From contig CAYNFH010000006.1 in assembly GCA_964396385.1 (NCBI GenBank), forward strand, positions 1-63,014: 63,014 bases of DNA, given 5' to 3'. Positions 1 through 63,014 of the stretch are shown piece after piece. How positions within the stretch are numbered: position 1 is the stretch's first letter; each line of letters starts with the position of its first letter. The translations under genes and the position numbers were made by a program. The notes below the pieces were generated by a model, which was not told the DNA's origin, searched no databases, and saw only the letters and a list, made by a program, of their open reading frames with translations. Source of the stretch: an uncultured Chthonomonadaceae bacterium (GTDB lineage Bacteria > Armatimonadota > Chthonomonadetes > Chthonomonadales > CAJBBX01).

Positions 1-128
1 CGGCGGCGCACCCGCGCGCTAGGGGACGGAATCTACGCGGGCGGGCGGACGTACCCGGCGGCGGATAAAGACGTACTGTTTGTAGAGCGTGCCGGGCCAG
101 GACCGTTCGGGGCGCTGGTGATGAAACC

Positions 129-162
129 AAGGGCGGTAGGAGCAAGTCCTGCCGCCCTTTTT
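129..162 (+). terminator. Rho-independent terminator-like hairpin
   Basis: 13-bp stem AAGGGCGGTAGGA / TCCTGCCGCCCTT (one G-U), 5-nt loop, running into a T tract. Confidence 0.65.
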
Positions 163-290
163 GACGTCCGGCTACCCCGGAAGCGCTATGCGGCGGTCAG
201 ATCCGGGCGGAATCCGTGATAGGAGAGATGCGTGCGCAGCGCGAAGCGTGCGGAAAGCGGATTCCGCGGTTCAGGAGGAATGAGGATTCC

Positions 291-902
291 ATGGCTGGCG
301 AAGACGTATTCCTGATTCTACATGGGTGGGGCGGCAACAAGCCGGAGCACTGGCAGGAGCATCTGTACCAGGCGCTCCAGACGGAGGGGCGCCGGGTCCA
401 CTACCCCAAAATGCCGGACCCCAAAGCGCCGAACCTTACGGCGTGGCTGGTGAAGGTGCGGGAGGAGGTGAAGGAGGTCCCGCAGGACGCTTCCCTCACG
501 GTGGTCTGCCACAGCCTGGGTGGGATCACGTGGCTGCACTACGTGGGCAGCGTCGCTCGGCAGGTGGCGGACCGTGTGCTGCTGGTGGCCCCGCCGTATG
601 TGGCGCCGGCCGTCCCGCCGGTGGACGCCCCTCCCGGCGTGGAGGGCTTCTTCCCGCCGCCTCTGAACGCGGAGGCGGTGCAGCGCGCAGCCAGGGAGAC
701 CCAGATCATCGCCTCGAACGATGACGACTACGCCACCTTCGAGCAGACGCGCGCGTACGCGGAGCGGTTGAAGGTACCGCTCCACCTGCTGCCGGGGGCA
801 GGGCACATCAGCCCGTACTGGGGCTACGGCGAGTGGCCGTGGGTGCTGGACTGGTGCCTGCACCGGGCGGATATGCCGCCGAAGCCGAATACGGGACAGT
901 AG
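291..902 (+). CDS. RBBP9/YdeN-family alpha/beta hydrolase
   Basis: ILHGWGG...HWQ, nucleophile elbow CHSLGG, ASNDDDY and GAGHI motifs; ATG 291 follows AGGAGG/GAGG. Confidence 0.85.
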   Translation: MAGEDVFLILHGWGGNKPEHWQEHLYQALQTEGRRVHYPKMPDPKAPNLTAWLVKVREEVKEVPQDASLTVVCHSLGGITWLHYVGSVARQVADRVLLVAPPYVAPAVPPVDAPPGVEGFFPPPLNAEAVQRAARETQIIASNDDDYATFEQTRAYAERLKVPLHLLPGAGHISPYWGYGEWPWVLDWCLHRADMPPKPNTGQ

Positions 903-929
903 CCAGTAGTCAGCGGAGGAGGCCGAGGG

Positions 930-1265
930 ATGCTGCAAGGTGAGAAGGTGGCGCTGAGGCCGTTCACGCGGGAGGACGTTCCGCTCATCTGGAAGTTCCG
1001 GACGGACGTGGAGGTGGAGCTGGCCGGAGGCGGCGACCCGCCGAAACCCTTGACGTTGGAGCGGATCTACGGGGAGTACGACCGGGGCGAGTTCATCTTC
1101 CGCGAGGGCTTCGCGATAGAGGCGGATAACGAGCGCGCCATCCGGTGCTACAAGTCCTGCGGATTCCAGGAGGAAGGCCGGCAGCGCGAGCATGCCTGGA
1201 GCAACGGCCGCTATGTGGACAACCTCCTCATGGGCATCCTCCGAGAGGAGTGGGAGGCCCGCTAG
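930..1265 (+). pseudogene. RimJ/RimL-like GNAT acetyltransferase with apparent in-frame internal deletion
   Basis: N-terminal VALRPF and C-terminal NERAIRCYKSCGFQEEG present; only 111 aa and the central acetyl-CoA-binding motif A (R/QxxGxG) is missing. Confidence 0.6.
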
Positions 1266-1296
1266 CGGGCCCCTCGTTTAGGTGCGTGACAGGCCG

Positions 1297-3114
1297 TTAG
1301 GCGCCTTCGCGGATGGATTCGAGGGTGACGGTGACGGATGCGCCACCTTCCGGGCGGTTGGCAAACTCCACAGTGCCGCCGAGGTCCCATCGGGTGAGGC
1401 TCGTAACCAGTCCGATTCCAGTAGTCTCGGCGGCGGCCGGGTTAAAGTCCGGCGGGAAGCCGGGACCCTTGTCCTCCACCACCATCGTGCCTGTGTTTCC
1501 GCTGGCCCGAAACCGGACCTGCACGTCGCCTTCTCCGTACTTGAGGGCGTTGGAGATGAGCTCGTTGGCCACCAGAGCCAGGCTGGTGGCCTGACGAGAG
1601 GAGAGCTCCAGATCCTCCAATTGCGTCTGAATGTGCCGGCCGCGTACGGACCGCTCGATGAGCGGGGCCAGCTTCTCCAGCACGGACCGGGCGGAGACGC
1701 TGTCCGCGTGCCCTCCGGACTTGGCTTCCTGGGTGAGGAGGTCATGGACCACGGCGAGGGTGGTGATGTGTGAGCCCAGCCGCTTGACCTCGGCTGTCGG
1801 CAGAGCTTCCTGGTCGTCCATGGTGAGCAGGTCTATCATGGCGGCGATGATCTGGAGGTTGTTCTTCACGCGGTGATGGGTCTCGGTCATGGCCCGGCGC
1901 AACCGCTCGTTGAGGGTCTCTATTTCCCCTTGATGCCGCCTTAGCCGCTGCTCCGCCCGCACGCGCTCCGTGATGTCGCGCGTGATCTCCAGGACGGACA
2001 GGGGATGCCCCTCATCGTCCCGCTGCAGTGCCCAGCGGCTGAAGACAATGATCTCATTGCCGTCCCGCGTGGTGTGGACGATCTCGCCCTCCCACCGGCC
2101 GGAGCTTAGAAGGGTCTCCATAGTCGCTTCGCGGGATTCGGGGAATCGGGTTTTCAAGAGCTCGTATGCCACGCTGCCCAAAGCCTCGCTCCTGGTCCAC
2201 CCGTAGAGCTCTTCACAGCTCCGGTTCCAGTAAGTGATGCGGTTGTCCACGTCATGCGTGAAGATGCAGTCATACGCCAGCTCGATCAGTTGGGCCTGCC
2301 GCTCCAGGGCGTGCTCTGTCTCCCGCCGCTCCGTAACGTCGCGAAATACCAGCACCACGCCAGTTAGCGCACCGGCCTCATCGACGATAGGCGCGCCGCT
2401 GTCGTCGATGGGCCGGCGAGCGCCGTCCCTGGCGATCAGGATGGTGTGGTTTGCCAGGCCCACCACCACGCCCTCGCGCAGCACACGCTCGACCGGGCTC
2501 TCCACCTCGCGTCCGCTGTGCTCGTTGACGATGTGGAAGATGTCTACGCAGGGCCGGCTCGCCGCGTCCGCCTCCGTCCACCCTGTGAGCTGCTCCGCCA
2601 CGGTGTTCATGAGCGTGATGCGGCCCTCAGCGTCCGTAGCAATGACGGCATCGCCGATGCTCCGGAGCGTGGCCTCCAGCGCGGCTTCGGCGCGCCGCCG
2701 GTCCTGCTCTGCCTGACGCCGCGCCGTAAAGTCCCGAAGGATTTTGACGAAGCCCTTGAGCGCGCCCTGCTCGTCGCGCAGAGCCGTCAGGACCCCGCTG
2801 CCCCAGAAGCGCTCCCCGTGCTTGCGCCGGTGCCACCGCTCGTCCTCGGCGCGACCCGCCTCCAGGGCTCGCCGCATCTCCTGGTCCGGTATGCCGTTTT
2901 CTCGGTCTTCCGGCATGAAGACGAGGTCCGCGCGACGGCCCAGCGCCTCGGAAGCGGTGTAGCCGAACAGATCCTCCGCGCCGGCGCTCCAGGAGAGGAT
3001 GTTCCGCTGCGCATCCATGGTGAGGATGGCGTAGTCGCGGACGTTCTCCTCTATCAGGCGGAGCCGTTCGGCGGCCGGCAGCAGCGCGTCCGGTTGTGGT
3101 GGCTCGTTGCTCAT
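1297..3114 (-). CDS. Multi-PAS sensor histidine kinase (HisKA_2 type)
   Basis: Three PAS/PAC-like repeats, H-box ETHHRVKNNLQ, N-box ELISNALKY, G-box DKGPG; start placed at MSNEPP. Confidence 0.9.
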   Translation of the reverse strand: MSNEPPQPDALLPAAERLRLIEENVRDYAILTMDAQRNILSWSAGAEDLFGYTASEALGRRADLVFMPEDRENGIPDQEMRRALEAGRAEDERWHRRKHGERFWGSGVLTALRDEQGALKGFVKILRDFTARRQAEQDRRRAEAALEATLRSIGDAVIATDAEGRITLMNTVAEQLTGWTEADAASRPCVDIFHIVNEHSGREVESPVERVLREGVVVGLANHTILIARDGARRPIDDSGAPIVDEAGALTGVVLVFRDVTERRETEHALERQAQLIELAYDCIFTHDVDNRITYWNRSCEELYGWTRSEALGSVAYELLKTRFPESREATMETLLSSGRWEGEIVHTTRDGNEIIVFSRWALQRDDEGHPLSVLEITRDITERVRAEQRLRRHQGEIETLNERLRRAMTETHHRVKNNLQIIAAMIDLLTMDDQEALPTAEVKRLGSHITTLAVVHDLLTQEAKSGGHADSVSARSVLEKLAPLIERSVRGRHIQTQLEDLELSSRQATSLALVANELISNALKYGEGDVQVRFRASGNTGTMVVEDKGPGFPPDFNPAAAETTGIGLVTSLTRWDLGGTVEFANRPEGGASVTVTLESIREGA

Positions 3115-3394
3115 GGGGTGACCGCGGACAGGGAGTGATGCAACGCCGCAGTCAGCTATTCTATCAGTATAGAATGCATCCCTGCCCAGAATCCGTCGAA
3201 TGGGGGATGAGCATGCCGTGCACCTCCCCGATATTTCGCCTGACAGCCACTTCCCCTCGCAGCAGACACGGGCTGACCGGAACAAAGAGAAAGCATAGTG
3301 AACCTGAAACAGCCGGCCCCCGCAGCCGGTGTATATTCCTGTGCCTTCAAACCTGGAGGTAAGCCTGGTCTGAGCTGCTCCCCGGAGTCCCATC

Positions 3395-4027
3395 ATGAAG
3401 GATGAGTTTCCCTCTCCGCCCTGGAGCCTGTGCGGGCAGGGGATGGCTCTGCCCCGGCTCATCCGCGTGGAGCACGTCCGGCGTCTTATTCCTCCCGAGC
3501 TGCGTATCTTCCAGGTACTGCCAGGGAAGACGGCCGGTGGCCTGTTCCTGGCGCGGTACGAGCCCGGTTCCACGCTGGCTTACTCGGAGCTCATCGTGGC
3601 GGCGGCTACCGTGTACCGGGCAGGCAGAATCGGGATCTGGATTTCCCATATCTACGTGGACAGCGCGGAGTCCGTGGCCGGAGGGCGAGAGATATGGGGG
3701 CTGCCCAAGGAGCTGGCCGAGTTCACCTGGGAGAAAGGCAAGACGGTGGTGCGACAGGGTGACCGCGAGCTCTGCTCGGTCCTGTTTACGTCCGGCCGCT
3801 GCCGCGTTCCCGCGCCGCTGTGGCTGCCGGCCTTCGGGCGGCTTGAGGGGCGGCTGCTCCACTTCACCGGGGTAGGCGCCGCCCGGTTGGCTCTCGGGCG
3901 GGCAGAGTGGATCGTACCTAAAGACAGTCCGTTCTGGGGCGTCCTGTCCGGCGGCGAGGGGCTCACCCTCCTGCTGGACGGTCTCCACGTGCGTGTAGGC
4001 GCTCCGCACCCGGCCATAACCCCGTAA
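3395..4027 (+). CDS. Acetoacetate decarboxylase-family protein
   Basis: PPWSLCG start, LAYSELIV, ISHIYVDS..SVAGGREIWGLPK signature. Confidence 0.8.
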   Translation: MKDEFPSPPWSLCGQGMALPRLIRVEHVRRLIPPELRIFQVLPGKTAGGLFLARYEPGSTLAYSELIVAAATVYRAGRIGIWISHIYVDSAESVAGGREIWGLPKELAEFTWEKGKTVVRQGDRELCSVLFTSGRCRVPAPLWLPAFGRLEGRLLHFTGVGAARLALGRAEWIVPKDSPFWGVLSGGEGLTLLLDGLHVRVGAPHPAITP

Positions 4028-4170
4028 TCCCCACAGTCAGCGAATCCCGCCATTCCTACCATAATCCGGTATGGATGCTTGTTCTCCCCTGGATGGCCGT
4101 GTCGCCGTCCTCCCAGTGAGCCGAGATTACTGGCGCAGCGCAATTGGCGCCGCCCCCAGGAGGATCGCGT

Positions 4171-4389
4171 ATGGTTCGATGCCGAAACTGCCGGGAGCTT
4201 ATCACACCACAGGCCAGCGTATGCCGCTACTGCGGCGCCCAGCAGGTCAATACGGGCCAGCTCGCCCTGCTGAGCATCCTGCTCTGCATGGCCGTCGCCG
4301 CCTGCATGTGGCTGAGCAGCGCCGGCCTCCTCTCTCGCGCCATCTCGACGTTCCAGGGGCAGCCGCCGGCTGCAGTGCGGCACCAGTGA
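4171..4389 (+). CDS. Small zinc-ribbon membrane protein
   Basis: CRNC...CRYCG followed by a hydrophobic helix; AGGAGG RBS at 4158-4163. Confidence 0.65.
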   Translation: MVRCRNCRELITPQASVCRYCGAQQVNTGQLALLSILLCMAVAACMWLSSAGLLSRAISTFQGQPPAAVRHQ

Positions 4390-4478
4390 CGGAGGACGGA
4401 GCCTGGAGTCCGGGCCTGAACACCCAATTCCGGCCCGGACTCCGGGTTCATGCTCCCTGCTTCCTCCTTCCCCTACTG
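4388..4478. repeat. Micro-array element: GACGGAG x2, 12-bp hairpin, C-rich arm
   Basis: GGAGTCCGGGCC (4405-4416) / GGCCCGGACTCC (4432-4443) perfect inverted repeat with GANTC in both arms, flanked by degenerate heptamers. Confidence 0.55.
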
Positions 4479-4571
4479 CCCGTTCGGCAAACAGAATAGC
4501 TTCTGGCGCGTACCAGGATATGACGGCCTGGTCCGTTAATTCCATTCTCAATGAGAGAGGAAGGTACGCGC

Positions 4572-6050
4572 ATGAAGATTCGCCTTATCTTTCCGGCACT
4601 GGCGGCAGGCATCGTGCTTCTGCCGTTGGCCGCCTGGGCCGCGGGACCGCAGGGTGTCGACACCGGCTGGGTGATCGACAACAACGGTAATCCCCTCTTT
4701 ACCTCCAGCAAGGCGTCTGCATTGAGCGCAGCGCAGGTGGGCTGGGTGCGGATGGAGTTCCGCCTCATCCCGGGCCACTCCACGTGGGACAGCACGATGC
4801 TGGGTTACTACGACACGGTGGTAAACACCGCCCGCAACCAGGGGTTGCAGGTACTGGGGCTCATCGACGGCGGCTCCTGGCCGGGCAGTCAGAGTGATTG
4901 GTGCGCCAATAACTGGGAGAACACCGGCGGCAACGGTGACAACACCTATATCAACAACTTTGCCGCTTCGGCCGCGGTGACGATCATCCAGCACTTCCAC
5001 GACCGCGTGAAGGTGTGGGAGATCTGGAACGAGCCCAATGCCTGGACGTCCAATCCCTCCCCCGGCGTCTTTACGGGCGGCACCTACATGTACCCGTCCA
5101 ACTTCAGCCAGCTTCTGGCGAACACGTACGCGGACGTGAAGGAGTACAATGGGCTGCAGGATGTGACCATCCTCTCGGGCGGCGTCTTCGGCCACAGCAT
5201 CGGGGGTGTCTACAGCTACCAGAACGCGGGCGCGCAGTACATAGACAACGTAGGTATAAACACCGTGGGCTCCTTCGCGTATACCAAGAGCCACTGGGGC
5301 ACCTACCCGCTGGACGCGATCGGCCAGCATATCTACATCGACCAGGGCGGCACCACCACCTCCGGCGAATTCCAGCAGTACATCTCCTGGGTCCGGCAGG
5401 CCTACACCAAGTACGAGGGGAGCGGCACCGGCAAGCGGTCCTTCATCACGGAGTTCGGGTGGACCACCAGCAGCGTCTCCCAGAGCACGCAGGACCAGGA
5501 CATGAATATCTCGTTCGGGGTGATAGAGGGCGGCAACGTCAACTATGTGCAGACCGCCATCTGGTTCCAGTGGCAGGACAACCCGGCCGCCGGCCTTTAC
5601 TATGGGGTAATCGATTCGAGCGGCAATCCCAAGGTCTGCTACAACGACTTTGTTTACTGGGAAGAGTACCAGGGGTTCAACGCAGATGGCAGCATAAACT
5701 CCAGCATTCAGAACTACTTCAACGCACGTGGCCAGCCTGCCATGGGAGACCCGTACGACAACGGCGGCGGCCCGTTTGTACACACCTGGAGCGGCAACGT
5801 CTATTCGGCCCAGGTGCAGGACTCCAACGGTGGCTCCCACCTGCGGCTCTGTATGATGACCTCCTCGCTGGGGACCTTTGAGGTCAACGACATCCATGGG
5901 ATGTGGGACGTGTACCTCAACAAGGGCGGCATCGGGTACTTTGGGCCGCCCAAGAACAACGAGTATACGTCCGGAAGCGGCACCCGCCAGGATTTCCAGT
6001 CCGGCCACTACATGACGTGGGATTCCACGAACGGGGTGGTGGTGCATTAG
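4572..6050 (+). CDS. Secreted clan GH-A glycoside hydrolase (GH5/GH39-like) with C-terminal LGFP-like repeat
   Basis: Signal peptide, WEIWNEP acid/base, ITEFGW nucleophile, C-terminal GPPKNNEY...RQDFQSGHYMTW. Confidence 0.75.
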   Translation: MKIRLIFPALAAGIVLLPLAAWAAGPQGVDTGWVIDNNGNPLFTSSKASALSAAQVGWVRMEFRLIPGHSTWDSTMLGYYDTVVNTARNQGLQVLGLIDGGSWPGSQSDWCANNWENTGGNGDNTYINNFAASAAVTIIQHFHDRVKVWEIWNEPNAWTSNPSPGVFTGGTYMYPSNFSQLLANTYADVKEYNGLQDVTILSGGVFGHSIGGVYSYQNAGAQYIDNVGINTVGSFAYTKSHWGTYPLDAIGQHIYIDQGGTTTSGEFQQYISWVRQAYTKYEGSGTGKRSFITEFGWTTSSVSQSTQDQDMNISFGVIEGGNVNYVQTAIWFQWQDNPAAGLYYGVIDSSGNPKVCYNDFVYWEEYQGFNADGSINSSIQNYFNARGQPAMGDPYDNGGGPFVHTWSGNVYSAQVQDSNGGSHLRLCMMTSSLGTFEVNDIHGMWDVYLNKGGIGYFGPPKNNEYTSGSGTRQDFQSGHYMTWDSTNGVVVH

Positions 6051-6248
6051 GTGAGAGATGAGGGGTTCGAGGACGAGGACGTCAATAGGATGACAAAGTG
6101 AAAGGTCAGAGGTGAGGGGTGACGGCTCGGGGTACAGCAGGATAACCGTTGCCGGGCTTGGAACCTGGTGTAGCACTGTCCATGGATCCGATAAGTGACA
6201 AGGTGAACGGATTCCGGTTCACCTTGTCACCCTGTCACCCTGTCATCC
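6049..6248. repeat. Octamer micro-array element (GTGACAAG / CACC(T/C)TGT family)
   Basis: Degenerate G-rich run 6049-6125; perfect 14-bp inverted repeat 6195-6208 / 6217-6230 around GGATTCCG; extra CACCCTGT units follow. Confidence 0.75.
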
Positions 6249-6250
6249 GC

Positions 6251-7489
6251 ATGCACCCTCCCGCCGACGAGCTCCAACTGCTGTACGAGGCCGGCCGCCA
6301 GCTCGGGCATACGCTGGACCCCCTACGGATCTACGACACCGCCCGCACCCTGCTGGCCCAGGTCATGGACTGCGACGCCCTGCTGGTCTCCACTTACGAC
6401 TCCGATGCCCAGACTATAAGGTGCGCCTACGCGTGCGTGGAAGGGCAGCGGCCGGACCCCGCCGGGTTCCCGACGATTCCGCTGGCGCCGGAAGGCAAGG
6501 GCATCCAGAGCGAGGTCATTCGCACCGGTGAGCCCCTGATCATCGACGACGTGGAGGAACAGAAGTCCCGCTTCACGACGCGGTACCACGTAGACCCGGA
6601 TGGGGCCGTCCACCGAGAGGCCTCGCCGGACAAGCCCTCCTCGCGATCCATCCTGTACGTTCCCATCAAGCTGGAGGGCCAGGTACTGGGCGTGCTCCAG
6701 GTGATGAGCCATCGTCCCCACGCGTACACACCGGACCACCTGCGGTTTACGGAGGCGCTGCTGCTCCAGGTGGCCGCGGCCAGCCGCAACGCGCACCTGT
6801 ATCAACAGGCGCAGACGGAGATCGCGGAGCGCCGCCGCGCGGAGGAGGATCTGAAGCGGGAGCGAGCGGCGGTCGAACGTCTGAACCAGGGGCTGCGAGA
6901 CGCCATGGCGGAGACGCACCACCGCGTGCGCAACAACCTTCAGCTCATGGCGGCGCTGGTGGACATGCAGCTCATGGAGAGCGGTGAGACGGTGCCGCGG
7001 AGCGAGGTGGAGCGCATGAGCGCCTACATCTACACCCTGGCCGCCGTGCATGAGATTCTGACCGATGTCTCGCGCGAGCATACCGGGGAAGAGCGGATCT
7101 CCGCGCGGGCGCTTATGGAGCGGCTGTTGCCGAAGCTGGGGCAGCTCACGCCGCACAAGCGGGTGGAGGGCGTCATCGCGGACTTGACACTGACGCCTCG
7201 CGCCGCCACTGCGCTCGCGGTGGTTGCCAATGAGCTGGTAAGCAACGCGCTGAAGCACGGGGCGTCCACCGTGCGTGTGTCGCTTCGAGGCGAGGACCCG
7301 CAGGCGACGCTGGAGGTGGAGGACGACGGCCCTGGGCTGCCTCCGAACTTCCAGCCGGAGACTGCCGCCCACACCGGCCTGGAGCTGGTGCTGCGCCTCG
7401 CGCGCTGGGATCTGGGCGGAAGCATCTGCTTTGCGAACAATCCACAGGGCGGCGCCTGCGTCTCAGTTCGATTCCGAGCCGCAGAATGA
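6251..7489 (+). CDS. GAF-domain sensor histidine kinase (HisKA_2 type)
   Basis: GAF domain, ETHHRVRNNLQ, ELVSNALKH, DDGPG; alternative start 6182 would include the repeat. Confidence 0.88.
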   Translation: MHPPADELQLLYEAGRQLGHTLDPLRIYDTARTLLAQVMDCDALLVSTYDSDAQTIRCAYACVEGQRPDPAGFPTIPLAPEGKGIQSEVIRTGEPLIIDDVEEQKSRFTTRYHVDPDGAVHREASPDKPSSRSILYVPIKLEGQVLGVLQVMSHRPHAYTPDHLRFTEALLLQVAAASRNAHLYQQAQTEIAERRRAEEDLKRERAAVERLNQGLRDAMAETHHRVRNNLQLMAALVDMQLMESGETVPRSEVERMSAYIYTLAAVHEILTDVSREHTGEERISARALMERLLPKLGQLTPHKRVEGVIADLTLTPRAATALAVVANELVSNALKHGASTVRVSLRGEDPQATLEVEDDGPGLPPNFQPETAAHTGLELVLRLARWDLGGSICFANNPQGGACVSVRFRAAE

Positions 7490-7538
7490 GCGGGTTTGAG
7501 TAGGGGAGGGGCCGCCGCGAAGCGGCCCTGGCTCCGTT

Positions 7539-9266
7539 TCACCTACTGAGTGGGGCAACTGGGACGGCAACGGGGGGCGTCGCCGTAGGTGGGGCGACCG
7601 TCTTGTTGGACTTGTTGGCCGGCCTGAGCTGTACTGACATCCCGCCCTTGTAGTACGAGCCATCCTGACGCTGGACCACGAAGCTCAACACGTCTCCCGG
7701 CTTGGCGTTAAGGAGGACGGCGCCCATATCCTCCATGGAGCTGATCTGCCGGCCGTTGAGGGAGATCAGCACGTCACCGGGCAGGATTCCGGCTCGTGCG
7801 GCGGGGGTCTCGGGGTAGACCTCACGGATGCGTACCAGGCGCTGCGGCGTCCCATCGCCGGGCCGCGTCTCCTCCCCGGTGGCGACTCCCAGCCAGACGC
7901 GCTGGATCTGCTTGCCGCTCTGCAGCGCCCCGAGCACCGGCTGCACGTCCGTAATGGGGATAGCGAAGCCGGCGCTGCTCACCGCGGGCTTTACCACGAA
8001 CTGCCGCATTCCAGACCAGTTGCCGGCAACGCCGTTTGGCGCGGGCAGGTTCTGGCCGGGCGCCTGGCCGGCCACGGAGAGGTCCTCTCCTCTCGGGTAC
8101 AGACCGAGCTGGTAAGCAGTCCCCGGAATGAATTCGTTCTGGAAGCTCAGAGTCTGCGTAGCCTGGATGGCGGCGATGATGCCGATGACCTCCCCGTCCA
8201 CGTTTACTAACGGAGCGCCGCTGGAGCCGGCACCGATGGTGCCGGCAATCTCGATGAGGCGCGAATAGCTGCGCCGCCCGTCCGATACTCCCGCGTGGGT
8301 GAGCCCCGCCACCATGGAGAGCGAGACCGAGTTGTTCTGACCGTTCTGGTTACCTACGGCGATGGCGAACTGTCCAGGCTCGACCTCCTGTGAGTTGCCC
8401 AGCGTGAGCGCGGGAAGCTTGGCGTCGTCTGAGAGCCTCAGCAGGCCCACGTTGGCCTCATTGTCTATGCCCGCGACACTGGCCGTGAGCTGCCTCCCAT
8501 CGTTGGCTATGACCACGGGGTTGGTCATGCCTTCCAGTACATCCGCGGTGGTGACGATGTATCCTCCCCCCACGCAGAAGCCGGTGCCGGAGCGAACCAC
8601 GGTGTTGGCGTAGTAGCCGAAGCTCTGGTTCCCCTGTTGAGGCGCAGGGCGTGCGTTCTGGAGCCTATCGTGGAGAATCTGCGCCTCCTTCTGGAGCTGG
8701 TCCTTAGGGCGCGTGGCGTCTTCCGGAGTGGGACGGCCCTTCAGTGCGTTCTGAACCTGAACCAGCCTGTACTCCAGCGCATCCGGGTTAGCGGGAGTCT
8801 CGTACAGCGCCCGTACCTGGCCGTCCGGCGCGAGAATCACGCGGTTGCCGGCGGCATCCAGCTCCCACCGCTCCCCATCCCGCAGGGGGTTGACGGGAGT
8901 GGGCCCGGGCGCGGTTGCACTCCCAACCGTGCCTCCGCCTCCGCCGTTCTGCGCGTTTCCGATCCCCCCGAAGGGCGAAGTGGGCTGTGCGCCAACTCGG
9001 TCGGCCTCCCGCGCCGCGGCCGCGCCAAATCCGCCGAACAAGTTATTTGATTGGGTGCTCGGGCGGATGTCCTGAATGGTGACCACTGCTCCGCGGACCC
9101 GGCGTACGATGGCGGTCACTTCGGACTGCATGGCCTTGAGCACCCGGAACTGCGTGACCGGCGCGTCGAACCGCTTGCCATCCTGGTCGACCGGTTTGGC
9201 CTCCTGGACGGTCGGAGTGGGCGCCTGAAGGACCAGCAGCCCGCAAAGAGAGATGAGGTTGATCAT
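7539..9266 (-). CDS. Secreted HtrA/DegP-like trypsin + PDZ protein, probably catalytically degenerate
   Basis: SGTGF, IAVGN, GSSGAPLVNVDGEVIGI, C-terminal PDZ (PAARAGILPGDVL); His and Asp of the triad substituted. Confidence 0.8.
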   Translation of the reverse strand: MINLISLCGLLVLQAPTPTVQEAKPVDQDGKRFDAPVTQFRVLKAMQSEVTAIVRRVRGAVVTIQDIRPSTQSNNLFGGFGAAAAREADRVGAQPTSPFGGIGNAQNGGGGGTVGSATAPGPTPVNPLRDGERWELDAAGNRVILAPDGQVRALYETPANPDALEYRLVQVQNALKGRPTPEDATRPKDQLQKEAQILHDRLQNARPAPQQGNQSFGYYANTVVRSGTGFCVGGGYIVTTADVLEGMTNPVVIANDGRQLTASVAGIDNEANVGLLRLSDDAKLPALTLGNSQEVEPGQFAIAVGNQNGQNNSVSLSMVAGLTHAGVSDGRRSYSRLIEIAGTIGAGSSGAPLVNVDGEVIGIIAAIQATQTLSFQNEFIPGTAYQLGLYPRGEDLSVAGQAPGQNLPAPNGVAGNWSGMRQFVVKPAVSSAGFAIPITDVQPVLGALQSGKQIQRVWLGVATGEETRPGDGTPQRLVRIREVYPETPAARAGILPGDVLISLNGRQISSMEDMGAVLLNAKPGDVLSFVVQRQDGSYYKGGMSVQLRPANKSNKTVAPPTATPPVAVPVAPLSR

Positions 9267-9281
9267 GGGATGAGTTCTCTT

Positions 9282-9341
9282 TGGTTGATGGTTGATGGTT
9301 GATGGTTGATGGGCCGGAACCTGAGGCCATCAACCATCAAC
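9282..9341. repeat. Head-to-head heptamer arrays (TGGTTGA)x4 / (CCATCAA)x2
   Basis: Directly visible tandem units in inverted orientation around GCCGGAACCTGAGG. Confidence 0.85.
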
Positions 9342-9350
9342 TCTCACCTA

Positions 9351-10265
9351 TCACCATGTCATGAGTTCCTGCCGGCCTCCGTCGATGGAGGCTAGCTCGG
9401 GCGTACCGGAATCGGGAACAGTCACGGTGGGGGCAACATACTCGTGCGGCACTGTGGTGTCGCCGGCGGACAGGATAACGCCAATAACCAGGGGGCTTGT
9501 GCCGTACCCGGTCGGAACTGTGGGCGTCTCCGCTACCTGCGTGGAGCTGCCGCCCTTCAGAGCGCCGTGAGAGACGGCGTGCCATACGGCCTCGGCCGCT
9601 TCTCTGGAGGCGCTGGCCACGTAGATGGGCGTGGTAAACGCGCGATGATGATGATAGTGATGATGATGGGATGATAACCGATGGCGAAGGACGGAGGTCG
9701 GGCGGAAGCTAACCTGCTTCTGCGTGACCGCGTGGACTATCTCCGATCCGCTGTCTTCCAGAGCGTCATTCCGCTCCTTGGCGGTCCCAGGTCGGTTTGC
9801 GGCATTTCCTTCAGTATGCTTCGGTCGGTCTGCAATCTGTGTAAGCCCGCTGCCTGCATTGCTCTCTGTTTGCTGGCCAATTCCTGCCTCCTGCCTCCTG
9901 CCGCCCACCGCCAGATTCACTGCTTTAGTAATGCCGCGCGGGTGGCCATGTCCCAGCGCCAGGGCCAGCGCCAGGCCGGCGGCGCTGATGGCCGGCATGC
10001 GCACGGGCCACCCGGAAGCCTGGCGGGACTGCAGGCCGCACAGGCGCTGGCGTACGGCAGGCCAGTCGTAAGGCGGGTCAACCGGCTCGGCCCGCAGCGC
10101 GGCCAGCATTGCCTGGGTCTGCCGCTCCGCTTCCTCCTGAACGCGGCACTCCCGGCAGCGCTCCAGGTGGGCCGCAATGGCGGGCCGGCTCTCCTGTGGC
10201 AGCTCACCGAGGACATACTCGGTCAGTCTGGACCGAACGCGACGACAACGAATGAGGCTCCACAT
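9351..10265 (-). CDS. zf-HC2 (ZAS) anti-sigma factor
   Basis: HLERCREC (Hx3Cx2C), single transmembrane helix, directly downstream of the ECF sigma factor. Confidence 0.8.
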   Translation of the reverse strand: MWSLIRCRRVRSRLTEYVLGELPQESRPAIAAHLERCRECRVQEEAERQTQAMLAALRAEPVDPPYDWPAVRQRLCGLQSRQASGWPVRMPAISAAGLALALALGHGHPRGITKAVNLAVGGRRQEAGIGQQTESNAGSGLTQIADRPKHTEGNAANRPGTAKERNDALEDSGSEIVHAVTQKQVSFRPTSVLRHRLSSHHHHYHHHRAFTTPIYVASASREAAEAVWHAVSHGALKGGSSTQVAETPTVPTGYGTSPLVIGVILSAGDTTVPHEYVAPTVTVPDSGTPELASIDGGRQELMTW

Positions 10266-10268
10266 CTC

Positions 10269-10859
10269 CTATTTCCTCACCTCCAGGAGACGCATGACGC
10301 GCTCCCTGAGGCGCGACCTTGCCCTGAATAGTTTTACGTTCAGGTGGCGGGCGGTGCAGCCCAAAATCAAGGCGGCCTCGTCCGTGCTGACATTTTCCAC
10401 GTCCCGAAGCAGGATTACTTCCCGATCGGCCGGGGACATCCGGCTGAGCGCTCGCAGGATAGTATCGATGGTATCCGCCCGCTCCACCACATTGGAGGGA
10501 TCTGCGGACCGGTCGTGCCCGTTGGTGGCCTCCACAAGCTGCGGGTCGTACGGCACCTCCCTGCGTCTCGCGGCGGACCGGGCGCGGTCCCGGCAGAGGT
10601 TGGCGCAGATGCGCATGAGCCAGGTCTGGAGGGAGGCGTGGTTCCGGAAGGAGCCGATGCCCTGAAAGGCTCGGACAAAGGTCTCTTGCCGGATGTCCAT
10701 GGCGTCCTCCGCGTTGCCGAGCATGTGGTAGGCATAGCGGTAGACCAGCCGTCCGTACGTTGCGTAGAGCTCGCCGAACCCATCCACGTCCCCGGCGCGA
10801 CATCTCGCCAGGAGCTGGTCTTCCGGCACCTGCATTGCCACCTCAGAACGAGCCACCAT
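10269..10859 (-). CDS. ECF RNA polymerase sigma-70 factor
   Basis: DAMDIRQETFVRA, TWLMRICANLCRD, region 4 KLFRARSRLR. Confidence 0.92.
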   Translation of the reverse strand: MVARSEVAMQVPEDQLLARCRAGDVDGFGELYATYGRLVYRYAYHMLGNAEDAMDIRQETFVRAFQGIGSFRNHASLQTWLMRICANLCRDRARSAARRREVPYDPQLVEATNGHDRSADPSNVVERADTIDTILRALSRMSPADREVILLRDVENVSTDEAALILGCTARHLNVKLFRARSRLRERVMRLLEVRK

Positions 10860-10924
10860 CCGTATCCCCGGGAGCAGATCGCAAATATAGACGAGACGCG
10901 GGCGAGTATATTACGAACCAAGGC

Positions 10925-10952
10925 GACGGAAGACGGAAGACGGACGACGGAC
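10925..10952 (+). repeat. Heptamer array GACGGA(A/C) x4
   Basis: GACGGAA GACGGAA GACGGAC GACGGAC in the divergent intergenic region. Confidence 0.75.
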
Positions 10953-11035
10953 CAGAAGCGGTTCGGAGACCTCTCAGCCTCTCGGACAGGTGCCGGGGCC
11001 GGAGACCCCGGCCGAAGTCCGCGTTGGAAACCAGG

Positions 11036-11692
11036 ATGATCCAGTTTCAGGACGTGCGCAAGATCTATACCGCCGGAAGGACGGCCGTCACCGCGCTGGA
11101 CGGCGTCACGTTGAAGATTGGCGTGGGCGAATTCGTGGCCGTGACGGGCCCGAGCGGCAGCGGTAAATCCACGCTCCTGCACCTGGCCGGCGGCCTGGAC
11201 GTGCCGACGGAAGGCAGCGTCTGGGTGGATGGCCGCGACACACGGCTCATGGGCGATGACGACCTGACACTGCTCCGGAGGCGCCGCATCGGGTTTGTGT
11301 TCCAGTTCTTCAACCTCATTCCTACCCTGTCCGTTCTGGAGAACGTTGCGCTCCCGGCGATGCTTTCCGGCGGCCGGCTGCGGGCGCAGAGGCCGCGCGT
11401 GGAGGCTCTTTTAGAACGCGTAGGGCTGGGGGCGCGATTGAGCCACCTGCCGGAAGAGCTGTCCGGAGGTGAGATGCAGAGAGTGGCGATTGCGCGCGCC
11501 CTGGTCAACGATCCGCCCATGCTGCTGGCGGATGAGCCCACCGGCAACCTGGATTCCGAGACCGGCCGAGGGATAGTCCGGCTGCTGCGCGAGCTGCACG
11601 GTGAGAGGACCGTGGTCATCGTCACCCACGACGAAGCCGTGGCGGCGGAGGCCGACCGGGTGGTGCGGCTCAAAGACGGCCAGGCAGCATGA
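11036..11692 (+). CDS. ABC transporter ATP-binding protein (LolD/MacB-like)
   Basis: GPSGSGKS, LSGGEMQRVAIARAL, LLADEPTGNLD. Confidence 0.93.
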   Translation: MIQFQDVRKIYTAGRTAVTALDGVTLKIGVGEFVAVTGPSGSGKSTLLHLAGGLDVPTEGSVWVDGRDTRLMGDDDLTLLRRRRIGFVFQFFNLIPTLSVLENVALPAMLSGGRLRAQRPRVEALLERVGLGARLSHLPEELSGGEMQRVAIARALVNDPPMLLADEPTGNLDSETGRGIVRLLRELHGERTVVIVTHDEAVAAEADRVVRLKDGQAA

Positions 11693-14226
11693 GGGCCCTC
11701 TTTCTCCTGTTCAGCCTGCGCCACTTGCTCAGCCGGCGGTTCCGTGCGTTGCTGGGCTTCGCCGCCGTCGCCCTCGGGGTGGCGCCGTACACCTCTACCA
11801 CGATCATCATCCAGAGCACCCAGGAGTCGATGCGTGAGAATGCGCGCGCTCTGGCGGGACGCGCGGAGTGGCAGGTGACCCGGGGCGGTTCGCTGGGCGT
11901 TGAGGAGAGTCTCGCCGGTAGCCTGCGCCGCGCTCCCGGAGCGATTGTGGCGCCCATCATCCAGTCCTCGGCGGTGATGGTTGAGCCGCGCGCGGGAACG
12001 CTCATGGTCCTGGGCGTAGACTTCGGCTCCGACTCGCTCCTCAGACTCTATCGCTTCTCCGGAGCCGTCGATCCGCTGGCCTTCGCGGCCACGGCGTTCA
12101 TTCCGGACGGCGTTGTGTTGGCGAAGCCGTTCGCGCTGGAGCACGGGCTGCACCCCGGCGACACGATCCGGGTCGGCACGCGCATCGGCGTCCAGACGCT
12201 CACGGTGACCGGCCTCCTGGAACCAGTAGGGCCGGCGCGGGCGTTTCCGGGCGGCTTCGGTGTGATGGAGCTGCACGCGGCGCAGCGGCTTTTCGGCGGG
12301 CCGGGGTTCGTGGACCGAATCGAGGTGGCGGGGGCGTCCCGCGCCCAGATAGAGCGAGGTTGTCCCGGTTGCGAGGTCACGCGCGCCGGGCAGATCGGCT
12401 CGGTTGCGGAGGACGCGATCGGGCGCATGGAGTCGCTTGGGGCGCTGAGCGTCGTCGCCATGCTCGTGGGGCTCTTGATCATCTACAACTCGGTGCAGGT
12501 CTCCGTGGTCGAGCTGTGGAGGCAGATCGGAACGTTGCGCGCCCTGGGCGCTACCCGGCGGCAGCTTCTCGTCGTAATCGTGCTGGAGTGGAGCGCCGTC
12601 GCCGTTTGCGGCTCCGTGGTAGGAGTTGCGTTGGGCTATGGGCTCGCTCGCGGCATGCTGCAGTACACGGTGCGCGCCCTCAACGCGATGCTCCCGCTGG
12701 TGACCACAGACCACCTCCGGCTGCCCGCGGCGCTAGCCCTTATCAGCGGCCTGAGCGGGATAGCGACCGCCGGACTGGCGGCCGCGTTGGGTTCCTGGTG
12801 GGCCGTGCGCCAGCCTCCCCTGCGGCTGCTGAGGCCGCACGCGGTGGCAAGCCAGCGTGGCTTCATGCTCCCGTTTGCCGCGGGGCTCGTGCTGGTCGCG
12901 GCGGGCGTGGGATCTGTCTACTCCTTTCGCTCCACGCCGTCCGTGAGCCTGATAGCGACGGCGCTGCTCTTCCTCGGGGTAGTGGTGATGATGCCGCAGA
13001 TCGTTCTGAGCGGCGGGCGGGGAGCGCGGGGCGCGCTCGGCCGCCTATTCGGGGTGGAGGGGTTCCTGGCGGCGGACAACATGGTCAAGGCGCCCCAGCG
13101 GACGGCGCTCACGGCCGTAACGCTGGGCGGCGCTCTGGCGCTGATGATCGCGAGCGCGACGATGCTGGAGGGATTCCGCACCGCTACCTCCCGCTGGATC
13201 CGCCAGGCGCTGCCCATGGACTTCACGGTGACCCCCATCAACTTCGCCAACAGCCTCTACAGCGGCCAGACTATTCCGAGGTCACTTCTGGAGGAGATAC
13301 GCCGCACGTCCGGCGCGGAGATCGTGTACGGCGTGCGATCCCTGTTTGCCGAGTTCCGAGGCAACCAGATCATGATCGTCGGCGTCGAGACTCGCCCCTA
13401 TTTCGAGGTGCACCGGCGCCGCGGCCTGAGCGAGTGGGCGCGCGGCATTGCGGGTGAGGAGGTCGTGCGCCGGCTGGCGACCGGGGAAGGGATTATCGTC
13501 TCTGATAACTTCGCGGCGCTTTACGGCGTGCGGCCCGGCGAGGACGTGCGGCTCCAAACGCCCACCGGAGAGGTCCCGCTTCGCGTGGTGCGGTCCGTAG
13601 AGGACTACTCCTGGCTCAGGGGGACGATGATCATGGACTTGGACGTGCTGGCGCGACTGTGGAAAGACGATAGCTTGACATACGTGGACGTCTACGCGGG
13701 CCGGCCCGCCGCGATCCCGGAGGTGCGCGCCCGCATCTCCGAGCGGCTGCGCGGGCGATACTCGCTCTACCTCTTCGACAGGAACCAGATCGCCCGCATC
13801 AGCGACGACGTGCTGCGGCAGACGGTCGCGGTAGCGGACGTGCAGGTGGTGACCGCCAGTGTCATCGGTTTCCTGGGCATCGTCAACAGCCTGCTCATCG
13901 GCGTGCTCCAGCGGTACCGGGAGATTGGATTGCTGCGCGCAATCGGCATGACGGCGGGCGGCGTGGGCCGGATGGTGGTACTGGAAGGGGTGTTCGTGGC
14001 CGTGCTGGCGGGAGGAATCGGTGTGGCGGGAGGCCTCCTGGGCGGCTGGATACCGCTGCGCCAGTTCTCCTTCGCCATGACGGGGCTGCTGTTTCCCGTG
14101 GTGACGCCGTGGCATACTCTCGGCATCTCTCTGGCGACCGCCATTGTGCTGGGGCTGGTGGCGAGTCTCCTGCCGGCCCGCCGCGCCGCCGCCCTCAATG
14201 TTTTGGATGCCATCGGGTACGAGTAG
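11689..14226 (+). CDS. FtsX/MacB-like ABC permease (two MacB_PCD/FtsX halves)
   Basis: RQIGTLRALGA and REIGLLRAIG motifs, ends PARRAAALNVLDAIGYE; ATGA overlap with the ATPase. Confidence 0.9.
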   Translation: MRALFLLFSLRHLLSRRFRALLGFAAVALGVAPYTSTTIIIQSTQESMRENARALAGRAEWQVTRGGSLGVEESLAGSLRRAPGAIVAPIIQSSAVMVEPRAGTLMVLGVDFGSDSLLRLYRFSGAVDPLAFAATAFIPDGVVLAKPFALEHGLHPGDTIRVGTRIGVQTLTVTGLLEPVGPARAFPGGFGVMELHAAQRLFGGPGFVDRIEVAGASRAQIERGCPGCEVTRAGQIGSVAEDAIGRMESLGALSVVAMLVGLLIIYNSVQVSVVELWRQIGTLRALGATRRQLLVVIVLEWSAVAVCGSVVGVALGYGLARGMLQYTVRALNAMLPLVTTDHLRLPAALALISGLSGIATAGLAAALGSWWAVRQPPLRLLRPHAVASQRGFMLPFAAGLVLVAAGVGSVYSFRSTPSVSLIATALLFLGVVVMMPQIVLSGGRGARGALGRLFGVEGFLAADNMVKAPQRTALTAVTLGGALALMIASATMLEGFRTATSRWIRQALPMDFTVTPINFANSLYSGQTIPRSLLEEIRRTSGAEIVYGVRSLFAEFRGNQIMIVGVETRPYFEVHRRRGLSEWARGIAGEEVVRRLATGEGIIVSDNFAALYGVRPGEDVRLQTPTGEVPLRVVRSVEDYSWLRGTMIMDLDVLARLWKDDSLTYVDVYAGRPAAIPEVRARISERLRGRYSLYLFDRNQIARISDDVLRQTVAVADVQVVTASVIGFLGIVNSLLIGVLQRYREIGLLRAIGMTAGGVGRMVVLEGVFVAVLAGGIGVAGGLLGGWIPLRQFSFAMTGLLFPVVTPWHTLGISLATAIVLGLVASLLPARRAAALNVLDAIGYE

Positions 14227-14235
14227 CGGGACGGA

Positions 14236-15315
14236 TTAGATCACCGGTTGGGCGGGTCTCAGCTCGTCTATCAGGCGGGGCTCGCCGGTGGAGGGGTCCG
14301 CAAAGTACCAGTGGGTCCAGCCGTTACAGGCCGGCAGACCGAGGCAGAGGGCCGCCACTTTGTGGATGGAGCCGCGGAATCCGTTGGAGGTGAGCGTCCC
14401 GTCCGGGTTAATGGTAGCGGTGACGCCGGCCTTCTTGAGGGTAAGGCGTGTGCCGGCGGGGAGGAGCCCCTGCTCCACCAGGCTCACAAACGGGATACGC
14501 GGCTTGGGCGCATCCAGCGAGATGCCCTCCTCCGGCGTTGCTGCGGGTTCTACCCGGGCTAGCCGCTTTCGTGCGAGCTTCACATACCGCTCCTCCCTGT
14601 CCACGGTGATGTAGTGGCGGCCCAGCTTCCTGGCTACCGCAGCCGTGGTCCCGGTCCCGCAGAAAGGGTCCAGCACCAGGTCCCCGGGGTTGGAGGTAGC
14701 GGAGATTACTCGGTGGAGCAGCGCTTCCGGCTTCTGGGTGGTGTGGGCCTTCTCGCCGTTCACCATGATGCGCTCCCTGCCGGAGCAGATGGGGATGTAC
14801 CAGTCCGAGCGCATCTGCCGGTCCTCGTTGCCCGCCTTCATCTCCTTGTAGTGAAAGGTGTACCTGGCCTGCTCTCTGGACTTCTTGGCCCACAGCAGCG
14901 TCTCGTGTGCATTGCAGAATCGTACCCCTTTCATGTTGGGCAGAGGATTCATCTTCACCCACGCGACATCGTTGAGGATCCAGAAGCCCAGGTCCAGCAT
15001 GATGGCGCCGACGCGGTAGATGTTGTGGTAGGAGCCGATCACCCAGAGAGTGGCGGTGTCCTTCATCACCCGGCGGGCCGCCGTCAGCCACTCTCGCGTG
15101 AACGAGTCGTACTCTTCGAAGGAGGCGAATTGGTCCCACTCGTCGTGTGCGGCGTCGACCAGGGTCATGTTGGGGCGATAGAGGCTGCCCGGAAGCTGGA
15201 GGTTGTAGGGCGGGTCCGCGAACACCAGGTCCACGCACCTCTCGGGCAGGGAGCTCATCACCTCCACGGCATCTCCGAGTAGGATCTGGTCGATGGGCGG
15301 TTGGGACGTATCCAC
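14236..15315 (-). CDS. ccrM: Orphan beta-class N6-adenine DNA methyltransferase, CcrM/M.HinfI-like (predicted GANTC)
   Basis: FADPPYNLQL, WVIGSYHNI, LGFWILND, QMRSDW, TQKPEALL, DPFCGTGT and a CcrM-type C-terminal domain (GSIHK...CNGWTHW); no restriction gene adjacent; target site inferred from family. Confidence 0.85.
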   Translation of the reverse strand: MDTSQPPIDQILLGDAVEVMSSLPERCVDLVFADPPYNLQLPGSLYRPNMTLVDAAHDEWDQFASFEEYDSFTREWLTAARRVMKDTATLWVIGSYHNIYRVGAIMLDLGFWILNDVAWVKMNPLPNMKGVRFCNAHETLLWAKKSREQARYTFHYKEMKAGNEDRQMRSDWYIPICSGRERIMVNGEKAHTTQKPEALLHRVISATSNPGDLVLDPFCGTGTTAAVARKLGRHYITVDREERYVKLARKRLARVEPAATPEEGISLDAPKPRIPFVSLVEQGLLPAGTRLTLKKAGVTATINPDGTLTSNGFRGSIHKVAALCLGLPACNGWTHWYFADPSTGEPRLIDELRPAQPVI

Positions 15316-15330
15316 TCTACAGCAGCTCCT

Positions 15331-15362
15331 GTGTTCGGTATTCAGGCGGTCAGGCGTTCAGC
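15331..15362 (+). repeat. Degenerate octamer array (GGCGTTCA family)
   Basis: GTGTTCGG TATTCAGG CGGTCAGG CGTTCAGC in the methyltransferase leader. Confidence 0.55.
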
Positions 15363-15435
15363 CCACAGCACATGCACCATACCGCTATTCGCGTGAATGG
15401 TTCGAATCCGGAAGATAAGATTCGCCGCCGAGCAG

Positions 15436-16236
15436 TCAGCTCCCTGTTGAGGCGTAGTGGCGCACGCCCAGCTTCCAGACCTGGAGGGAAACGGCGAGGA
15501 AAGCCATGCCGATGAGTGGCGCGAGCCAGGCGGCGGCAGGCGGCAGCCCCAACCGCGCGGCGGAGGGGAGGATGGCGCCGGCCGGAAGGTAGTTGACGCA
15601 GGCCAGCGGCACCACAAAGGTGAAGAAGCGCCGGAACCAGGGGCGGTAGATGGTCATCGGGTACTGCCCGGTCTCCGTCCCGCCGTAGGTCACCGTGTTC
15701 ATGATCTCCAGCGTCTCCACCGTCCAGAAGGCAAGGGTGGCCTGGAACACGAACAGTCCGAAGAAGAGGCACATCCCGCCCAGGATGGCCAGGCCGATGA
15801 GCGCGAGCTTGACCGGCTGCTCCACCAGGCCCAGCTTCCACATGGCCCAGCCCAGCACGCAGGCGCCCTGTAGCAGCCGTCCCACCCGCATGAGCTGGAG
15901 CTCCTGCGCCGCCACCTGAAAGGCCGTGCCGCGCGGCCGGAGGAGCAGGCGGTCGAAGTCGCCGCTCTTGACCAGAGCCGGGAAGACATCGAAGCCGCGC
16001 GCGACCGCCTCCGCCAGGGCGAAGGCGATGTTCACCATCCCGTACAGCACTCCCACCTCCGGCAGGCTCCAGCCGCGCAGGCTCCCAAACCGCTGGAACA
16101 GGAAGAGGATGCCCGCGAACTCCACGCCGGTGGCCAGCAGCATTCCCGCCGCCTGCATGAAGAAGGACATCCGGTACTGCATCTGCGCCCGGATCGAGAT
16201 CGATATGTACCGTAGATACAGATTCAGGATATTCAT
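15436..16236 (-). CDS. ABC-2 family permease (DUF990-like)
   Basis: QMQYRMSF, LRGWSLPEV, GDFDRLLLRP, YPMTIY. Confidence 0.88.
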   Translation of the reverse strand: MNILNLYLRYISISIRAQMQYRMSFFMQAAGMLLATGVEFAGILFLFQRFGSLRGWSLPEVGVLYGMVNIAFALAEAVARGFDVFPALVKSGDFDRLLLRPRGTAFQVAAQELQLMRVGRLLQGACVLGWAMWKLGLVEQPVKLALIGLAILGGMCLFFGLFVFQATLAFWTVETLEIMNTVTYGGTETGQYPMTIYRPWFRRFFTFVVPLACVNYLPAGAILPSAARLGLPPAAAWLAPLIGMAFLAVSLQVWKLGVRHYASTGS

Positions 16237-16252
16237 TCTGAGTACCTGGCGC

Positions 16253-16320
16253 TGACCTGGTGACCTGGTGACCTGGTGAGTAATGCAATCCGTTCACCTT
16301 GTCACCTTGTCACCAGGTCA
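16253..16320. repeat. Head-to-head octamer arrays (TGACCTGG)x3 / (TCACCTTG)x2 + TCACCAGG
   Basis: Same family as 6195-6248; its last three bases are the stop codon of the adjacent permease. Confidence 0.8.
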
Positions 16321-17109
16321 TCCCCCCTGCACCACGAGCCGTCGGGATGCCTGCGAGACCAGGAAGCGGCCGAATAGGGCCAGCGCCAGAGTCCAGGCGA
16401 GCTGGGTGGCCAGGATCGCGGGCAGGTCCGAAGCGGGAATCTGGCCCATGTAGAGCCGGAAGGGCGTATCCACCACGTAACGGAACGGTAGCGCGTTGAG
16501 GATAGGCTGCGCCCAGTCCGGGAAGAGGGGAAGCGGGATCAACAGCCCGGAGAGCGTGAGCGCGAGACTGGGCATGAGTCGAGCCACACCCTCCGCGGAG
16601 ATCGTCCACAGCAGGGAGATGGTCATGAGCAGCGAGATGGCGCTGGAGAGCAACGCGGCCGCAGCCGTGGAGAGCGCCCAGGCTCCCGCCGAAGCCCAGG
16701 AAGGCGGCCACATCATCCCGAACCAGAGACCCGCCGCCAGCAGCATCGGAACGGACCGGAGCAGCGTAGGCGCAGTACGCTGTGCGAAGGCCCGGGCGTA
16801 CCAGATCCCGTACAGGTCCACCGGCCGGAGCAGCTCGTAGGCCACGGTGCCGGTGCGGATCATGGTTCGCACGTCCGGGTCCACGGTCCAGGGGAGGAGC
16901 GCGAAGAACGCCTGCCCGAGCCATACGTAAGTCACGGCCTGCGGGAGCGTCATCGGCTGGTGCGCCGTGCTGGAGCGGTAGAACGCCTCGAAGATCATGA
17001 CGCGGATGAAGCCCCAGAAGAGCTGCGTGCCGAACCCGGCTGCGGCGGCCGCGCGGTACTGCAGCAGCAGCCGGAACCGGGCGCTGAGGACCGTAAGGTA
17101 CGGTTTCAT
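16318..17109 (-). CDS. ABC-2 family permease (DUF990-like)
   Basis: LLQYRAAA, YVWLGQ, IRTGTVAYELLRPVD, SGLLIPLPLFP. Confidence 0.88.
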   Translation of the reverse strand: MKPYLTVLSARFRLLLQYRAAAAAGFGTQLFWGFIRVMIFEAFYRSSTAHQPMTLPQAVTYVWLGQAFFALLPWTVDPDVRTMIRTGTVAYELLRPVDLYGIWYARAFAQRTAPTLLRSVPMLLAAGLWFGMMWPPSWASAGAWALSTAAAALLSSAISLLMTISLLWTISAEGVARLMPSLALTLSGLLIPLPLFPDWAQPILNALPFRYVVDTPFRLYMGQIPASDLPAILATQLAWTLALALFGRFLVSQASRRLVVQGG

Positions 17110-17140
17110 GCCGTTACCCGCCCCGCCGGGTATACAGAGA

Positions 17141-17220
17141 TGGAGTAGTTGGGTAATGGAGTGCTGGAGGAATGGATATCCGGATTCCAATGCCCCAGAA
17201 CTCCAACGCTCCATCACTCC
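17141..17220. repeat. Head-to-head octamer arrays (TGGAGTNN)n / (TCCANNNC)n with TCCGGATTCC core
   Basis: Degenerate units visible on both sides; fills most of a divergent intergenic region. Confidence 0.75.
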
Positions 17221-17237
17221 TCTCCGGGAGGCCTGAC

Positions 17238-18152
17238 ATGGATACTCGCCGCATCGGCTCTCTGGAAGTATCGGTAGTCGGGATCGGCTGCAACAACTTC
17301 GGCAGTCGGCTAGACGCCCAGGGCACGGCCGCGGTGGTCGACGCCGCGCTGGACGCCGGCATCAACCTCTTCGATACGGCGGACGTGTACGGCAAGACCC
17401 AGAGTGAGGTCTTCCTTGGCCAGGCACTCCGGGGCCGGCGGGACCGGGCGATCATCGCCACCAAGTTCGGCCACGCGGTGGCGGAGGACAAGAAGGGCGC
17501 CCGACCGCAGTACGTCCGGCAGGCCGCCGACGCCAGCCTCCAGCGCCTGGGCATCGACACAATCGACCTCTATCAGCTCCACACGCCGGACCCGCAGACG
17601 CCGATTGGGGACACCCTGGCTGCGCTGAACGAGCTGGTCCAGGCCGGCAAGGTGCGGGAGATAGGCTGCTCCAACTTTACCGCCGAACAGCTCCGCGAGG
17701 CGGAAGAGGCGGCGCGCGGCGGGGCGAGGTTCGTGAGCGTGCAGAACCAGTATAGCCTGCTTCAGCGGGAACCGGAGCAGGGGGTGCTGCAGACGTGCAA
17801 GGAGCTGGACATCGCCTTCATTCCCTACTTCCCATTGGCGAGTGGGCTGCTTACCGGTAAATACCGCCAGGGCCGGCCCCTGCCGGAGGGGACGCGCATC
17901 ACCTCCAATCCCGACTCGCCCTGGCTCAAGGAGCAGAACCTGCGGGCCGTGGAGAAGCTGGCCCAGTTCGCGGAATCCCGCGGCCACACGCTGCTGGAGC
18001 TGGCCTTCTCCTGGCTGCTCGCCCAGCCAACCGTTGCCAGCGTCATCGCCGGCGCCATGCGTCCGGACCAGGTCCGGGCAAACGCCGGCGCTGCCACGTG
18101 GAGCCTTACGGACGCGGACAGTGCGGACGTGGACCGTCTGTTGCGGGAATAG
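17238..18152 (+). CDS. Aldo/keto reductase
   Basis: GIGCNNFG, FDTADVY, IATKFG, IDLYQLH, PYFPLASGLLTGKY. Confidence 0.93.
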   Translation: MDTRRIGSLEVSVVGIGCNNFGSRLDAQGTAAVVDAALDAGINLFDTADVYGKTQSEVFLGQALRGRRDRAIIATKFGHAVAEDKKGARPQYVRQAADASLQRLGIDTIDLYQLHTPDPQTPIGDTLAALNELVQAGKVREIGCSNFTAEQLREAEEAARGGARFVSVQNQYSLLQREPEQGVLQTCKELDIAFIPYFPLASGLLTGKYRQGRPLPEGTRITSNPDSPWLKEQNLRAVEKLAQFAESRGHTLLELAFSWLLAQPTVASVIAGAMRPDQVRANAGAATWSLTDADSADVDRLLRE

Positions 18153-18155
18153 GGC

Positions 18156-18182
18156 CTCACGCAAAGGCGCAAAGCACGCAGA
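18156..18182 (+). repeat. CGCAAAG-family array, left arm
   Basis: CTCACGCAAAGGCGCAAAGCACGCAGA; the first 19 bp are the exact reverse complement of 22998-23016. Confidence 0.8.
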
Positions 18183-18192
18183 ATGATTCATA

Positions 18193-18335
18193 CGGGCACC
18201 GAGCTAGAACCCCGGTGCTCGTTTGCCCGCCGGGGGCTGAACCCCCCGGCTATTGGAGGTAAACCCCTTCGGGCTGCTGAGCCGGCTTCAGCCGGGTTCC
18301 CGTTCAATAGCGCAGGGGTTCCAGCCCGGCGCGGG
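18193..18335. repeat. REPIN-like composite: two inverted TAG-headed REP hairpins around a central hairpin
   Basis: CCGGGGGCTGAACCCCCCGGCTA (18230-18252), central CCGGCTTCAGCCGG, TAGCGCAGGGGTTCCAGCCCGGCGC (18308-18332). Confidence 0.6.
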
Positions 18336-18357
18336 GTTTGTCTGCCTCCAAATCACC

Positions 18358-20799
18358 CTACTCCACCTTCCATTCGAACACGCCGCCGGAGAAGCCGGGG
18401 CGGAGCTGCGCCTCCAGGCGGAGCATGGTGGTGGTGACGGGTAGGAACCGCGCTGCGTTGCCCCGGTCCTTCTCCGTGCCGTAGCCCGAGGCGCCCTCGA
18501 CGGGCTTCCACGCGGCGCCGTCCCAGTAGAGGATACGCCACCCGGCCGGCACGCGGCACTGGCCGCCGATAGCCTCGTCGTCGAACCAGTACACCTCGCT
18601 GGACGCGACGCGCCGGGGCTTGGAGAAGGTGTACTGCACCCACTCCGTGCCGCCAAGGTGGTCCCACCAGGTGAAGCGAGGGACGCTCTGGTCCGCCGAG
18701 CTCTTTGGCAGGATATCGTCGTCCACTGCCTCCAGTACATCGTGGATGTGCGAGGCCGTCACCACGGCGGCAGAGTCGGCCCATTCGTGCGCGCTCGGCC
18801 CATCCCCGATGGTGGGGAAGGCGGACACCTGCAGGCGGGCACAGCCCATCGGGATGAGCATAACCTCCTCCACCGGCTCGTCGGACCGCACTGGACTCTG
18901 CCGCACCGCGCCGATGAGGCCGTTCGCCTCCTGGGTCCACGGCGGGATCCGTCTGGCCTTCCCGCGCAGCGTGATAGGGGCGTCCTCCGGCGTGAACGGC
19001 TGCGCGGGAAGGGCGCCACCCTTCTTCACCACCTCGAAGGAGGCCGCCGGACTGCCGGAATCCAGCACCAGGCCGTAGTTCCAGGGCGTGGTGGGGAAGA
19101 CTTCGTAGCCGGGCCAGGGGTCGTCGCTGTACTTCTGCCACCGCTCGCCGATCTTGAGCGAGTAGGTGAGGGGCCCGCGGCTTACGGAGACCGAGTCCCG
19201 GTTCCGGGTCCAGGTCTTCACCCGGACCGCCATGGGCAGCTCCAGCCGCACCGTATCACCGCTCCGCCACTCGCGGTCCACGGTGATCCAGCCGCGGTAC
19301 ACTCCCGCGTCCGCCTCCCGGCCGTTCACCTGAACCTGCGGATGATCGCACCAGCCGGGCACGCGCAGGCAGAGGGGGAACCGGGTAGAACTCGCCGGCG
19401 ACACGGTGAAGGTGATCGCCTCATCGAAGGGGTAGTCCGTTTTTTCGGAGATCCGCACCTCCGTGCCCTTGCCGGCCCTGGCGGCTACCTCGCCGGGTGC
19501 GTAGAGGACCGCCGCCAGACCGTTGTCCGGCGTCGCCATGAACAGGTGCTCGACGAAGTAGGGCCAGCCGAAAGCAACGTTGTGCTGGCAGCAGCGGTAG
19601 TCGCGCGGGTTGTAGGAGAGCATATCCCCGCCGTTCTGCAGGAGGGGCGCCTTGCTGTGGCGGTCGAGCTGTACCATATTGGGCGCCGTGAGGTAGTGCA
19701 GCCCCTTCAGGTCCGGCGTCATGGAGGCGGGCAGCGAGTTGAACGCCACCTCCTCGCACCGGTCGGCCCACAAAGGGTTGCCGGTGATGCCCGCCAGCAT
19801 CTCGCAGCTCCACATCATCTCGACCATGGAGCAGGTCTCCGCCGCCTGCCGGGGACCCGTGAACCCGGGCCGCGCGTTCTCATCCGCCCCGAACATGCCG
19901 CCCGGTACCTGCCCGTAGAGCCCGTAGACGGTGTCGTAGTCCCGCTCCGTCGCATGGAGATAGCGGGGATCCTGGGTCTGCTCGTAGTACTCGGCGGGCT
20001 CGCGGAAACCCTGGCAGATGTTCACGCCGTGCAAGGTGGGGATGCCACCCACCCAGTCCGCCGTGCGCTCGTGGCAGACCCGCGCCGCCTCCAGCAGCCA
20101 CGGGTCGCCGGTGCGGTTGTACAGCCAGTAGATGCTGTCCAGGTTGTCCCCGCCGCGCCACTTCTGCCAGTCGCCCGGCAGCAACCGCTCTAGCGGCAGG
20201 CCCATCTGCCAGTGGAAGTAGCGGGCCATGAAGGGGAGGACCCGCTTGTCGCCGGTCGCCTCGTAGTGGGAGCGGAGCACGTAGAGGGCGAGCATGTTGG
20301 GCCACAGGTCCGGCGTCTGGTGGTTGCTCTCCGGGCCGAAATAGCCGTCGGGCCGCTGGCTGGAGAGGATGCCCTCGACCCAGCGCTCCGACTCAGCGAT
20401 GACGTGCTTGTCGCCGAGAACGTAGCCCAAGTCCACGTACCCTCGGAGCCAGTAGGGCGCCTCCTCCCATCCGTTCTCGCCCTGGCCGGTGGGGCTGACC
20501 CAGGCGCTCCCCGCGAACTTGGCCCACGGGCTCACCTCCGGCAGGTGCCCGGTGAAGCCGTCCGCCATGGCCTGGAGCTGGTATCGCAGCCACCCCTCCG
20601 CCCGGATAGCCCCGATGGGCAGCTTCACCAGCGCGCTGGGCAGCAGCGGCGCCCGGTTTCCCGTATAGAACGCGTTCTTAGCTTTAGCCGGAGGAATCAC
20701 CGCCGCCCTCCCCTCAGCAGGCGCCCGCAGCATGGCGACCGTTCCCAGTGCCAACACAACGCCTAACGCCAAACGCCCAATCCCGCACCAGGATCGCAT
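18358..20799 (-). CDS. Secreted GH127/GH146-like beta-L-arabinofuranosidase-domain protein with C-terminal discoidin-like module
   Basis: GWEEAPYW, HGVN, ETCSMVE, YRCCQHN, TDYPF, RGPLTYSL. Confidence 0.85.
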   Translation of the reverse strand: MRSWCGIGRLALGVVLALGTVAMLRAPAEGRAAVIPPAKAKNAFYTGNRAPLLPSALVKLPIGAIRAEGWLRYQLQAMADGFTGHLPEVSPWAKFAGSAWVSPTGQGENGWEEAPYWLRGYVDLGYVLGDKHVIAESERWVEGILSSQRPDGYFGPESNHQTPDLWPNMLALYVLRSHYEATGDKRVLPFMARYFHWQMGLPLERLLPGDWQKWRGGDNLDSIYWLYNRTGDPWLLEAARVCHERTADWVGGIPTLHGVNICQGFREPAEYYEQTQDPRYLHATERDYDTVYGLYGQVPGGMFGADENARPGFTGPRQAAETCSMVEMMWSCEMLAGITGNPLWADRCEEVAFNSLPASMTPDLKGLHYLTAPNMVQLDRHSKAPLLQNGGDMLSYNPRDYRCCQHNVAFGWPYFVEHLFMATPDNGLAAVLYAPGEVAARAGKGTEVRISEKTDYPFDEAITFTVSPASSTRFPLCLRVPGWCDHPQVQVNGREADAGVYRGWITVDREWRSGDTVRLELPMAVRVKTWTRNRDSVSVSRGPLTYSLKIGERWQKYSDDPWPGYEVFPTTPWNYGLVLDSGSPAASFEVVKKGGALPAQPFTPEDAPITLRGKARRIPPWTQEANGLIGAVRQSPVRSDEPVEEVMLIPMGCARLQVSAFPTIGDGPSAHEWADSAAVVTASHIHDVLEAVDDDILPKSSADQSVPRFTWWDHLGGTEWVQYTFSKPRRVASSEVYWFDDEAIGGQCRVPAGWRILYWDGAAWKPVEGASGYGTEKDRGNAARFLPVTTTMLRLEAQLRPGFSGGVFEWKVE

Positions 20800-20865
20800 C
20801 TTAAGACACTCTTTCTCTCATGGCAACATCTGCTGGGTCACTCCAAATCGTCCAACGCCCCAACC

Positions 20866-20891
20866 TGTCATTCCGAGCGCGCGAGGGATCT
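20866..20891 (+). repeat. Possible REP-like palindromic element
   Basis: TGTCATTCCGAGCGCGCGAGGGATCT resembles GTCATTCC-headed palindromic repeats; single copy here. Confidence 0.35.
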
Positions 20892-20946
20892 GGTTTGAGT
20901 CCCTTAAGCCTGCCAATGGAGGGGCAAGTACCCGCGAAGAGCAAAC

Positions 20947-21525
20947 CTACTGACACGCCTTCTGGTGGTACTTTGCACGGTGTGCAGCAACGAGCTCGTC
21001 AATCGTTGGTGCCAGTGCGTCAATCACCTCTGCAACGAACACGGCGAACTCTTCTGGGCTGCAATGCGCATCGGGGCCGCTGAACTTCACTGCCGAGTTG
21101 GCATTGGGATGATCCACCGGCTCCAGTTGGCTTGTAGTAGCTCCAAAGCGATGTTCCACGAGGTCATCACTCATCACGCGGTGTCGGACAGTACCGAGTA
21201 GATCCGCCTTGCGCTTGAGCTCGTCAGCAAGGGTCGTGAGCCGGACGTCGTTAGCCTTTATGCTCTTCGCCTTTTCGTAAGGATCGATCTCCACGTGACG
21301 CGCCAAATGACCCGGGCGGGTGCACTCGAAGTGCACGTTCACCCGCTCAACTCGTTCTCCCTTTGCAGGCAAATACCAGGCACGCTTCCGAAAGATCACG
21401 CCATCATTGTGTACCCCGCCGTCTCCACGTCGGTACACAATTGGTTCAAGGAACCCATGCTTGGCCAGCACATCTGTCACCTGTCTGTTGTCCTTTACGA
21501 GATGGAAGAACTCGTCGTCGCTCAT
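20947..21525 (-). CDS. Hypothetical protein, lower GC than the window
   Basis: 192-aa ORF with natural globular composition; no family recognised. Confidence 0.6.
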   Translation of the reverse strand: MSDDEFFHLVKDNRQVTDVLAKHGFLEPIVYRRGDGGVHNDGVIFRKRAWYLPAKGERVERVNVHFECTRPGHLARHVEIDPYEKAKSIKANDVRLTTLADELKRKADLLGTVRHRVMSDDLVEHRFGATTSQLEPVDHPNANSAVKFSGPDAHCSPEEFAVFVAEVIDALAPTIDELVAAHRAKYHQKACQ

Positions 21526-21635
21526 CGCGATGTCTTGCCCCTTGAGCGGTTGGATTACAGGAGCCGCAGGTGGTACTTCACCGCCGCGGGCACGTCGTCA
21601 GGAAGGAACTGGAGATTATGCATGTCGGTGAGGCG

Positions 21636-21696
21636 GCAGCAGGCAAAATCCCTGCTGCTAGGCGGCTTTCAGCCGTGTGCCCGCCGACGCGGGCAC
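21636..21696 (-). repeat. 61-bp double-hairpin REP, downstream flank of tnpA
   Basis: Stems GCAGCAGG/CCTGCTGC and GTGCCCGC/GCGGGCAC; inverted homologue at 22155-22215. Confidence 0.8.
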
Positions 21697-22131
21697 TTGG
21701 GATTCCCGTTCCCTTGGTTCCTCGGTCTTTTCGGCGTTGGGCCAGATTGTGCCGTTGGCGTGGTGCTCTTTCTGTTGGTTGATGTAGTTGATGACCTTGG
21801 CCTTCTCGTGGGGACTGACGCTGAACGCGCCGTAGCTGCCCTGCCACTTGAAGGTACCTGCGGGGACGAGTTCTTCGTTGGCAAAGTGGGAGGAGGAGCC
21901 CTTGACGGCTTCCATCAGGTCGGCTATGGTGATGGTGTTGGAGAGATTCACCAGGAGGTGAACGTGGTCTTCGGTGCCGCCGAGCGCGAGCACATCACAG
22001 TGCTTCTTGGCGCAGATCGCCTCTATCTCCCGGTACATCCTGCGCTCAATGGAACTGCTGATCAGCGGCAGTCGATCCCAAATGGCCCAGATGAAGTGGA
22101 CATGTACGCGGACCTTGTTCTGCGGAGACAC
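21658..22131 (-). mobile_element. tnpA: IS200/IS605-family Y1 HUH transposase, REP-associated (RAYT-like)
   Basis: DHVHLL (HUH), WQGSYGAFSVS, catalytic Y in NYINQQKEHH; no tnpB; inverted REPs on both sides. Confidence 0.88.
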
Positions 22132-22154
22132 GATTCACCTCCGTTGCGAGGAAC

Positions 22155-22215
22155 CTGCCCGCGCCGGCGGGCAGACGGCCGTAGGTCCCTCAGCGACAGG
22201 GATCTTGCCTGTCGC
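22155..22215 (+). repeat. 61-bp double-hairpin REP, upstream flank of tnpA
   Basis: Stems CTGCCCGC/GCGGGCAG and GCGACAGG/CCTGTCGC. Confidence 0.8.
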
Positions 22216-22286
22216 CTCTATGGCGCCGCTGCCTCTGGCTGGCGCGCCTCTCGCCCTCTGTGGCGGTCATCCCACGGTACCGGCGA

Positions 22287-22520
22287 CTACTCCTCGTCTC
22301 TCGCAGCAATGATTCCGCAGGAAAAAATGTTATCTTCCGGGCGGACTCCCTGAGCAACCATCATCTCGCGCACCTTCTGGGGTGTGATCGTCGGGTCCGG
22401 TACAATGCCCATCGCCCTGTTCTGCTCCTCGATGATGCGCAGGATCGGCCCCTTGTCGATGCCCAGCATCTGCGTCGGGCTCTTTCTATTCTCATCCAAG
22501 AACAGTTCCTCCCGCCTCAT
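22287..22520 (-). CDS. Small hypothetical protein (possibly antitoxin-like)
   Basis: 77-aa ORF with coding-like codon use; function is a guess. Confidence 0.5.
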   Translation of the reverse strand: MRREELFLDENRKSPTQMLGIDKGPILRIIEEQNRAMGIVPDPTITPQKVREMMVAQGVRPEDNIFSCGIIAARDEE

Positions 22521-22546
22521 TATAATGCGGCCACCGCCGCCTGCCC

Positions 22547-22971
22547 CTACAGGAAGCGGATGCCGTACTTATCGGCCACCTGGGCGCGGTCCTCGGCGGT
22601 GTGGAGCTCGCGGAGGAACTCCTCCAGCATGGCCGGTACGGTCATCATGAGCAGGGTGGCCGATTCGCCCACCACATCCCAGGCGTGCGGAATGTTGCGC
22701 GGCAGAAAGACGAACGATCCGGCCGGAGCCTCAAAGCTCTCCTCCCCGACCGCCACCGTGATCGTGCCCTGCACCACGTAGAAGTACTCGTCCTCCCGCG
22801 TATGGACGTGCCGGGGGCACCGCCCCGGGTGTGCGACTCCATCAGGGTGAACGCGCCGCCGGTGGAAGCGCCGGACGCCTTCACCGCCGATCCATAATCT
22901 CCCACCCCTTCTCCCGGCCGCAATACATACGGCCTGACCGCTTGCGCTTGACTGTCGCCGGCTGATCTCAT
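22547..22971 (-). pseudogene. Cupin-domain protein with a 1-nt frameshift
   Basis: N-terminal half (ASGASTGGAFTLME..GGAP) and C-terminal half (RHVHTREDEYFYV...PRNIPHAW) lie in different frames; they join if the G5 run at 22813-22817 is G6. Confidence 0.8.
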
Positions 22972-22988
22972 GCCCATCCTCCGAATCC

Positions 22989-23017
22989 CTTTGCGCCCTT
23001 TGCGCCTTTGCGTGAGA
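22989..23017 (-). repeat. CGCAAAG-family array, right arm
   Basis: CTTTGCGC CCTTTGCGC CTTTGCGT GAGA, with GAATC before and GACTC after. Confidence 0.8.
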
Positions 23018-23025
23018 CTCCTCCC

Positions 23026-24627
23026 TCACACCCCGCTGATCTTCAGCACCCACGCGTGCTCGCAGGGACGTTTGGAGGGGAGGGTGACCACCAGCCCCTC
23101 GGCCGTGCGGGCGAAGGGCAGATTGCCTCGCGCGCCCAGGAGCTCCACGCTCTCCACCTTCCCTTTCACGCCCGGCGCGCCGGCCGCCAGACTGCGCACC
23201 GTGTACTTGCCGCCCTCCGGCCAGCCCATCGCAATCGCGTAGAGCGTATTGCCGCGCGTGGTGAAGCGGAAGTCCTCCGCCGTGAGCTTGTCCTCGCCGC
23301 CCTCGCTGAATCCGCCGCCCTTCACCTGCACCGGCCCCTCCCCGGAGACAAACCAGGGCCGCGTGTTGTAGATGGCCTCGTGGTTCACGTCCATCCACGC
23401 CGCCATGCCTTCCAGGAAGTTCTCCTCGTCGGAATCGATGGTCCCGTCCCCGCGCACCGGAATGTTCAGAAGCAGCGTGCCGTTCTTGCTCACGATGTCC
23501 GCCAGCATCCGCACCACCTGCTCCACCGTCTTGTAGCGGTGCTCCTCGTAAAGCGAGCGGCGGTAGTGCCAGTCGCCGATGCAGGTATCGGTCTGCCAGG
23601 GGCGCGGCTCAATGGCGGAGCTCCGGCCGCGCTCGAAGTCCCACACCAGCGCCTGCCGCTGCTGCTCGTTCAGGTTCTTCCCGGTGAGCACCGCCTCCAG
23701 CCCGCCGCCGTGCCGCTTCATGTTGGCGTTGTAGTAGTAGGCGGCGATGCGCAGCCCCGCGTCGCTGATGGGGTAGAGGGGGAGCACGTTGTCGTCGAAG
23801 TAGAGCAGGTCCGGGTGGTACTTGTCGATGAGGTCGATGGTCCGATTGTAGAACTTCTCGCAGTAGGCCTTGTCCGGCACGCTGCTGCCCTTGGAGGCGT
23901 TCCAGTCCCACTCCAGCCGCTTCCCCGGCGCGTGGTTCTGGGCGTACAGGTCCTGCGGGTCGAGCCCCTCCCACCACTGGCCGCGGCCCTGCTCCTTGGT
24001 AAGCTTGCCGTCGTACGGGACGCCCGCCATCGGTCCGGTCTTGTCCGCGCCCTGCGCCACCTCGAACCAACTCCAGGCGCGGGAGGCGTGGCAGGTGATG
24101 CCGAACCGCAGCCCGTGCTTGCGCGCCACCCGGGCCCACGTGCCCACGATGTCCTTCTTCGGGCCGATGCGGGTAGAGTTCCACGGCTGGTACTTGCTGT
24201 CGAAGCAGTCGAAGTTGTCGTGGTGGTTCGCCAGAGCCACGAAGTACTTGGCGCCCGCCCGCTTGTAGAGCTGGATCAGCCGCTCCGGATCCCAGTGCTC
24301 GGCGTGCCAGATCAGGTCGATCTCCTTGAAGCCGACCTTAGAAGGGTGCCCGTAGTGCGCCACGTGGTACTTGTAGGCCGGGTTTCCCTCCTCGTACATG
24401 CGACGGGCATACCAATCGCCCTGTTCCGGCACGCACTGGGCGGTCCAGTGCGCCCAGATGCCAAACTTGGCGTCGCGGAACCAGTCCGGGCACTGGTACT
24501 GCTGGAGCGATTCCCACGTGGGCTGGAAGGCAGTCACGGTTCGTGATTCCGCTCCCTGCGCCGCGGCGATTCCCGCTACCGCGGCCGCCCCTGTCTTGAG
24601 GAGCTTGCGGCGAGACATTGGCATCAT
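23026..24627 (-). CDS. Alpha-L-fucosidase (GH29), Tat signal
   Basis: SRRKLL, WFRDAKFGIWAHW, HHDNFD, PDLLYFD, DIVSKNGTLLLN. Confidence 0.92.
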   Translation of the reverse strand: MMPMSRRKLLKTGAAAVAGIAAAQGAESRTVTAFQPTWESLQQYQCPDWFRDAKFGIWAHWTAQCVPEQGDWYARRMYEEGNPAYKYHVAHYGHPSKVGFKEIDLIWHAEHWDPERLIQLYKRAGAKYFVALANHHDNFDCFDSKYQPWNSTRIGPKKDIVGTWARVARKHGLRFGITCHASRAWSWFEVAQGADKTGPMAGVPYDGKLTKEQGRGQWWEGLDPQDLYAQNHAPGKRLEWDWNASKGSSVPDKAYCEKFYNRTIDLIDKYHPDLLYFDDNVLPLYPISDAGLRIAAYYYNANMKRHGGGLEAVLTGKNLNEQQRQALVWDFERGRSSAIEPRPWQTDTCIGDWHYRRSLYEEHRYKTVEQVVRMLADIVSKNGTLLLNIPVRGDGTIDSDEENFLEGMAAWMDVNHEAIYNTRPWFVSGEGPVQVKGGGFSEGGEDKLTAEDFRFTTRGNTLYAIAMGWPEGGKYTVRSLAAGAPGVKGKVESVELLGARGNLPFARTAEGLVVTLPSKRPCEHAWVLKISGV

Positions 24628-24642
24628 GCGTATCCTTGGGAT

Positions 24643-24803
24643 GGCGTTCAGGCGTTCAGGTGATTCCTGTCGATACTGGAGTACGGCGACAGTTCACAGA
24701 CTCCCTCCCCGCGCCGTCCACTGGATTCCGAAACGTGAAGCCTCTATAATGGCGTTGAGCGTATGATTGCCGATCACCTGAACGCCTGAACGCCTGAACG
24801 CCC
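24643..24803. repeat. Head-to-head octamer arrays (GGCGTTCA)x2 ... (CCTGAACG)x3 bracketing a divergent promoter region
   Basis: Arms at 24643-24660 and 24775-24803; the right arm abuts the ATG at 24804. Confidence 0.8.
24722..24750 (+). promoter_or_regulatory. Candidate sigma-70 promoter of the sugar ABC operon
   Basis: TGGATT - 17 bp - TATAAT; the -35 box overlaps a GANTC site. Confidence 0.55.
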
Positions 24804-26276
24804 ATGATTCGAACCGTCATCCTCGCCCTCCTCGCCCTGGCCGCTGCTTACCTCCTCTTCATCGTCCAGCCCTCCGATCCAGCCCGCAAAGACGGCCGGG
24901 TGGTGGTCACTTACTGGGAGAAGTGGTCCGGCGAAGACGCGGCGGCCATGCAGAGAGTCGTAGACGACTTCAACAACACCGTCGGCAGGCAGAAGGGGAT
25001 CTACGTCCAGTACCTCTCCATGAGCGACGTCAACGAGAAGACGCTCGTGGCGACCGCCGCCGGCGTGCCGCCGGACGTTGCCGGGCTCTGGAATACCCAG
25101 GTCGCCCAGTTCGCGGAGATAGGCGCGCTGGAGCCGCTGGACGCGCTGGCGAAGGCGCACGGCATCACGGCGGACACCTACAAGCGCGTCCTGTGGGATG
25201 GCTGCCGGTATAAGGGACACCTCTGGGCGCTGGTGAGCGCCTGCGGCTCCCAGGCGCTCTTCTATAACAAGCGGCTGTTCGCACAAAAGGCGGCGGAGCT
25301 GCGCGCAGCGGGGCTGGACCCGAGCCGTCCGCCCCGTACCCTGCAGGAGCTGGACCGTTACGCCGCCGTGCTGGACGAGGTGGAGACTCTGCCCGATGGG
25401 TTTAAGCGCATCCGGCGGTCCGGATTCCTGCCGAATGAGCCAGGATGGTACCTCGACTTCATCGGCTACTGGTATGGCGCGCCCATCTACGATGCCGCCA
25501 CGGACCGCATCCTGCTCACAGACCCGCGCATGGTCCAGGCTTTTGACTGGATCCGCAGCTACTCTCTAAAGCTGGGCAAGGACTCCCTCAGCGAGTTCCG
25601 CAGCGGCTTCGGGGCATGGAGCTCCACGCAGAACCCGTTCATCGCGGGCACGGTAGCTATGGAGATGCAGGGTCCCTGGATGGCCACCGTCTTCGAGAAG
25701 TTCCGGCCGGAGATGAACCACTGGCGTCAGTCGTCAGTCGTCAGTCCCCAGTCCTCAGGCCCGGCGATCGAAAATCCAATTTCGAAAATCGAAAATCTAT
25801 CCGCCCGTCAAGCCGAATGCGAGTGGGGTGCGGCGCCGTTTCCATCGCCGATACCAGGGCTGGACGACGTGACCTATGCCAACTTTGACGTGCTCATGAT
25901 TCCGAAGGGGGCTCGGCACAAGCGGGAGGCGTTCGAGTTCATCGCATTCGTCAATAGCCAGCAGGAGACGGAGAAGCTGAACGAGCTTGGCTGTCAGGAC
26001 TCGCCTCTGCGCCGGGTGAGCCCGGACTTCCTTGAGAACCACCCGAACCCGTACATCGCCGTGTTCGAGCGGCTACTGGGGTCCCCGCACGCCTATGGCG
26101 TGCCGGGCTGCCCGATATGGCCGGAGGTCGGATCCGAGCTGGACAACGCGGTGCAGCGTGTTTCGCTGCTGCAGGCTACCCCGGAACAGGCGCTGCGGGA
26201 CGCGCAGCAACGCGTAGACGAGAAGTACCGGGAGTTCAAGGAGCGGCAGCGCGCGCGCCGCGGCGGCCAACCGTGA
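24804..26276 (+). CDS. Sugar ABC transporter substrate-binding protein with in-frame repeat insert
   Basis: YWEKWSG, AGVPPDVA, ALFYNKRLF, FIAGTVAMEMQGPW; insert 25725-25797. Confidence 0.9.
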   Translation: MIRTVILALLALAAAYLLFIVQPSDPARKDGRVVVTYWEKWSGEDAAAMQRVVDDFNNTVGRQKGIYVQYLSMSDVNEKTLVATAAGVPPDVAGLWNTQVAQFAEIGALEPLDALAKAHGITADTYKRVLWDGCRYKGHLWALVSACGSQALFYNKRLFAQKAAELRAAGLDPSRPPRTLQELDRYAAVLDEVETLPDGFKRIRRSGFLPNEPGWYLDFIGYWYGAPIYDAATDRILLTDPRMVQAFDWIRSYSLKLGKDSLSEFRSGFGAWSSTQNPFIAGTVAMEMQGPWMATVFEKFRPEMNHWRQSSVVSPQSSGPAIENPISKIENLSARQAECEWGAAPFPSPIPGLDDVTYANFDVLMIPKGARHKREAFEFIAFVNSQQETEKLNELGCQDSPLRRVSPDFLENHPNPYIAVFERLLGSPHAYGVPGCPIWPEVGSELDNAVQRVSLLQATPEQALRDAQQRVDEKYREFKERQRARRGGQP

Positions 26277-27208
26277 CTCGCACGGAGGCCCGCCAGCTTG
26301 CCAGGGGACTGGGGTTCCTCTCGCCCTGGATAGTGGGATTCCTGCTGTTCACGCTCGTGCCTATCGCGCTGGCTTTCTACTATGGCCTGTGCGACTACTC
26401 CCTGCTCCAGTCGCCGGTCTACATCGGGCTGAACAACTACCGGGCTCTCATGGCCGACCCCGTATTCTGGCGCTCCTTGAAGGTGACACTCGAGTACGCC
26501 GCCATCGCGCTGCCCGCCGGGATGCTCGTGTCCCTCGGTCTGGCCATGCTGCTCAACCAGCGGGCGCCGGGCCAGTCCGTCTTCCGGACCATCATCTTCA
26601 TCCCTTCGCTGGTGCCTACCGTCGCTTCGGCCATGCTCTGGCTCTGGCTCTTCAATACGCGGCTGGGGCTCATCAACACCCTACTCGCTGCGGCGCCCGT
26701 TCAGGGGCTACTCCGCGTCCTGAACCTTGTTATGGGCGCACTCCACCTGCCGCGGCTCCAGACGCCCATCGGATGGCTCACAGATCCCGCCTGGGCGCTC
26801 CCATCGCTCGCGTTCATGAGCCTCTGGGGCGTAGGCTACACGGTGGTCATCTACCTGGCGGGGCTCCAGGACGTGCCGCGCAACCTGGTGGAGGCGGCGG
26901 AGATAGACGGCGCGGGGCCGTGGCAGCGGCTCCGGCACGTGACGCTGCCGATGCTCTCTCCCGTCATCTTCTTCAACCTGATCATGGCCATCATCGGCAC
27001 GCTGCAGGTCTTCGCCATCCCGTACATCATGACCGGCGGAGGTCCGGCACGCGCCACCTACTTCTACACCATGTATCTCTACGACAACGCCTTCCGCTAC
27101 CTCAAGATGGGCTACGCCTGCTCCATGGCCTGGATCCAGTTCCTGCTGGTGGTGGCGCTCTCCGCCCTCGCCTTCTGGTCCAGCAAGCGCTGGGTCCACT
27201 ACCGCTGA
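26273..27208 (+). CDS. Sugar ABC transporter permease (CUT1)
   Basis: FLSPWIVGF, EAA loop YLAGLQDVP..LVEAAEIDGA; GTGA overlap with the upstream gene. Confidence 0.93.
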   Translation: MTRTEARQLARGLGFLSPWIVGFLLFTLVPIALAFYYGLCDYSLLQSPVYIGLNNYRALMADPVFWRSLKVTLEYAAIALPAGMLVSLGLAMLLNQRAPGQSVFRTIIFIPSLVPTVASAMLWLWLFNTRLGLINTLLAAAPVQGLLRVLNLVMGALHLPRLQTPIGWLTDPAWALPSLAFMSLWGVGYTVVIYLAGLQDVPRNLVEAAEIDGAGPWQRLRHVTLPMLSPVIFFNLIMAIIGTLQVFAIPYIMTGGGPARATYFYTMYLYDNAFRYLKMGYACSMAWIQFLLVVALSALAFWSSKRWVHYR

Positions 27209-27226
27209 AGGGGTGAAACGGGCATC

Positions 27227-28159
27227 ATGAGTTGCGCACCGCCAGTCAATGAGGATAGGAATCAGGCGGCGGAATCACGTGCTGTCGGCTCCAGAATCAC
27301 CCCTTCACGCCGTCGGCATCCAGAACGCTGGATGGCGTTCGCGGGACTTCTGCTCATCTCCGTCGGGTTCATTCTGCCCTTCGTCTGGATGCTGTCCACC
27401 AGCCTCAAGACGCTGGACAAGACCATGGAGCTGCCGCCGCGCCTTATCCCCCACCCGGTATTGGTTCGGAACTACGCCACCGTATTGGGCCGGCGGGAGC
27501 TGGACTTTCCGCTGCTCACCCACAATACCCTGATGGTGGCGCTCCTCTCCGTCGCGGGGATCACGCTGTCCAGCGCCATCGCCGCCTATGGGTTTGCCAA
27601 GATCCGGTTCAAGGGCCGCGGAGCGCTGTTCGCCGTGATGCTGGGCACCATGATGGTCCCGTTCCCCGTGCTCATGGTCCCACTCTTCACTATCTTCCGC
27701 TGGATGGGCGACCACACGACGTTCCAGATGCTTGGTACGCTGCGCCCGCTCTGGGTTCCGGCGTGGTTCGGTTCGGCTTTCTCCATCTTCCTGCTGCGCC
27801 AGTTCTTCCTCACCATCCCGGACGAACTGAGCGAGGCCGCCCGCATCGACGGCTGCTCCGAGTGGCGCACCTTCTGGCAGGTGATCCTGCCGCTGTCCCG
27901 CCCCGCCCTGGCGGTAGTGGCCCTCTTCACCTTCATGGGCGCATGGAACGACTTCCTGGGGCCGCTGGTTTACATCCAGGACCGGCAGCAGTACACACTG
28001 GCGCTAGGACTGCAGGCGTTTCAGTCCCAGCATGGCGGCACGGAGTGGAACCTGCTCATGGCGGCCTCCGTGCTGATCATTCTGCCGGTCATCGTCCTGT
28101 TTTTCCTCGCCCAGCGCACCTTCATAGAGGGCATCGCCACCACCGGCATGAAGGGATAG
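27227..28159 (+). CDS. Carbohydrate ABC transporter permease (CUT1)
   Basis: LRQFFLTIPDELSEAARIDG, WNDFLGPL, FIEGIATTGMKG. Confidence 0.93.
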   Translation: MSCAPPVNEDRNQAAESRAVGSRITPSRRRHPERWMAFAGLLLISVGFILPFVWMLSTSLKTLDKTMELPPRLIPHPVLVRNYATVLGRRELDFPLLTHNTLMVALLSVAGITLSSAIAAYGFAKIRFKGRGALFAVMLGTMMVPFPVLMVPLFTIFRWMGDHTTFQMLGTLRPLWVPAWFGSAFSIFLLRQFFLTIPDELSEAARIDGCSEWRTFWQVILPLSRPALAVVALFTFMGAWNDFLGPLVYIQDRQQYTLALGLQAFQSQHGGTEWNLLMAASVLIILPVIVLFFLAQRTFIEGIATTGMKG

Positions 28160-28207
28160 CTCCCGCTCCCCGCCCGAGGGGCCGGTGAAGATTTTTTAAC
28201 AAACCGC

Positions 28208-28236
28208 TTGACATGGAGGGCGGCAGCCGCTATCAT
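28208..28236 (+). promoter_or_regulatory. Sigma-70 promoter of the LacI gene, possibly with an overlapping LacI-type operator
   Basis: TTGACA - 17 bp - TATCAT; imperfect CG-centred palindrome CAAACCGCTTG overlaps the -35 box. Confidence 0.65.
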
Positions 28237-28252
28237 GGCCCCATTCATATAT

Positions 28253-28315
28253 CGGTAAATGAGTGTACGCCCGCGTTCGGCAGGTACACCCATTTACCCG
28301 TTTACCCTTTTACTC
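28253..28315. repeat. 63-bp GGGTAAAN / TTTACCCN element, copy 1
   Basis: Aligns without gaps to 54614-54676. Confidence 0.75.
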
Positions 28316-28328
28316 CTCGGAGACTCTC

Positions 28329-29336
28329 GTGGCGAAGCGGAGTACGGTTACGATGCAGGACATCGCGGACCAGGTGGGCGTGAGCCGCATGGCAGTGTCT
28401 GTGGCGCTGCACGGCACCACCTCCAACGTTGGCGTGTCGGAGTCCACTCGGACCCGCATCGTGGAGGCGGCCAGGCAGCTTCAATACCGCCCGAACGCCA
28501 TCGCGCGGGCGCTGCGGCGCCGGAAGACGGACATCATCGGCGTCTACTCCGGCTACAGCCCGCTCTTTGCCCGCACGGACTTCCTCTCCCAGATCATTGC
28601 CGGCGCGGAGGAAGGGTGCGCCGCCCATGGCAAGAACTTGCTCCTCCACACCAGCTTTGGTGGCCAGTCCACGGACGAGATCTACGCGGAGCTGGTGGAC
28701 GGCCGGATCGATGGGCTGGTGGTCTTCTCCCCACCGGAAGACCCGTTGGCCGAGCAGCTTGCCAAGTCCCACCTGCCCGTGGTGGCGGTCGCCGATGCCA
28801 TTCCCGGAGTGCCATCTGTGGTCGTGGACGATGAAAAGGGGGCGCGGCTGACCTTCGACTACCTGGCGAGTCGGGGCCACCGCCGGGTGACGTACCGTAG
28901 TCTCAAAGAGCGGCTGGTCTCCGCAGAGCGCAGGCGGGTGGTGTTCCTGGAGACGGCGCGCAGGACCGGACTGGACGTGGAGGAGTGGTGCGCGCCCAAG
29001 CTCCTGCACGGGGAGGACTCATATCTCCGCAACCTGGCGCAACGGCCGAGCGCGGAGCGGCCGACCGCCATCGTCTGCTGGAACGATGAGTCTGCGTACG
29101 ACCTGCTCGCCCACTGCCGGCGGCAGGGAATCCGCGTGCCGGATCAGCTCGCCGTAGTCGGCTTTGACGGAGACCAGAACCCCATCGATTTCCACTGGCG
29201 CCTGACCACCATCCGGGCCCCCTGGATGATGGTGGCGCGGACGGCTGTAACGCTCGTTGCAAAGCAGCTTGCCGACGAGGAGGTCCCGGCCGAGTCCATC
29301 CTGCCGGTAGAGCTTGTAGTGGGCGATTCCGCGTGA
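28329..29336 (+). CDS. LacI-family transcriptional regulator
   Basis: VTMQDIADQVGVSRMAVS HTH, YRPNAIARAL, VPDQLAVVGFD, LTTI. Confidence 0.93.
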   Translation: MAKRSTVTMQDIADQVGVSRMAVSVALHGTTSNVGVSESTRTRIVEAARQLQYRPNAIARALRRRKTDIIGVYSGYSPLFARTDFLSQIIAGAEEGCAAHGKNLLLHTSFGGQSTDEIYAELVDGRIDGLVVFSPPEDPLAEQLAKSHLPVVAVADAIPGVPSVVVDDEKGARLTFDYLASRGHRRVTYRSLKERLVSAERRRVVFLETARRTGLDVEEWCAPKLLHGEDSYLRNLAQRPSAERPTAIVCWNDESAYDLLAHCRRQGIRVPDQLAVVGFDGDQNPIDFHWRLTTIRAPWMMVARTAVTLVAKQLADEEVPAESILPVELVVGDSA

Positions 29337-29356
29337 ACGTTGGAACACCTGACACT

Positions 29357-29378
29357 CCCTCCCCAGAATTGGGGAGGG
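29357..29378. repeat. CCCC-AGAATT-GGGG hairpin repeat
   Basis: CCCTCCCCA GAAT TGGGGAGGG; related inverted copy at 62986-63001. Confidence 0.5.
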
Positions 29379-29461
29379 TTCCCAGGACCGCCATCGGTTC
29401 GAGGGCCTAGGAAGGGAGCAACCGGGCAGCCGGCGCCCGGCTACACAGAAAGGAGGGAAGC

Positions 29462-29704
29462 ATGAAACAGTCGGTTAGCACGCCGGTAGCTATCGGCATT
29501 GTTGTGCTGGTTGTCTTGGTCGCAGCATTCTTCGGCTGGCGCTACATGAACGGCGCCAACCGCGACAAGAACGGTCTGGACCTGAATCAACCTTCCCATC
29601 AACCCGCAAATATGGGGCAGATCATGCAGGAGAGGATGAACTCCGCCAAACAGGGTCGCGCGGGTGGTCCTTCGGCGCCGGCTGCTCCGGGGGCGGGCAG
29701 GTAG
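29462..29704 (+). CDS. Small single-pass membrane protein preceding the prepilin-type gene
   Basis: Strong RBS AAGGAGGG, N-terminal transmembrane helix, Pro/Gly-rich tail. Confidence 0.75.
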
Positions 29705-29736
29705 TCATTTTCAGAAGGGAGACCGAGGAGGAACTC

Positions 29737-30576
29737 ATGCTGAACCATCTTAAGTCCGCAATGCACGTCCGGAGGAGACGCGCTGCATTCACCCTCATCG
29801 AGCTGCTCGTCGTGATAGCAATTATCGCGATCCTCGCAGCTATCCTCTTCCCCGTGTTCGCCCAGGCGCGTGAGAAGGCGCGGGCCATTTCGTGTGTCTC
29901 CAACATGAAGCAGCTCATGCTGGGCGAGCTCATGTACTCGCAGGACTACGACGAGATCTTCACCGGCACGTTCAGGCAGCTCCCGGACGGCCGGCGCGTG
30001 CATTGGGGGGAGATGCTGTACCCCTATGTGAAGAGCTACGGCGTGTACCGCTGCCCGGACCAGGCCACCGGAATGAACAACGACCAGATCGACACCCGCG
30101 ACTGGGACCTCAATCCGGATATTGTGCGCAAGAACTGTGGCTCGACCGGCCAGCAACCGTGCGGTGTGAACTACTCCATGAACTCCATCATGTCCGACGA
30201 GTACACCTGGACGGTTCACGACATCGGTGTCCCTGCGGGAGCCGAGAACACGAACGACTGGGACGGGACAGGCGCGCCGCAGGCCGCTATCACCAATCCG
30301 GCCTCGACCATCCTGTTGAGCGATGGCCGGAACCAGGACAACCTCTGGGACATGGGCTCAACGGACGTTCCGGCCGGCGTCTACTACGGCGTCCAGTGGC
30401 AGCCGGCGCCATCATCGGATGACTGGTGGCGCGGCTCGGACCCGAACCGGCATAACTTCGACCACCGGCACAGCGATGGCTGCAATGCCGGGTTCGATGA
30501 CGGTCACGTGAAGTACCTGAAGAACAGTCTGTGGAACGGCAAGACCTACTACTGGTACCTCGTGAAGCCGGAGTAG
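29737..30576 (+). CDS. Prepilin-type N-terminal cleavage/methylation + H-X9-DG (DUF1559-like) protein
   Basis: [37 protein letters not shown] and C-terminal [15 protein letters not shown]. Confidence 0.92.
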
Positions 30577-30612
30577 CCATTCTCTGCGTCGTCGCTCCGT
30601 CCGTGTAAACTA

Positions 30613-30643
30613 ATGTTGGGCGGGAGCTTCTCCCGCCCAACAT
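30613..30643. terminator. Perfect 14-bp hairpin (terminator or mRNA-stabilising element)
   Basis: ATGTTGGGCGGGAG CTT CTCCCGCCCAACAT; no immediate T tract. Confidence 0.5.
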
Positions 30644-30664
30644 AGCTACTTTCGCAACACTGCC

Positions 30665-32371
30665 ATGGCCTCCACTCTGCTGCCCAACCCAGCCGCGCCC
30701 TCCCTTGACACCACTGTGTCACAGCGGCCCACGTTCGTCCGCGCGGACCGGCACCGCAAGCTGGCCCTGCTCGCCGCACTGGCTCTGTGCATCGCGGCCT
30801 ACCTCTGGATCACGCTGAGATCCGCCTGGCGCGAAGCCGCGCTGCGCGAGGCGTACCTGCCCGAGCTCGAGGCGATGGCAAGCCGCTCCCCGGAAGACGG
30901 AAGGATTCTGGCGCTCCTGGGCATGCGCCTGATGGAGGCGCACGAGCACCCGAAGGCGGCGCCAATTCTGGAGCACGCTCTGATGGTCGGAGAGCAAAAG
31001 GAGCCGGTCTGGCTCGCCGCGGCCGGCTCCGCGGCAGCCTCCGGAGACCGCGTCCAGTGCCTCGGCCTGCTGCGCTTCGGTGTGAAGACACAGCCGGACG
31101 CGCCGCAGATCCGCGCGGCGCTGGCGAGGGTTGAGAAGCTTGGGGCCGCGCCCTCCAGCGCCGACATGGCTCAGGCGGTCTGCCCTCAGGGGCCGGAGCC
31201 TCTGGTCGCGGCGTATGCGCGGGGCAGCTTTCTCAGTGGACTCTGGGAGTGGTGGGGAGCTCACCATCCCGGCGTCAGCGGGTTCGCCACCCGCCAGCGA
31301 TACGCGATGCTGCGGCCGAACGACGGAGAGGCGCAGCGGCTGTGGGGCGAGGCGCTCATGCGGAACCGCCGCGAGGTAGAGGCGGGTCCGGTCTTGCGCC
31401 ACGCGGTGGAGCTGGTGCCGCGCTCGCCCGAAGCGCACCTCTCCCTGGCAGATTTCGAGGCTCGGGCGGGCCTGATGGCGTCGGCTGCCTTCCAGTATAT
31501 CGAGTGTCTGAAGCTGCGCAGGGATTGGCTGCCGGCCCTGATGGGCCTCTGCCGTCTCTCCATCAAGGACGACTTCCGCTACGGGACGGTTTGCTTCCGG
31601 CGCGTTACAGAGGTGGCGCCCCGTTCCGCGGACGCCTGGATTATCCGCGGCCTAGGTTACTACCAGCAGGGCGAGCACAAGAACAAGGAGGCCATTGAGG
31701 CGTTCCAGAGGGCCGCCAGCCTGGACCCCATGCGCACAGAGTACTACGCCCAGTGGGCCTACCTGCTGACCCAGGCCAGCCGATATGACGAGGCGGAAGC
31801 GCTGCTGCGCCGGAGGCTCAAGAACGCCCCGGGCGATGTAGAGGCCCACTTCCAGCTCGGCAGCGTGCTTATGGACTCCAACCCCACGCCGGAGCGGGAA
31901 GCGGAGGCGGAGAAGGAGGCGCGGGAGGGCATCCGGTTGGCACCCCGCTCCAGCGCTCCCAGGGTACTACTGGCAAAGCTGCTGCTTCGGCACGGCCAAG
32001 CCGACCAGGCGGTAGCACAGCTCAACGCGGCCCTCCAGGACAATCCCCAGGAGCTCAAGGCGCTGAACCTGCTGGCGCGCGCCTACGAGCGCGATGGGAA
32101 GGCGGCGCTTGCCCAGCAGGTGTCCCACCGGGCTACTGCCGTATTCGATGCGCAGCAGCAGATCATGGTCCTGGAGAGCCGCCGAGGCAAGGCCTACCTC
32201 GACCCGAACGTCCATGCAGCGCTGGCGGAGGCTTACGCGCGTACCGGCCAGGGGGACAAGGCCCTCACCGAGCAGCAGACCGCGAAGGCGCTGCGGGAGA
32301 ATCCAAAGCTGGTTGCCCAGAGCATGGACCGATTCAAGAGCGACCTGCAGTCGATCCACCTGGACCAGTGA
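30665..32371 (+). CDS. Membrane-anchored tetratricopeptide repeat protein
   Basis: N-terminal transmembrane helix and many TPR-like helical repeats. Confidence 0.85.
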   Translation: MASTLLPNPAAPSLDTTVSQRPTFVRADRHRKLALLAALALCIAAYLWITLRSAWREAALREAYLPELEAMASRSPEDGRILALLGMRLMEAHEHPKAAPILEHALMVGEQKEPVWLAAAGSAAASGDRVQCLGLLRFGVKTQPDAPQIRAALARVEKLGAAPSSADMAQAVCPQGPEPLVAAYARGSFLSGLWEWWGAHHPGVSGFATRQRYAMLRPNDGEAQRLWGEALMRNRREVEAGPVLRHAVELVPRSPEAHLSLADFEARAGLMASAAFQYIECLKLRRDWLPALMGLCRLSIKDDFRYGTVCFRRVTEVAPRSADAWIIRGLGYYQQGEHKNKEAIEAFQRAASLDPMRTEYYAQWAYLLTQASRYDEAEALLRRRLKNAPGDVEAHFQLGSVLMDSNPTPEREAEAEKEAREGIRLAPRSSAPRVLLAKLLLRHGQADQAVAQLNAALQDNPQELKALNLLARAYERDGKAALAQQVSHRATAVFDAQQQIMVLESRRGKAYLDPNVHAALAEAYARTGQGDKALTEQQTAKALRENPKLVAQSMDRFKSDLQSIHLDQ

Positions 32372-34188
32372 GGCCGTCGGCGCCTCCGGCAATTCTGCTA
32401 GCTGGGCTCCTCGGTCTCGTACCCACACTGCTGATCGGATGCAGGCGTGGGGCCGCACGGCCCCCTGCTCGGGCTGCCGCACCGCTTATCCGCTTCACGG
32501 ACGTCGCTCAAAGCGCCGGTCTGCGCTACCGCTGGAGCATCCCTGGGAAGCGGCCCCTTAACATCCTCCAGACCATCGGCAACGGCTGCGCTTTCCTGGA
32601 CTACGACCAGGACGGCAATCTGGACGTGCTCCTGGTAGGACCCAAGCTCGCCCTCTACAGAGGAAACGGCCAGGGCCACTTCACCAACGTGACGCACGAG
32701 ACCGGCCTGGACAGGTTCACCGGCCATTTCCTGGGCTGCGCCGTGGGAGACTACGACAACGATGGCTATCCAGACCTGTACATCTCCGGCTATCGCACAG
32801 GCCTGCTGCTGCACAACGAAGCTGCGGAGGCGTTCAGGCGTTCAGGCGTTCAGGACACGAAGAACGGCAGTCCGAAGCCCGAAGTCCGCAGTCCGAAATC
32901 CGGTCTCACGACTCACGACTCACGACTCACGACTCCAGCATCACCCCCTCACAGGTTCTTCCGGGATGTAACAAGGCAGTCCGGGCTCAGGCCGCAGCCG
33001 TGGGGGACGAGCTGCGCCTTCGCGGAATCCATACCCGGAACGGGACGGCTCGATCTGTTTGTATGCAACTACCTGAGCTTCGGCCCCAACACGCAGCCGC
33101 AGCTCTGCACCACCGCCGGCGGCATCTCCACCGCCTGCGGCCCACGCTACTACCGGCCCGTACGTGGAACCCTCTGGCGCAACCTGGGCGGCGGCCGGTT
33201 CGCGGGCGCGACCAATGCGAGCGGGGCCGTGGGCGCGGGCAAAGCCCTTGGCGCGGCCTGGGCGGACTTCGATGGCTCCGGCGCGCCCGGCCTGGCGGTT
33301 GCCAACGACGAGATGCCTGGCGACCTGTTCTGGCCGGTCCGGAGCGGCGCGGCGGTCCGCTACAGGAATATCTCCAGGGTCGCCGGCACGGCGTTCGACC
33401 GGGACGGAGCGGCTTACGGCGGTATGGGGGCAGACTGGGGAGACGTAGACAACGATGGAAGACTGGACCTGTTCGTCGCCAGTTTCCAGAATGAGCCGAA
33501 GCCCCTGTTCCACAACGACGGCAACCGGATCTTCAGCGACATCGGGCCTGGATCCGGAATCGGGGCGGCCCGCCAATACGTGGCCTTCGGATGCAAGCTG
33601 CTGGATATTGACAATGACGGGTGGCTGGACCTGGTCATCTCCAACGGCCATGTCCAGGACAACATCGCGGAGATAGACCATTCCACCACTTACCGGCAGC
33701 CGACGCTGCTCTACCACAGCCTCGGGATCGTCCGCGGAACACTGCGTTACGAGGACGTAACGGCGGTGGCCGGACCGGACCTGGCACGGCCCATTGTAGG
33801 GCGGGGACTGGTCACGGGCGACTACGACAACGACGGCCGCATGGACATCCTGGTGGTCGATTCAGAGGGCGGGCCGTTGCTCCTCCACAACGTGTGCAGC
33901 CCGACCTGGCACTGGCTCGGGGTCCGGCTCATCGGCAAGAAGAGCAACCGGGATGGCTACGGGGCGCTCCTGACGGCGAAGGCGGGCGGCCGAACACTCA
34001 CGCAGCTCTGCCACGCGGACGGCTCCTATCTCTCCTCTTCAGACTCTCGCGTCCACTTCGGCGTCGGTGCGAGCACGAAGGTAGAGGCGCTGACCGTACG
34101 GTGGCCCGGCGGCGCAACCACCACCTACCGCAACATCCCGGCCGACCGCTACATCACCCTGCGCGAAGGCGACCCGCGACCCGAGTAG
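32368..34188 (+). CDS. CRTAC1-family protein (FG-GAP/VCBS repeats + ASPIC/UnbV) with in-frame repeat insert
   Basis: Repeated DYDNDG.PDL motifs, SNRDGYGA, SYLSSSDSRVHFG, VRWPGG; lipobox-like LIGC. Confidence 0.9.
   Translation: MRPSAPPAILLAGLLGLVPTLLIGCRRGAARPPARAAAPLIRFTDVAQSAGLRYRWSIPGKRPLNILQTIGNGCAFLDYDQDGNLDVLLVGPKLALYRGNGQGHFTNVTHETGLDRFTGHFLGCAVGDYDNDGYPDLYISGYRTGLLLHNEAAEAFRRSGVQDTKNGSPKPEVRSPKSGLTTHDSRLTTPASPPHRFFRDVTRQSGLRPQPWGTSCAFAESIPGTGRLDLFVCNYLSFGPNTQPQLCTTAGGISTACGPRYYRPVRGTLWRNLGGGRFAGATNASGAVGAGKALGAAWADFDGSGAPGLAVANDEMPGDLFWPVRSGAAVRYRNISRVAGTAFDRDGAAYGGMGADWGDVDNDGRLDLFVASFQNEPKPLFHNDGNRIFSDIGPGSGIGAARQYVAFGCKLLDIDNDGWLDLVISNGHVQDNIAEIDHSTTYRQPTLLYHSLGIVRGTLRYEDVTAVAGPDLARPIVGRGLVTGDYDNDGRMDILVVDSEGGPLLLHNVCSPTWHWLGVRLIGKKSNRDGYGALLTAKAGGRTLTQLCHADGSYLSSSDSRVHFGVGASTKVEALTVRWPGGATTTYRNIPADRYITLREGDPRPE
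32828..32952 (+). repeat. Stack of four micro-array families in frame within the CRTAC1 gene
   Basis: (AGGCGTTC)x3, (AGTCCGA)x5 degenerate, (CTCACGA)x4, CATCACCCCCTCAC. Confidence 0.88.
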
Positions 34189-34256
34189 CCCCGGGGCTCC
34201 GTGCCAGGGGCCGGGCAATGACGCCCGCTGCTACTCAATAGAGGCTCCGCCGGAGA

Positions 34257-36842
34257 CTACCTCTCACGGACCTCCACGATGCCTACGTCTACGCCCTGTC
34301 CTCCGGTGGTCTGATGGCAGTGAACCGCCAGCGTCACGCGCGCGCCCGGCCTGAGTTGTGCCAGCGCGGTGGGACGCATGGCCAGCGGCTTGTATGCGGT
34401 GAGAAACCCGCTCTCCGAGCCCGCCGGCACGCCGTTCACGTACACCTCCACGTCCTCGTCGTGATAGACGAACAGCTCAAGGCTGCCGCCCTTTCTCCGT
34501 CCGTCCTCCGTCCTCCGTCCTCCGTCCGGCATCACAAACGTCCGCCGCAGCCAGATGTCGTCCGTGTTCCACACCGTGCGCGGCTCGATTCCCGGCGTGC
34601 CGGTGGTGCCAAACGGGCCCTGGCCCGTGTTCCAGCCGGAGTCGTCAAAGCCCGGCTGGGTCCAACCCTCCTGCGGCCGCGAGGTGGTGTACCTCCATGT
34701 TACGGGCGCCTGGCGGGAGCTGGGGACCACCTCCGTCACCCGCGGAGGGGGAGGAGTCTTGGGTAGCGGCGCCCAGTTCCCCACCCGGGTGTGGTCCCGG
34801 TGCGCCCACTGCATCCACGTGTCCCGGTCCGCCAGCATCTTGATAAATACCCCGCCCACCACCGGCCGGGCGTGCATTCCGCCGCTCTTGACGTTGTCCG
34901 TGATGTAGGAATCGGCCAGCGGGTCGCGTGCGGTGGTTTGGTCCAGATAATCCCAGATGGGGGAGGTGAGCGCGACGAAGTCCGCCTGCCCGTCCGCCAG
35001 AGTTGCGCTCCAGTAGGACCAGTCGGTCTTGGTGAGCCGCGTGCGGGAGTCCAGCGGCACGCCGTACGGCTGCATCACCGTCTTGTAGTAGGCGATCTCC
35101 TTCTGCGCCACAGAGGGCGGGAAGACGTGGAATCCGAGGATTCGGTCCCACACCAGGTTGTACTTCTGGCTCCAGGTGCGGGGCTTGTCGAAGGCGAGTA
35201 GGGAGTGGTCCCCTTCGTCCGCCACCTGCACCCAGTGTTGGGCGTCCCTCCGCGCCATCTCCATGTAGCGGTCCGCGGTCGCCTGGTCGCCTCGCAGCCG
35301 GCAGAGGTCTCCGTACGCGGCCAATCCCAGGATCGCCTTCACAGAGAGATTGGCGTTGTGCGCCAGGTGGCCCATGAAGTCGTCTGTGCAGAGCTGGTCC
35401 TCCGGGTCCAGCCCGTACTGCTCCAGGTACTTGGCCCACTGGGTAAGTTGTGGCCACCATGGCGATACGAAGCCAGCGTTTCCATCCTCCTGCGCGATAG
35501 CGTCGCACAGGATGAGCATGTTGCCGCTCTCCTCCACCGGCATTCCCTCGCCGCCATCGTCCCGGCCCATCACCACGGGATAGGTGCCCAGATCGTGCGG
35601 GGCGTTGGGGAACTTCCAGTGGCTGGAGGCGGCGTACTCCAGCACCGGCACGAGGGTCGCCTTGGCCAGGCTGGGGCTGAGGAAGATGAGCGCCGGGTCC
35701 ATGGGGAAGAAGACGTCCACCGTGGCGATGTCGCCGTTGCTCGTGTTCTCTTTGGTGAACATCAGCGGCTGCTTGTTCGCGTCCGCCGCGATGCCGCAGG
35801 CCGCCAGGAACTGCCGGTAGGCGAGCGCCGCCACCTGCGCGTACCGCTCTCCGCCCTGGCGTGTCAGGTCCGCCATGAGCTGCTGGTCGAACTCCGCGCA
35901 GCGGCGGACCAGCGAACGGTAGTCTCGCTCCGCCGCCTGGAGCATCGACCCGGCCGTCGCGCCATTCCGGCGCCAGTAGGGGCGCAGCCGCCTGCCGAAG
36001 TAGAGAATGGAGTAGACCTCGTCGTAGGCGACCATGACGTGGCGCGAGACCGGTGCCTTGCCCACGCGGCCCAGTGGGAGCTCCATCGCGAGGACCGGCT
36101 GGTCGTCATTTGTGGCGCGCGGCATCCGCGCATCCACCTGGTCCGGTATCTGGCCGGTGTCCGCGAATGCACGGAGCAGCGCGTCGCTGCCTCCAATGGC
36201 CGAGTTCACGTCTCCGCGCGGGGCGGCCAGGTAGGCGTAGCCCCAGTCGATGCGCGTGTCGTCGCCCATCGTCTGGAGCACCGGCTGCTCCTCCGTTCCC
36301 ACACGCAGCGCGGTGAGCGGCCCCGACTGCTCGCGCGCCCAAGCCACCTCCTGCTCCGGCCGGTTTACGGCGAGCTGGGAGCTCACGCTGTCGTACAGCG
36401 CCACGTTGTGCGGCACCCCATCCACCGACTTGACCTGCCAGGTGATGTAGCTCAGCGGGCGGGTGAGCGCCTCCAGGTCGGTCGGCAGCGCGGCGGTCAG
36501 GAAAGTAAGGGAGACGTGGACGTGCGAACCGTCGAAGTCGTAGGTGGTGCGCGTGGGCAGCACCTGGAGCCCGACCTGCGGCAGCGCCGGCACGTCTTTC
36601 GGGGTGTCGCCCATCAGCCGGTACGGCTTGCCGTCCACGCGGATCAGGCTCACCAGCGAGTGCGGCCTGCGCGTCCAGTGGCGTGTGGATGTGTCCGTCA
36701 GCCGGTCCGCCTCGCACCAGATGCTCAGGTACGGGTCGTGGGTCACCAGCGGCACGGCCGGCGGCCGAAACGCCAGATCTCCGTGGGACGTGGGAGCGCA
36801 CACCACCAGGGCAAGCAGAGTAAGCAGGCATCGTTTGAGCAA
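34257..36842 (-). CDS. GtaA/glutaminase-A-like protein (DUF4965/DUF5127/DUF1793) with C-terminal carbohydrate-binding module
   Basis: RPPAVPLVTHDPYLSIW, KENTSNG, TVDV, PHDLGTYP, MPVEESGNM, ARPVVGG; TTG start after AAGGAG; heptamer insert 34494-34527. Confidence 0.85.
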   Translation of the reverse strand: MLKRCLLTLLALVVCAPTSHGDLAFRPPAVPLVTHDPYLSIWCEADRLTDTSTRHWTRRPHSLVSLIRVDGKPYRLMGDTPKDVPALPQVGLQVLPTRTTYDFDGSHVHVSLTFLTAALPTDLEALTRPLSYITWQVKSVDGVPHNVALYDSVSSQLAVNRPEQEVAWAREQSGPLTALRVGTEEQPVLQTMGDDTRIDWGYAYLAAPRGDVNSAIGGSDALLRAFADTGQIPDQVDARMPRATNDDQPVLAMELPLGRVGKAPVSRHVMVAYDEVYSILYFGRRLRPYWRRNGATAGSMLQAAERDYRSLVRRCAEFDQQLMADLTRQGGERYAQVAALAYRQFLAACGIAADANKQPLMFTKENTSNGDIATVDVFFPMDPALIFLSPSLAKATLVPVLEYAASSHWKFPNAPHDLGTYPVVMGRDDGGEGMPVEESGNMLILCDAIAQEDGNAGFVSPWWPQLTQWAKYLEQYGLDPEDQLCTDDFMGHLAHNANLSVKAILGLAAYGDLCRLRGDQATADRYMEMARRDAQHWVQVADEGDHSLLAFDKPRTWSQKYNLVWDRILGFHVFPPSVAQKEIAYYKTVMQPYGVPLDSRTRLTKTDWSYWSATLADGQADFVALTSPIWDYLDQTTARDPLADSYITDNVKSGGMHARPVVGGVFIKMLADRDTWMQWAHRDHTRVGNWAPLPKTPPPPRVTEVVPSSRQAPVTWRYTTSRPQEGWTQPGFDDSGWNTGQGPFGTTGTPGIEPRTVWNTDDIWLRRTFVMPDGGRRTEDGRRKGGSLELFVYHDEDVEVYVNGVPAGSESGFLTAYKPLAMRPTALAQLRPGARVTLAVHCHQTTGGQGVDVGIVEVRER

Positions 36843-36915
36843 TCGTAGCTCCTTAACTTGGGGAAAGTTCCGTGTAGGTACAAGCCGACACTCGGCGGTC
36901 ACATCCATTGTAGCC

Positions 36916-38769
36916 CTACCGGGCGTTTCGTGGTAAAGCGTATAAGGCAACGCCGTGCGCTTCATAGAGCAACTTGGAGCGGGAGGCTAGCTCCATAAGC
37001 CGCTGCCGCTCGGCTGCGCGCCAGCCCACGGCTAGCTCGAACTGGTACTGCGGGTCGCGGTCCAGGTTGAAGTTGAGGATCAGGTGGGTGATGCCCGCGC
37101 GCCGGAGCGAGTCTTCAAAGACCACTGGTGTGTCGTACCGGATCTGCTGCTGGAATAGGGAGCTGCTCCAGTACACCTCGCGCCGCAGGGTGTAGGCGCG
37201 GGCGTCCGGGCCAAAGAGCACGTGTGCCCCGGCAGGCAGATGGCCGTTGGCCCACTCCAGCGTGTCCCGGTTATCTACGGCCTGGTGAACATATGCGTCG
37301 GCGGACCGGATGCCGAGCGCGAGCGGAAGGGCGCCCATACCCTCCTTCAGCGCGCCGGGGAGCGTAACCGCCGCGAGCCCGGTGGCCACGGCCCATCCCA
37401 CTACGGGCAGCCGGCCGGACAGGCGCATCAGCCACCACGCCGCAGACAAGGCGACGAAAGGAATGGCGGGCAGCAGGAAGCGTATCACGTCCGCCGCGGA
37501 GAGCTGTGCGATGGCGAAGACGGCAGCCGCGAGCAGGAATCCCCGCACCCAGCGCGGCGATGGGAGAGACACGGCGAGGACGGCTGCTGCGACCAGCTTC
37601 CAAAGACGACGGGTATGCGCGGCGATCCGGTCCGCCAGCGAAGCACCCGCCACTTCGAAGGTACGGTAGTACACCGTAAGGACGTGCGCCGCGTGCGTAC
37701 TCCATCCCCGCCCGTCCAGCAGGGAATAGGCGAAAGGATAGGACGGATTCCCGGTAAACACCCACGCCCGCAGGTACCAGGGGGCGGCGCAGATCAACGC
37801 CGCCGCCAGGAATCCCGGGGTCAGAGGTATGCCGCCAAGCGCGGCTACGGCAGCGGCCAGCATCGCGGCGCACAGGGCCCCGGTCAGCTTAATGCAGCAG
37901 CCGAAGCCGGCCAGCAGGGCCGCCGCCCAGAGCCAGCGCCTGCCCGAGCTCCCGCTGGACCGGTGCCACACGAGGATGGCTAGTGAGGAGGTCACCACCG
38001 CGAACGCGAGCGCGACGTCAATGGACGTGCTATTGATACTGAACCGGCGCGTGGTCACCAGGAACAGCGCGGCGCCCGCACAGCCTACCACCGGGCCGCC
38101 CAGCCGTCTCCCTAATGCGAAAGTGGATAGCGCAGCAAGGACGGTGAGCGCTGCTATTAGGGGCTTGCACGCACCGTCGCCGGCCACCGGAAGGAGAAGC
38201 ATGAACAGGTTCTCAACGCCCATGGGCGCCTGCGTAAACAGGTGAGTTGGAAGCAATCTCATGGCGCCCGCCTGCAGCCAGCGGCTTGGGGCGTCCACGT
38301 GATAGGCCAGACCATCGTAGTCCACAATAGGGGTGAAACACCCGATCGCGGTGAAGCCCAGATGAAGGGCCGCGATGGCCAGCAGCGCCCAGAGCCAAGG
38401 AGGAAGGGGTGAGGAGGTGACTCCCGGGCCCGCCTGTCCAAAGTGCGGGTCGGCGGAGGCCGGCTCTGTGTCTTCTGTAGGTGCGGTCTCAACCGCCGGC
38501 CTTCTGTACCGCACGAAGAGCGCCAGGAGCGCGCATAGGAGCAGCGCGAGGCGCACGCCTGGGGGCGTTAGCCAGCCGGGCAGGCTGAGAATGAAGGGCA
38601 AATAGGAGAGAAGGAGCAGCCCGGTGCCGGTGCGCACCAGCATCCACTCCAACCGTTCGTCCGGTACGACAGGCAGCCGCCAAAGGATGGTGGTGCCCAG
38701 ACCAAGTCCCAGACTGAGGAGCCCCAGCACGCTTGCAGCCGCCCAAATGTTTGTGAAAAGCGTCGCCAT
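36916..38769 (-). CDS. Polytopic GT-C-type membrane glycosyltransferase-like protein
   Basis: Many transmembrane helices, DYDGLAYH, IKLTG, PWYLRAWVFTGNPSYPF, RFLLP. Confidence 0.7.
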   Translation of the reverse strand: MATLFTNIWAAASVLGLLSLGLGLGTTILWRLPVVPDERLEWMLVRTGTGLLLLSYLPFILSLPGWLTPPGVRLALLLCALLALFVRYRRPAVETAPTEDTEPASADPHFGQAGPGVTSSPLPPWLWALLAIAALHLGFTAIGCFTPIVDYDGLAYHVDAPSRWLQAGAMRLLPTHLFTQAPMGVENLFMLLLPVAGDGACKPLIAALTVLAALSTFALGRRLGGPVVGCAGAALFLVTTRRFSINSTSIDVALAFAVVTSSLAILVWHRSSGSSGRRWLWAAALLAGFGCCIKLTGALCAAMLAAAVAALGGIPLTPGFLAAALICAAPWYLRAWVFTGNPSYPFAYSLLDGRGWSTHAAHVLTVYYRTFEVAGASLADRIAAHTRRLWKLVAAAVLAVSLPSPRWVRGFLLAAAVFAIAQLSAADVIRFLLPAIPFVALSAAWWLMRLSGRLPVVGWAVATGLAAVTLPGALKEGMGALPLALGIRSADAYVHQAVDNRDTLEWANGHLPAGAHVLFGPDARAYTLRREVYWSSSLFQQQIRYDTPVVFEDSLRRAGITHLILNFNLDRDPQYQFELAVGWRAAERQRLMELASRSKLLYEAHGVALYALPRNAR

Positions 38770-38871
38770 GGATATGCCTAGCTCGTTGCCGTCGGAAGGC
38801 AGCGGCGCGAAGGGACCATCCCACGTTCTCCGGGCACTTTCGTGCGGGGACACCACAAGACGTCCACCGAC

Positions 38872-40650
38872 ATGCACCACGTGATCGATCGCTTCACCGG
38901 CGGGCTGTCCGCAGGGATGGCATTGCGCCTGGCCTGGTCAATGGCTTCCGCGGTTGCCGGGGTGTGGCTGCTGGGGCGGGCGCTGCGCCGGCCTCCGGCT
39001 TCCGGCGCCCAAACAGGCTGGACCAGACCGCTGCGTCTGGCTGCGCTGGCGCTGTGCGGCCTCTGGTCCGGTGTCTGGCTGGCGCTGGCCCTCCTGCGGC
39101 TAGGCTACCCGTACGAGCTGGAGTGGAACGGCGGCGCCATGCTGGACCACAGCGAGCGCGTGCTCAACCACCTGCCGCTCTATGTTCGTCCAGGGCCGGG
39201 CTGGTTCCCTTTCGAGTACCCGCCGCTCTACTTCTGGGTATGCGCGGCTCTGATGCGTTTGGGGGACGGTGAGTCGTACGTGCCTATGCGCCTGGTCTCC
39301 ATCCTCTCTACGGTGGGCTGCGCCGCGCTGATCTTTGTGTACGTGCGGAGTCTCGTGGTTTCCCGGGGCGCCGGCCGTACCTGGGCGCTCATAGCGGCCG
39401 GCCTGTTCCTGGCCAGCTACCGGTTCACTGGCGCCTGGTACGACCTTGAGCGGCTGGACATGCTGTTCATGCTGCTGACGCTCACCGGCGCCGTCTGCCT
39501 CCTCCGGTGTCTCTCCGCCACCGGGGGAGCAGACTCCGCAACCAGGCAGGAATATAGCGGCCCTCCTATCCTGAACCCGTCCTCTGTCTTCCGTCCTCCG
39601 TCTACCTCGTGGGCCGCTGCTGCCGCGGTGGCGCTCTCGCTCGCCTTTCTCACCAAGCAGCAGGCTCTACTCTTCATCCTGGCGGGCGGAGCGGCGCTGG
39701 CATGGGCGGGCGCCGGGCGGCCGCTGGCGGTCTTCGCGGTCCTCACCGGGCTTCTGTGCGGAGGGGCCGTCGTCGCGCTCAATGCGGATTCGCAGGGCTG
39801 GTTCGGATACTATTGCTTCCACGTGCCCATAGCCAACGGCATCCGCGCCTCGCTTGTACCCATCTACTTCTGCGCGGACCTGCCGCTCTACGCGCCGTGC
39901 ATCGGCATCCTGCTGCTCGTGCTAAGGGCGCCGAAGCCGCCCGGCCCCGAAGAGGGCGCTTACTCGGCTCCGGTAAGAAATGGGCGCGCGGCCCTCGCAA
40001 CGCTGATGCTGGCGGCCGGCCTCCTGGTCAGCTTCCTGAGCAGGGCCCACTGGGGGGGAGACCAGAACGTGCTGATCCCCGGCTTCGTGTTCCTGGGGGC
40101 GTCCGCCTGCGCGGTGGCCGGGCGATGGCAACACGCTATTCCGCGGGGCGGGGCGCCGCTCTACCTGCTTATGGTGTGCCAACTCCTCACGCTCTCCTAC
40201 CGCCCTGATGCGCAGCTACCCACCGCGGTGGGCAGCGATGCCGGCCGCCGCTTTCAAGCCGCGGTCCATGATCTGGAGCGAGAGGGCGAGGTGCTGTGCA
40301 TCGACCACGGCCACGTAACGCGGCCCCGCCACTTCCACACGCTTGGGCTCCGCGACGCGATGGAAGCGGACGGAGGTATGCCTCCGGATCTCTCCGCCGC
40401 ACTGCAGGCCCATCGCTATGCCGCCATCGTGATGGACGCCCGGCCGTCCGGCAGCGGCACGGACCAGATCACGCGGTACTATCAGGTTAGGGGGACGCTC
40501 GGCATTCCCACTACATGGGTGGTCACCGGCTACCCAACGCCCAGCCCTTCCCGGACGGTCTATGTACTTAGGCCGCGCCGGGCGCTAGCACGCAGAGGAG
40601 GGCGCGTCTCCCATCAAGAACGGCCATACCGGGTCACGCACCGAGAATAG
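38872..40650 (+). CDS. Polytopic GT-C (GT39-like) membrane glycosyltransferase-like protein
   Basis: YPYELEWNGG, YPPLY, ERLD, TKQ motifs; start uncertain (38872 or 38917); heptamer insert 39577-39604. Confidence 0.7.
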   Translation: MHHVIDRFTGGLSAGMALRLAWSMASAVAGVWLLGRALRRPPASGAQTGWTRPLRLAALALCGLWSGVWLALALLRLGYPYELEWNGGAMLDHSERVLNHLPLYVRPGPGWFPFEYPPLYFWVCAALMRLGDGESYVPMRLVSILSTVGCAALIFVYVRSLVVSRGAGRTWALIAAGLFLASYRFTGAWYDLERLDMLFMLLTLTGAVCLLRCLSATGGADSATRQEYSGPPILNPSSVFRPPSTSWAAAAAVALSLAFLTKQQALLFILAGGAALAWAGAGRPLAVFAVLTGLLCGGAVVALNADSQGWFGYYCFHVPIANGIRASLVPIYFCADLPLYAPCIGILLLVLRAPKPPGPEEGAYSAPVRNGRAALATLMLAAGLLVSFLSRAHWGGDQNVLIPGFVFLGASACAVAGRWQHAIPRGGAPLYLLMVCQLLTLSYRPDAQLPTAVGSDAGRRFQAAVHDLEREGEVLCIDHGHVTRPRHFHTLGLRDAMEADGGMPPDLSAALQAHRYAAIVMDARPSGSGTDQITRYYQVRGTLGIPTTWVVTGYPTPSPSRTVYVLRPRRALARRGGRVSHQERPYRVTHRE

Positions 40651-40660
40651 GAGGAAGACC

Positions 40661-41641
40661 GTGGGAACCAGGGCGCGAGTCGCCACCGTCTGCCAGGGTA
40701 GGCAGTTCAAGCCGACCGTGGAGGCCAACGTCGAGTACGTCATGTCGCTGCTGGACACGGCCCTCAAGGAGAAGCCGGACATTGTCTGCCTGCCGGAGGC
40801 GTTCCACGATGTCGCCGTGAGCAAAGACTGCGCCGAAACTGCCGAACCCATCCCAGGACTCACGTTGAATGCATTCGCCCGCAAGGCGCGGGAGCACCGC
40901 TGCTATATCGTCTGCCCCATCCATACGCGCGAGCAGGGTCGCATCTTCAACTCTGCAGTCATACTGGACCGGGGCGGCGAGCCGGCCGGTGTCTACCACA
41001 AGGCCTGCCCCGTCACCACCTCTGCCGACTACACTTCCCTGGAGGAGGGGATCACGCCAGGTGACTCCCTGGCCGCGTTCGATCTGGACTTCGGCAGGGT
41101 CGCCGTGCAGATCTGCTTCGACATCGGGTTCCCGGAAAACTGGCAGACGCTGGCGGATAAGGGCGCCCGTCTGGTCTTCTGGCCCTCCGCCTATGACGGC
41201 GGGTTCCCTCTGCGCGCTTACGCGTATCTGCACCACTACTACGTCGTCTCCTCCACGCGGGACGGCCGCTCACGCGTAATAGACCCCTGCGGCGAGATCC
41301 TCCTGGAGACCACGGATACCTGCCCCGTGCTGGTGCGCGACATCAACCTGGACTACGTGGTGTGCCATGGCGACTGGAATATGAGCATTCCGGACAAGAT
41401 TCGGGCGAAATTTGGGCCCCGGGTGGGAGTACGCCAGTGGGACCCCGGCTCCGCCCATTTCGTGGTCGAGCCGGTGGATCCATCCATCACCTGCGCCGAG
41501 CTCCAGGAGGAGTTCGGGTTCGAGTCGACCGCCGAGTACCACAACCGGCACCGCGCGGCCTATAAGCGCATTCGCGCCGGGCAGTCGACGGTCCCGCAGC
41601 AGGCCCGCCACGGCTCGCGTCCTCAGTGGAGCAAATGGTAG
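40661..41641 (+). CDS. Carbon-nitrogen hydrolase (nitrilase superfamily)
   Basis: E-K-C triad in CLPE, YHK, QICFD. Confidence 0.9.
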   Translation: MGTRARVATVCQGRQFKPTVEANVEYVMSLLDTALKEKPDIVCLPEAFHDVAVSKDCAETAEPIPGLTLNAFARKAREHRCYIVCPIHTREQGRIFNSAVILDRGGEPAGVYHKACPVTTSADYTSLEEGITPGDSLAAFDLDFGRVAVQICFDIGFPENWQTLADKGARLVFWPSAYDGGFPLRAYAYLHHYYVVSSTRDGRSRVIDPCGEILLETTDTCPVLVRDINLDYVVCHGDWNMSIPDKIRAKFGPRVGVRQWDPGSAHFVVEPVDPSITCAELQEEFGFESTAEYHNRHRAAYKRIRAGQSTVPQQARHGSRPQWSKW

Positions 41642-41728
41642 CATGCTCATGAGTCCGGCAGAGATGCGGGATGCGGACGCAGTCTTCCGGCTGCTGGAGC
41701 AGTTGTACAAACTCCGCTGTTACCAAGC

Positions 41729-42685
41729 ATGAGTCAGATCATCAGACGAATCGAACGGCAGGCAGGAATCCCGGACCTCAGCGGAGTCCTTGCGGACGGG
41801 ATCGAGGCCGCGGATCTCCATTCCCTGCTGCAGGAGGTGTATCGGAGGCGGTCACGGCGGCGGACGCCCACTGCTGTACGACAGGACTACGAGTCAAGCC
41901 GGTTCGTCCGGCCCGCAAGCACGGACCCCCGACTGCTCCTCGAGTGGGATAGACTGGCGTTCTCCCAGCTACCGGACAGCTTCGAGCCTATAGAGCTCTC
42001 TCCGCTCAGCCCCTTAGCGACGAATGCCGCCGTGGCTATCGTGAGCCAGGACCAGTCCTTGGTTACGGCGCGCAACGTGGAGGTTGTGTCGGATCCCACC
42101 AGCGTTCTCGCCCTGGAGTGTGCGGTCCGCCGGCGAGCGCTGCTTGCGGAGGACGACCGCTCAGGAGCGGCGGTCAAGCTGGCAGCAAGCCACCGGGCGC
42201 TGCGCCCCCAGGCCCATGCGGACCCCCAGATGCTCACGCACTTCCGCCTCTTCTGCCTCTGCACAGCTAGTCGGGACGTGGGCTCCAACCGCTTCGAGTT
42301 GGAGGCGCTGTTGGAGCACCTGGGCTTCTACCTTCGGGCGCTCCAGACCTATGTGCGCGGCGGCTCCGTGCTGCGCGTGACGATCACCGATCTCATCGGG
42401 GACCCTCCACGGCACCAGTGGGAATGCGAAGTAATGGACTCGTTGAGACGCGACTTTCCGGGGGTTGAGTGCGGTTACGATCAGGCGCGTACGACGGGAC
42501 GCGGATACTACCGCGAGGTCTGCTTCCACATAGAGGAGGTCTCGTCTGGCAGCCCCCTGCAGTTGGCGGATGGAGGCGCAGTGGACTGGACAGCCAAGCT
42601 GCTCAGCAACTCAAAGGAGCGTCTCTTCATCAGCGGCATCGGCAGCGAGCGCGTCTGCAGCCTCAGGAATGGTCCAGCGAGGTAA
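41729..42685 (+). CDS. Uncharacterised protein resembling a stand-alone class II aaRS catalytic core
   Basis: HRALRPQ...HFRLF (motif 2-like), RGYY, LADGG..DW, SGIGSER (motif 3-like). Confidence 0.55.
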   Translation: MSQIIRRIERQAGIPDLSGVLADGIEAADLHSLLQEVYRRRSRRRTPTAVRQDYESSRFVRPASTDPRLLLEWDRLAFSQLPDSFEPIELSPLSPLATNAAVAIVSQDQSLVTARNVEVVSDPTSVLALECAVRRRALLAEDDRSGAAVKLAASHRALRPQAHADPQMLTHFRLFCLCTASRDVGSNRFELEALLEHLGFYLRALQTYVRGGSVLRVTITDLIGDPPRHQWECEVMDSLRRDFPGVECGYDQARTTGRGYYREVCFHIEEVSSGSPLQLADGGAVDWTAKLLSNSKERLFISGIGSERVCSLRNGPAR

Positions 42686-43452
42686 TGGGATCGCGATTCA
42701 TGCACCTGCTCCTCGGCATCGGATTCCTGTTTCCTACTGTGCAGGCACAAGTCATCCGCTTCTCTGGCTTTGATTGGCAGGTGCGCGGGGCGGGCCTCGG
42801 CGGTCCGGGACCGAACGCCTGGGATCCGGCGAACGTGTGGGTGGACCAGGCCGGAGCGCTGCACCTGAAGATCGCTCCGGTCAAGATCACCTCCGGGCAG
42901 ACGGAGTGGCGTTGCGCGGAGCTCTCCACCACCCGGCGCTTCGGGTTCGGCCGCTTTGAATTCCAGGTGACCGGCCGCATCGATACTCTGGATCGGAACG
43001 TGGTCCTCGGCATCTTCACGTATCCCACTCCGGACGTGGGTAAGGACGGCACGAACGAGATAGACATTGAGTTTGCCCGCTGGGGCAATGCGACGGCGCA
43101 CAACGGCAGCTACACGGTCTATCCCGCGGAGGGCACGGCACCGGCCGATAACCACTACGCCTTCCGCTTTGCCCTGAGCGGAAACACCACAACTCACATG
43201 TTTAACTGGTCCTCCAGCCAGATCTCCTATCGGTCCGTGCATGGGAATCCGACCCCTCGACCCTCAACCCTCAACACTCAACCGCGAGAGATCGCCCGCT
43301 GGCACTACTCTCCCGCCGACCCGCGCCTCATTCCCCAGCAACCAGTTCCGGTCCATATCAACCTGTGGCTCTTCCACGGCCGGCCGCCTGCGGATGGCCG
43401 GCCTGTAGAGATCATCGTCCGCCGGTTCACCTACACGCCGGCAGGAAGGTAA
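42685..43452 (+). CDS. Secreted GH16-family glycoside hydrolase
   Basis: Signal peptide, EIDIE catalytic motif, INLW; heptamer insert 43244-43283. Confidence 0.8.
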   Translation: MGSRFMHLLLGIGFLFPTVQAQVIRFSGFDWQVRGAGLGGPGPNAWDPANVWVDQAGALHLKIAPVKITSGQTEWRCAELSTTRRFGFGRFEFQVTGRIDTLDRNVVLGIFTYPTPDVGKDGTNEIDIEFARWGNATAHNGSYTVYPAEGTAPADNHYAFRFALSGNTTTHMFNWSSSQISYRSVHGNPTPRPSTLNTQPREIARWHYSPADPRLIPQQPVPVHINLWLFHGRPPADGRPVEIIVRRFTYTPAGR

Positions 43453-43456
43453 GTCC

Positions 43457-43915
43457 GTGAATGCGTTCGAGCCGGATGAGTGGCAGGCGAAGGTGGAGGG
43501 GCGGAGCTGCCCACTCTGCGGTCCTCCCGAGCGGCGCGTCGTGGCGGTGCTGCCCTCCGGCCGCGTGGAGCTGGTGAACGACGAGGACTTCCGGGGCTAC
43601 TGCATCCTGGTCCATCGCAGGCACGTCACGGAGCTGTTCGAGCTGTCCCAGGCGGAGAGGTCGCGGTTCGTGGAGGACGTGACCCTGGTGGCTCGCGTGC
43701 TGGAGGAGCAGCTCCGGCCCGCCAAGATCAACTACGAGGTGCTCGGTAACATCGTCCCGCACCTCCACTGCCACGTCGTCCCGCGCTACCCGGATGATGG
43801 CTACTGGGGCCAGCCAATCTGGTCGCGCCCTTCCAACCGGCTGCGCCTCCTCCCGCTGGAACAGTTTGAATTCCTCGCCCGCTCTCTGGGCGAATCACTT
43901 CTGCGGCTGCGATAG
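43457..43915 (+). CDS. HIT-family protein
   Basis: CPLC, GNIVPHLHCHVVPRY. Confidence 0.9.
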   Translation: MNAFEPDEWQAKVEGRSCPLCGPPERRVVAVLPSGRVELVNDEDFRGYCILVHRRHVTELFELSQAERSRFVEDVTLVARVLEEQLRPAKINYEVLGNIVPHLHCHVVPRYPDDGYWGQPIWSRPSNRLRLLPLEQFEFLARSLGESLLRLR

Positions 43916-43920
43916 TCACG

Positions 43921-45648
43921 TTAACGTGAGGCCAGTTGGGCGGTGGCCTTGGTGCGGTTGGCGGGCGCGGACTGAGGTGGCGGGACCGTCGGGATCGCGG
44001 TGCGGAGGATGAGGTCCTGGGTCGTGTTCTGCGTGAGCGCCAGGGTAACGATGCCGGACCCCCGGCTATCTTTATAGGCCGAGACGATGTAGCGGGCGGC
44101 CGGCAGGGAGAAGCTGTACTCGCCCTTATCGTTGGTGGTCGCCTGGTGGGCGTAGAGCGGCGCCATGATAGCCGGGTTGTCGAACACCGGGCCGGCGGCG
44201 ACTACCGTGCCGCCCGCAACGGGCGAGGTCTTGCCGCTGGAGTCCGTGGCGAGCACGTGTCCGGAGAGGGTCACGGCGCCGGGCGCGGGATCCAACCCCA
44301 CGTTCAGGCTGGCCTCACTGCCGGCCGATACGTCCACTGTGCCGGACTTCGGCGTGAATCCGTCCGCATAGAAGGCGAGCGTGCGCCGGCCGGCGGTCGC
44401 CTTCAGGCTGTAACGGCCTTGGTCGTCCGTGGTCGCGCCGAGGGCCACGTCTCTCGGAGTCACGAAGACGGCGACCCCGCCCGCAGACCCACCACCGGCT
44501 GGCTGCGCCCCGCCGGAGCCGAGCGGTGGCGGCGCGCCCTGGCCGATGAGAGGCGGTGGCGTGAGCATCACGGTGACCTGCGCGCCCTTAATGGGCGTGC
44601 CGTCCTTGGTGCTCGTAACGATGCCCGTGACCGTGCCTATCCGGGCGTGGTGCGGCTTCAGGGTGAAATCCGCCGAGGCGGCCGCTCCTGCCGCTACGGC
44701 GGCCGACTTCTGGTCAGGATCCAGTCCGGGCCGGATCGCCACGACGTTGTACGTCCCTGCCGCGAGGCCGCCGAGCGTGTAGGTGCCCTTCTCATCTGTG
44801 AAGGCGAAGTAGTCCTTTACCGGCGTCGCAGCGGCCTCGGTCGGATAGATCTGCATGAGCGCGCCTCCGTCGCCTACGGCCATGGCCGGGAGGGGCTGCA
44901 CCGGCGCAGGCTGCGCGCTCGGAGCAGCGTGGATCAGCACGCCGGAAAGCGGGGCGGTCGTACCGTCATCCGACTGCACGCTCACGGTTCCGGAGACGGA
45001 GCCTTTGGTGCTGGGGTCGGAAGGGGAGAGTGCGACGTCCCCCGCGGCAGTGCTTCCGCCGCTCACCCGGATAAAGCGGGCAAGCGGGTCGAATCCGGCG
45101 CTGGAGACACCGACCAGGTACGCGCCCAAGGGCAGGCCGGAAACGGTGTAGCTGCCGTTGGCATCCGTGTGCGTGGTCCGTACCGGCAGGGGCTGCGCGT
45201 CCGCCGGGGCGGTGGTAACGAATTGGACCACGGTCACCAGCGCGTTCTGTACCGGCTGGTGGGTGGTGGAAGAGGTGACGAGCCCGCTCACCTGGCCCGC
45301 GTCGCCCAGGACCAGGTCGCCCACGCTGGTCTCCGTGCCCTTGGCCACCTGCGCGACCAGGGCTGCGGCCCCGTGGGAGGAGCTGGCGACCAGTGTGTGG
45401 AGGCCCACCGGCACGCTGTCCAGGGTGAACTTGCCGTCCGCGCCTGCGGTGGCGCTCAGGCCGGTACCGTCCACGCTCACGGTCACCGCGTCCGTCGCGG
45501 CGCGGCTCACGCTCTGGTCCACGCGTCCGGTGATGCGGCCGGTATCGCCCGCGCTGGAGGAGGACCCGCCTCCGCCACCGCAGCCGGCCAACCCAATCAG
45601 CAGGGCCGCTGCCATCAGCCCCAGAATAAGTACGTTGACGCGCCGCAT
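43921..45648 (-). CDS. Lipoprotein with repeated carboxypeptidase-regulatory-like domains
   Basis: Lipobox LAGC then GGGGG; about five repeats of G.V....G.P....TD..G.Y. Confidence 0.85.
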   Translation of the reverse strand: MRRVNVLILGLMAAALLIGLAGCGGGGGSSSSAGDTGRITGRVDQSVSRAATDAVTVSVDGTGLSATAGADGKFTLDSVPVGLHTLVASSSHGAAALVAQVAKGTETSVGDLVLGDAGQVSGLVTSSTTHQPVQNALVTVVQFVTTAPADAQPLPVRTTHTDANGSYTVSGLPLGAYLVGVSSAGFDPLARFIRVSGGSTAAGDVALSPSDPSTKGSVSGTVSVQSDDGTTAPLSGVLIHAAPSAQPAPVQPLPAMAVGDGGALMQIYPTEAAATPVKDYFAFTDEKGTYTLGGLAAGTYNVVAIRPGLDPDQKSAAVAAGAAASADFTLKPHHARIGTVTGIVTSTKDGTPIKGAQVTVMLTPPPLIGQGAPPPLGSGGAQPAGGGSAGGVAVFVTPRDVALGATTDDQGRYSLKATAGRRTLAFYADGFTPKSGTVDVSAGSEASLNVGLDPAPGAVTLSGHVLATDSSGKTSPVAGGTVVAAGPVFDNPAIMAPLYAHQATTNDKGEYSFSLPAARYIVSAYKDSRGSGIVTLALTQNTTQDLILRTAIPTVPPPQSAPANRTKATAQLASR

Positions 45649-45750
45649 GATCCACTCCCTGCCGGCCGACTCATGACCGCGCGCCCGATTGTAGCATGGG
45701 GCACCGGGCGCGTCAATGAGGGCTGCCGAAGCGGAAGAGAATTGGCGGAA

Positions 45751-46413
45751 GTGAGTGAATTGGGGCAGATAGTCGTTCTCAATGGTACTCCACGGTCCGG
45801 GAAGTCCAGCATTGTGGCGGCCATCCAGGAGACATTTGAGGGCGTCTGGATCAACCTGGGGGTAGACCGGTATATGCAGATGACGCCGAAGAGGTATCTA
45901 CCGGGAATCGGGCTGCGGCCGGGGGGAGAGCAGCCGGACCTGGAGCCGCTCATTGCCCGCATGTACGCCGCCCTGTACGAGAGTATGGCCGCCCACAGCC
46001 GGCTGGGGCTGAACGTGGTGGCCGACGTGGACCACCATGATGCCTACTCCGGGCCGCTCGGCATCCTCCCGGACTGCGCCCGCCGCCTGGAGGGCCTGCC
46101 CGCCCTGTTCGTCGGCATCCGCTGCCCGATTGCGGTGATCATGGAGCGCCGCCGCTCCACCGGCTGGAATCAAGACCTGCCGGAGGATGCTCCACCGCCC
46201 CCGCCGGTCCTCCGCTGGCAGGAGGAGGTCCACAATCACGGTATCTACGACCTGGAGGTGGACACCTCCCTCCTCACGCCCGAGCAGTGCGCCGAAGCCA
46301 TCCATTGGCACCTCGCCGAAGGCCCTCCTCCCACCGCTTTCCAGCAACTTGGAACGACGCTGCCGGATGCCTCACGCAAAGACGCAAAGAGCGCAAAGAA
46401 GGCCGAACCCTAG
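45751..46413 (+). CDS. Chloramphenicol phosphotransferase (CPT)-family P-loop kinase
   Basis: IVVLNGTPRSGKSS, LFVGIRCP, VHNHGIYDLEVDTS; C-terminus runs into a repeat arm. Confidence 0.85.
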   Translation: MSELGQIVVLNGTPRSGKSSIVAAIQETFEGVWINLGVDRYMQMTPKRYLPGIGLRPGGEQPDLEPLIARMYAALYESMAAHSRLGLNVVADVDHHDAYSGPLGILPDCARRLEGLPALFVGIRCPIAVIMERRRSTGWNQDLPEDAPPPPPVLRWQEEVHNHGIYDLEVDTSLLTPEQCAEAIHWHLAEGPPPTAFQQLGTTLPDASRKDAKSAKKAEP

Positions 46414-46531
46414 CCGGGTTCCGTGGGCAGAAAGCATTTAGTACGGTTCCGGTTTGGCGCCGCAAGGTTCCAGCTCCTGGCATATCAATTAAGTCCAAGA
46501 CTCCCTTTGCGCCTTTGCGTCTTTGCGTGAG
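46371..46531. repeat. MITE-like element with CGCAAAG-array arms
   Basis: Perfect 19-bp terminal inverted repeats CTCACGCAAAGACGCAAAG / CTTTGCGTCTTTGCGTGAG around an about 105-bp spacer. Confidence 0.8.
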
Positions 46532-46541
46532 ACTCCGGTTC

Positions 46542-47807
46542 TTACTCTCCGTGCGGTTTTGCCAGCCAGGCGGCGGTAAGGCCGCAGGCCGCCGCGAAGC
46601 TGAGCCAGAGACCCGGCATGGCGCGGTTCCCGGTAGCGTGAATAAGATGGGTGCAGATGGCCGGCGTGAACCCTCCGAACAGGGCGGTAGCCAGGCTGTA
46701 GGCCAGCGAGAACCCGGATGTCCGCACGTGCGCCGGCATGATCTCCGTGAGGTAGACCACCATCGCCCCGTTGTAGCTGCCGTACAGGAAGGACAGCCAG
46801 AGCTCCACCATCAGCAGCCGCGCGAAGGAGGGCGCGTGCACCAGCCACACCATGGCTGGAAAGGCGGTGACCAGCGCCGCCGTTGTACAGGCCAGGAGCA
46901 GCGGCCGGCGCCCGATACGATCTGATACGGCCCCCATCACCGGCAGCCAGACCAGGTTGGACAGCCCCACGCAAAGCGTTACGACAAAGGTATCCCGGCT
47001 CGCCAGGTGGAGGGCGGTCTTGCCGAAGGTGGGCGTATAGGCGGTGATGGTGTAGAAGGAGACGGTGGTCATGGTGACCATGAGGGTGCCGATCAGCACC
47101 GCCCTCCAGTTGCGCGTCACGGTGCGCAGGATCTCCGCCGTCCCCGGATGTTCTCTGCGCGCCAGGAACGCGTCCGTCTCCAGCAGCGACTGCCGGAGCA
47201 GGAATAAGAACGGCAGGATGGCGCAGCCGAACAGCAGCGGCACGCGCCACCCCCAGCGCGCCATCTGGTCCGGGCTGAGGTTGGCTGTGAGCAGCACCCC
47301 GAGCAGCGCGGCGACGATAACCGCTACCTGCTGGCTGGCGGACTGCCAGCTCACGTAGAAGCCCTTGTGGCCCCGCGGCGCGATCTCCGACAGGTAGACG
47401 GAGACGCCGCCCAGCTCCACCCCCGCCGAGAACCCCTGAAGCAGTCTCCCCAGCACCACGAGGAGGGGCGCGAGCAGCCCGATGAGCGCATAGCTCGGTG
47501 TGAGCGCCACCGACACCGTTCCGATGGACATTAGCCCCAGGGTGAGCAACAGGCCGGTGCGCCGGCCCACACGGTCAATGTAGCTCCCGAGCACAAGCGC
47601 GCCCAGCGGCCGCATGAGGTACCCCGCCCCGTAGGTCATGAGGGCGTCCATGAGCGAGGCGTAGGAGCTCCGGTTGGGGAAGAACGCGCGCGAGATGGCG
47701 GTGGCGTAATAGCCGAAGACCATGAAGTCGTACATCTCCAGGAAGTTGCCGCTGGAGATGCGGATGACACTGCGGACCCGCGATTCACGGTCATTCTGCA
47801 TGGGCAT
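46542..47807 (-). CDS. MFS transporter, MHS family (CitA/TcuC citrate/tricarballylate-like)
   Basis: SGNFLEMYDFMVFGYYA, RPLGA, GRLLQGFSAGVELGGVSVYLSE. Confidence 0.9.
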   Translation of the reverse strand: MPMQNDRESRVRSVIRISSGNFLEMYDFMVFGYYATAISRAFFPNRSSYASLMDALMTYGAGYLMRPLGALVLGSYIDRVGRRTGLLLTLGLMSIGTVSVALTPSYALIGLLAPLLVVLGRLLQGFSAGVELGGVSVYLSEIAPRGHKGFYVSWQSASQQVAVIVAALLGVLLTANLSPDQMARWGWRVPLLFGCAILPFLFLLRQSLLETDAFLARREHPGTAEILRTVTRNWRAVLIGTLMVTMTTVSFYTITAYTPTFGKTALHLASRDTFVVTLCVGLSNLVWLPVMGAVSDRIGRRPLLLACTTAALVTAFPAMVWLVHAPSFARLLMVELWLSFLYGSYNGAMVVYLTEIMPAHVRTSGFSLAYSLATALFGGFTPAICTHLIHATGNRAMPGLWLSFAAACGLTAAWLAKPHGE

Positions 47808-47902
47808 CTGCTTTGGAACGAATCCCGCTCTGGAGCGTATCTCAGCGAATATCGTTGCGCCGGGCGGACACGGTCGGCGCGGACTAAGAGCGTGTATGCC
47901 CT

Positions 47903-48598
47903 ATGGAACCTGAAGAGTACCCGGGCCCGCCCGCCGACCCCGAGCGGCCCCCCGGCAGCGCCGGAATCTCCCGCCGTACTTTTCTGGAAGGCACCGCCGC
48001 CGCGGGCGTAGGGATGGCGATGGCGCCCCTGCTGTCGGATGAACGCTCCGCGTTGGCCTCCCCCTCACAGGGGGAGGTGGCCGGAGGCCGGAGGGGGCCG
48101 GCCCAGAACCCGGACGTCCCACCCGTTGAGATCACGCTTAACGTCAACGGCGCGGACCATACCTTCACGGCCGAGCCGCGCGTCACACTGCTGGATGCGC
48201 TGCGGGAGCGCCTCCACCTCACCGGCACCAAGAAGGGCTGCGACCTGGGTCAGTGCGGCGCCTGCACGGTGCACATCAATGGTCGCCCAACCCTCTCCTG
48301 CCTCGCACTGGCTCTGATGCATCAGGGCGAGCGCATCACCACCATCGAGGGGCTCGCCGATGGCGGAAACCTCCATCCGGTACAGGCCGCCTTCATCGAG
48401 CATGACGGCTTCCAGTGCGGCTACTGTACCCCGGGCCAGATCATGTCCGCCGCCGCGCTGATTGAGGAGGGCCACGCGCAGACGCCGGAGGAGATCCGGG
48501 AGCTGATGAGCGGCAACATCTGCCGGTGCGGGGCCTACGCCGGCATTGTCGCCGCCGTGCAGCAGGCTCTGGAGGCGAAGCGGCATGCTGCCCTTTGA
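47903..48598 (+). CDS. paoA: Aldehyde oxidoreductase 2Fe-2S subunit with Tat signal
   Basis: SRRTFL, GTKKGCDLGQCGACT, QCGYCTPG, GNICRCGAY. Confidence 0.9.
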   Translation: MEPEEYPGPPADPERPPGSAGISRRTFLEGTAAAGVGMAMAPLLSDERSALASPSQGEVAGGRRGPAQNPDVPPVEITLNVNGADHTFTAEPRVTLLDALRERLHLTGTKKGCDLGQCGACTVHINGRPTLSCLALALMHQGERITTIEGLADGGNLHPVQAAFIEHDGFQCGYCTPGQIMSAAALIEEGHAQTPEEIRELMSGNICRCGAYAGIVAAVQQALEAKRHAAL

Positions 48599-49562
48599 CT
48601 ACACCCGCGCGCAGGAGGTGCAGGACGCCGTCGCGGGGCATGACGCCAGGTCCGCCTACCTGGCGGGCGGAACGAACCAGCTCGACCTGATGAAGCTGCA
48701 CGTCCATACGCCCGCCCACCTCATCGACATCAACGGCCTGCCGCTGGCGCAGATCGAGGAGCGCGGCGACGGCGTGCGCATCGGCGCGCTGGTCCGTAAC
48801 AGCGACCTGGCCTACCACCCGCTCATCAAGCAGCGATACCCGGTACTCTCCCAGGCGCTGCTGGCGGGGGCCAGCCCGCAGCTCCGCAACATGGCCACCG
48901 TGGGCGGGAACATCATGCAGCGCACCCGCTGCTCCTACTTCCGCGATACGGCCCTGCCCTGCAACAAGCGGGAGCCGGGGACCGGCTGCTCCGCCATCGA
49001 CGGGTACAACCGGATGCACGCGGTGCTCGGTACCAGCCCGCACTGTATCGCCGTGATGCCCTCCGACATGTGCGTGGCGCTGTATGCGCTGGACGCCGTG
49101 GTGCAGACGCGAGGCCCCCAGGACGAGCGGACTATCCCGCTGGTCGACTTCCATAGGATGCCCGGCGACCATCCGGAGCGCGACACGGTCCTGGAGCCCG
49201 GCGAGCTCATTACATACGTGGACCTGCCCGCCCTGCCGTTTGCCGCCCGCTCCCGCTACCTAAAGGTACGGGACCGCGCGTCCTATGCCTTCGCGCTGGT
49301 CTCCGTGGCCGCCGCACTGGACGTGGAGAACGGCGACATCCGCGCGGCGCGGCTGGCGCTGGGCGGCGTGGGCACCAAGCCCTGGCGCGCGGTGGACGCC
49401 GAGAAGGCGCTGGTTGGCCGCCCGGCAGCCGAGGAGACCTACCGCGCCGCGGCGGACATCGCGATGCGGGGCGCGAGGCCGTTCAAGTACAACGCGTTCA
49501 AGGTTGAGATGGCCCGTCGCGCCATCGTTAGGACACTCTCTACCGTTGGAGCGATGACATGA
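48585..49562 (+). CDS. paoB: Aldehyde oxidoreductase FAD-binding subunit
   Basis: LAGGT, ASPQLRNMATVGGN, RCSYF..CNKREPGTGC, KVRDRASYAFA. Confidence 0.9.
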   Translation: MLPFDYTRAQEVQDAVAGHDARSAYLAGGTNQLDLMKLHVHTPAHLIDINGLPLAQIEERGDGVRIGALVRNSDLAYHPLIKQRYPVLSQALLAGASPQLRNMATVGGNIMQRTRCSYFRDTALPCNKREPGTGCSAIDGYNRMHAVLGTSPHCIAVMPSDMCVALYALDAVVQTRGPQDERTIPLVDFHRMPGDHPERDTVLEPGELITYVDLPALPFAARSRYLKVRDRASYAFALVSVAAALDVENGDIRAARLALGGVGTKPWRAVDAEKALVGRPAAEETYRAAADIAMRGARPFKYNAFKVEMARRAIVRTLSTVGAMT

Positions 49563-49579
49563 AGCACCAAGCGGTAAAA

Positions 49580-49640
49580 GACGGGAGACGGGGGACGGGT
49601 GACGGATTCCGGATTCCGTCCGTCCACCGTCCTCCGTCCT
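49580..49640. repeat. Head-to-head heptamer arrays (GACGGGN)x4 / (CCGTCCN)n with double GGATTCC core
   Basis: Core GACGGATTCCGGATTCCGTC at 49601-49620. Confidence 0.85.
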
Positions 49641-49665
49641 TGGTCTCCTCCAAAGGAGGACCAGC

Positions 49666-52053
49666 ATGATCCAGCCCGATTTGCCGCTGATCGGCGAGCC
49701 CCTGGACCGCGTCGACGGACGCCTGAAGGTGACGGGCGGGGCGCGCTACACGGCCGACATGCCGGTGGAGAACCTGGCTTACGGCGTACTCATCACCAGC
49801 ACCGTCGCCAGCGGCCGGATCCGCGAGATGGACACCTCGGCTGCCGAGCGGCTGCCGGGGGTGCTGGCAATCCTCACCCCGTTCAATGCCCCACGCATTC
49901 CCGGCGGCAGCATCCAGGAGCAGGGTGCCAATCGGCAGCCGGGAGCGGGCGAGCGCGCGAGCGGGCGAGGGGGCGAAAACGCGACCGCTGATTCTGGTCA
50001 TTCACCTGAACGCCTAAACGCCCGAATGCCTGAGTCCGGCCATCAGCCATCAACCACCAACCATCAACCATCTGGCGGGCAGCAGCGCCGGCCCCCGGAT
50101 CGAAAGGTCCACCTGCTGCAGGAGACCGACGTTTTCTACAGCGGCCAGCCCATCGGCGTGGCCATCGCGGACACCTTCGAGCGCGCCGTCCACGCCGCCT
50201 CGGCCGTGCGAGTCCGGTACGAGACCAACCGGCCCGCGACCTCGCTGGAGCAGGAGCTGCGCCGCGCGTTCGTGCCCAAAGCGGCCGGACCCGGGCTTCC
50301 GGCCGACAGCCGCCACGGGGACCTGGAGTCTGGCCTGCGGCAGGCGGCGGTGCGCGTGGAGGAGGTGTACGGCACGCCGGTGGAGACGCACAACCCCATG
50401 GAGGTGCACGGCACTATTGCCATGTGGGAAGGCGACCGGCTGACGCTGTACGACGCCACACAGGGCGTCTTCCCGGCCCGCCAGCGGATCGCCGCCCTCT
50501 TCGGAGTGCCGCCGGACCACGTCCGGATCATCTCCTACTTTGTGGGAGGTGGCTTCGGCAGCAAGGGGCCGGTCTGGTCGCACATCCCGCTGGCGGCCAT
50601 GTCCGCGCGCCACGTGGGCCGGCCCGTGAAGCTGCTCCTCTCCCGGCCCCAGCAGTTCGGACCGGTGGGCTTCCGCGGGGAGACACGCCAGACGGTGAGC
50701 CTGGGGGTGGATCACAGCGGGGGGCTTACCGCCCTCCGGCACGAGATTGTGGCGCAGACCTCCGTATTCGACGAGTTCATCGAGCCGGCCGGCGCGTCGG
50801 CGCGGATGCTCTACGCCTGTCCCAATATCGCCACCAGCCACCGGGGCGTGCGGCTCAATAGCGGCACTCCCTCCTTCACACGCGCGCCGGGCGAGGCGCC
50901 CGGCGTGTTCGCGCTGGAGTGCGCCATGGACGAGCTGGCCTACCGGCTCAACATGGACCCCATCGAGCTGCGGCTGCGCAACTATGCGGAGTCGGATCCG
51001 GACAGCGGCCACCCCTGGTCCAGCAAGTCCCTGCGCGAGTGCTATCGGGTGGGGGCAGAGCGGTTCGGCTGGTCCCGGCGCGCCGCCCAGCCACGCGCAA
51101 CGATGGACGGCGACGCGCTGGTGGGGTACGGCATGGCGACCGCCACCTATCCGTCCCGGCGCATGCCGGCGTCCGCACTGGCGCGGATGGAGCCTGACGG
51201 CCGCGTGGTGGTCCGAAGCGGTACGGCGGAGATCGGCACGGGCACCTACACGGTGATGTCTCAGGTCGCGGCCGAGGCGCTGGGCGTGCCTACGGAGCAA
51301 GTCCGCTTTGAGTTGGGCGATACGGAGCTGCCGGAGGCGCCCATCTCGGCTGGATCCATGACCTGCGCCAGCGTCGGCTCGGCGGTCTACCTGGCCGCGC
51401 AGGCGCTCCGGAGCAAGCTGGCGCAGCTCGCCATTGGGGACGCGCGCTCGCCGCTCCACGGGCTGAGCGAGCCGGAAATGGCGGCGGGCGAGGGCCGGCT
51501 GTTCCTCAAGTCGGACCCGTCCCGCGGGGAGCGCTATACCGACCTGCTGTCCCGTAGCGGACAGCGGAGGATGGAGGCGCGGGTGGACGCAAGGCCCGGC
51601 GAGGAGCAGCAGAAGTACTCCATGCACGCCTTCGGTGCGCAGTTCGCGGAGGTTCACGTGGATCCAGACCTTGGTACGGTGCGACTCGCACGGTACGTGG
51701 CCTCGTTTGCGTGCGGCCGGATCCTGAACGCAAAGACGGCGCGCAGCCAGTTCCAGGGTGGAATCGTCTGGGGCATCGGGATGGCGCTCTCGGAGGAGAC
51801 GATCACCGATCCGCGCTACGGCAGGATTGTGAACGCGGATCTGGCGGAGTACCACGTGCCGGTCAACGCCGACGTCTGCCCAATAGAGATCCTGTTTGTG
51901 GACGAGCAGGACCCGTACGTGAACCCCATCGGCGTGAAGGGGCTGGGGGAGATCGGCATCGTGGGAGTTCCGGCCGCTATCGCCAACGCGGTCTACCATG
52001 CGACGGGGAAGCGGATCCGCGAGCTGCCCATTACGCCGGATAAGCTGCTGTGA
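49666..52053 (+). CDS. paoC: Aldehyde oxidoreductase molybdopterin-binding subunit with in-frame repeat insert
   Basis: RVDGRLKVTGGARY, VGGGFGSKG, RAPGE, EIGTG, KGLGEIG; insert about 49941-50072. Confidence 0.92.
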   Translation: MIQPDLPLIGEPLDRVDGRLKVTGGARYTADMPVENLAYGVLITSTVASGRIREMDTSAAERLPGVLAILTPFNAPRIPGGSIQEQGANRQPGAGERASGRGGENATADSGHSPERLNARMPESGHQPSTTNHQPSGGQQRRPPDRKVHLLQETDVFYSGQPIGVAIADTFERAVHAASAVRVRYETNRPATSLEQELRRAFVPKAAGPGLPADSRHGDLESGLRQAAVRVEEVYGTPVETHNPMEVHGTIAMWEGDRLTLYDATQGVFPARQRIAALFGVPPDHVRIISYFVGGGFGSKGPVWSHIPLAAMSARHVGRPVKLLLSRPQQFGPVGFRGETRQTVSLGVDHSGGLTALRHEIVAQTSVFDEFIEPAGASARMLYACPNIATSHRGVRLNSGTPSFTRAPGEAPGVFALECAMDELAYRLNMDPIELRLRNYAESDPDSGHPWSSKSLRECYRVGAERFGWSRRAAQPRATMDGDALVGYGMATATYPSRRMPASALARMEPDGRVVVRSGTAEIGTGTYTVMSQVAAEALGVPTEQVRFELGDTELPEAPISAGSMTCASVGSAVYLAAQALRSKLAQLAIGDARSPLHGLSEPEMAAGEGRLFLKSDPSRGERYTDLLSRSGQRRMEARVDARPGEEQQKYSMHAFGAQFAEVHVDPDLGTVRLARYVASFACGRILNAKTARSQFQGGIVWGIGMALSEETITDPRYGRIVNADLAEYHVPVNADVCPIEILFVDEQDPYVNPIGVKGLGEIGIVGVPAAIANAVYHATGKRIRELPITPDKLL

Positions 52054-52058
52054 AGAAC

Positions 52059-52195
52059 GGTTGAAGGTTGAGGGTTGAGGGTTGAAAGTACGCTGTACAT
52101 ATTGGGCCACTCGTCACAAGGAAGTTACTATTCTTGCAGGTTGTAGCGGGTCGACTCCGGCCTTCAACCTTCAACCTTCAACCTTCAACTTTTAA
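52059..52195. repeat. Head-to-head heptamer arrays (GGTTGAR)x4 / (CCTTCAA)x4-5
   Basis: Arms 52059-52086 and 52161-52195; GACTCCGG directly precedes the right arm. Confidence 0.85.
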
Positions 52196-52207
52196 CCCAC
52201 ACTCAAT

Positions 52208-53458
52208 ATGAACCGTCTCAGAGACATTTTCGAGCTTTACGAAACAATGCAGCCCGGGGAGCGGGGGACGCTGGCCACCGTGTTCCGGACGGAGGGCTCC
52301 ACGTACCGCCGTACGGGCGCGCGAATGCTGGTGACCGCCTCCGGCCGAACGGCGGGGGCTATCAGCGGCGGCTGCCTGGAGCGGGACGTGCTGGAGCGCG
52401 CCGGCCGTGTGATGAGGACGGGCATGCCCCTCGTGGTCTGCTACGACGGCGCGGCGGACGATCCTGTCTTCGGGCTCGGCACGGGATGCCGCGGCACGGT
52501 AGAGGCGCTGGTAGAGCCGGTCTGTGGCGCCGACCCGGACGGGCTGCTCCACTGGCTCAAGGAGGGGCTGGTCCGGCGGGAGCCGGGTGCCGTCGCCACC
52601 ATTGTACAGGGCTCCTGTTCCATCCCCCTGGGGCTGTGCGCCGCGGTCCGAGGTTCGAGGGAGCAGATCCTCCCGCCCAACCCCCAGCCCTCCAACCTCA
52701 GCTTCTCCCTGGCGTGCTGGCTGACCGGCCGCGCACAGGAGGCGCTGTATGAAGGAAGCGGCGGGATTCGCTCGGCGCGGTTCCATGGCGAGCCGGTCCA
52801 GGCGTTTGTCGAGTACCTGCCCGCGCCCACGTCGCTGGCCATCTTCGGCGCGGGCGACGATGCGCTGCCCCTGGCCCGCTGCGCAAGGCAGCTCGGCTGG
52901 TACGTCGCGGTCGTGGACCACCGGCCGGCATACGCGAACTCGGCCCGGATTCCGGAGGCGGACTCCGTTGTCTGCGCCCATGGTGAGGAGGCGGTGGAGC
53001 TGGTGGGCCCGTGCGACGCGGCGGTAGTGATGACCCACAACTTCCAGGCCGACCAGGAGCTGCTGCGCGCGCTGCTCCCACGGCCCCTGAAGTACCTGGG
53101 CGTGCTGGGCCCGCGGGACCGCACGGAGCGGCTGCTGGAGGGAACGGGCGTTCAGGCATTCATGCGTTCAGGCGACCCTCCGGCCCCCAAGTCTGAGGAA
53201 GCAGGCGTTCAGGCGTTAGGGCGGTCAGGTGGAATGGATTACCTCTACGCGCCGGCGGGGCTGGATTTGGGCGCGGAATCTCCCGCCGAAATAGCGCTTT
53301 CTATCGTTGCGGAGATCCAGTCGGTCCTCGCCGGCCGCGCCACCCCCGGCCTCCGGGACCGGCCGGGACCGATACACAGCCGGCAGCCATCAGTCGTCAG
53401 TCGTCGGTCGTCGGTCGTCAGTCGGCAGTCAGCAGCATGCACGCGGCACGCGGCATGA
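52208..53458 (+). CDS. xdhC: XdhC/PaoD-family molybdenum cofactor maturation protein, with repeat inserts
   Basis: GSTYRRTGARM, ISGGCLE, IFGAGDDA, YLGVLGP, YAPAGLDLGAESPAEIALSI. Confidence 0.9.
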   Translation: MNRLRDIFELYETMQPGERGTLATVFRTEGSTYRRTGARMLVTASGRTAGAISGGCLERDVLERAGRVMRTGMPLVVCYDGAADDPVFGLGTGCRGTVEALVEPVCGADPDGLLHWLKEGLVRREPGAVATIVQGSCSIPLGLCAAVRGSREQILPPNPQPSNLSFSLACWLTGRAQEALYEGSGGIRSARFHGEPVQAFVEYLPAPTSLAIFGAGDDALPLARCARQLGWYVAVVDHRPAYANSARIPEADSVVCAHGEEAVELVGPCDAAVVMTHNFQADQELLRALLPRPLKYLGVLGPRDRTERLLEGTGVQAFMRSGDPPAPKSEEAGVQALGRSGGMDYLYAPAGLDLGAESPAEIALSIVAEIQSVLAGRATPGLRDRPGPIHSRQPSVVSRRSSVVSRQSAACTRHAA

Positions 53459-53549
53459 TGCACGCGGTGGCACCGCCAGATGAGGGCGGACTTCGAACTC
53501 CGGACTTCCGAATCCGGGATCACCCCTTCACCCCCTCACCCCCTCATCC
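53377..53549. repeat. Compound micro-arrays spanning the xdhC/mocA junction
   Basis: (CAGTCGT)x8 degenerate, GCACGCG units, (CGGACTT)x3, GAATCC, (CACCCCYT)x3. Confidence 0.8.
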
Positions 53550-54127
53550 TCCTCGCCGCGGGTGGCTCTACTCGGATGGGCCAGCCGAAGCAGTTTCTGG
53601 ACGTTGGCGGACAGACGCTGGTGCGGCGCGCCGCGCTGGCCGCGGCGGAATCCGGCTGCCAGCCCGTCATCGTGGTGCTGGGGGCGGAGGCGGAAGCGGT
53701 CCGGCGCGAGCTGGCGGACCTGCGCATGCTTGTTGCGGAGAACCCCAATTGGCGGCACGGCATGGCGGACTCCCTGCATGTCGGCCTGACCGCACTGCTG
53801 GAGCGCTGCCCCGAAGTGGATTCCGCCCTGTTCATGGTGTGTGACCAGCCGATGGTCACCGCCGGTCATCTCCGTCTTCTGGTGGAGGAGCGGTGCAGCA
53901 CGGGCGCGCCCATCGTCGCTTCCGCGTATGGCGATACCGTAGGTGTGCCTGCTCTCTTCTCCCGTGATCTCTTCCCGGAGCTCCTCGCATTAAGCGGCCA
54001 GGAGGGGGCGCGGCAGGTCATCGCGCGGCACTCGGAGTCGGTCTGCGTCGTTCCGTTCCCCGGCGGCGAGCTAGATCTGGACACGCCGGGCGACTATGAG
54101 CGGTTCAATCGTGCGATGTGGGCGTAG
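53480..54127 (+). CDS. mocA: Molybdenum cofactor cytidylyltransferase-like NTP transferase
   Basis: LLAAGGSTRMGQPK, NPNWRHGMADS, CDQP, DLDTPGDY; the N-terminus is repeat-derived. Confidence 0.85.
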   Translation: MRADFELRTSESGITPSPPHPLILLAAGGSTRMGQPKQFLDVGGQTLVRRAALAAAESGCQPVIVVLGAEAEAVRRELADLRMLVAENPNWRHGMADSLHVGLTALLERCPEVDSALFMVCDQPMVTAGHLRLLVEERCSTGAPIVASAYGDTVGVPALFSRDLFPELLALSGQEGARQVIARHSESVCVVPFPGGELDLDTPGDYERFNRAMWA

Positions 54128-54235
54128 AGGAACCCGGTCGCTATTCAGAGCGTCCTTCCTCGGTGTCCGCTGTGTAAACGGACGGCACCTTAAGAGCTCG
54201 GGCTCCAAAGCCCGAACAGGAAGGAGCAGATAGCC

Positions 54236-54592
54236 ATGCGAAGAGTGGCGGTTCTCTCGGCCGCTCTGCTGCTGTGGTGCGGCGTGGCGTTCGCGCAGAA
54301 CCTGTACATAGGCTCAACCGGGAGCCGGAGCGCGAACTTCGTGCTGAACTGGGCGCGATATGGCGACCGTGTGACCGGATACTACTACACCGACGATGAC
54401 CCCGACTATCACTACCGGCTGGTGGGCCACAACTACTCCAACGGTCGGCTTGTTCTGAGAGAGTTCGACCAGGGCGAGACGACGGCCGTGATCCGGCTGC
54501 ACAAGACAGTGCGCAATGGCCAGATCCGCTGGGTCGGAACGATGTATAACACCGATGGCCGGCGAATCCCGGTGAGCTTCTCGCGAGAGTGA
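54236..54592 (+). CDS. Small secreted beta-rich protein
   Basis: AAGGAG RBS, signal peptide ending AFA, beta-strand pattern. Confidence 0.7.
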   Translation: MRRVAVLSAALLLWCGVAFAQNLYIGSTGSRSANFVLNWARYGDRVTGYYYTDDDPDYHYRLVGHNYSNGRLVLREFDQGETTAVIRLHKTVRNGQIRWVGTMYNTDGRRIPVSFSRE

Positions 54593-54613
54593 GCAAAGAG
54601 ATAGTGTGTGCAC

Positions 54614-54676
54614 GGGTAAAAGGGTGTACGCCGGATTCCGGAAGGTACACCCTTTTACCCATTTACCCATTTACCC
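54614..54676. repeat. 63-bp GGGTAAAN / TTTACCCN element, copy 2, with CCGGATTCCGG core
   Basis: Inverted GGGTAAAAGGGTGTAC / GTACACCCTTTTACCC plus tandem ATTTACCC; supplies the sufU stop codon. Confidence 0.85.
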
Positions 54677-55095
54677 TCCCCTGCTAGTACCGCGCGTATT
54701 GCCTTCCACGGCAGCACGGCGCACTGAAAGCGGGTGGGATAGCGGCGCACGCCTGTGAGGGCGGCGAGCGGTCCCAGGCTGTCCAGGGGATGGACTTCGT
54801 CGGCGGTCAACCCTATCAGCACGCGATCGATGAGCGCCTCGGCATCCATCGTGCTCAGCCCCGGTAGTGTCTCCGTCATCAGGGAGGCGGATGCGACCGA
54901 CACCGCGCAGCCGGACCCCTCAAAGCTCAGGTCCCGTACCGTACCGCCTTCCGCAGCCAGCCACAGGGTGAACCGGTCGCCGCACAGGGGATTGTGCGCC
55001 TCCACTGTGCGCCCGCCTACGATCATGCGGTAGTTGCGCGGCTGCCGGTAGTGGTCCAGGATAATGGCCTGGTAGAGAGCATGCTGGTCGGACAT
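54655..55095 (-). CDS. sufU: SufU/NifU-family Fe-S cluster assembly protein
   Basis: LYQAIILDHYRQPRN, NPLCGD, GCAVSVASAS, RFQCAVLPW. Confidence 0.88.
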   Translation of the reverse strand: MSDQHALYQAIILDHYRQPRNYRMIVGGRTVEAHNPLCGDRFTLWLAAEGGTVRDLSFEGSGCAVSVASASLMTETLPGLSTMDAEALIDRVLIGLTADEVHPLDSLGPLAALTGVRRYPTRFQCAVLPWKAIRAVLAGEGKWVNG

Positions 55096-55231
55096 GGGTG
55101 TTGGCTCTCGTCTGTATACGAGGCGGAGATTTGTGTCGTTCGCTTCAGCCGGTGGGGCCGTGGCGACGTCAGCAGAAGGAGCCCGCAACCGGTGCGCGGG
55201 CGGCGACGTAGTATTGGGCGGTGATCCGCTC

Positions 55232-55582
55232 ATGAGATTCTGCAAGTGGGCCGTCCTGTTAGCCGCCATCATTGTCCTGGCGCTCCTGCTCTTCCGGCCG
55301 TTCCGCAATCCGCTGGCCGGCACGTGGCTTTCCGCTACTCCGGGCGACGCCCCTCTCACGTTCGCGTACAACGGAACCGTTATGGACAAGCACGGTCTCT
55401 GGCGGTGGTCCATCACGTCCGCTCGTTCTGCTTTGGATGGTGGCCGCCTGGGAACACTGGTCCTCGTACCCCTTCGGCCCGGCAGCCCAGGAAGGAGCGA
55501 AGTCCGATGGGCGCTCAGCCCGGATGGCCGCTGCATGCGGCTGACAGACGCCCGGGGCTCCCATGACTATGTCCGCCACTGA
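55232..55582 (+). CDS. Small exported hypothetical protein
   Basis: N-terminal hydrophobic helix, then NPLAGTW and beta-strands. Confidence 0.5.
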   Translation: MRFCKWAVLLAAIIVLALLLFRPFRNPLAGTWLSATPGDAPLTFAYNGTVMDKHGLWRWSITSARSALDGGRLGTLVLVPLRPGSPGRSEVRWALSPDGRCMRLTDARGSHDYVRH

Positions 55583-56012
55583 GGCTCCTGAGCCCGGCAC
55601 GTACGGCGGCGCTGCCGGGCGATATCGGCCGACGAGACGCGCGGGACCTTGGCTTGCCGGCTCCTTTGTTATTGCGGTTCTGGCTTGCTGGGCCTGGTAC
55701 GCGAGCCGGCCGGCGTTGGTGTGGTACGTGAGTCCCGTACTGGATCGTCACCACACGCGGGTACGTGTATTGGTGCCTCGGGGCTATGAGTACGATGCGG
55801 TTGCCCCCTTCCCGCATCCTCTCCATCTCCGGCTTAGCGCAGGGACCTTCATCTGCATCGGACCGGCGTGCGCCACTCAAAGGACGCGTTCGACGCCACC
55901 CACTCCGCCATCTGCAACAGCCTGCGGATTGAGTAAGGGAAGTGATGCGACCCACGCGGAACGAGACTGGTCCCACGCTATTTGGCGGATGCTATCGAAG
56001 CCCGATTTGTAG
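55563..56012 (+). CDS. Hypothetical membrane-anchored protein, possibly frameshifted
   Basis: TM helix then RPALVWYVSP..RVRVLVPRG; a more natural C-terminus (AFDATHSAICNSLRIE, stop 55934-55936) lies in another frame. Confidence 0.4.
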   Translation: MTMSATEAPEPGTYGGAAGRYRPTRRAGPWLAGSFVIAVLACWAWYASRPALVWYVSPVLDRHHTRVRVLVPRGYEYDAVAPFPHPLHLRLSAGTFICIGPACATQRTRSTPPTPPSATACGLSKGSDATHAERDWSHAIWRMLSKPDL

Positions 56013-56090
56013 TACGAGGAGTACGCGATCTTAAGGAGTTCTGCAAGAACGGCCGCTATAACGTAGACGGCCAGGAGGCCCAGCAACATC

Positions 56091-56492
56091 TTGAGAACGG
56101 AGAGGCGGCGTCCCTGCTTCCAGCGCACGCCGATGTGCAGTGCCCAGAGGATGAGGTGGGTCACGTTGGCCAAAGAGATTGTCTGGTACTATCCGCGCGA
56201 TGTCAGGCGGGATGGCCCTGACACCGATGTGCTGTCCGACTGGCCGCACGCCAATGACATATCGGACGTCTCAGACCTCCTCCGGGAATACGTAGATACT
56301 CCCCGGGAGCAGCTTCTTGAGCGTGAGTTCGCCAACGACCGCTGGGGGCTGGCCGACGTTCTACGCGCCGCCGACCGTCGCATCGGTCTTCGCGGGCTGC
56401 GTAAGGTAGGAGAGAGGGTGCAGAATCCGGCGGTGTGGCTCATCCTGGCGCGGCGCGGCGTAGTGGCTGGAGAACGGGAGCCAGTCGAATGA
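56091..56492 (+). CDS. Hypothetical protein, N-terminus uncertain or truncated
   Basis: C-terminal SDLLREYVDTPR...DRWGLADVLRAADRRIG looks coding; ATGA overlap with the next gene. Confidence 0.45.
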   Translation: MRTERRRPCFQRTPMCSAQRMRWVTLAKEIVWYYPRDVRRDGPDTDVLSDWPHANDISDVSDLLREYVDTPREQLLEREFANDRWGLADVLRAADRRIGLRGLRKVGERVQNPAVWLILARRGVVAGEREPVE

Positions 56493-57337
56493 ATGTGGTC
56501 GCTGATCCACGCACCGGCACGCGCATGATGGCACTCACCGAACGAGCATCGCCTGTCCTCAAACTACTCCTCCCAGGGCAGGACGAGTCGGCCCGAGGGA
56601 TCGAAGTGGAGCTACCGGAGCACGTGTGGGGACGTCCACGAGGGGCATCCGACGCGGAGCAGTTGTATTTGATGGCGCCGGGGCGACAGGAAGACCAAGG
56701 GCAGCACAGTCCTCATTTTACATGGCATTGTGAAGGCCGTGCGCTCGGCTATCAGATGGAGGTCAAGCAGCGCATAACGATGAACGTTCGGGCAGAGATG
56801 GAGCCAGACGGTATCCGCATGCAGTATCGGTTCATCAATAACGGCCGCAAGGAGTACAGTGTTCTTCAGCCGGTGACCTGCGTGAAGCTTAACGACCCGT
56901 TTACGGACAACTTCCTGGAGAGGACCTATGTCCACCACGCGGACGGATTCGACCTCCTTGCCTCCGAGACTCCTGAGCGCTTGCAGATGTCGCGCGATCA
57001 GTGGCTGCCCTGCCGCTATCTGGTCTCCTTTACGTGGCCGCCGCCTTCGCCGGACCGCAGGATCGAGACGGTTGAGGGCATTCGCCGCTACAACAAATCG
57101 GTTTGCGTTGACGAGCCGGTCCTTGCCACTCTGTCACATGACGAGAAGTGGATCGCGGCAACCTGCACCCGCGAGACCGGGAACCTCTGGACCAACCCGG
57201 AGCGAACATGCCAACATGCCGACCCGACGACTGAGCTAAAGCCCGGTGATTCGCGGGAGGTCGCCCTAAAGCTCTTCTTGTTTCGCGGAACCCTCAACCA
57301 GCTTCTGGAACGGGTCAGGCACGAGCGAGGTGGGTGA
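56489..57337 (+). CDS. Hypothetical protein (beta-sandwich/mutarotase-like)
   Basis: Coding-like ORF; WTNPERTCQHADP motif; no family named with confidence. Confidence 0.6.
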   Translation: MNVVADPRTGTRMMALTERASPVLKLLLPGQDESARGIEVELPEHVWGRPRGASDAEQLYLMAPGRQEDQGQHSPHFTWHCEGRALGYQMEVKQRITMNVRAEMEPDGIRMQYRFINNGRKEYSVLQPVTCVKLNDPFTDNFLERTYVHHADGFDLLASETPERLQMSRDQWLPCRYLVSFTWPPPSPDRRIETVEGIRRYNKSVCVDEPVLATLSHDEKWIAATCTRETGNLWTNPERTCQHADPTTELKPGDSREVALKLFLFRGTLNQLLERVRHERGG

Positions 57338-57411
57338 AGGGCTGCGCCGCGGTCAACAGGACTAGGGCCGGGATAGACAGAATTCCGGGCATAGCGGGCG
57401 GTTACGGGAAG

Positions 57412-59709
57412 ATGCATCCACTCCCATTCATCGCGATTCTCTCTGTCATGACGACTTCGCTCTCTGTTGCGGTCGCAGCGCAGCCGCTTAGCGGCACGGC
57501 GCCCCTTACGGGCGATCAGGACCGGGCTTTGGCGATGGTGGACGGGATCAGCCGCTACCTGGACCGGGCTACGTCCGAAGCGGCTGCGCGGCGGTCCGAG
57601 CTCTGGAAGCGAGACACCAGCTCTCCGGCCGCCTACGAGCAGTCCATCGCGCCGAACCGGGAGCGGCTCCGCGCGATACTGGGGCTGACGGATGGGCGCG
57701 AGCCGCCTCACCTGGAAGTTGTCGGGGAGCCCGGCCGGGACGTGCTGCTCGCCCGCGGCGCGGCCTGCCGCATCTACATGGCGCGCTGGAGCGCGCTCCA
57801 CGGCGTGGATGGCGAGGGGTTGCTGCTGATTCCGAACGGGCCTGTCAGAGCCGACGTGGTGGCGCTGCCGGACTGCGACCAGACGCCGGAGGCACTGGCC
57901 GGACTGGAGCCCGGGATATCACCCGACGCTCAGTACGCGCGACGCCTGGCCGAGAACGGCTGCCGCGTGCTGGTGCCGTGCCTCATCGATCGCGGCACGG
58001 CGTTCACCTCCAGCTCGCCCATTCACAAGACGGACGTGCCGCATCGCGAATTCATCTGGCGGGCCGCGTACGAGCTGGGCCGCACCATGGCCGGGTATGA
58101 GGTGCAGAAGGTTCTCGCCGCCGTGGACTGGTTCCGGTCGGACGCGCGCCGGCCCGTGGGAGTTATTGGCTACGGGGAAGGGGGCCTTATCGCACTCTAC
58201 GCCGCGGCCGTGGACACCCGTATCGACGCGGCGCTTGTCTCCGGATACTACGGGCCGCGAGAGCGGCTCTGGACCGAACCGATCTACCGCAACGCGTTCG
58301 GACTACTGCGCGAGTTCGGCGACGCGGAGATAGCCAGCCTCGTGGCGCCGCGAAGCCTGGTCGTGGAGGACGCCGACCAGCCCAAGGTCGAGATCCCACC
58401 CAACCACGGGGGCCAGGCCGCGCCGGGCGCGATCGTGACGCCGCCGGCCGATGCCGTGAGGTCCGAGGTCGAGCGTGCCAACCGCTTCACCAGCGGCCTC
58501 CCGGGCGGGCGCGTCCAGCTCATCGAGAGCCGCACGCCGGGATCGGATGCGGCGCTTACGTCGTTCCTGGAGGCGCTGGGTGTCCGGACCGCCCTCACGC
58601 CATCCGGTCCTCCTCCGAAAGCGCCGCGGAGTTCTCCAGACCCAAAGGCCCGGCTGCGAAGACAGTACGACCAGATCCTGGACCACCTGCAGCGGCTCAT
58701 GCGCGTCGCGCCCAATCGCAGGGCGGAGCTGTGGGAGACGGCGACGCGGCGAGCGGGCGACGCGGCGAGCGGGCGAGCGGAGGCGTGGCGGGAGGCGGTG
58801 GGGCCGCTGCGGGAGCGGTTCTGGGACCAGGTGATCGGCCGGCTGCCGCCCGCCGATATGCCGCTTAACCCGCGGAGCCGGCTGGTGTATGACACGCCGA
58901 AGTTCAAAGGGTATGAAGTGGTCCTCGACGTCTATCCGGACGTCTTCGCCTACGGCATCCTGCTGGTCCCAAAAGACCTGAAGCCGGGCGAGCGCCGGCC
59001 GGTAGTGGTGTGCCAGCACGGGCTGGAGGGGCGGCCGCAGGACGTGGCGGATCCAAGCGTCAACAACCCATCGTACAACCAGTTTGCCTGCCGCCTTGCG
59101 GAGCAGGGATTCGTCACCTATGCGCCGCAGAACCCCTACATCGGGGGCGACCGGTTCCGGCTGCTGCTCCGGAAGGCGCAGCCGCTGGGACTGACTCTCT
59201 TCTCCTTCATCGTCCGTCAGCACGAGCGCACGCTGGAGTGGCTGGCGAGCCAGCCCTTTGTCGACCCGGAGCGCATCGCGTTCTACGGCCTGAGCTACGG
59301 CGGCAAGACGGCCATGCGGGTACCGGCGGTGCTGGAGCGGTACTGTCTCTCCATCTGCTCGGCGGACTACAACGAGTGGATCTGGAAGAACGTGGACTTC
59401 CTGAGCCCCTACTGCTACCTGTACCTTAACGAATACGACATGCCGGAGTGGAACCTGGCCAACACGTTCAACTATGCGGAGATGAGCTGGCTGATCTGCC
59501 CCCGGCCCTTTATGGTGGAGCGGGGCCATCATGACGGGGTGGCGCCGGACGAGTGGGTGGCGTACGAGTATGCGCGCACCCGGCGGCAGTACGACCTGCT
59601 GGGACTGGGCGACCGGACGGAGATGGAGGTATTCGACGGGCCGCATACCATCCACGGAGTGGGGACCTTCGCCTTTCTCCACCGGCATCTGCGCTTCCCG
59701 GCGCAGTAG
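57412..59709 (+). CDS. Secreted tandem alpha/beta hydrolase (dienelactone hydrolase / abhydrolase-like)
   Basis: Two hydrolase domains; second has CQHGLEG, YGLSYGGK, HDGV, GPHTIHG; octamer insert 58741-58780. Confidence 0.8.
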   Translation: MHPLPFIAILSVMTTSLSVAVAAQPLSGTAPLTGDQDRALAMVDGISRYLDRATSEAAARRSELWKRDTSSPAAYEQSIAPNRERLRAILGLTDGREPPHLEVVGEPGRDVLLARGAACRIYMARWSALHGVDGEGLLLIPNGPVRADVVALPDCDQTPEALAGLEPGISPDAQYARRLAENGCRVLVPCLIDRGTAFTSSSPIHKTDVPHREFIWRAAYELGRTMAGYEVQKVLAAVDWFRSDARRPVGVIGYGEGGLIALYAAAVDTRIDAALVSGYYGPRERLWTEPIYRNAFGLLREFGDAEIASLVAPRSLVVEDADQPKVEIPPNHGGQAAPGAIVTPPADAVRSEVERANRFTSGLPGGRVQLIESRTPGSDAALTSFLEALGVRTALTPSGPPPKAPRSSPDPKARLRRQYDQILDHLQRLMRVAPNRRAELWETATRRAGDAASGRAEAWREAVGPLRERFWDQVIGRLPPADMPLNPRSRLVYDTPKFKGYEVVLDVYPDVFAYGILLVPKDLKPGERRPVVVCQHGLEGRPQDVADPSVNNPSYNQFACRLAEQGFVTYAPQNPYIGGDRFRLLLRKAQPLGLTLFSFIVRQHERTLEWLASQPFVDPERIAFYGLSYGGKTAMRVPAVLERYCLSICSADYNEWIWKNVDFLSPYCYLYLNEYDMPEWNLANTFNYAEMSWLICPRPFMVERGHHDGVAPDEWVAYEYARTRRQYDLLGLGDRTEMEVFDGPHTIHGVGTFAFLHRHLRFPAQ

Positions 59710-59719
59710 GGAGAACCGT

Positions 59720-61036
59720 ATGTCGGACACACGAATCACGCGGCGGCGGTTATTGGGGGACGCGGCTGCCTTCGCGATACCGGCCATCGTACCGGCCCAC
59801 GTGATAGGCTGGCGCGGCCGGATGGGCGCGAACGACCGGATCGTGATCGCCAACATCGGCGTGGGGGGCATGGGCCGGACCCACGTTGCTCCGGACACGG
59901 CCGCCCTGTGCGACGTGGACTCCACCCGGCTGGCCGACGTCGCCAAGAGTGTGATGGCCGGCGGAAAGCGTACGGCTGCCTCGCCGCCAATTCTGTACGG
60001 CGACTATCGCCACATCCTGGACAGGAGCGACATCGACGCGGTGACCATCGGGACGCCGGACCACTGGCACGCGATGATGACGGTGCACGCCTGCCAGGCC
60101 GGCAAGCACGTGTACAGCGAGAAGCCCACGGCCCGCACGCTGGCGGAGGGCCGGGCCATGGTGCGCGCCGCCCGCCGGTACAACCGCGTCGTGCAGATCG
60201 GGGCCCAAGGCCGGTCTAATCCCAACGCCCGCGCGGCCTGTCAGTACGTGCGCAACGGCCAGCTTGGCCGTGTTACGCGCGTGGACATCTACCATCCAGA
60301 CAATCCGACTACGACGGAGGGACCGCGTCCGTATCCCGTCCCGCTTACGTTGGACTGGGACCTGTGGCTGGGGCCTGCGAAGTACCGGCCGTACCATCCG
60401 CTGTACCACCCCGCACGCTTCCGGTGGTTCATGGACCTGGGCGGCGGCCAGATCCGCGATAGGGGCAACCACGCCATGAGTATCGCCTGCTGGCTGATGA
60501 GCCACGACAACTACCGCGGGCTGGTGACGGTGGAGGCGCGCGGAGAGCCACAGACGCAGGGCATGTTCGATGTGCCGCTGAAGCTGGCCGTTACCTGGAC
60601 GATGCGGGACCCGGAGTGGACCCTCACGTGGACGCAAGGGGAGGTGCCCAAGACGCACGGGCTCTGGGGCGCGACGTACCATGGAACCCGGGACAGCCTG
60701 ATTGTGATCCAGGGCGACAACGCCTGCGATACGGAGGAGAAGGCGAAGCAGTACACTCCGCCGCCCGGGCGCGAGGTGTACCTGCATCCCACGGATCCGT
60801 CCCTCAGCGCCACGGAGCGGCACCGGCAGAACTGGCTGGACTGCATCCGTACGGGCAAGCGGCCGGCGATGGACGTGGAGATAGGCTACCGGACGGTGAC
60901 CTACTGCATCCTCGGAAACATGGCGTATACGCTGGGCCGCAGGCTCACTTACGACATGGGCCGGGAGCGGTTCGTGAACGATACAGAGGCGGACGCCTTG
61001 ATGCAGTGGCCGTACCGCGCGCCGTGGCACCTGTAA
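59720..61036 (+). CDS. Gfo/Idh/MocA oxidoreductase, Tat signal
   Basis: TRRRLL, IGVGGMG, TPDHWH, KHVYSEKP, LDWDLWLGPA. Confidence 0.93.
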   Translation: MSDTRITRRRLLGDAAAFAIPAIVPAHVIGWRGRMGANDRIVIANIGVGGMGRTHVAPDTAALCDVDSTRLADVAKSVMAGGKRTAASPPILYGDYRHILDRSDIDAVTIGTPDHWHAMMTVHACQAGKHVYSEKPTARTLAEGRAMVRAARRYNRVVQIGAQGRSNPNARAACQYVRNGQLGRVTRVDIYHPDNPTTTEGPRPYPVPLTLDWDLWLGPAKYRPYHPLYHPARFRWFMDLGGGQIRDRGNHAMSIACWLMSHDNYRGLVTVEARGEPQTQGMFDVPLKLAVTWTMRDPEWTLTWTQGEVPKTHGLWGATYHGTRDSLIVIQGDNACDTEEKAKQYTPPPGREVYLHPTDPSLSATERHRQNWLDCIRTGKRPAMDVEIGYRTVTYCILGNMAYTLGRRLTYDMGRERFVNDTEADALMQWPYRAPWHL

Positions 61037-61044
61037 GCCGTCAG

Positions 61045-61087
61045 CGGACGACGGACGATGGACCACAGACGACCCCGGATTCCCGGG
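61045..61087 (+). repeat. Heptamer array (CGGACGA)x4 degenerate followed by CCCGGATTCCCGGG core
   Basis: Same family as 10925-10952 and 49580-49640. Confidence 0.7.
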
Positions 61088-61114
61088 TCTGCGGTCCCAA
61101 CGAAAGGGAAACCA

Positions 61115-61588
61115 TTGGACCAAGACGCGATCCGGAGTGGTGTGTTAGCCGCCTTTGAGTACTCCTACCAGCACGATGACTGGGTGACGCCGCTGGCGGA
61201 AGCGCTAGACGGCGTGACGGCGGAAGAGGCGGCGTGGCGGCCGGCGCCGGACCGGAAGGGTATCTGGGACATCGTGCTGCACCTGACGGTATGGACAGAC
61301 AATATCGTGGAGCGGATGCGGAGCGGAGAGCGCGCCCGCCCGGCGGAGGGGGCCTGGCCCGCTCCGCCTGCCAGCCCGGATGAGGCGGAATGGGCGGCGG
61401 CACAGCAGCGCCTGTGGGACTCGCTGGACCGGCTGCGGGTCTACATGGAGGCGAGCTCGCTGGAGGCGCTGGCCGGTAGCCCCTACGGGTTAGGGGACCT
61501 CCTGTGCCGGTTTGTCCACAACGGCTATCACATCGGCCAGATCACCAAGTTGCGGGAGTTGCGAGAAGCGGGTGCCCACCCGCATTGA
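61115..61588 (+). CDS. DinB-family protein
   Basis: LDGVTAEEAAWRP, IWDIVLHL, HNGYHIGQI; TTG start after AAGGGA. Confidence 0.85.
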   Translation: MDQDAIRSGVLAAFEYSYQHDDWVTPLAEALDGVTAEEAAWRPAPDRKGIWDIVLHLTVWTDNIVERMRSGERARPAEGAWPAPPASPDEAEWAAAQQRLWDSLDRLRVYMEASSLEALAGSPYGLGDLLCRFVHNGYHIGQITKLRELREAGAHPH

Positions 61589-61610
61589 GCGAACCTCTGC
61601 GGCCGGCAGG

Positions 61611-62879
61611 CTACTTCACCAGGAACGGGACGTTGGCGGTGGCGGCGTTGCCGTGGCCGTCGTAGAGATAGACGAAGAGGCGGTAAGCGCCCGGCGATGG
61701 CGGCGTGCGGAAACGCAGGTGGGTTCCGGCGGCCTCCAGTATACAGTCTGATACGGCGGGCGGCTCCTGCTCCTGGTCGCCACCGCTCCTGCGGTCGCTG
61801 CTCTCCTGGCGTACCTCCCAGCGCACCGTCAGGTTCGGCGGGGTTCCGCCCTCCAGCGTCACCTCGGCGGTCTGCTCGCTATTAGCCGGTACCTCCATCC
61901 GCGCAACCGACGTCTCGAAGCTACTGATGCGGGGGCAGCGCACCCCCGGGTATCGTCCCGTCCAGAGGTACTGCATCGTCTCGACGGCCTCCGTGCGCTC
62001 TCCGGAGCGGAGGAACATGCCGAACCAGGTGGAGGTCGCCTCCTGTTTCTGCCCCCAGAGGAAGCAGTAGGAGCCGAGGCACTGCCCCCGCTGCCCGGCG
62101 ATGCTGTGCTGATAGTTCTTGAGGTATGTATGCGCCTTCTGTGTGCTGGTGGGCTCCAGCGGCGCCTTCCAGGTGGTGGCGCCGACCTCCCAGAAGCCGG
62201 GAGGCCCGAATTCCGTGATGACATAGGGACGGGTGAAGCCCGCGGCCCTCATCCTCTCCGGCAAAGAGCCCAGACCGGCGTAGGAGTTGATGCCCAGCAC
62301 GTCCACGTTGGGGCAGTACTTCATGAACTCCTTGAGCTTCAGGCCATCCTGCCCAATCTCGGCGATGACGGTCATGACCGGGTGGTTGGGGTCCTCCTGC
62401 TTGATGGCCTTTGCCGCATCGTCGATGGCCTGCCAGATGAGCGGGTCCCGGCCGTCGCCCTCCATCTCATTGCCCAAGCCCCAGATCAGCACGGCGGGGC
62501 GGCTCTTGTAGCGGCGGACGAAGGCGACGGCGTTCTCCTTCTGCCGCCGGACCGCCGCCTGGTCCTCGTAGTGGAAGCCCTGCCGGGGCTGGCCGAGCCA
62601 GATGCCGGCGGTGACCGAGAGTCCGAGCTTCTGGCAGGCATCCAGAATCTGCGTCTGGTCGTCACCGCCCCAGGTGCGGATGGAGTTGCCGCCGATGGCC
62701 TTGAGCGTCTCCAGGTGGTGGTCGCCGCCCGCGCCCTGAATCAGGTAAGGGCTGCCGTCCCGCTGCAGCTCGTAGCCGGCGGGGGTCCTGACGACCTGGA
62801 CTATCGATTCGGCGCGGGCCGCGGTTGCCAGTTGGGCCGATATGAACAGCAATGTGAAGGCAGCGATCTGCTTGCGCAT
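61611..62879 (-). CDS. Secreted GH2-like TIM-barrel glycoside hydrolase
   Basis: GGNSIRTWG, WGLGNE, GINSY, ITEFGP, WGQKQE. Confidence 0.82.
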   Translation of the reverse strand: MRKQIAAFTLLFISAQLATAARAESIVQVVRTPAGYELQRDGSPYLIQGAGGDHHLETLKAIGGNSIRTWGGDDQTQILDACQKLGLSVTAGIWLGQPRQGFHYEDQAAVRRQKENAVAFVRRYKSRPAVLIWGLGNEMEGDGRDPLIWQAIDDAAKAIKQEDPNHPVMTVIAEIGQDGLKLKEFMKYCPNVDVLGINSYAGLGSLPERMRAAGFTRPYVITEFGPPGFWEVGATTWKAPLEPTSTQKAHTYLKNYQHSIAGQRGQCLGSYCFLWGQKQEATSTWFGMFLRSGERTEAVETMQYLWTGRYPGVRCPRISSFETSVARMEVPANSEQTAEVTLEGGTPPNLTVRWEVRQESSDRRSGGDQEQEPPAVSDCILEAAGTHLRFRTPPSPGAYRLFVYLYDGHGNAATANVPFLVK

Positions 62880-62939
62880 GGGTGGTTGCTCTCTTTGTTG
62901 GAAGGGACTCAGGCTTGCATCCGTCTGAGACATTGTCTC

Positions 62940-62964
62940 AATTTGACACGCCGCGTGTGAAATT
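62940..62964. promoter_or_regulatory. Imperfect palindrome, candidate operator upstream of the GH2-like gene
   Basis: AATTTGACACGCCGCGTGTGAAATT; contains TTGACA. Confidence 0.35.
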
Positions 62965-63014
62965 GCCGCGGCGGCGGCAAATCACCCCCCAATTCTGGGG
63001 GAGCTTTCGAGGAA

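Follow-up and report, generated by a model that had tools for sequence, protein, structure and literature searches.

Polarised tandem micro-arrays in a soil bacterial genome look like the arms of palindromic selfish elements

We confirm that a 6.6-Mb soil MAG (G000; Armatimonadota-like, 398 contigs, 96.5% complete, 65% G+C) carries dispersed, polarised micro-arrays of short tandem units, as originally noticed in one 63,014-nt stretch of it (the window). The elements look like palindromic selfish elements, not telomere-like scars. Their anatomy and polarity are shown directly; units, apex and cores recur at many loci, a whole element has been inserted in frame into a gene, and arrays enclose PF05635 genes across the phylum. 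The original prediction had interpreted the arrays as the product of dedicated machinery that adds templated repeats at breaks or moves array-flanked cassettes, and this interpretation is partly supported. We give an even chance to the reading that the arrays form the arms of palindromic elements belonging to one large and diversified family, to be compared with the intervening sequences (IVS) of 23S rRNA and with MITEs.

Number and distribution of the arrays

The unit families listed in the original prediction are present at the places it named. TRF returned 79 rows for the window, including TGGTTGA (at 9282), GGTTGAA (52059), GACGGAA (10925), TCAGTCG (53390), AGTCCGA (32869), CTCACGA (32905), ATCGAAA (25767) and TCCTGCC (9882), as well as GGCGTTCA (24643), TCACCCTG (6219), ACCCATTT (28288 and 54649), GAGCGGGC (49943) and ACGCAAAG (46374). 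A genome-wide tandem scan, proposed as a check, revealed a strong excess over simulated sequence: G000 contains 919 arrays of period 7 and 575 of period 8 (at least 3 copies, at least 85% matches), against 2 and 1, respectively, in 2 Mb of order-5 Markov simulation.

A custom detector found 2,077 arrays of 7–9-nt units after removal of overlaps; before removal the count was 1,279 for heptamers (134 families), 725 for octamers (110) and 76 for nonamers (47). The more than 240 unit families are mostly without G runs, and the ten top families make up 56% of heptamer and 65% of octamer arrays. Recurrence of units between loci, on which the prediction had staked itself, is pronounced, with 143, 122, 108 and 90 arrays in the four largest families and one unit found at up to 143 loci. 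All 398 contigs hold at least one array. The arrays are also supported outside the assembly, as independent metagenome contigs (4 runs, 3 studies) cover them with 0 differences, although array length polymorphism is not visible in contigs. The gene calls are custom and rough, which leaves the distances to starts uncertain, as well as the figure of 735 arrays 'in CDS'.

Polarity of the arms

At all ten two-armed sites named in the window, each read directly from the sequence, the G/purine-rich arm is 5′; the strict detector picks up 3 of these ten. Four are hairpin elements. The one at 6195..6245 consists of a G-type arm (GTGACAAG/GTGAAC), an apex (CGGATTCCGG) and a C-type arm, (TCACCYTG)3.4, and the RNA fold of 6190-6250 has a z of -5.3, a value reached by 0 of 200 shuffles. 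At 28253..28313 the G-type arm is short (GGTAAATGAGTGTAC) and is paired to (ACCCATTT)3.2, and at 54614..54676 (fold z -7.0) GGGTAAAAGGGTGTAC and (ACCCATTT)3.5 surround the apex GCCGGATTCCGGAAG. The fourth, at 49579..49640 (fold z -3.8), has (AGACGGG)3.9, apex (CGGATTC)2.3 and (TCCGTCC)3.1, lies just upstream of a Mo-subunit gene and is covered with 0 differences by an X1 contig. At 9282..9341, between two minus-strand genes, (TGGTTGA)4.4 is followed by a 14-nt spacer with CCGGAA and by (CCATCAA)2.1 (fold z -5.0), and at 16253..16314 (TGACCTGG)3.4 precedes (TCACCTTG)2.6, the arms being imperfectly complementary. The site at 24643..24802, in a divergent intergenic region, has a 114-nt core, with (GGCGTTCA)2.2 on its 5′ side and (CCTGAACG)3.2 on its 3′ side. 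At 46374..46528 (ACGCAAAG)3.1 and (CTTTGCGT)3.0 flank a 105-nt core; this pair of units recurs in an Acidobacteriota MAG (locus L019, 3798-3886). The site at 52059..52197 (fold z -6.5), with (GGTTGAA)4 and (CCTTCAA)5.3 around a 74-nt GGTTGAA-family core, spans the whole gap from a stop codon to the next start codon. The tenth, at 17141..17225, is degenerate and below detector thresholds: TGGAGTAG-like octamers, apex ATCCGGATTCC and CTCCANNN octamers.

We noted that the left arms at 6195 and 28253 are short (1.5–2 units), that 17141 is degenerate, and that the site at 46371 is a G/C tie, in purine-first order. Elsewhere in the window there are a lone intergenic G-type array on the plus strand at 10925..10952, (GACGGAA)4, and a G-type array at 61045..61087, (CGGACGA)4.1, with the head CCCGGATTCCCGGG and a short complementary arm.

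Tested genome-wide against 50:50, the polarity is very strong: the 216 two-armed sites comprise 193 with the G arm first, 13 with the C arm first and 10 ties (binomial p ~3e-42), and scoring the same sites as GT-rich against AC-rich gives 200 and 14, with 2 ties. The original prediction had seen no case of the reverse order; this stands for the ten window sites and is not strictly true of the genome, because C-first order is seen in the families AAAATTG (8 sites) and ACAGACC (4 sites). The claim that different families stack with the same polarity likewise divides. It is borne out at 49941 and at 32828..32944, where (AGGCGTTC)3.4, (AGTCCGA)4.9, the head ATCCGG and (CTCACGA)4.4 follow one another, non-complementary and with the polarity kept. 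Because their stacks include several units without G/C skew, there is no clear polarity at 25725 and 53377; the latter belongs to a cluster at 53147..53546 of GGCGTTCA-type units, (TCAGTCG)5.9, GCACGCG, CGGACTT/CCGGA heads and (TCACCCCC)3.4.

Between genes, polarity is kept both where these converge (31:0) and where they diverge (16:0). Adjacent arrays at most 100 nt apart are in the order GC in 290 cases and CG in 17, and neighbours that are not complementary behave alike (GC 76, CG 4); the effect disappears at more than 250 nt between arrays. Inside genes, the 18 of 33 candidate in-frame sites with a coding signal on both sides comprise 14 G-first, 1 C-first and 3 ties. The relatives G004 (GC 14, CG 1) and G028 (GC 5, CG 0) are polar too, with different units. 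The G-then-C geometry is unchanged by reverse complementation, so all descendants of a founder element can inherit it, and the low p-value alone thus does not require a directional enzyme.

Apex, cores, cassettes and insertions

The arms in G000 flank one of three things: a CCGGAWTCCGG apex, a core of ~70-85 nt, or a cassette of ~370-460 nt. The apex was counted 182 times, compared with 6-21 copies for each of five comparable palindromes. CCGGA is found 3′ of the G strand, no more than 15 nt away, in 417 of 1,368 arrays and on the 5′ side in 69; a C/A-rich array stands directly 3′ of TCCGG in ~30-50% of arrays. G004, with this head at 2 of 59 arrays, and G028, with it at 0 of 23, nevertheless have polar arrays, and the head is therefore not the cause of the polarity. 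Cores are conserved within arm families: the 21 of the GGTTGAA family (67-83 nt) have a common framework and are found in both orientations, and six GGGGTGA-type cores can be aligned with one another. Sites with complementary arms fold well as RNA (z -3.8 to -7.0). About half of neighbouring array pairs, however, are non-complementary and do not fold; indeed, 32828..32944 folds no better than shuffled sequence (z +0.97, 168 of 200 as good). A pure hairpin model thus fails for such pairs.

The cassettes agree with the prediction of array-flanked genes, as inverted arrays in G000 enclose every one of the 5 genes for PF05635 four-helix-bundle proteins and, with a spacer of 387 nt, one of the two GxxExxY genes. 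Four of the PF05635 cassettes have spacers of 372-457 nt between arms of 20-35 nt. Among 12 PF05635 loci at the order level (12 genomes, 12 genera), 10 pass the strict detector (8 G/R-first, 2 C/Y-first) and the remaining 2 have imperfect G-first arrays by eye. At the phylum level 25 further loci were covered, and at 18 of them the gene is enclosed by inverted repeats of at least 16 nt whose arms stand 315-634 nt apart; at the other 7 no enclosing repeat was found at this threshold. The arms of the 18 are visibly tandem 7–8-mers, G-first in 17 by hand count. For GxxExxY genes the strict detector supports flanking arrays at 2 of 14 loci. All six genomes with arrays in the sampled DNA have at least two strong PF05635 genes (G004 11 matches, G007 7, G015 7), and most relatives lacking arrays in the sampled DNA have none, where array density was taken from 2-200 kb of sampled DNA and the genomes, being related, are not independent. 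Even in G022, G006, G018 and G013, without arrays elsewhere in the sampled DNA, PF05635 genes are array-enclosed. We know of no catalytic activity of PF05635 proteins. The only solved structure that the G000 four-helix-bundle protein matches is PDB 2GSC (E 2.4e-20), a Xanthomonas campestris protein. The family shares its fold with Avd, which partners a reverse transcriptase in diversity-generating retroelements (PMC10053308; bioRxiv 10.1101/2023.10.23.563531).

Comparison of filled with empty sites, also proposed in the original prediction, was possible in two cases, a 64%-identical homologue and one paralogue pair. The translated array element at 49939..50072 (plus strand), composed of (GAGCGGGC)4.2, CCTGAACG-like units and (CCATCAA)4.7, adds 41 residues to a conserved gene; in BLASTP the homologue, which lacks the element, shows gaps opposite residues 92-134 that sum to 41 residues. 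A contig from an independent study (X5) covers the element with 0 differences. The paralogue pair differs by (CCATCAC)4, present in one member between two TCCGG words. At the filled and empty sites compared there was no clear target-site duplication.

Candidate origins and known systems

Ordinary SSRs, formed by slippage in place and sorted in orientation by selection on transcripts (G-rich behind genes, C-rich ahead of them), would need neither mobility nor a link to cassettes. Heptamer SSRs are over-represented in many bacterial genomes, for which slippage has been proposed (a 2007 survey, as cited in PMC4692102). In G000 the units are linked by single substitutions: a neighbour one substitution away exists for 94% of heptamer families that have 5 or more arrays and for 89% of octamer families, against 56% and 36% for letter-shuffled units, a relatedness that also counts for the palindromic-element reading. 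Copy numbers are low and variable (median 3.4, maximum 7.5), and lone arrays lie closer to the gene behind the G strand than to the gene ahead (medians 18.5 and 64.5 nt). Start codons occur in 13 of 1,286 C strands, and the Shine-Dalgarno-like words tested in none, while 72% of G strands contain starts and 59% stops. Slippage alone is nevertheless insufficient, as the original prediction had argued, because single units recur at so many loci, polarity extends to non-complementary arrays, and a polar CCGGA head and conserved cores are shared. Furthermore, a three-array composite was inserted in frame into a conserved gene, polarity holds inside genes, outside the reach of untranslated-region selection, and PF05635 genes are enclosed even where the sampled DNA has no other arrays. 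We consider SSRs an unlikely account.

Two readings invoke an enzyme, and no mobilising enzyme for the elements was identified in G000. In a REPIN/RAYT-like system, which we think quite improbable here, single-strand hairpins would be moved by at least one of six Y1 transposases, with TCCGG as the target or cleavage pentanucleotide 5′ of the C/A-rich array. The strong hairpins at many elements, the frequent TCCGG at that position and its presence on both sides of the inserted array at one filled site would fit. G000 indeed encodes six diverged, single-copy IS200-like Y1 transposases without TnpB, one of them, of the IS200/IS605 (HUH) family, in the window (21658..22131, minus strand). The HUH transposase was the one identifiable candidate enzyme in the original prediction. 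No link between it and the arrays emerged: within 1.5 kb each of the six genes has at most a single short array, of no more than 3 copies, and they score 62-75 bits as IS200 (cut-off 55) but at most 29.5 bits as NCBIfam RAYT (cut-off 80). Y1_Tnp is as common in relatives without arrays in the sampled DNA (G022 3, G023 3, G025 6) as in array-bearing ones, and arrays are still polar where the TCCGG head is rare or absent. Least probable of all the readings is telomere-like healing, in which an enzyme would extend 3′ ends at nicks or double-strand breaks by templated G/T-rich repeats, and rejoining would leave G-arm/C-arm scars, sometimes with captured filler. The geometry fits, as the G/T-rich strands run 5′ to 3′ toward the junction, where the palindromic head CCGGAWTCCGG lies; unrelated units in the arms of one site keep the polarity, and the Avd fold of the PF05635 protein recalls a reverse transcriptase partner. 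In G000 and the array-bearing G004, G012, G015 and G028, however, no reverse transcriptase (RVT_1, PF00078) was detected, units and conserved cores recurring genome-wide are not expected from random breaks, and gene cassettes lie between the arms in a layout conserved across the phylum.

In the palindromic-element reading, the unit of description is the observed element, which comprises a 5′ G/T-rich array of 7–8-nt units, a 3′ C/A-rich array and, between them, an apex, an arm-family-specific core or a cassette. The cassette gene encodes a PF05635 protein (the IVS 'S23p'/DGR-Avd fold family) or a GxxExxY PD-(D/E)XK nuclease. Gene-carrying cassettes may represent complete elements, from which the gene-less pairs, in their hundreds, and the lone arrays would derive by miniaturisation or decay. 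Replication slippage and point mutation would lengthen and shorten the arms and change their units. Polarity would be a fixed property of the lineage, immune to inversion, and selection may keep it: the G arm, rich in start, stop and Shine-Dalgarno-like words, would be tolerated behind genes, and the C arm, almost without such words, as a leader. By analogy with IVS, complementary arms may pair in RNA and be cut by RNase III.

Parts of this picture are familiar. Xanthomonas campestris and X. axonopodis have paired GGGAATC heptamer repeats, ~90% of them intergenic, with two close arrays on opposite strands in 'convergent orientation' at 70-75 sites (Rehm et al. 2015, PMC4692102). We read these as the same G-first geometry, and paired convergent heptamers are in this sense already reported. 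The Xanthomonas arrays lie 28 nt from the ORF behind and 160 nt from the one ahead (cf. the medians in G000) and, like those of G000, are not tied to insertion sequences; by description they have one G-quadruplex-forming unit type, in contrast to the many families, octamers included, described above for G000, and neither an apex motif nor conserved cores, cassette genes or in-frame insertions are mentioned in its available text (PMC4692102). In Geobacter metallireducens four or five tandem 7-/8-nt units, mostly in opposite-strand pairs at variable distance and in 16-49 copies, were interpreted as regulator binding sites; polarity and cassette genes, as in G000, are not described for them in the available text (PMC2700814). 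Cyanobacterial STRR are likewise dispersed, intergenic tandem heptamers of several families, but in another phylum and with other units, and pairs are few: the cyanobacterial stretches sampled have 39 arrays in 156 kb, with adjacent pairs GC 1, GG 2 and CC 2. Few paired arrays are also reported for Nostoc (Rehm et al. 2015, PMC4692102).

A described example of the IVS of 23S rRNA measures 428-444 nt; its 28-bp terminal stem closes a loop that contains an S23p ORF, and RNase III excises it (PMC4990558). The G000 cassettes have in common with such IVS the terminal inverted repeats that form a stem of ~28 bp, the PF05635 ORF inside the loop and an overall size of ~400-450 nt. IVS sit in a 23S rRNA helix, whereas the cassettes lie between or inside protein genes and, unlike IVS, have stems of tandem 7–8-nt arrays of fixed G-first polarity and hundreds of gene-less versions. 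REP/REPIN and MITEs resemble the G000 elements as short extragenic hairpin palindromes in hundreds of copies, the gene-less outnumbering the gene-carrying; G000 differs in having no repeat-flanked RAYT, arms of many unit types instead of one consensus, and no established target-site duplication. Rickettsia palindromic elements, like those of G000 (one in-frame case verified against a homologue, 18 candidates), are palindromic and can lie in frame in protein-coding genes and be translated. They have a conserved consensus of ~100-150 nt, whereas the G000 elements have only unit types and an apex in common.

Short tandem arrays throughout the genome

TRF applied to the window returned 79 rows, the strong ones mostly of period 7 or 8, and recovered the unit families and positions listed in the original prediction. 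In the whole draft that holds the window as contig C6 (G000; 6.62 Mb in 398 contigs, 65% G+C), TRF with cut-offs of 3 copies and 85% matches counted 919 period-7, 575 period-8, 63 period-6 and 36 period-9 arrays, against 2 period-7 arrays and 1 period-8 array in a 2-Mb control simulated with an order-5 Markov model. Our own detector found 1,279 arrays of heptamers (134 families), 725 of octamers (110 families) and 76 of nonamers (47 families); with overlaps removed, 2,077 arrays were left. They are present on all 398 contigs, make up 0.82% of the genome in total and are short (median 3.4 copies, maximum 7.5). The biggest families comprise 143 (AACACCTG), 122 (ACGACTC), 108 (ACCTCTC) and 90 (AACCTTC) arrays. 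The unit families are not independent of each other: a one-substitution neighbour was present for 94% of the heptamer families with at least 5 arrays (56%, maximum 75%, when letter-shuffled) and for 89% of the octamer families (36% when letter-shuffled).

According to a rough, home-made gene caller, whose start positions are approximate, 1,342 arrays are intergenic and 735 lie within predicted coding sequences. The elements take up about a quarter of intergenic regions, and abut start and stop codons. A 16-nt unit (GGCGACGCGGCGAGCG, 2.6 copies) in a predicted hydrolase gene (window 58739-58780) has a period unlike that of the main system.

The arrays are not assembly artefacts, as contigs assembled independently in four runs of three studies cover them with 0 differences (X1, window 48960-50109; X5, 49852-50243; X6, 51949-52180). 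The runs containing window sequence are soil metagenomes; the run data consist of contigs only, and the 'joints' in the alignment output are contigs of other G000 array loci. Contig ends were not in excess near arrays (24 observed vs 21.5 expected).

The arms of paired arrays enclose an 11-mer apex, CCGGAWTCCGG, a longer core (~70-85 nt), or a gene cassette. Short spacers typically hold the apex, whole or partial, which occurs 182 times in G000 compared with 6-21 times for five palindromes of like composition. In 417 of 1,368 arrays the head CCGGA follows the G strand on its 3' side, at a distance of up to 15 nt; the corresponding counts are 69 for the 5' side and 36 for control windows. The cores of the GGTTGAA family (n=21; 67-83 nt, in both orientations) share the framework AGT.GGC..TACAAAGC ... 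GGCTCCGG, and RNAalifold gave no consensus structure for these 21. Six cores of the GGGGTGA type align well with one another, and BLAST clustering of 86 cores produced small clusters only, of at most 6 members. Cores are kept in length and framework more than in sequence. Rfam, at gathering thresholds, had 0 matches in the whole window, which places the cores of ~74 nt outside curated RNA families. A 289-nt spacer between GGGGTGA-type arms (G000 C7:38005-38293) is free of predicted genes, carries a direct repeat within it (CAATAGCACCGGGGTTT...) and may be a structured RNA. In addition, a CCAATTTGAGACAATGTCTCAC-like short repeat family adjoins arrays at several loci of G000 (C327 ~170-230, C11 ~26070-26120 and C65 ~2040-2060) and is followed by a conserved stretch of ~60 nt.

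Handedness of paired arrays

A site at which the G-rich arm lies 5' and its C-rich complement 3' (G-first) reads identically on both strands. Handedness thus genuinely belongs to the site. Inversion cannot change it, so it is inherited by all descendants of a founder; it may also be reinforced by selection. Among 87 strict same-family inverted pairs within 400 nt, 77 were G-first, 8 C-first and 2 ties. A lenient partner search gave 193, 13 and 10 among 216 sites, and scoring by G+T-rich vs A+C-rich arms gave 200 and 14, with 2 ties. The original prediction of a fixed G-first polarity thus extends to the genome (193/216), but its observation that no site had the reverse order does not, given the 13 C-first sites. 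The C-first exceptions belong mainly to the AAAATTG (8 sites) and ACAGACC (4 sites) families.

G-first order prevailed whether the intergenic region was co-directional, convergent (31:0) or divergent (16:0). Pairs less than 100 nt apart were 72 G-first vs 8 C-first, and beyond 250 nt the two orders were about equally common. Same-family inverted pairs 250-6,000 nt apart showed no polarity, and like arrays found around ordinary genes are thus probably due to chance. Polarity is independent of arm complementarity, as non-complementary neighbours within 60 nt (different periods, or units differing at 3 or more positions) were G-then-C in 76 cases and C-then-G in 4. Predicted folds of the complementary-arm sites in the window had z of -3.8 to -7.0 relative to shuffles; the stacked heterologous site at 32825-32940 folded no better than shuffles (z +0.97).

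Lone arrays (n=636) follow the handedness rule with respect to neighbouring genes: the median distance is 18.5 nt to the gene lying behind the 5' end of the G strand, and 64.5 nt to the one ahead. On the G strands, 72% of arrays contain a start codon, 59% a stop codon and 45% a Shine-Dalgarno-like word; on the C strands, 1% contain a start codon and none any of the tested Shine-Dalgarno-like words. A shuffled-unit control attributes this contrast partly to composition.

Elements are sometimes translated as new linker segments within enzymes. A conserved Mo-cofactor-binding dehydrogenase subunit (window 49666-52053) has 41 residues more than a 64%-identical homologue. This insert coincides exactly with the array element at 49939-50072 and falls where the homologue has a low-complexity linker; it consists entirely of array units and leaves the frame open. 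Of 33 two-armed sites within predicted genes, 18 have a strong same-frame third-position G+C signal on both sides, and these are 14 G-first, 1 C-first and 3 ties. Since handedness is kept inside genes, selection in untranslated regions is not the whole reason for it.

We searched for empty sites within G000, the sole member of its genus among the genomes compared, by matching the joined 80-nt flanks of 1,562 array clusters against the genome. With self-hits removed, the join was spanned by 36 alignments of at least 78% identity, the majority in paralogous coding repeats, and of four candidates aligned only one (contig C264 vs C11) was informative. In one paralogous pair, a single case, (CCATCAC)4 lies between two TCCGG words in one copy, and the other copy has a single TCCGG.

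The nearest relatives of one window protein were Chthonomonadaceae (64% identity), Capsulimonadaceae and Armatimonadales MAGs, on which basis we regard the organism as Armatimonadota-like. Among 30 related genomes sampled at 2-40 kb each, arrays were seen in G004, G012, G015, G028 and G007, with one borderline array in G008 and none in the rest. A larger sample of G004 gave 68 arrays in 204 kb, a density equal to that of G000, with neighbours 14 G-then-C and 1 C-then-G; G028 gave 26 arrays in 185 kb, with 5 and 0. The units in these two genomes are largely different, and hardly any of their arrays have the CCGGA head, even though G004 contains 114 copies of the 11-mer apex (17 at most in the other relatives). 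Handedness is thus general, and the head motif lineage-specific.

Cassettes carrying PF05635 genes

The suggestion that some arrays flank gene cassettes was borne out in G000. All five of its PF05635 (23S_rRNA_IVP, four-helix-bundle) genes, and one of its two PF13366 (GxxExxY nuclease) genes, lie between inverted arrays, none of them inside the window. The distance between arms is 372-457 nt for four of the PF05635 cassettes and 387 nt for the GxxExxY cassette; one of the five PF05635 cassettes is C-first, and the other four are G-first. The G000 PF05635 protein matched a single solved structure, the Xanthomonas campestris protein 2GSC (E 2.4e-20). PMC10053308 gives 2GSC as the structural representative of PF05635 and likens the family to Avd, an accessory protein of diversity-generating retroelements. 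In a preprint (10.1101/2023.10.23.563531), Avd is described as a barrel that is pentameric, carries positive charge and resembles S23 ribosomal proteins.

At 12 loci from 12 genera, the strict detector found complementary arrays on both sides of the PF05635 gene in 10 (8 G- or purine-first, 2 reverse), and the other two have imperfect G-first arrays by eye; the enclosed loci include genomes that otherwise showed no arrays. Of 121 genomes sampled across the phylum, 47 had a PF05635 gene at E ≤1e-20. Among 25 further phylum loci, the gene is enclosed by inverted repeats of at least 16 nt in 18, with 315-634 nt between the arms. These arms are tandem 7- or 8-mers with genome-specific units; 17 of the 18 loci are G-first by hand count and one (locus L226) is a near tie. 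One of the remaining loci has arrays beside the gene only, and six have none at the threshold of 16 nt or more. For GxxExxY genes the strict detector found flanking arrays in only 2 of 14 cases; visual inspection shows short inverted repeats of the CACAGAG type on either side of the gene in G000, G004, G015, G028 and G008.

PF05635 matches numbered 11 in G004, 7 each in G007 and G015, and 5 in G000. The family is absent from 16 of the 30 relatives, all 16 without arrays in the sampled DNA, and present without sampled arrays in G006, G013, G018, G022, G009 and G014, a comparison based on small DNA samples from related, non-independent genomes.

In two relatives, a PF13366 and a PF05635 gene are also close neighbours, ~1.2 kb apart at most, as though cassettes clustered (G013:C3:264478-264828/266068-266382; G007:C174:3308-3625/4761-5102). 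At locus L197 of G013 (~1360-1990), a PF05635 gene lies amid nested AT-rich palindromic heptamers (TTCGGAA/TTCCGAA with TTAATTATGCA), an unusual arm style that was scored C/Y-first.

Possible origins and related systems

The original prediction proposed a telomere-like, templated addition of repeats at breaks. Telomerase-like or otherwise reverse transcriptase-templated addition requires an encoded reverse transcriptase, and it is not supported, as PF00078 had 0 matches in five array-bearing genomes (G000, G004, G012, G015 and G028). The same result separates G000 from diversity-generating retroelements, in spite of its Avd-like PF05635 genes. The only candidate enzyme named earlier, the HUH transposase of the window (21658-22131), fared no better. 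It is one of six diverged IS200-like Y1 genes in G000 (the other five are elsewhere in the genome; loci L141-L146), all single-copy and without TnpB. None of the six has more than one short array within 1.5 kb, their scores against the RAYT model were at most 29.5 bits (cut-off 80), and the family is equally common in relatives without sampled arrays. HUH transposases were, therefore, rejected as drivers, and the repeat-flanked, RAYT-class Y1 transposase of REPIN/RAYT systems was not found in G000. One of the Y1 genes (C21:5242-5577) has an internal TAG. MITEs would have terminal inverted repeats, a target-site duplication and a cognate transposase elsewhere; in G000 the arms are inverted, the one filled-vs-empty pair has TCCGG on both sides of the array, and a cognate transposase was not found.

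With long-unit SSR or STRR-type repeats, the G000 arrays share head-to-tail 7-nt (also 8-nt) units in excess over chance and a genome-wide dispersal, mainly between genes. However, the host is not cyanobacterial by its protein relatives, and its units probably differ from the named cyanobacterial STRR units. Xanthomonas-type pairs (Rehm 2015) have in common with G000 the close opposite-strand arrays in convergent (G-first) orientation. Their G-quadruplex G-tract units, in contrast, are not the rule here: most leading units (GAGTCGT, GGTGAGA, GGTTGAA, CAGGTGTT) have no GGG, and few units (GGGGTGA, GGGGAGA) do. Rehm et al. (PMC4692102) give 70-75 convergent heptamer pairs per Xanthomonas genome, near the ORF behind, and the genome paper on Geobacter metallireducens (PMC2700814) includes pairs of heptamer and octamer sites. 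Heptamer pairs with a handedness are thus not new. In the literature we did not find descriptions of arrays on the scale and of the diversity seen in G000, of the apex motif, of systematic enclosure of PF05635 genes by handed tandem arrays, or of handedness between unrelated arms or inside genes, although the Xanthomonas and Geobacter supplements may hold orientation data.

The cassettes share with IVS elements a PF05635 ORF between stem-capable terminal inverted repeats. According to PMC4990558, the IVS of a gamma-proteobacterium measures 428-444 nt; its terminal stem has 28 bp, its loop contains an S23p ORF, and RNase III excises it. The same source cites an old idea that the ORF serves mobility. 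IVSs are sited in helix 25 or 45 of the 23S rRNA gene, whereas the G000 cassettes examined adjoin predicted protein genes. We think that these arrays serve as arms in a diversified family of palindromic, IVS-like elements. Its full-length members would be the gene-carrying cassettes, the many gene-less pairs and lone arrays would be miniature or decayed derivatives of them, and the arms would change by slippage and point mutation.

A more far-reaching reading, to which we give only a small chance, is that the PF05635 gene and the polar 7-8-nt arrays form one unrecognised class of bacterial element, in which an array-recognising protein directs a polar process of arm-making. The arrays would then be made by the element, and not by passive slippage; the head site, TCCGG in G000, would be where arms are created, extended or copied, and the GxxExxY nuclease is perhaps a partner of the small protein. 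If true, the long-unexplained 'IVS protein' family would gain a function, and the STRR-type repeats of cyanobacteria, Xanthomonas and other phyla would be explained. To our knowledge, dispersed heptamer repeats (STRR, Xanthomonas, Geobacter) have been known for decades with no accepted origin or function, and we know of no explanation for the widespread PF05635 family outside diversity-generating retroelements. G000 ties the two together, since its heptamer repeats are near-invariantly handed palindrome arms, and like arms enclose PF05635 genes phylum-wide. This raises testable questions: does the four-helix-bundle protein bind arrays, does RNase III cut the arms, and do whole units move?

Array types may also be shared across greater distances. 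In an Acidobacteriota MAG (locus L019, 3798-3886), the pair CGCAAAGC / CTTTGCGC is near-identical to the window pair ACGCAAAG / CTTTGCGT (46374-46528), a sequence likeness that hints at transfer or convergence of array types.

Follow-up and report, generated by a model that had tools for sequence, protein, structure and literature searches.

Short tandem arrays stacked in frame within a turn of a CRTAC1-like beta-propeller protein from an Armatimonadota bacterium

A CRTAC1-like FG-GAP propeller encoded by an Armatimonadota soil bacterium carries, between the residues LLHNE and FRDVT, a gap of 47 residues from N150 to F198 where most homologues have 5, which amounts to about 42 extra codons (126 nt). 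The added sequence is composed of four families of 7- and 8-nt repeats that keep the reading frame open. We consider it probable that this insert is a stack of modules drawn from a genome-wide population of arrays, lodged in a turn of the second propeller blade that tolerates added length and has been filled recurrently.

Results

The host protein is a CRTAC1-like propeller

The host gene lies in the window, by which we mean the whole 63,014-nt stretch of DNA analysed. Pfam detects FG-GAP_3 (1.9e-30, four stretches) and FG-GAP (3.2e-10) in its product, together with UnbV_ASPIC (PF07593, 1.4e-16) at residues 530–597, covering profile positions 1–68 of 68. The closest solved fold retrieved by Foldseek is murine CRTAC1 (9etn_A, E 1.4e-27, TM 0.66/0.72), after which further matches follow at about 1e-8. 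The protein combines the features by which the CRTAC1/ASPIC-UnbV group is recognised, namely FG-GAP repeats, a C-terminal UnbV_ASPIC domain and a CRTAC1-like fold; the label 'CRTAC1 family protein' is the one that source names give to its homologues, and an NCBIfam search of the protein returned no family. Because G24 and C25 are invariant in an alignment of 12 sequences, the host is probably a lipoprotein. Its family is large, with 32 ORF matches in the genome, and is probably exported.

Anatomy of the insert

Tandem Repeats Finder delimits three arrays in the insert (A to C), and direct reading adds a remnant of a fourth, all in frame between LLHNE and FRDVT (Table 1), as originally predicted; the peptide quoted in that prediction is present in the translation of the ORF. 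Each module belongs to a family that recurs across the genome. The family of array A, AACGCCTG, has 46 genomic arrays and occurs elsewhere within the window at 15344, 24642, 24780 and 53203. Array B belongs to the AAGTCCG family (24 arrays), array C to the ACGACTC family, which at 124 arrays outnumbers every other heptamer family in the genome, and remnant D to ACCCCCTC (45 arrays). The succession of B and C is itself found at other loci, for example on contigs C201, C228, C95 and C1. The full-length insert, in contrast, matches only its own locus in a BLAST search of the genome, and elsewhere only its modules appear.

Table 1. Coordinates of the host gene and of the components of its insert.
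Feature	Position	Strand	Remarks
Host gene, FG-GAP / UnbV-ASPIC (CRTAC1-like) beta-propeller	32368..34188	+	606 aa; ORF listing and Pfam
In-frame expansion of the blade-2 beta-hairpin turn	32821..32958	+	Residues 152–197; homologue alignments and pLDDT
Array A, (AGGCGTTC)x3.4, 100% matches	32828..32854	+	Tandem Repeats Finder; encodes AFRRSGVQ
Non-repeat spacer, GACACGAAGAACGGC-like	32855..32868	+	Common to paralogue inserts on C40, C210 and C293 (nucleotide alignment of four inserts)
Array B, (AGTCCGA)x4.9, 81% matches, degenerate	32869..32902	+	Tandem Repeats Finder
TCCGG punctuation of arrays B and C	32899..32903	.	Direct reading
Array C, (CTCACGA)x4.4, 100% matches	32905..32935	+	Tandem Repeats Finder; encodes LTTHDSRLTT
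Remnant D, CACCCCCTCAC (also given as CACCCCCT remnant), about 1.4 units of the ACCCCCTC octamer family	32942..32952	+	Direct reading
Host codons F-R-D-V (TTCCGGGATGTA), directly 3' of the insert	32959..32970	+	Direct reading; contain a host-encoded TCCGG

Chance is excluded as the source of this repeat content: CACGACTCACGACT occurs 3 times versus 0.01 expected, AGGCGTTCAGGCGTTC (at most one mismatch) 7 times versus 0.00 expected, and the AGTCCGA pattern 4 times versus 0.00 in shuffles. Contigs from another sample (X2: 32468-32926 and 32909-33309) and one from another study (X5: 32909-33449) agree with the insert region without a single difference, so that the insert cannot be put down to an error of this assembly. 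The contigs are interrupted within the (CTCACGA) array, for which reason none covers the insert from end to end, and those matched contain no length variant at the insert site. A few contig 'joints' at the insert have sides of 21–26 nt and look like paralogue noise.

The AlphaFold model of the host has a mean pLDDT of 84.4, and it places the insert in a low-confidence loop on a confident propeller: pLDDT falls below 50 at residues 162–193 and exceeds 90 in the flanks, with strands at 136–150 and 198–200 on either side. The insert is thus probably a disordered loop on an intact propeller, although low pLDDT is to be expected for a segment that has no alignment partner and argues only weakly for disorder. 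Neither the RNA (z +1.29; equal or better folding in 184 of 200 shuffles) nor the DNA (z −0.45) of the insert shows excess folding, and on these scores we rejected its reading as a hairpin. It is solely from the open frame that the insert would be expected to add a translated segment to the protein, and so to create new protein sequence as the original prediction held.

A genome-wide population of short arrays

Among 3094 Tandem Repeats Finder rows, 1056 arrays have period 7 and 732 have period 8, a total of 1788 in the 6.6-Mb genome; 2 Mb of simulated control sequence yielded 2 and 0, respectively. The arrays fall into 156 unit families, 52 of which supply 90% of them, and average about 4.4 copies in a narrow length distribution that peaks at 31 nt for period 7 and at 34–35 nt for period 8. 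The population therefore has the traits of STRR-like repeats, being made of tandem 7/8-nt units, dispersed far above chance, in about four copies and mostly outside gene interiors. Copies of the (CTCACGA) module, which measures 37–40 nt when the flanking TCCGGT and CTCC are counted in, match at 100% identity in many places. Three units of CTCACGA in tandem match 151 times in this genome and not once in 39 of 40 relatives. For (GGCGTTCA)x3, a contig scan gave mostly single occurrences in unrelated GC-rich genomes (80 of 105 stretches listed); among the matches listed, more than one separate locus was found only in an Armatimonadota MAG (2) and a Chthonomonadales MAG (3).

Arrays tend to lie close to one another: 305 neighbouring pairs are separated by at most 25 nt, versus about 27 by a rough estimate under random placement. 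Inverted pairs account for 90 of the 305 (16 expected), and none occurs in this insert. At five paralogous loci the same site holds different array families, as if arrays had been swapped in place, and the near-identical contig ends C133 and C134 differ by 16 nt, which is exactly two 8-nt units. Within the genome, no clean pair of filled and empty sites was found among paralogous loci. No RVT_1 reverse transcriptase was found in this 96.5%-complete genome. It does have six Y1_Tnp genes, including one at 21772-22110 of the window; we dropped a RAYT/IS200 link to the arrays, as Y1_Tnp occurs in 29 of 41 genomes, including relatives that are array-free in the sampled DNA (array content was judged in 14 relatives from 13–40 kb each). 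Genomes G000, G004, G007 and G001 were taken to be rich in arrays.

At least 307 of 1470 array clusters (21%) fall within an open frame that has coding signal to either side, versus 1646 of 3000 random sites (55%), where 307 is a lower bound with an error of uncertain size, the ORF-extent classifier being crude and calling 55% of random sites coding. It replaced two earlier window-based classifiers that had missed the host insert. Hosts of in-frame arrays include uvrC, fpg, hemD and deaD, and Pfam domains are present in 17 of 20 randomly drawn in-frame cases, among them UvrC, Fpg, HemD, DeaD, GH116 and NicO. Of the residues that in-frame arrays encode, 58% are S, P, T, R or G. Inverted array doublets make up many of the coding inserts across the genome, those in fpg, an E1 dehydrogenase and a MiaB-like gene being examples.

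The same turn is filled repeatedly in the family

Is the loop short in relatives of the host, or do they carry an equally long one? Five residues separate the conserved N and F in 95 of the 120 best database homologues, and among 51 homologues from relatives 38 have the canonical turn, so that most have only a short turn at this site. Among 26 paralogues of the same genome, however, it is expanded in 12, scattered over the family tree. Arrays from differing families fill ten of the expanded loops; the other two, in C129 and C31, contain a palindromic repeat that belongs to a different family. Arrays unrelated to those of the host occur in C35 (AATTGAA), C13 (ATGACCG) and C184 (TCGCCGTG). By position in the family, 10 paralogues have an array-bearing insert at this turn, 2 have one at model positions 359–363 and 1 has one at 112–115. 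On a 73-tip tree from a single FastTree run, the long-loop state requires at least 14 changes from a short root (17.7 +/- 1.4 with shuffled labels), and the nearest neighbours of the expanded paralogues in other genomes have short loops. Inserts at the turn in genera G004 and G005 also contain 7- or 8-nt arrays, including GGCGTTCA. In array-free relatives the turn is sometimes longer and non-repetitive, which indicates that its length is variable in general.

Four of the inserts are more alike than their surroundings. Those of C40, C210 and C293 share the module order of the host insert and are 82, 78 and 69% identical to it, versus 54–67% for the flanks, and the C40 paralogue is only 39% identical to the host in protein sequence. 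The identity of the flanks is not higher beside the insert. At the position of remnant D, all three have longer arrays of different octamer units. The 12 expansions are therefore not all independent, and to judge from the shared order the stack in the host gene may have come in, or been copied, in one piece. The loop is nonetheless permissive and recurrently filled across the family, since its array content changes from copy to copy and in two paralogues an unrelated palindromic repeat stands there instead. The claim that a permissive loop was hit repeatedly holds for the turn across the family, with its differing contents, its scatter over the tree and its occurrence in other genera, but is not supported for this gene on its own, whose insert shares its module order with three others.

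TCCGG near arrays and behind the loop

In 41% of 1775 arrays, versus 10% of random sites, one end has TCCGG or CCGGA no more than 12 nt away; TCCGG on both sides is found in only 2.6%. This two-sided share and the inverted array pairs described above are what bears on a comparison with MITEs, which have terminal inverted repeats and target-site duplications. By eye, many of 84 listed (CTCACGA) loci are preceded by TCCGGT. The sequence TTYCGSGA follows the loop in 11 of 12 expanded paralogues versus 3 of 14 others (Fisher p 0.0005, with kinship ignored).

Discussion

The results above establish the insertion itself, the genome-wide occurrence of its modules, the recurrent filling of the loop and the abundance of in-frame cases in the genome. 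How might such a stack have come about? The source would be a lineage-specific, genome-wide population of dispersed 7/8-nt arrays of about 4.4 copies, often punctuated by TCCGG, that may have spread by non-autonomous copying or by recombination between arrays. Their landing place in the propeller would be the exposed N-x-G-x-x-F hairpin turn of blade 2, which may tolerate extra length, so that insertions that keep the frame and are free of stops would survive and be read as a Ser/Pro/Thr/Arg/Gly-rich segment predicted to be disordered. Stacking would arise because arrays tend to settle beside other arrays, and several independent fillings, with different arrays and one unrelated palindromic repeat, would account for the variety within the paralogue family. 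Tolerance would be the main cause of the hotspot, and the host sequence TTCCGSGA may contribute to it.

Why, then, is this turn preferred over the equivalent turns of other blades (10 versus 2 versus 1)? Tolerance alone explains neither this preference nor the association with the F-R-D codons (11/12 versus 3/14), and a degree of targeting may have played a part, or else copying from one paralogue to another. A doubtful but serious alternative makes targeting the cause: a mechanism with site preference would lay arrays at TCCGG-like sequence or at existing arrays, the F-R-D codons (TTCCGSGA) mimicking an element junction, and loop tolerance would play no causal part. The sequence behind the expanded loops, the one-sided excess of TCCGG or CCGGA at array ends, the five paralogous loci at which different families occupy the same site, and array clustering far above chance are all in keeping with it. 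Yet the Fisher test is blind to the kinship of the paralogues, the second site of the family (model positions 359–363) is followed by TTCACCGAC rather than TCCGG, and the uvrC array has no TCCGG nearby. The same loop, moreover, has taken up an unrelated palindromic repeat and is lengthened in array-free relatives too, and TCCGG, which so seldom flanks an array on both sides, may belong to the element, at the midpoint of array doublets, rather than being its target. Copying between paralogues is the core of another explanation, which we regard as unlikely, in which a single ancestral insert was inherited or gene-converted among them and its arrays were swapped or homogenised in place, the loop having been hit only once. 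The shared module order of the four inserts, which exceed their flanks in identity despite the divergence of the proteins, suits this course of events, as does array replacement at a fixed site elsewhere in the genome. It accords poorly with the short loop at the root of the tree and the at least 14 changes on 73 tips, with the short loops of the nearest neighbours in other genomes, with the unrelated arrays (C35, C13, C184) or palindromic element (C129, C31) of other paralogues, and with flank identity that is not raised beside the insert.

Two further proposals appeal to slippage. Selection might have kept slippage-prone arrays as a contingency locus that switches surface lipoproteins on and off by frameshift. 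By direct reading, the gain or loss of a single unit, in whichever of the three arrays, would break the frame; the family is large and probably exported, array-bearing inserts are denser in it than in genes at large, and the C133 and C134 ends differ by whole units. We nevertheless hold this to be very improbable, given that arrays keep to about four copies with a narrow length distribution, lie mostly outside ORF interiors, show no length variant at the insert site among the assembled contigs, and also sit in housekeeping genes such as uvrC, fpg and hemD, in which on-off switching would do harm. Growth of a local microsatellite, by slippage of sequence already in the loop, is scarcely credible. 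Unit numbers do change, as the 16 nt between C133 and C134 indicate, but units with the same flanks and copy number recur at dozens to more than 100 loci with up to 100% identity, four different families stand side by side in the insert, and the 5-residue turn of most homologues offers nothing to expand. The stack of dispersed modules in a tolerant, recurrently filled turn thus remains the explanation that we favour.

The case resembles, as a variant, both the heptamer repeats of cyanobacteria (STRR) and Xanthomonas and the coding Rickettsia palindromic elements to which the original prediction had likened it. According to the available part of PMC10969869, the latter have a consensus of about 100–150 bp, are able to form hairpins and occur in frame in protein genes. 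As far as that account goes, both are dispersed repeats in frame in many unrelated genes that add a peptide compatible with the fold, and a palindromic repeat does occupy the same loop in two paralogues here. In effect, then, being in frame and in a surface loop, the likeness stands, whereas in form it fails: the host insert is a stack of 27–34-nt tandem arrays without excess folding, and only its modules recur, not the whole element. Nor is the present organism a reduced intracellular one, but a free-living soil bacterium with a 6.6-Mb genome.

Dispersed heptamers are described, in the text available to us, as the STRR of heterocystous cyanobacteria, GGGAATC in Xanthomonas and GGGGA(C/T)T in Nostoc (PMC4692102), and as TAACTGA in Beggiatoaceae (PMC4679880). 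These repeats share with the present arrays, on that partial account, a genome-wide distribution of 7-nt tandem arrays, a preference for about four units and over-representation outside coding sequence; the share inside genes given there is 7–11% in Xanthomonas and 32% in Nostoc (PMC4692102), compared with at least 21% here. Unlike those repeats, the present ones comprise 156 families of both 7 and 8 nt, are chained and often paired in inverted doublets around TCCGG, and keep the reading frame of genes in hundreds of cases, one protein family having a hotspot that is filled recurrently. Most of their units are also not G-rich, so that G-quadruplexes do not account here for the preference for 'four units'. 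Our literature search found no link between such repeats and Armatimonadota. 'Very small mobile repeated elements' of Nostoc, below 100 nt, were reportedly described by Elhai et al. in 2008 as seemingly mobile and associated with tandem heptamer arrays, and in this they resemble the present case. REP/REPIN elements, mobilised by RAYT (Y1) transposases (PMC3116915, in the part available), are likewise short dispersed repeats, often in hairpin doublets, and Y1_Tnp genes are present in this genome; REPs, as described there, are single palindromes, unlike the tandem arrays found here.

On a bolder reading, which we think improbable, this Armatimonadota lineage would possess a hitherto unrecognised machinery for writing or copying cassettes, each of about four 7/8-nt units, at TCCGG-punctuated sites, where they can be swapped in place, with a preference for sites already occupied. 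It would have added segments, likely disordered, to several hundred proteins including housekeeping enzymes, and, in a surface propeller family of 30 members, would have reshaped one loop repeatedly. Were this true, the bacterium would be a free-living, large-genome counterpart, with an enzymology of its own, of the repeat-made protein segments of Rickettsia. The constancy of about four copies, the many unit families and the swapping in place bear on the origin and spread of STRR-type heptamers. In practical terms, the arrays break short-read assemblies, and the lengthened proteins may be misread by annotation and orthology pipelines. If the inserts are translated, one soil bacterium would harbour hundreds of recent repeat-derived segments in otherwise conserved proteins, selfish repeats would be making protein novelty outside the reduced genomes in which this was first described, and the propeller family, with one loop refilled many times, would be a natural experiment on how far a fold tolerates insertion.

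An array-built insertion in a CRTAC1-like propeller

The host ORF (32368-34188, +) encodes 606 aa with Pfam matches to FG-GAP_3 (1.9e-30), FG-GAP and a C-terminal UnbV_ASPIC domain (1.4e-16). No NCBIfam family is assigned to the protein; several homologues, from Armatimonadota, Chthonomonadaceae or Chthonomonadales, carry the public label 'CRTAC1 family protein'. Its AlphaFold model (mean pLDDT 84.4, pTM 0.85) has murine CRTAC1 (9etn_A) as top solved match by a wide margin (E 1.4e-27, TM 0.66/0.72). The repeats originally described between LLHNE and FRDVT are correct: three arrays, TCCGG and a CACCCCCTCAC remnant are present, and window shuffles give 0.00-0.01 expected matches to these patterns.

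Is this segment an insertion? Among the 120 best homologues, drawn from 5.8 billion proteins, 95 have 5 residues between the conserved N of LLHNE and the F of FRDVT, versus 47 in the host protein, and the turn is canonical in 38 of the 51 homologues that 40 related genomes yielded. By this alignment, which upholds the original prediction of a normally short linker, the extra residues are an insertion. Another sample (contigs covering 32468-32926 and 32909-33309) and another study (one contig, 32909-33449) show zero differences from the window, so the insert is genuine DNA. Assemblies break within the (CTCACGA) array, and for that reason none of the matched contigs spans the insert in full.

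The extra residues are modelled between strands 136-150 and 198-200, with pLDDT below 50 at residues 162-193 and above 90 on either flank. The drop is expected, since the segment has no partners in the alignment; beyond showing that the host fold can be predicted with the insert in place, the model says little. No excess secondary structure was found in the insert.

Features in the window and in other contigs of the source genome
Feature	Coordinates	Strand	Source
Array A, (AGGCGTTC)x3.4	32828-32854		Tandem Repeats Finder
Array B, (AGTCCGA)x4.9, 81% matches	32869-32902		Tandem Repeats Finder
TCCGG	32899-32903		sequence of window
Array C, (CTCACGA)x4.4	32905-32935		Tandem Repeats Finder
CACCCCCTCAC	32942-32952		sequence of window
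In-frame array cluster	9882-9902	-	ORF-extent classifier
In-frame array cluster	25725-25797	+	ORF-extent classifier
In-frame array clusters	49943-49976 and 50040-50072	+	ORF-extent classifier
In-frame array cluster	58739-58780	+	ORF-extent classifier
Reverse-complementary array pair	9282-9312 with 9327-9341
Reverse-complementary array pair	24643-24660 with 24777-24802
Reverse-complementary array pair	46374-46399 with 46505-46528
Reverse-complementary array pair	52059-52086 with 52161-52197
Palindromic element, in frame, in turn of CRTAC1-like paralogue	C129:14548-14652
Palindromic element, in frame, in turn of CRTAC1-like paralogue	C31:19219-19322
Array site in five paralogous loci	C4:63324-63357; C162:15367-15403; C48:29884-29914; C359:2754-2786; C42 around 2257-2274

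A genome-wide population of short arrays

A single such insert is ordinary for the source genome (6.62 Mb, 398 contigs, 65% G+C, 96.5% complete). Tandem Repeats Finder returned 3094 rows, 1056 of period 7 and 732 of period 8, with 12 of period 6 and 30 of period 10; 2 Mb of simulated first-order Markov sequence gave 2 period-7 and 0 period-8 arrays. The genome's arrays represent 156 unit families, 52 of which supply 90% of the total, and the four units of the host insert account for 124, 46, 24 and 45 arrays. Lengths are narrowly distributed and peak at 31 nt (period 7) and 34-35 nt (period 8), or roughly 4.4 copies. At many loci the (CTCACGA) module, preceded by TCCGGT and followed by CTCC, is 100% identical across 37-40 nt, and 41% of arrays have TCCGG or CCGGA no more than 12 nt from one end, versus 10% of random sites. 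Neighbouring arrays are reverse-complementary in 90 of 305 pairs at gaps of up to 25 nt (16 expected from random pairing) and in 57 of 104 at gaps of 26-80 nt (12 expected); many of the remaining neighbours form head-to-tail chains of unrelated units, as in the host insert.

Such arrays are specific to the lineage. The (CTCACGA)x3 pattern has 151 matches in the source genome and 0 in 39 of 40 relatives. Period-7/8 arrays number 27 per 100 kb, against 12.9, 10 and 5 in the same-family genomes G004, G007 and G001, where densities rest on samples of 13-40 kb per genome; samples of that size from 11 other relatives contained none.

Within the window, at least six arrays crowd into 400 nt at 53147-53546 (GGCGTTCA, CAGGCGTT, TCAGTCG, GCACGCG, CGGACTTCCGAATC, TCACCCCC), a patch that shares AGTCCGA-type and CACCCCCT-type units with the host insert. 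The four tabulated array pairs enclose 14-120 nt of apparently intergenic DNA and would form long hairpins; the pair at 24643-24660/24777-24802 encloses a TATAAT-like hexamer, with an ATG just downstream. Candidate roles are promoter insulation, termination or no role at all.

Arrays inside genes

Gene interiors contain fewer array clusters than random placement would give, though still many. A conservative ORF-extent classifier, two earlier versions of which missed the host insert, places 307 of 1470 clusters in a stop-free frame flanked on each side by codon-usage signal, versus 1646 of 3000 random sites. In 17 of 20 randomly drawn in-frame cases Pfam domains were found, often flanking the array on both sides or spanning it. 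Hosts include UvrC, Fpg, HemD, DeaD, a GH116 hydrolase, NicO, an E1 dehydrogenase and a radical-SAM MiaB-like protein. Of the residues that the arrays encode, 58% are Ser, Pro, Thr, Arg or Gly, and many coding inserts, for example in fpg, are inverted array doublets.

One in-frame cluster of the window, (CGTCAGT)x4.9 with (ATCGAAA)x4.4, reads QSSVVSPQSSGPAIENPISKIEN. The neighbouring 902-aa ORF (34257-36965) contains (TCCGTCC)x4.0 in frame at 34500-34527 (-), reading DGGRRTEDGRRKGG, and this unit family is in frame in further genes, such as fpg and deaD.

A recurrently filled loop

The source genome encodes 32 CRTAC1-like family ORFs, 26 of which cover the turn. Counted N through F, the loop is canonical (7-8 residues) in 12, 11-12 residues long in 2, and expanded to 26-69 residues in 12. 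Arrays of 7- or 8-nt units occupy ten of the 12 expanded loops, and their families vary (AATTGAA, GGCGAGCG, TCCCCTTC, GATGAGGC, ATGACCG, TCGCCCAC, TCGCCGTG and others). The paralogues on C129 and C31 carry a true palindrome (DNA fold -33.6 kcal/mol), distinct from the arrays, whose arms of roughly 30 nt recur at about 25 other loci. By site, array-bearing inserts number 10 at the turn, 2 at model positions 359-363, the equivalent turn in another blade, and 1 at positions 112-115. The turn also carries inserts made of 7- or 8-nt arrays, GGCGTTCA among them, in genera G004 and G005, and array-type peptides such as GVQGFRR and PERLNPRTP occur in several database homologues.

With the loop masked, a tree of 73 tips requires at least 14 changes of the long-loop state from a short root, close to the shuffled-label expectation (17.7 +/- 1.4); on it, expanded-loop paralogues of the source genome have short-loop neighbours that belong to other genomes.

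Tolerance or more than tolerance?

The original prediction invoked a permissive loop that acts as an insertion hotspot. Recurrent filling by differing arrays, scattered over the tree, supports it in part; a module block shared by four paralogues argues against counting all 12 expansions as independent. Most homologues have a short turn. Some array-free relatives have longer, non-repetitive loops, so turn length is variable in general. The inserts of the host ORF and of paralogues on C40, C210 and C293 can be aligned as nucleotides in a common module order, with modules retained or missing as whole units. Their identity to the host insert is 82%, 78% and 69%, versus 54-67% in the flanks (the host and C40 proteins are only 39% identical); accordingly, either one paralogue received a block by copying from another, or such a block was inserted repeatedly. 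TTYCGSGA, the F-R-D codons after the loop, contains TCCGG-like punctuation and is found in 11 of 12 expanded-loop versus 3 of 14 other paralogues, uncorrected for relatedness. Elsewhere, five paralogous loci with conserved flanks hold different array families at exactly the same site (almost none in C42); arrays behave there like exchangeable cassettes. Two roughly 95% identical contig ends (C133:94-131 and C134:18373-18393), which could represent two strains or a duplication, differ by exactly 16 nt, or two 8-nt units, which shows change by whole units. From these two cases it follows that arrays are exchanged and resized in place. Block similarity, codon association and array exchange argue for more than tolerance.

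We propose that arrays and other small repeats would land genome-wide, new arrays favouring sites that adjoin existing ones and so building stacks; within genes, only frame-preserving, stop-free stacks at tolerant places, such as a structurally permissive propeller turn, would survive. The window carries one of six Y1_Tnp (IS200/RAYT-type) transposase genes of the genome (21772-22110, -); a link between Y1 transposases and arrays was looked for in the source genome and its relatives, and none was found. No RVT_1 reverse transcriptase was detected in the 96.5% complete assembly. A separate dispersed palindrome, TGAGACAATGTCTCA (window 62926; 66 copies, 35 + 31 by strand), looks like an operator or REP-like site; copies are often 80-350 nt apart, apparently intergenic, and sometimes adjoin arrays.

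Very small mobile repeats, reportedly described in Nostoc by Elhai et al. in 2008, may be relevant to the arrays. Dispersed heptamer arrays of Xanthomonas and Nostoc, with four units preferred, are mostly intergenic, and three tandem heptanucleotides are cited for Calothrix (PMC4692102); Beggiatoaceae have TAACTGA repeats (PMC4679880). Rickettsia palindromic elements, to which the insert was originally likened, are the best-known in-frame repeat insertions (PMC10969869). In the literature searched, no account of such repeats in Armatimonadota came up. The genome-wide array phenomenon and the recurrently filled loop are worth following up.
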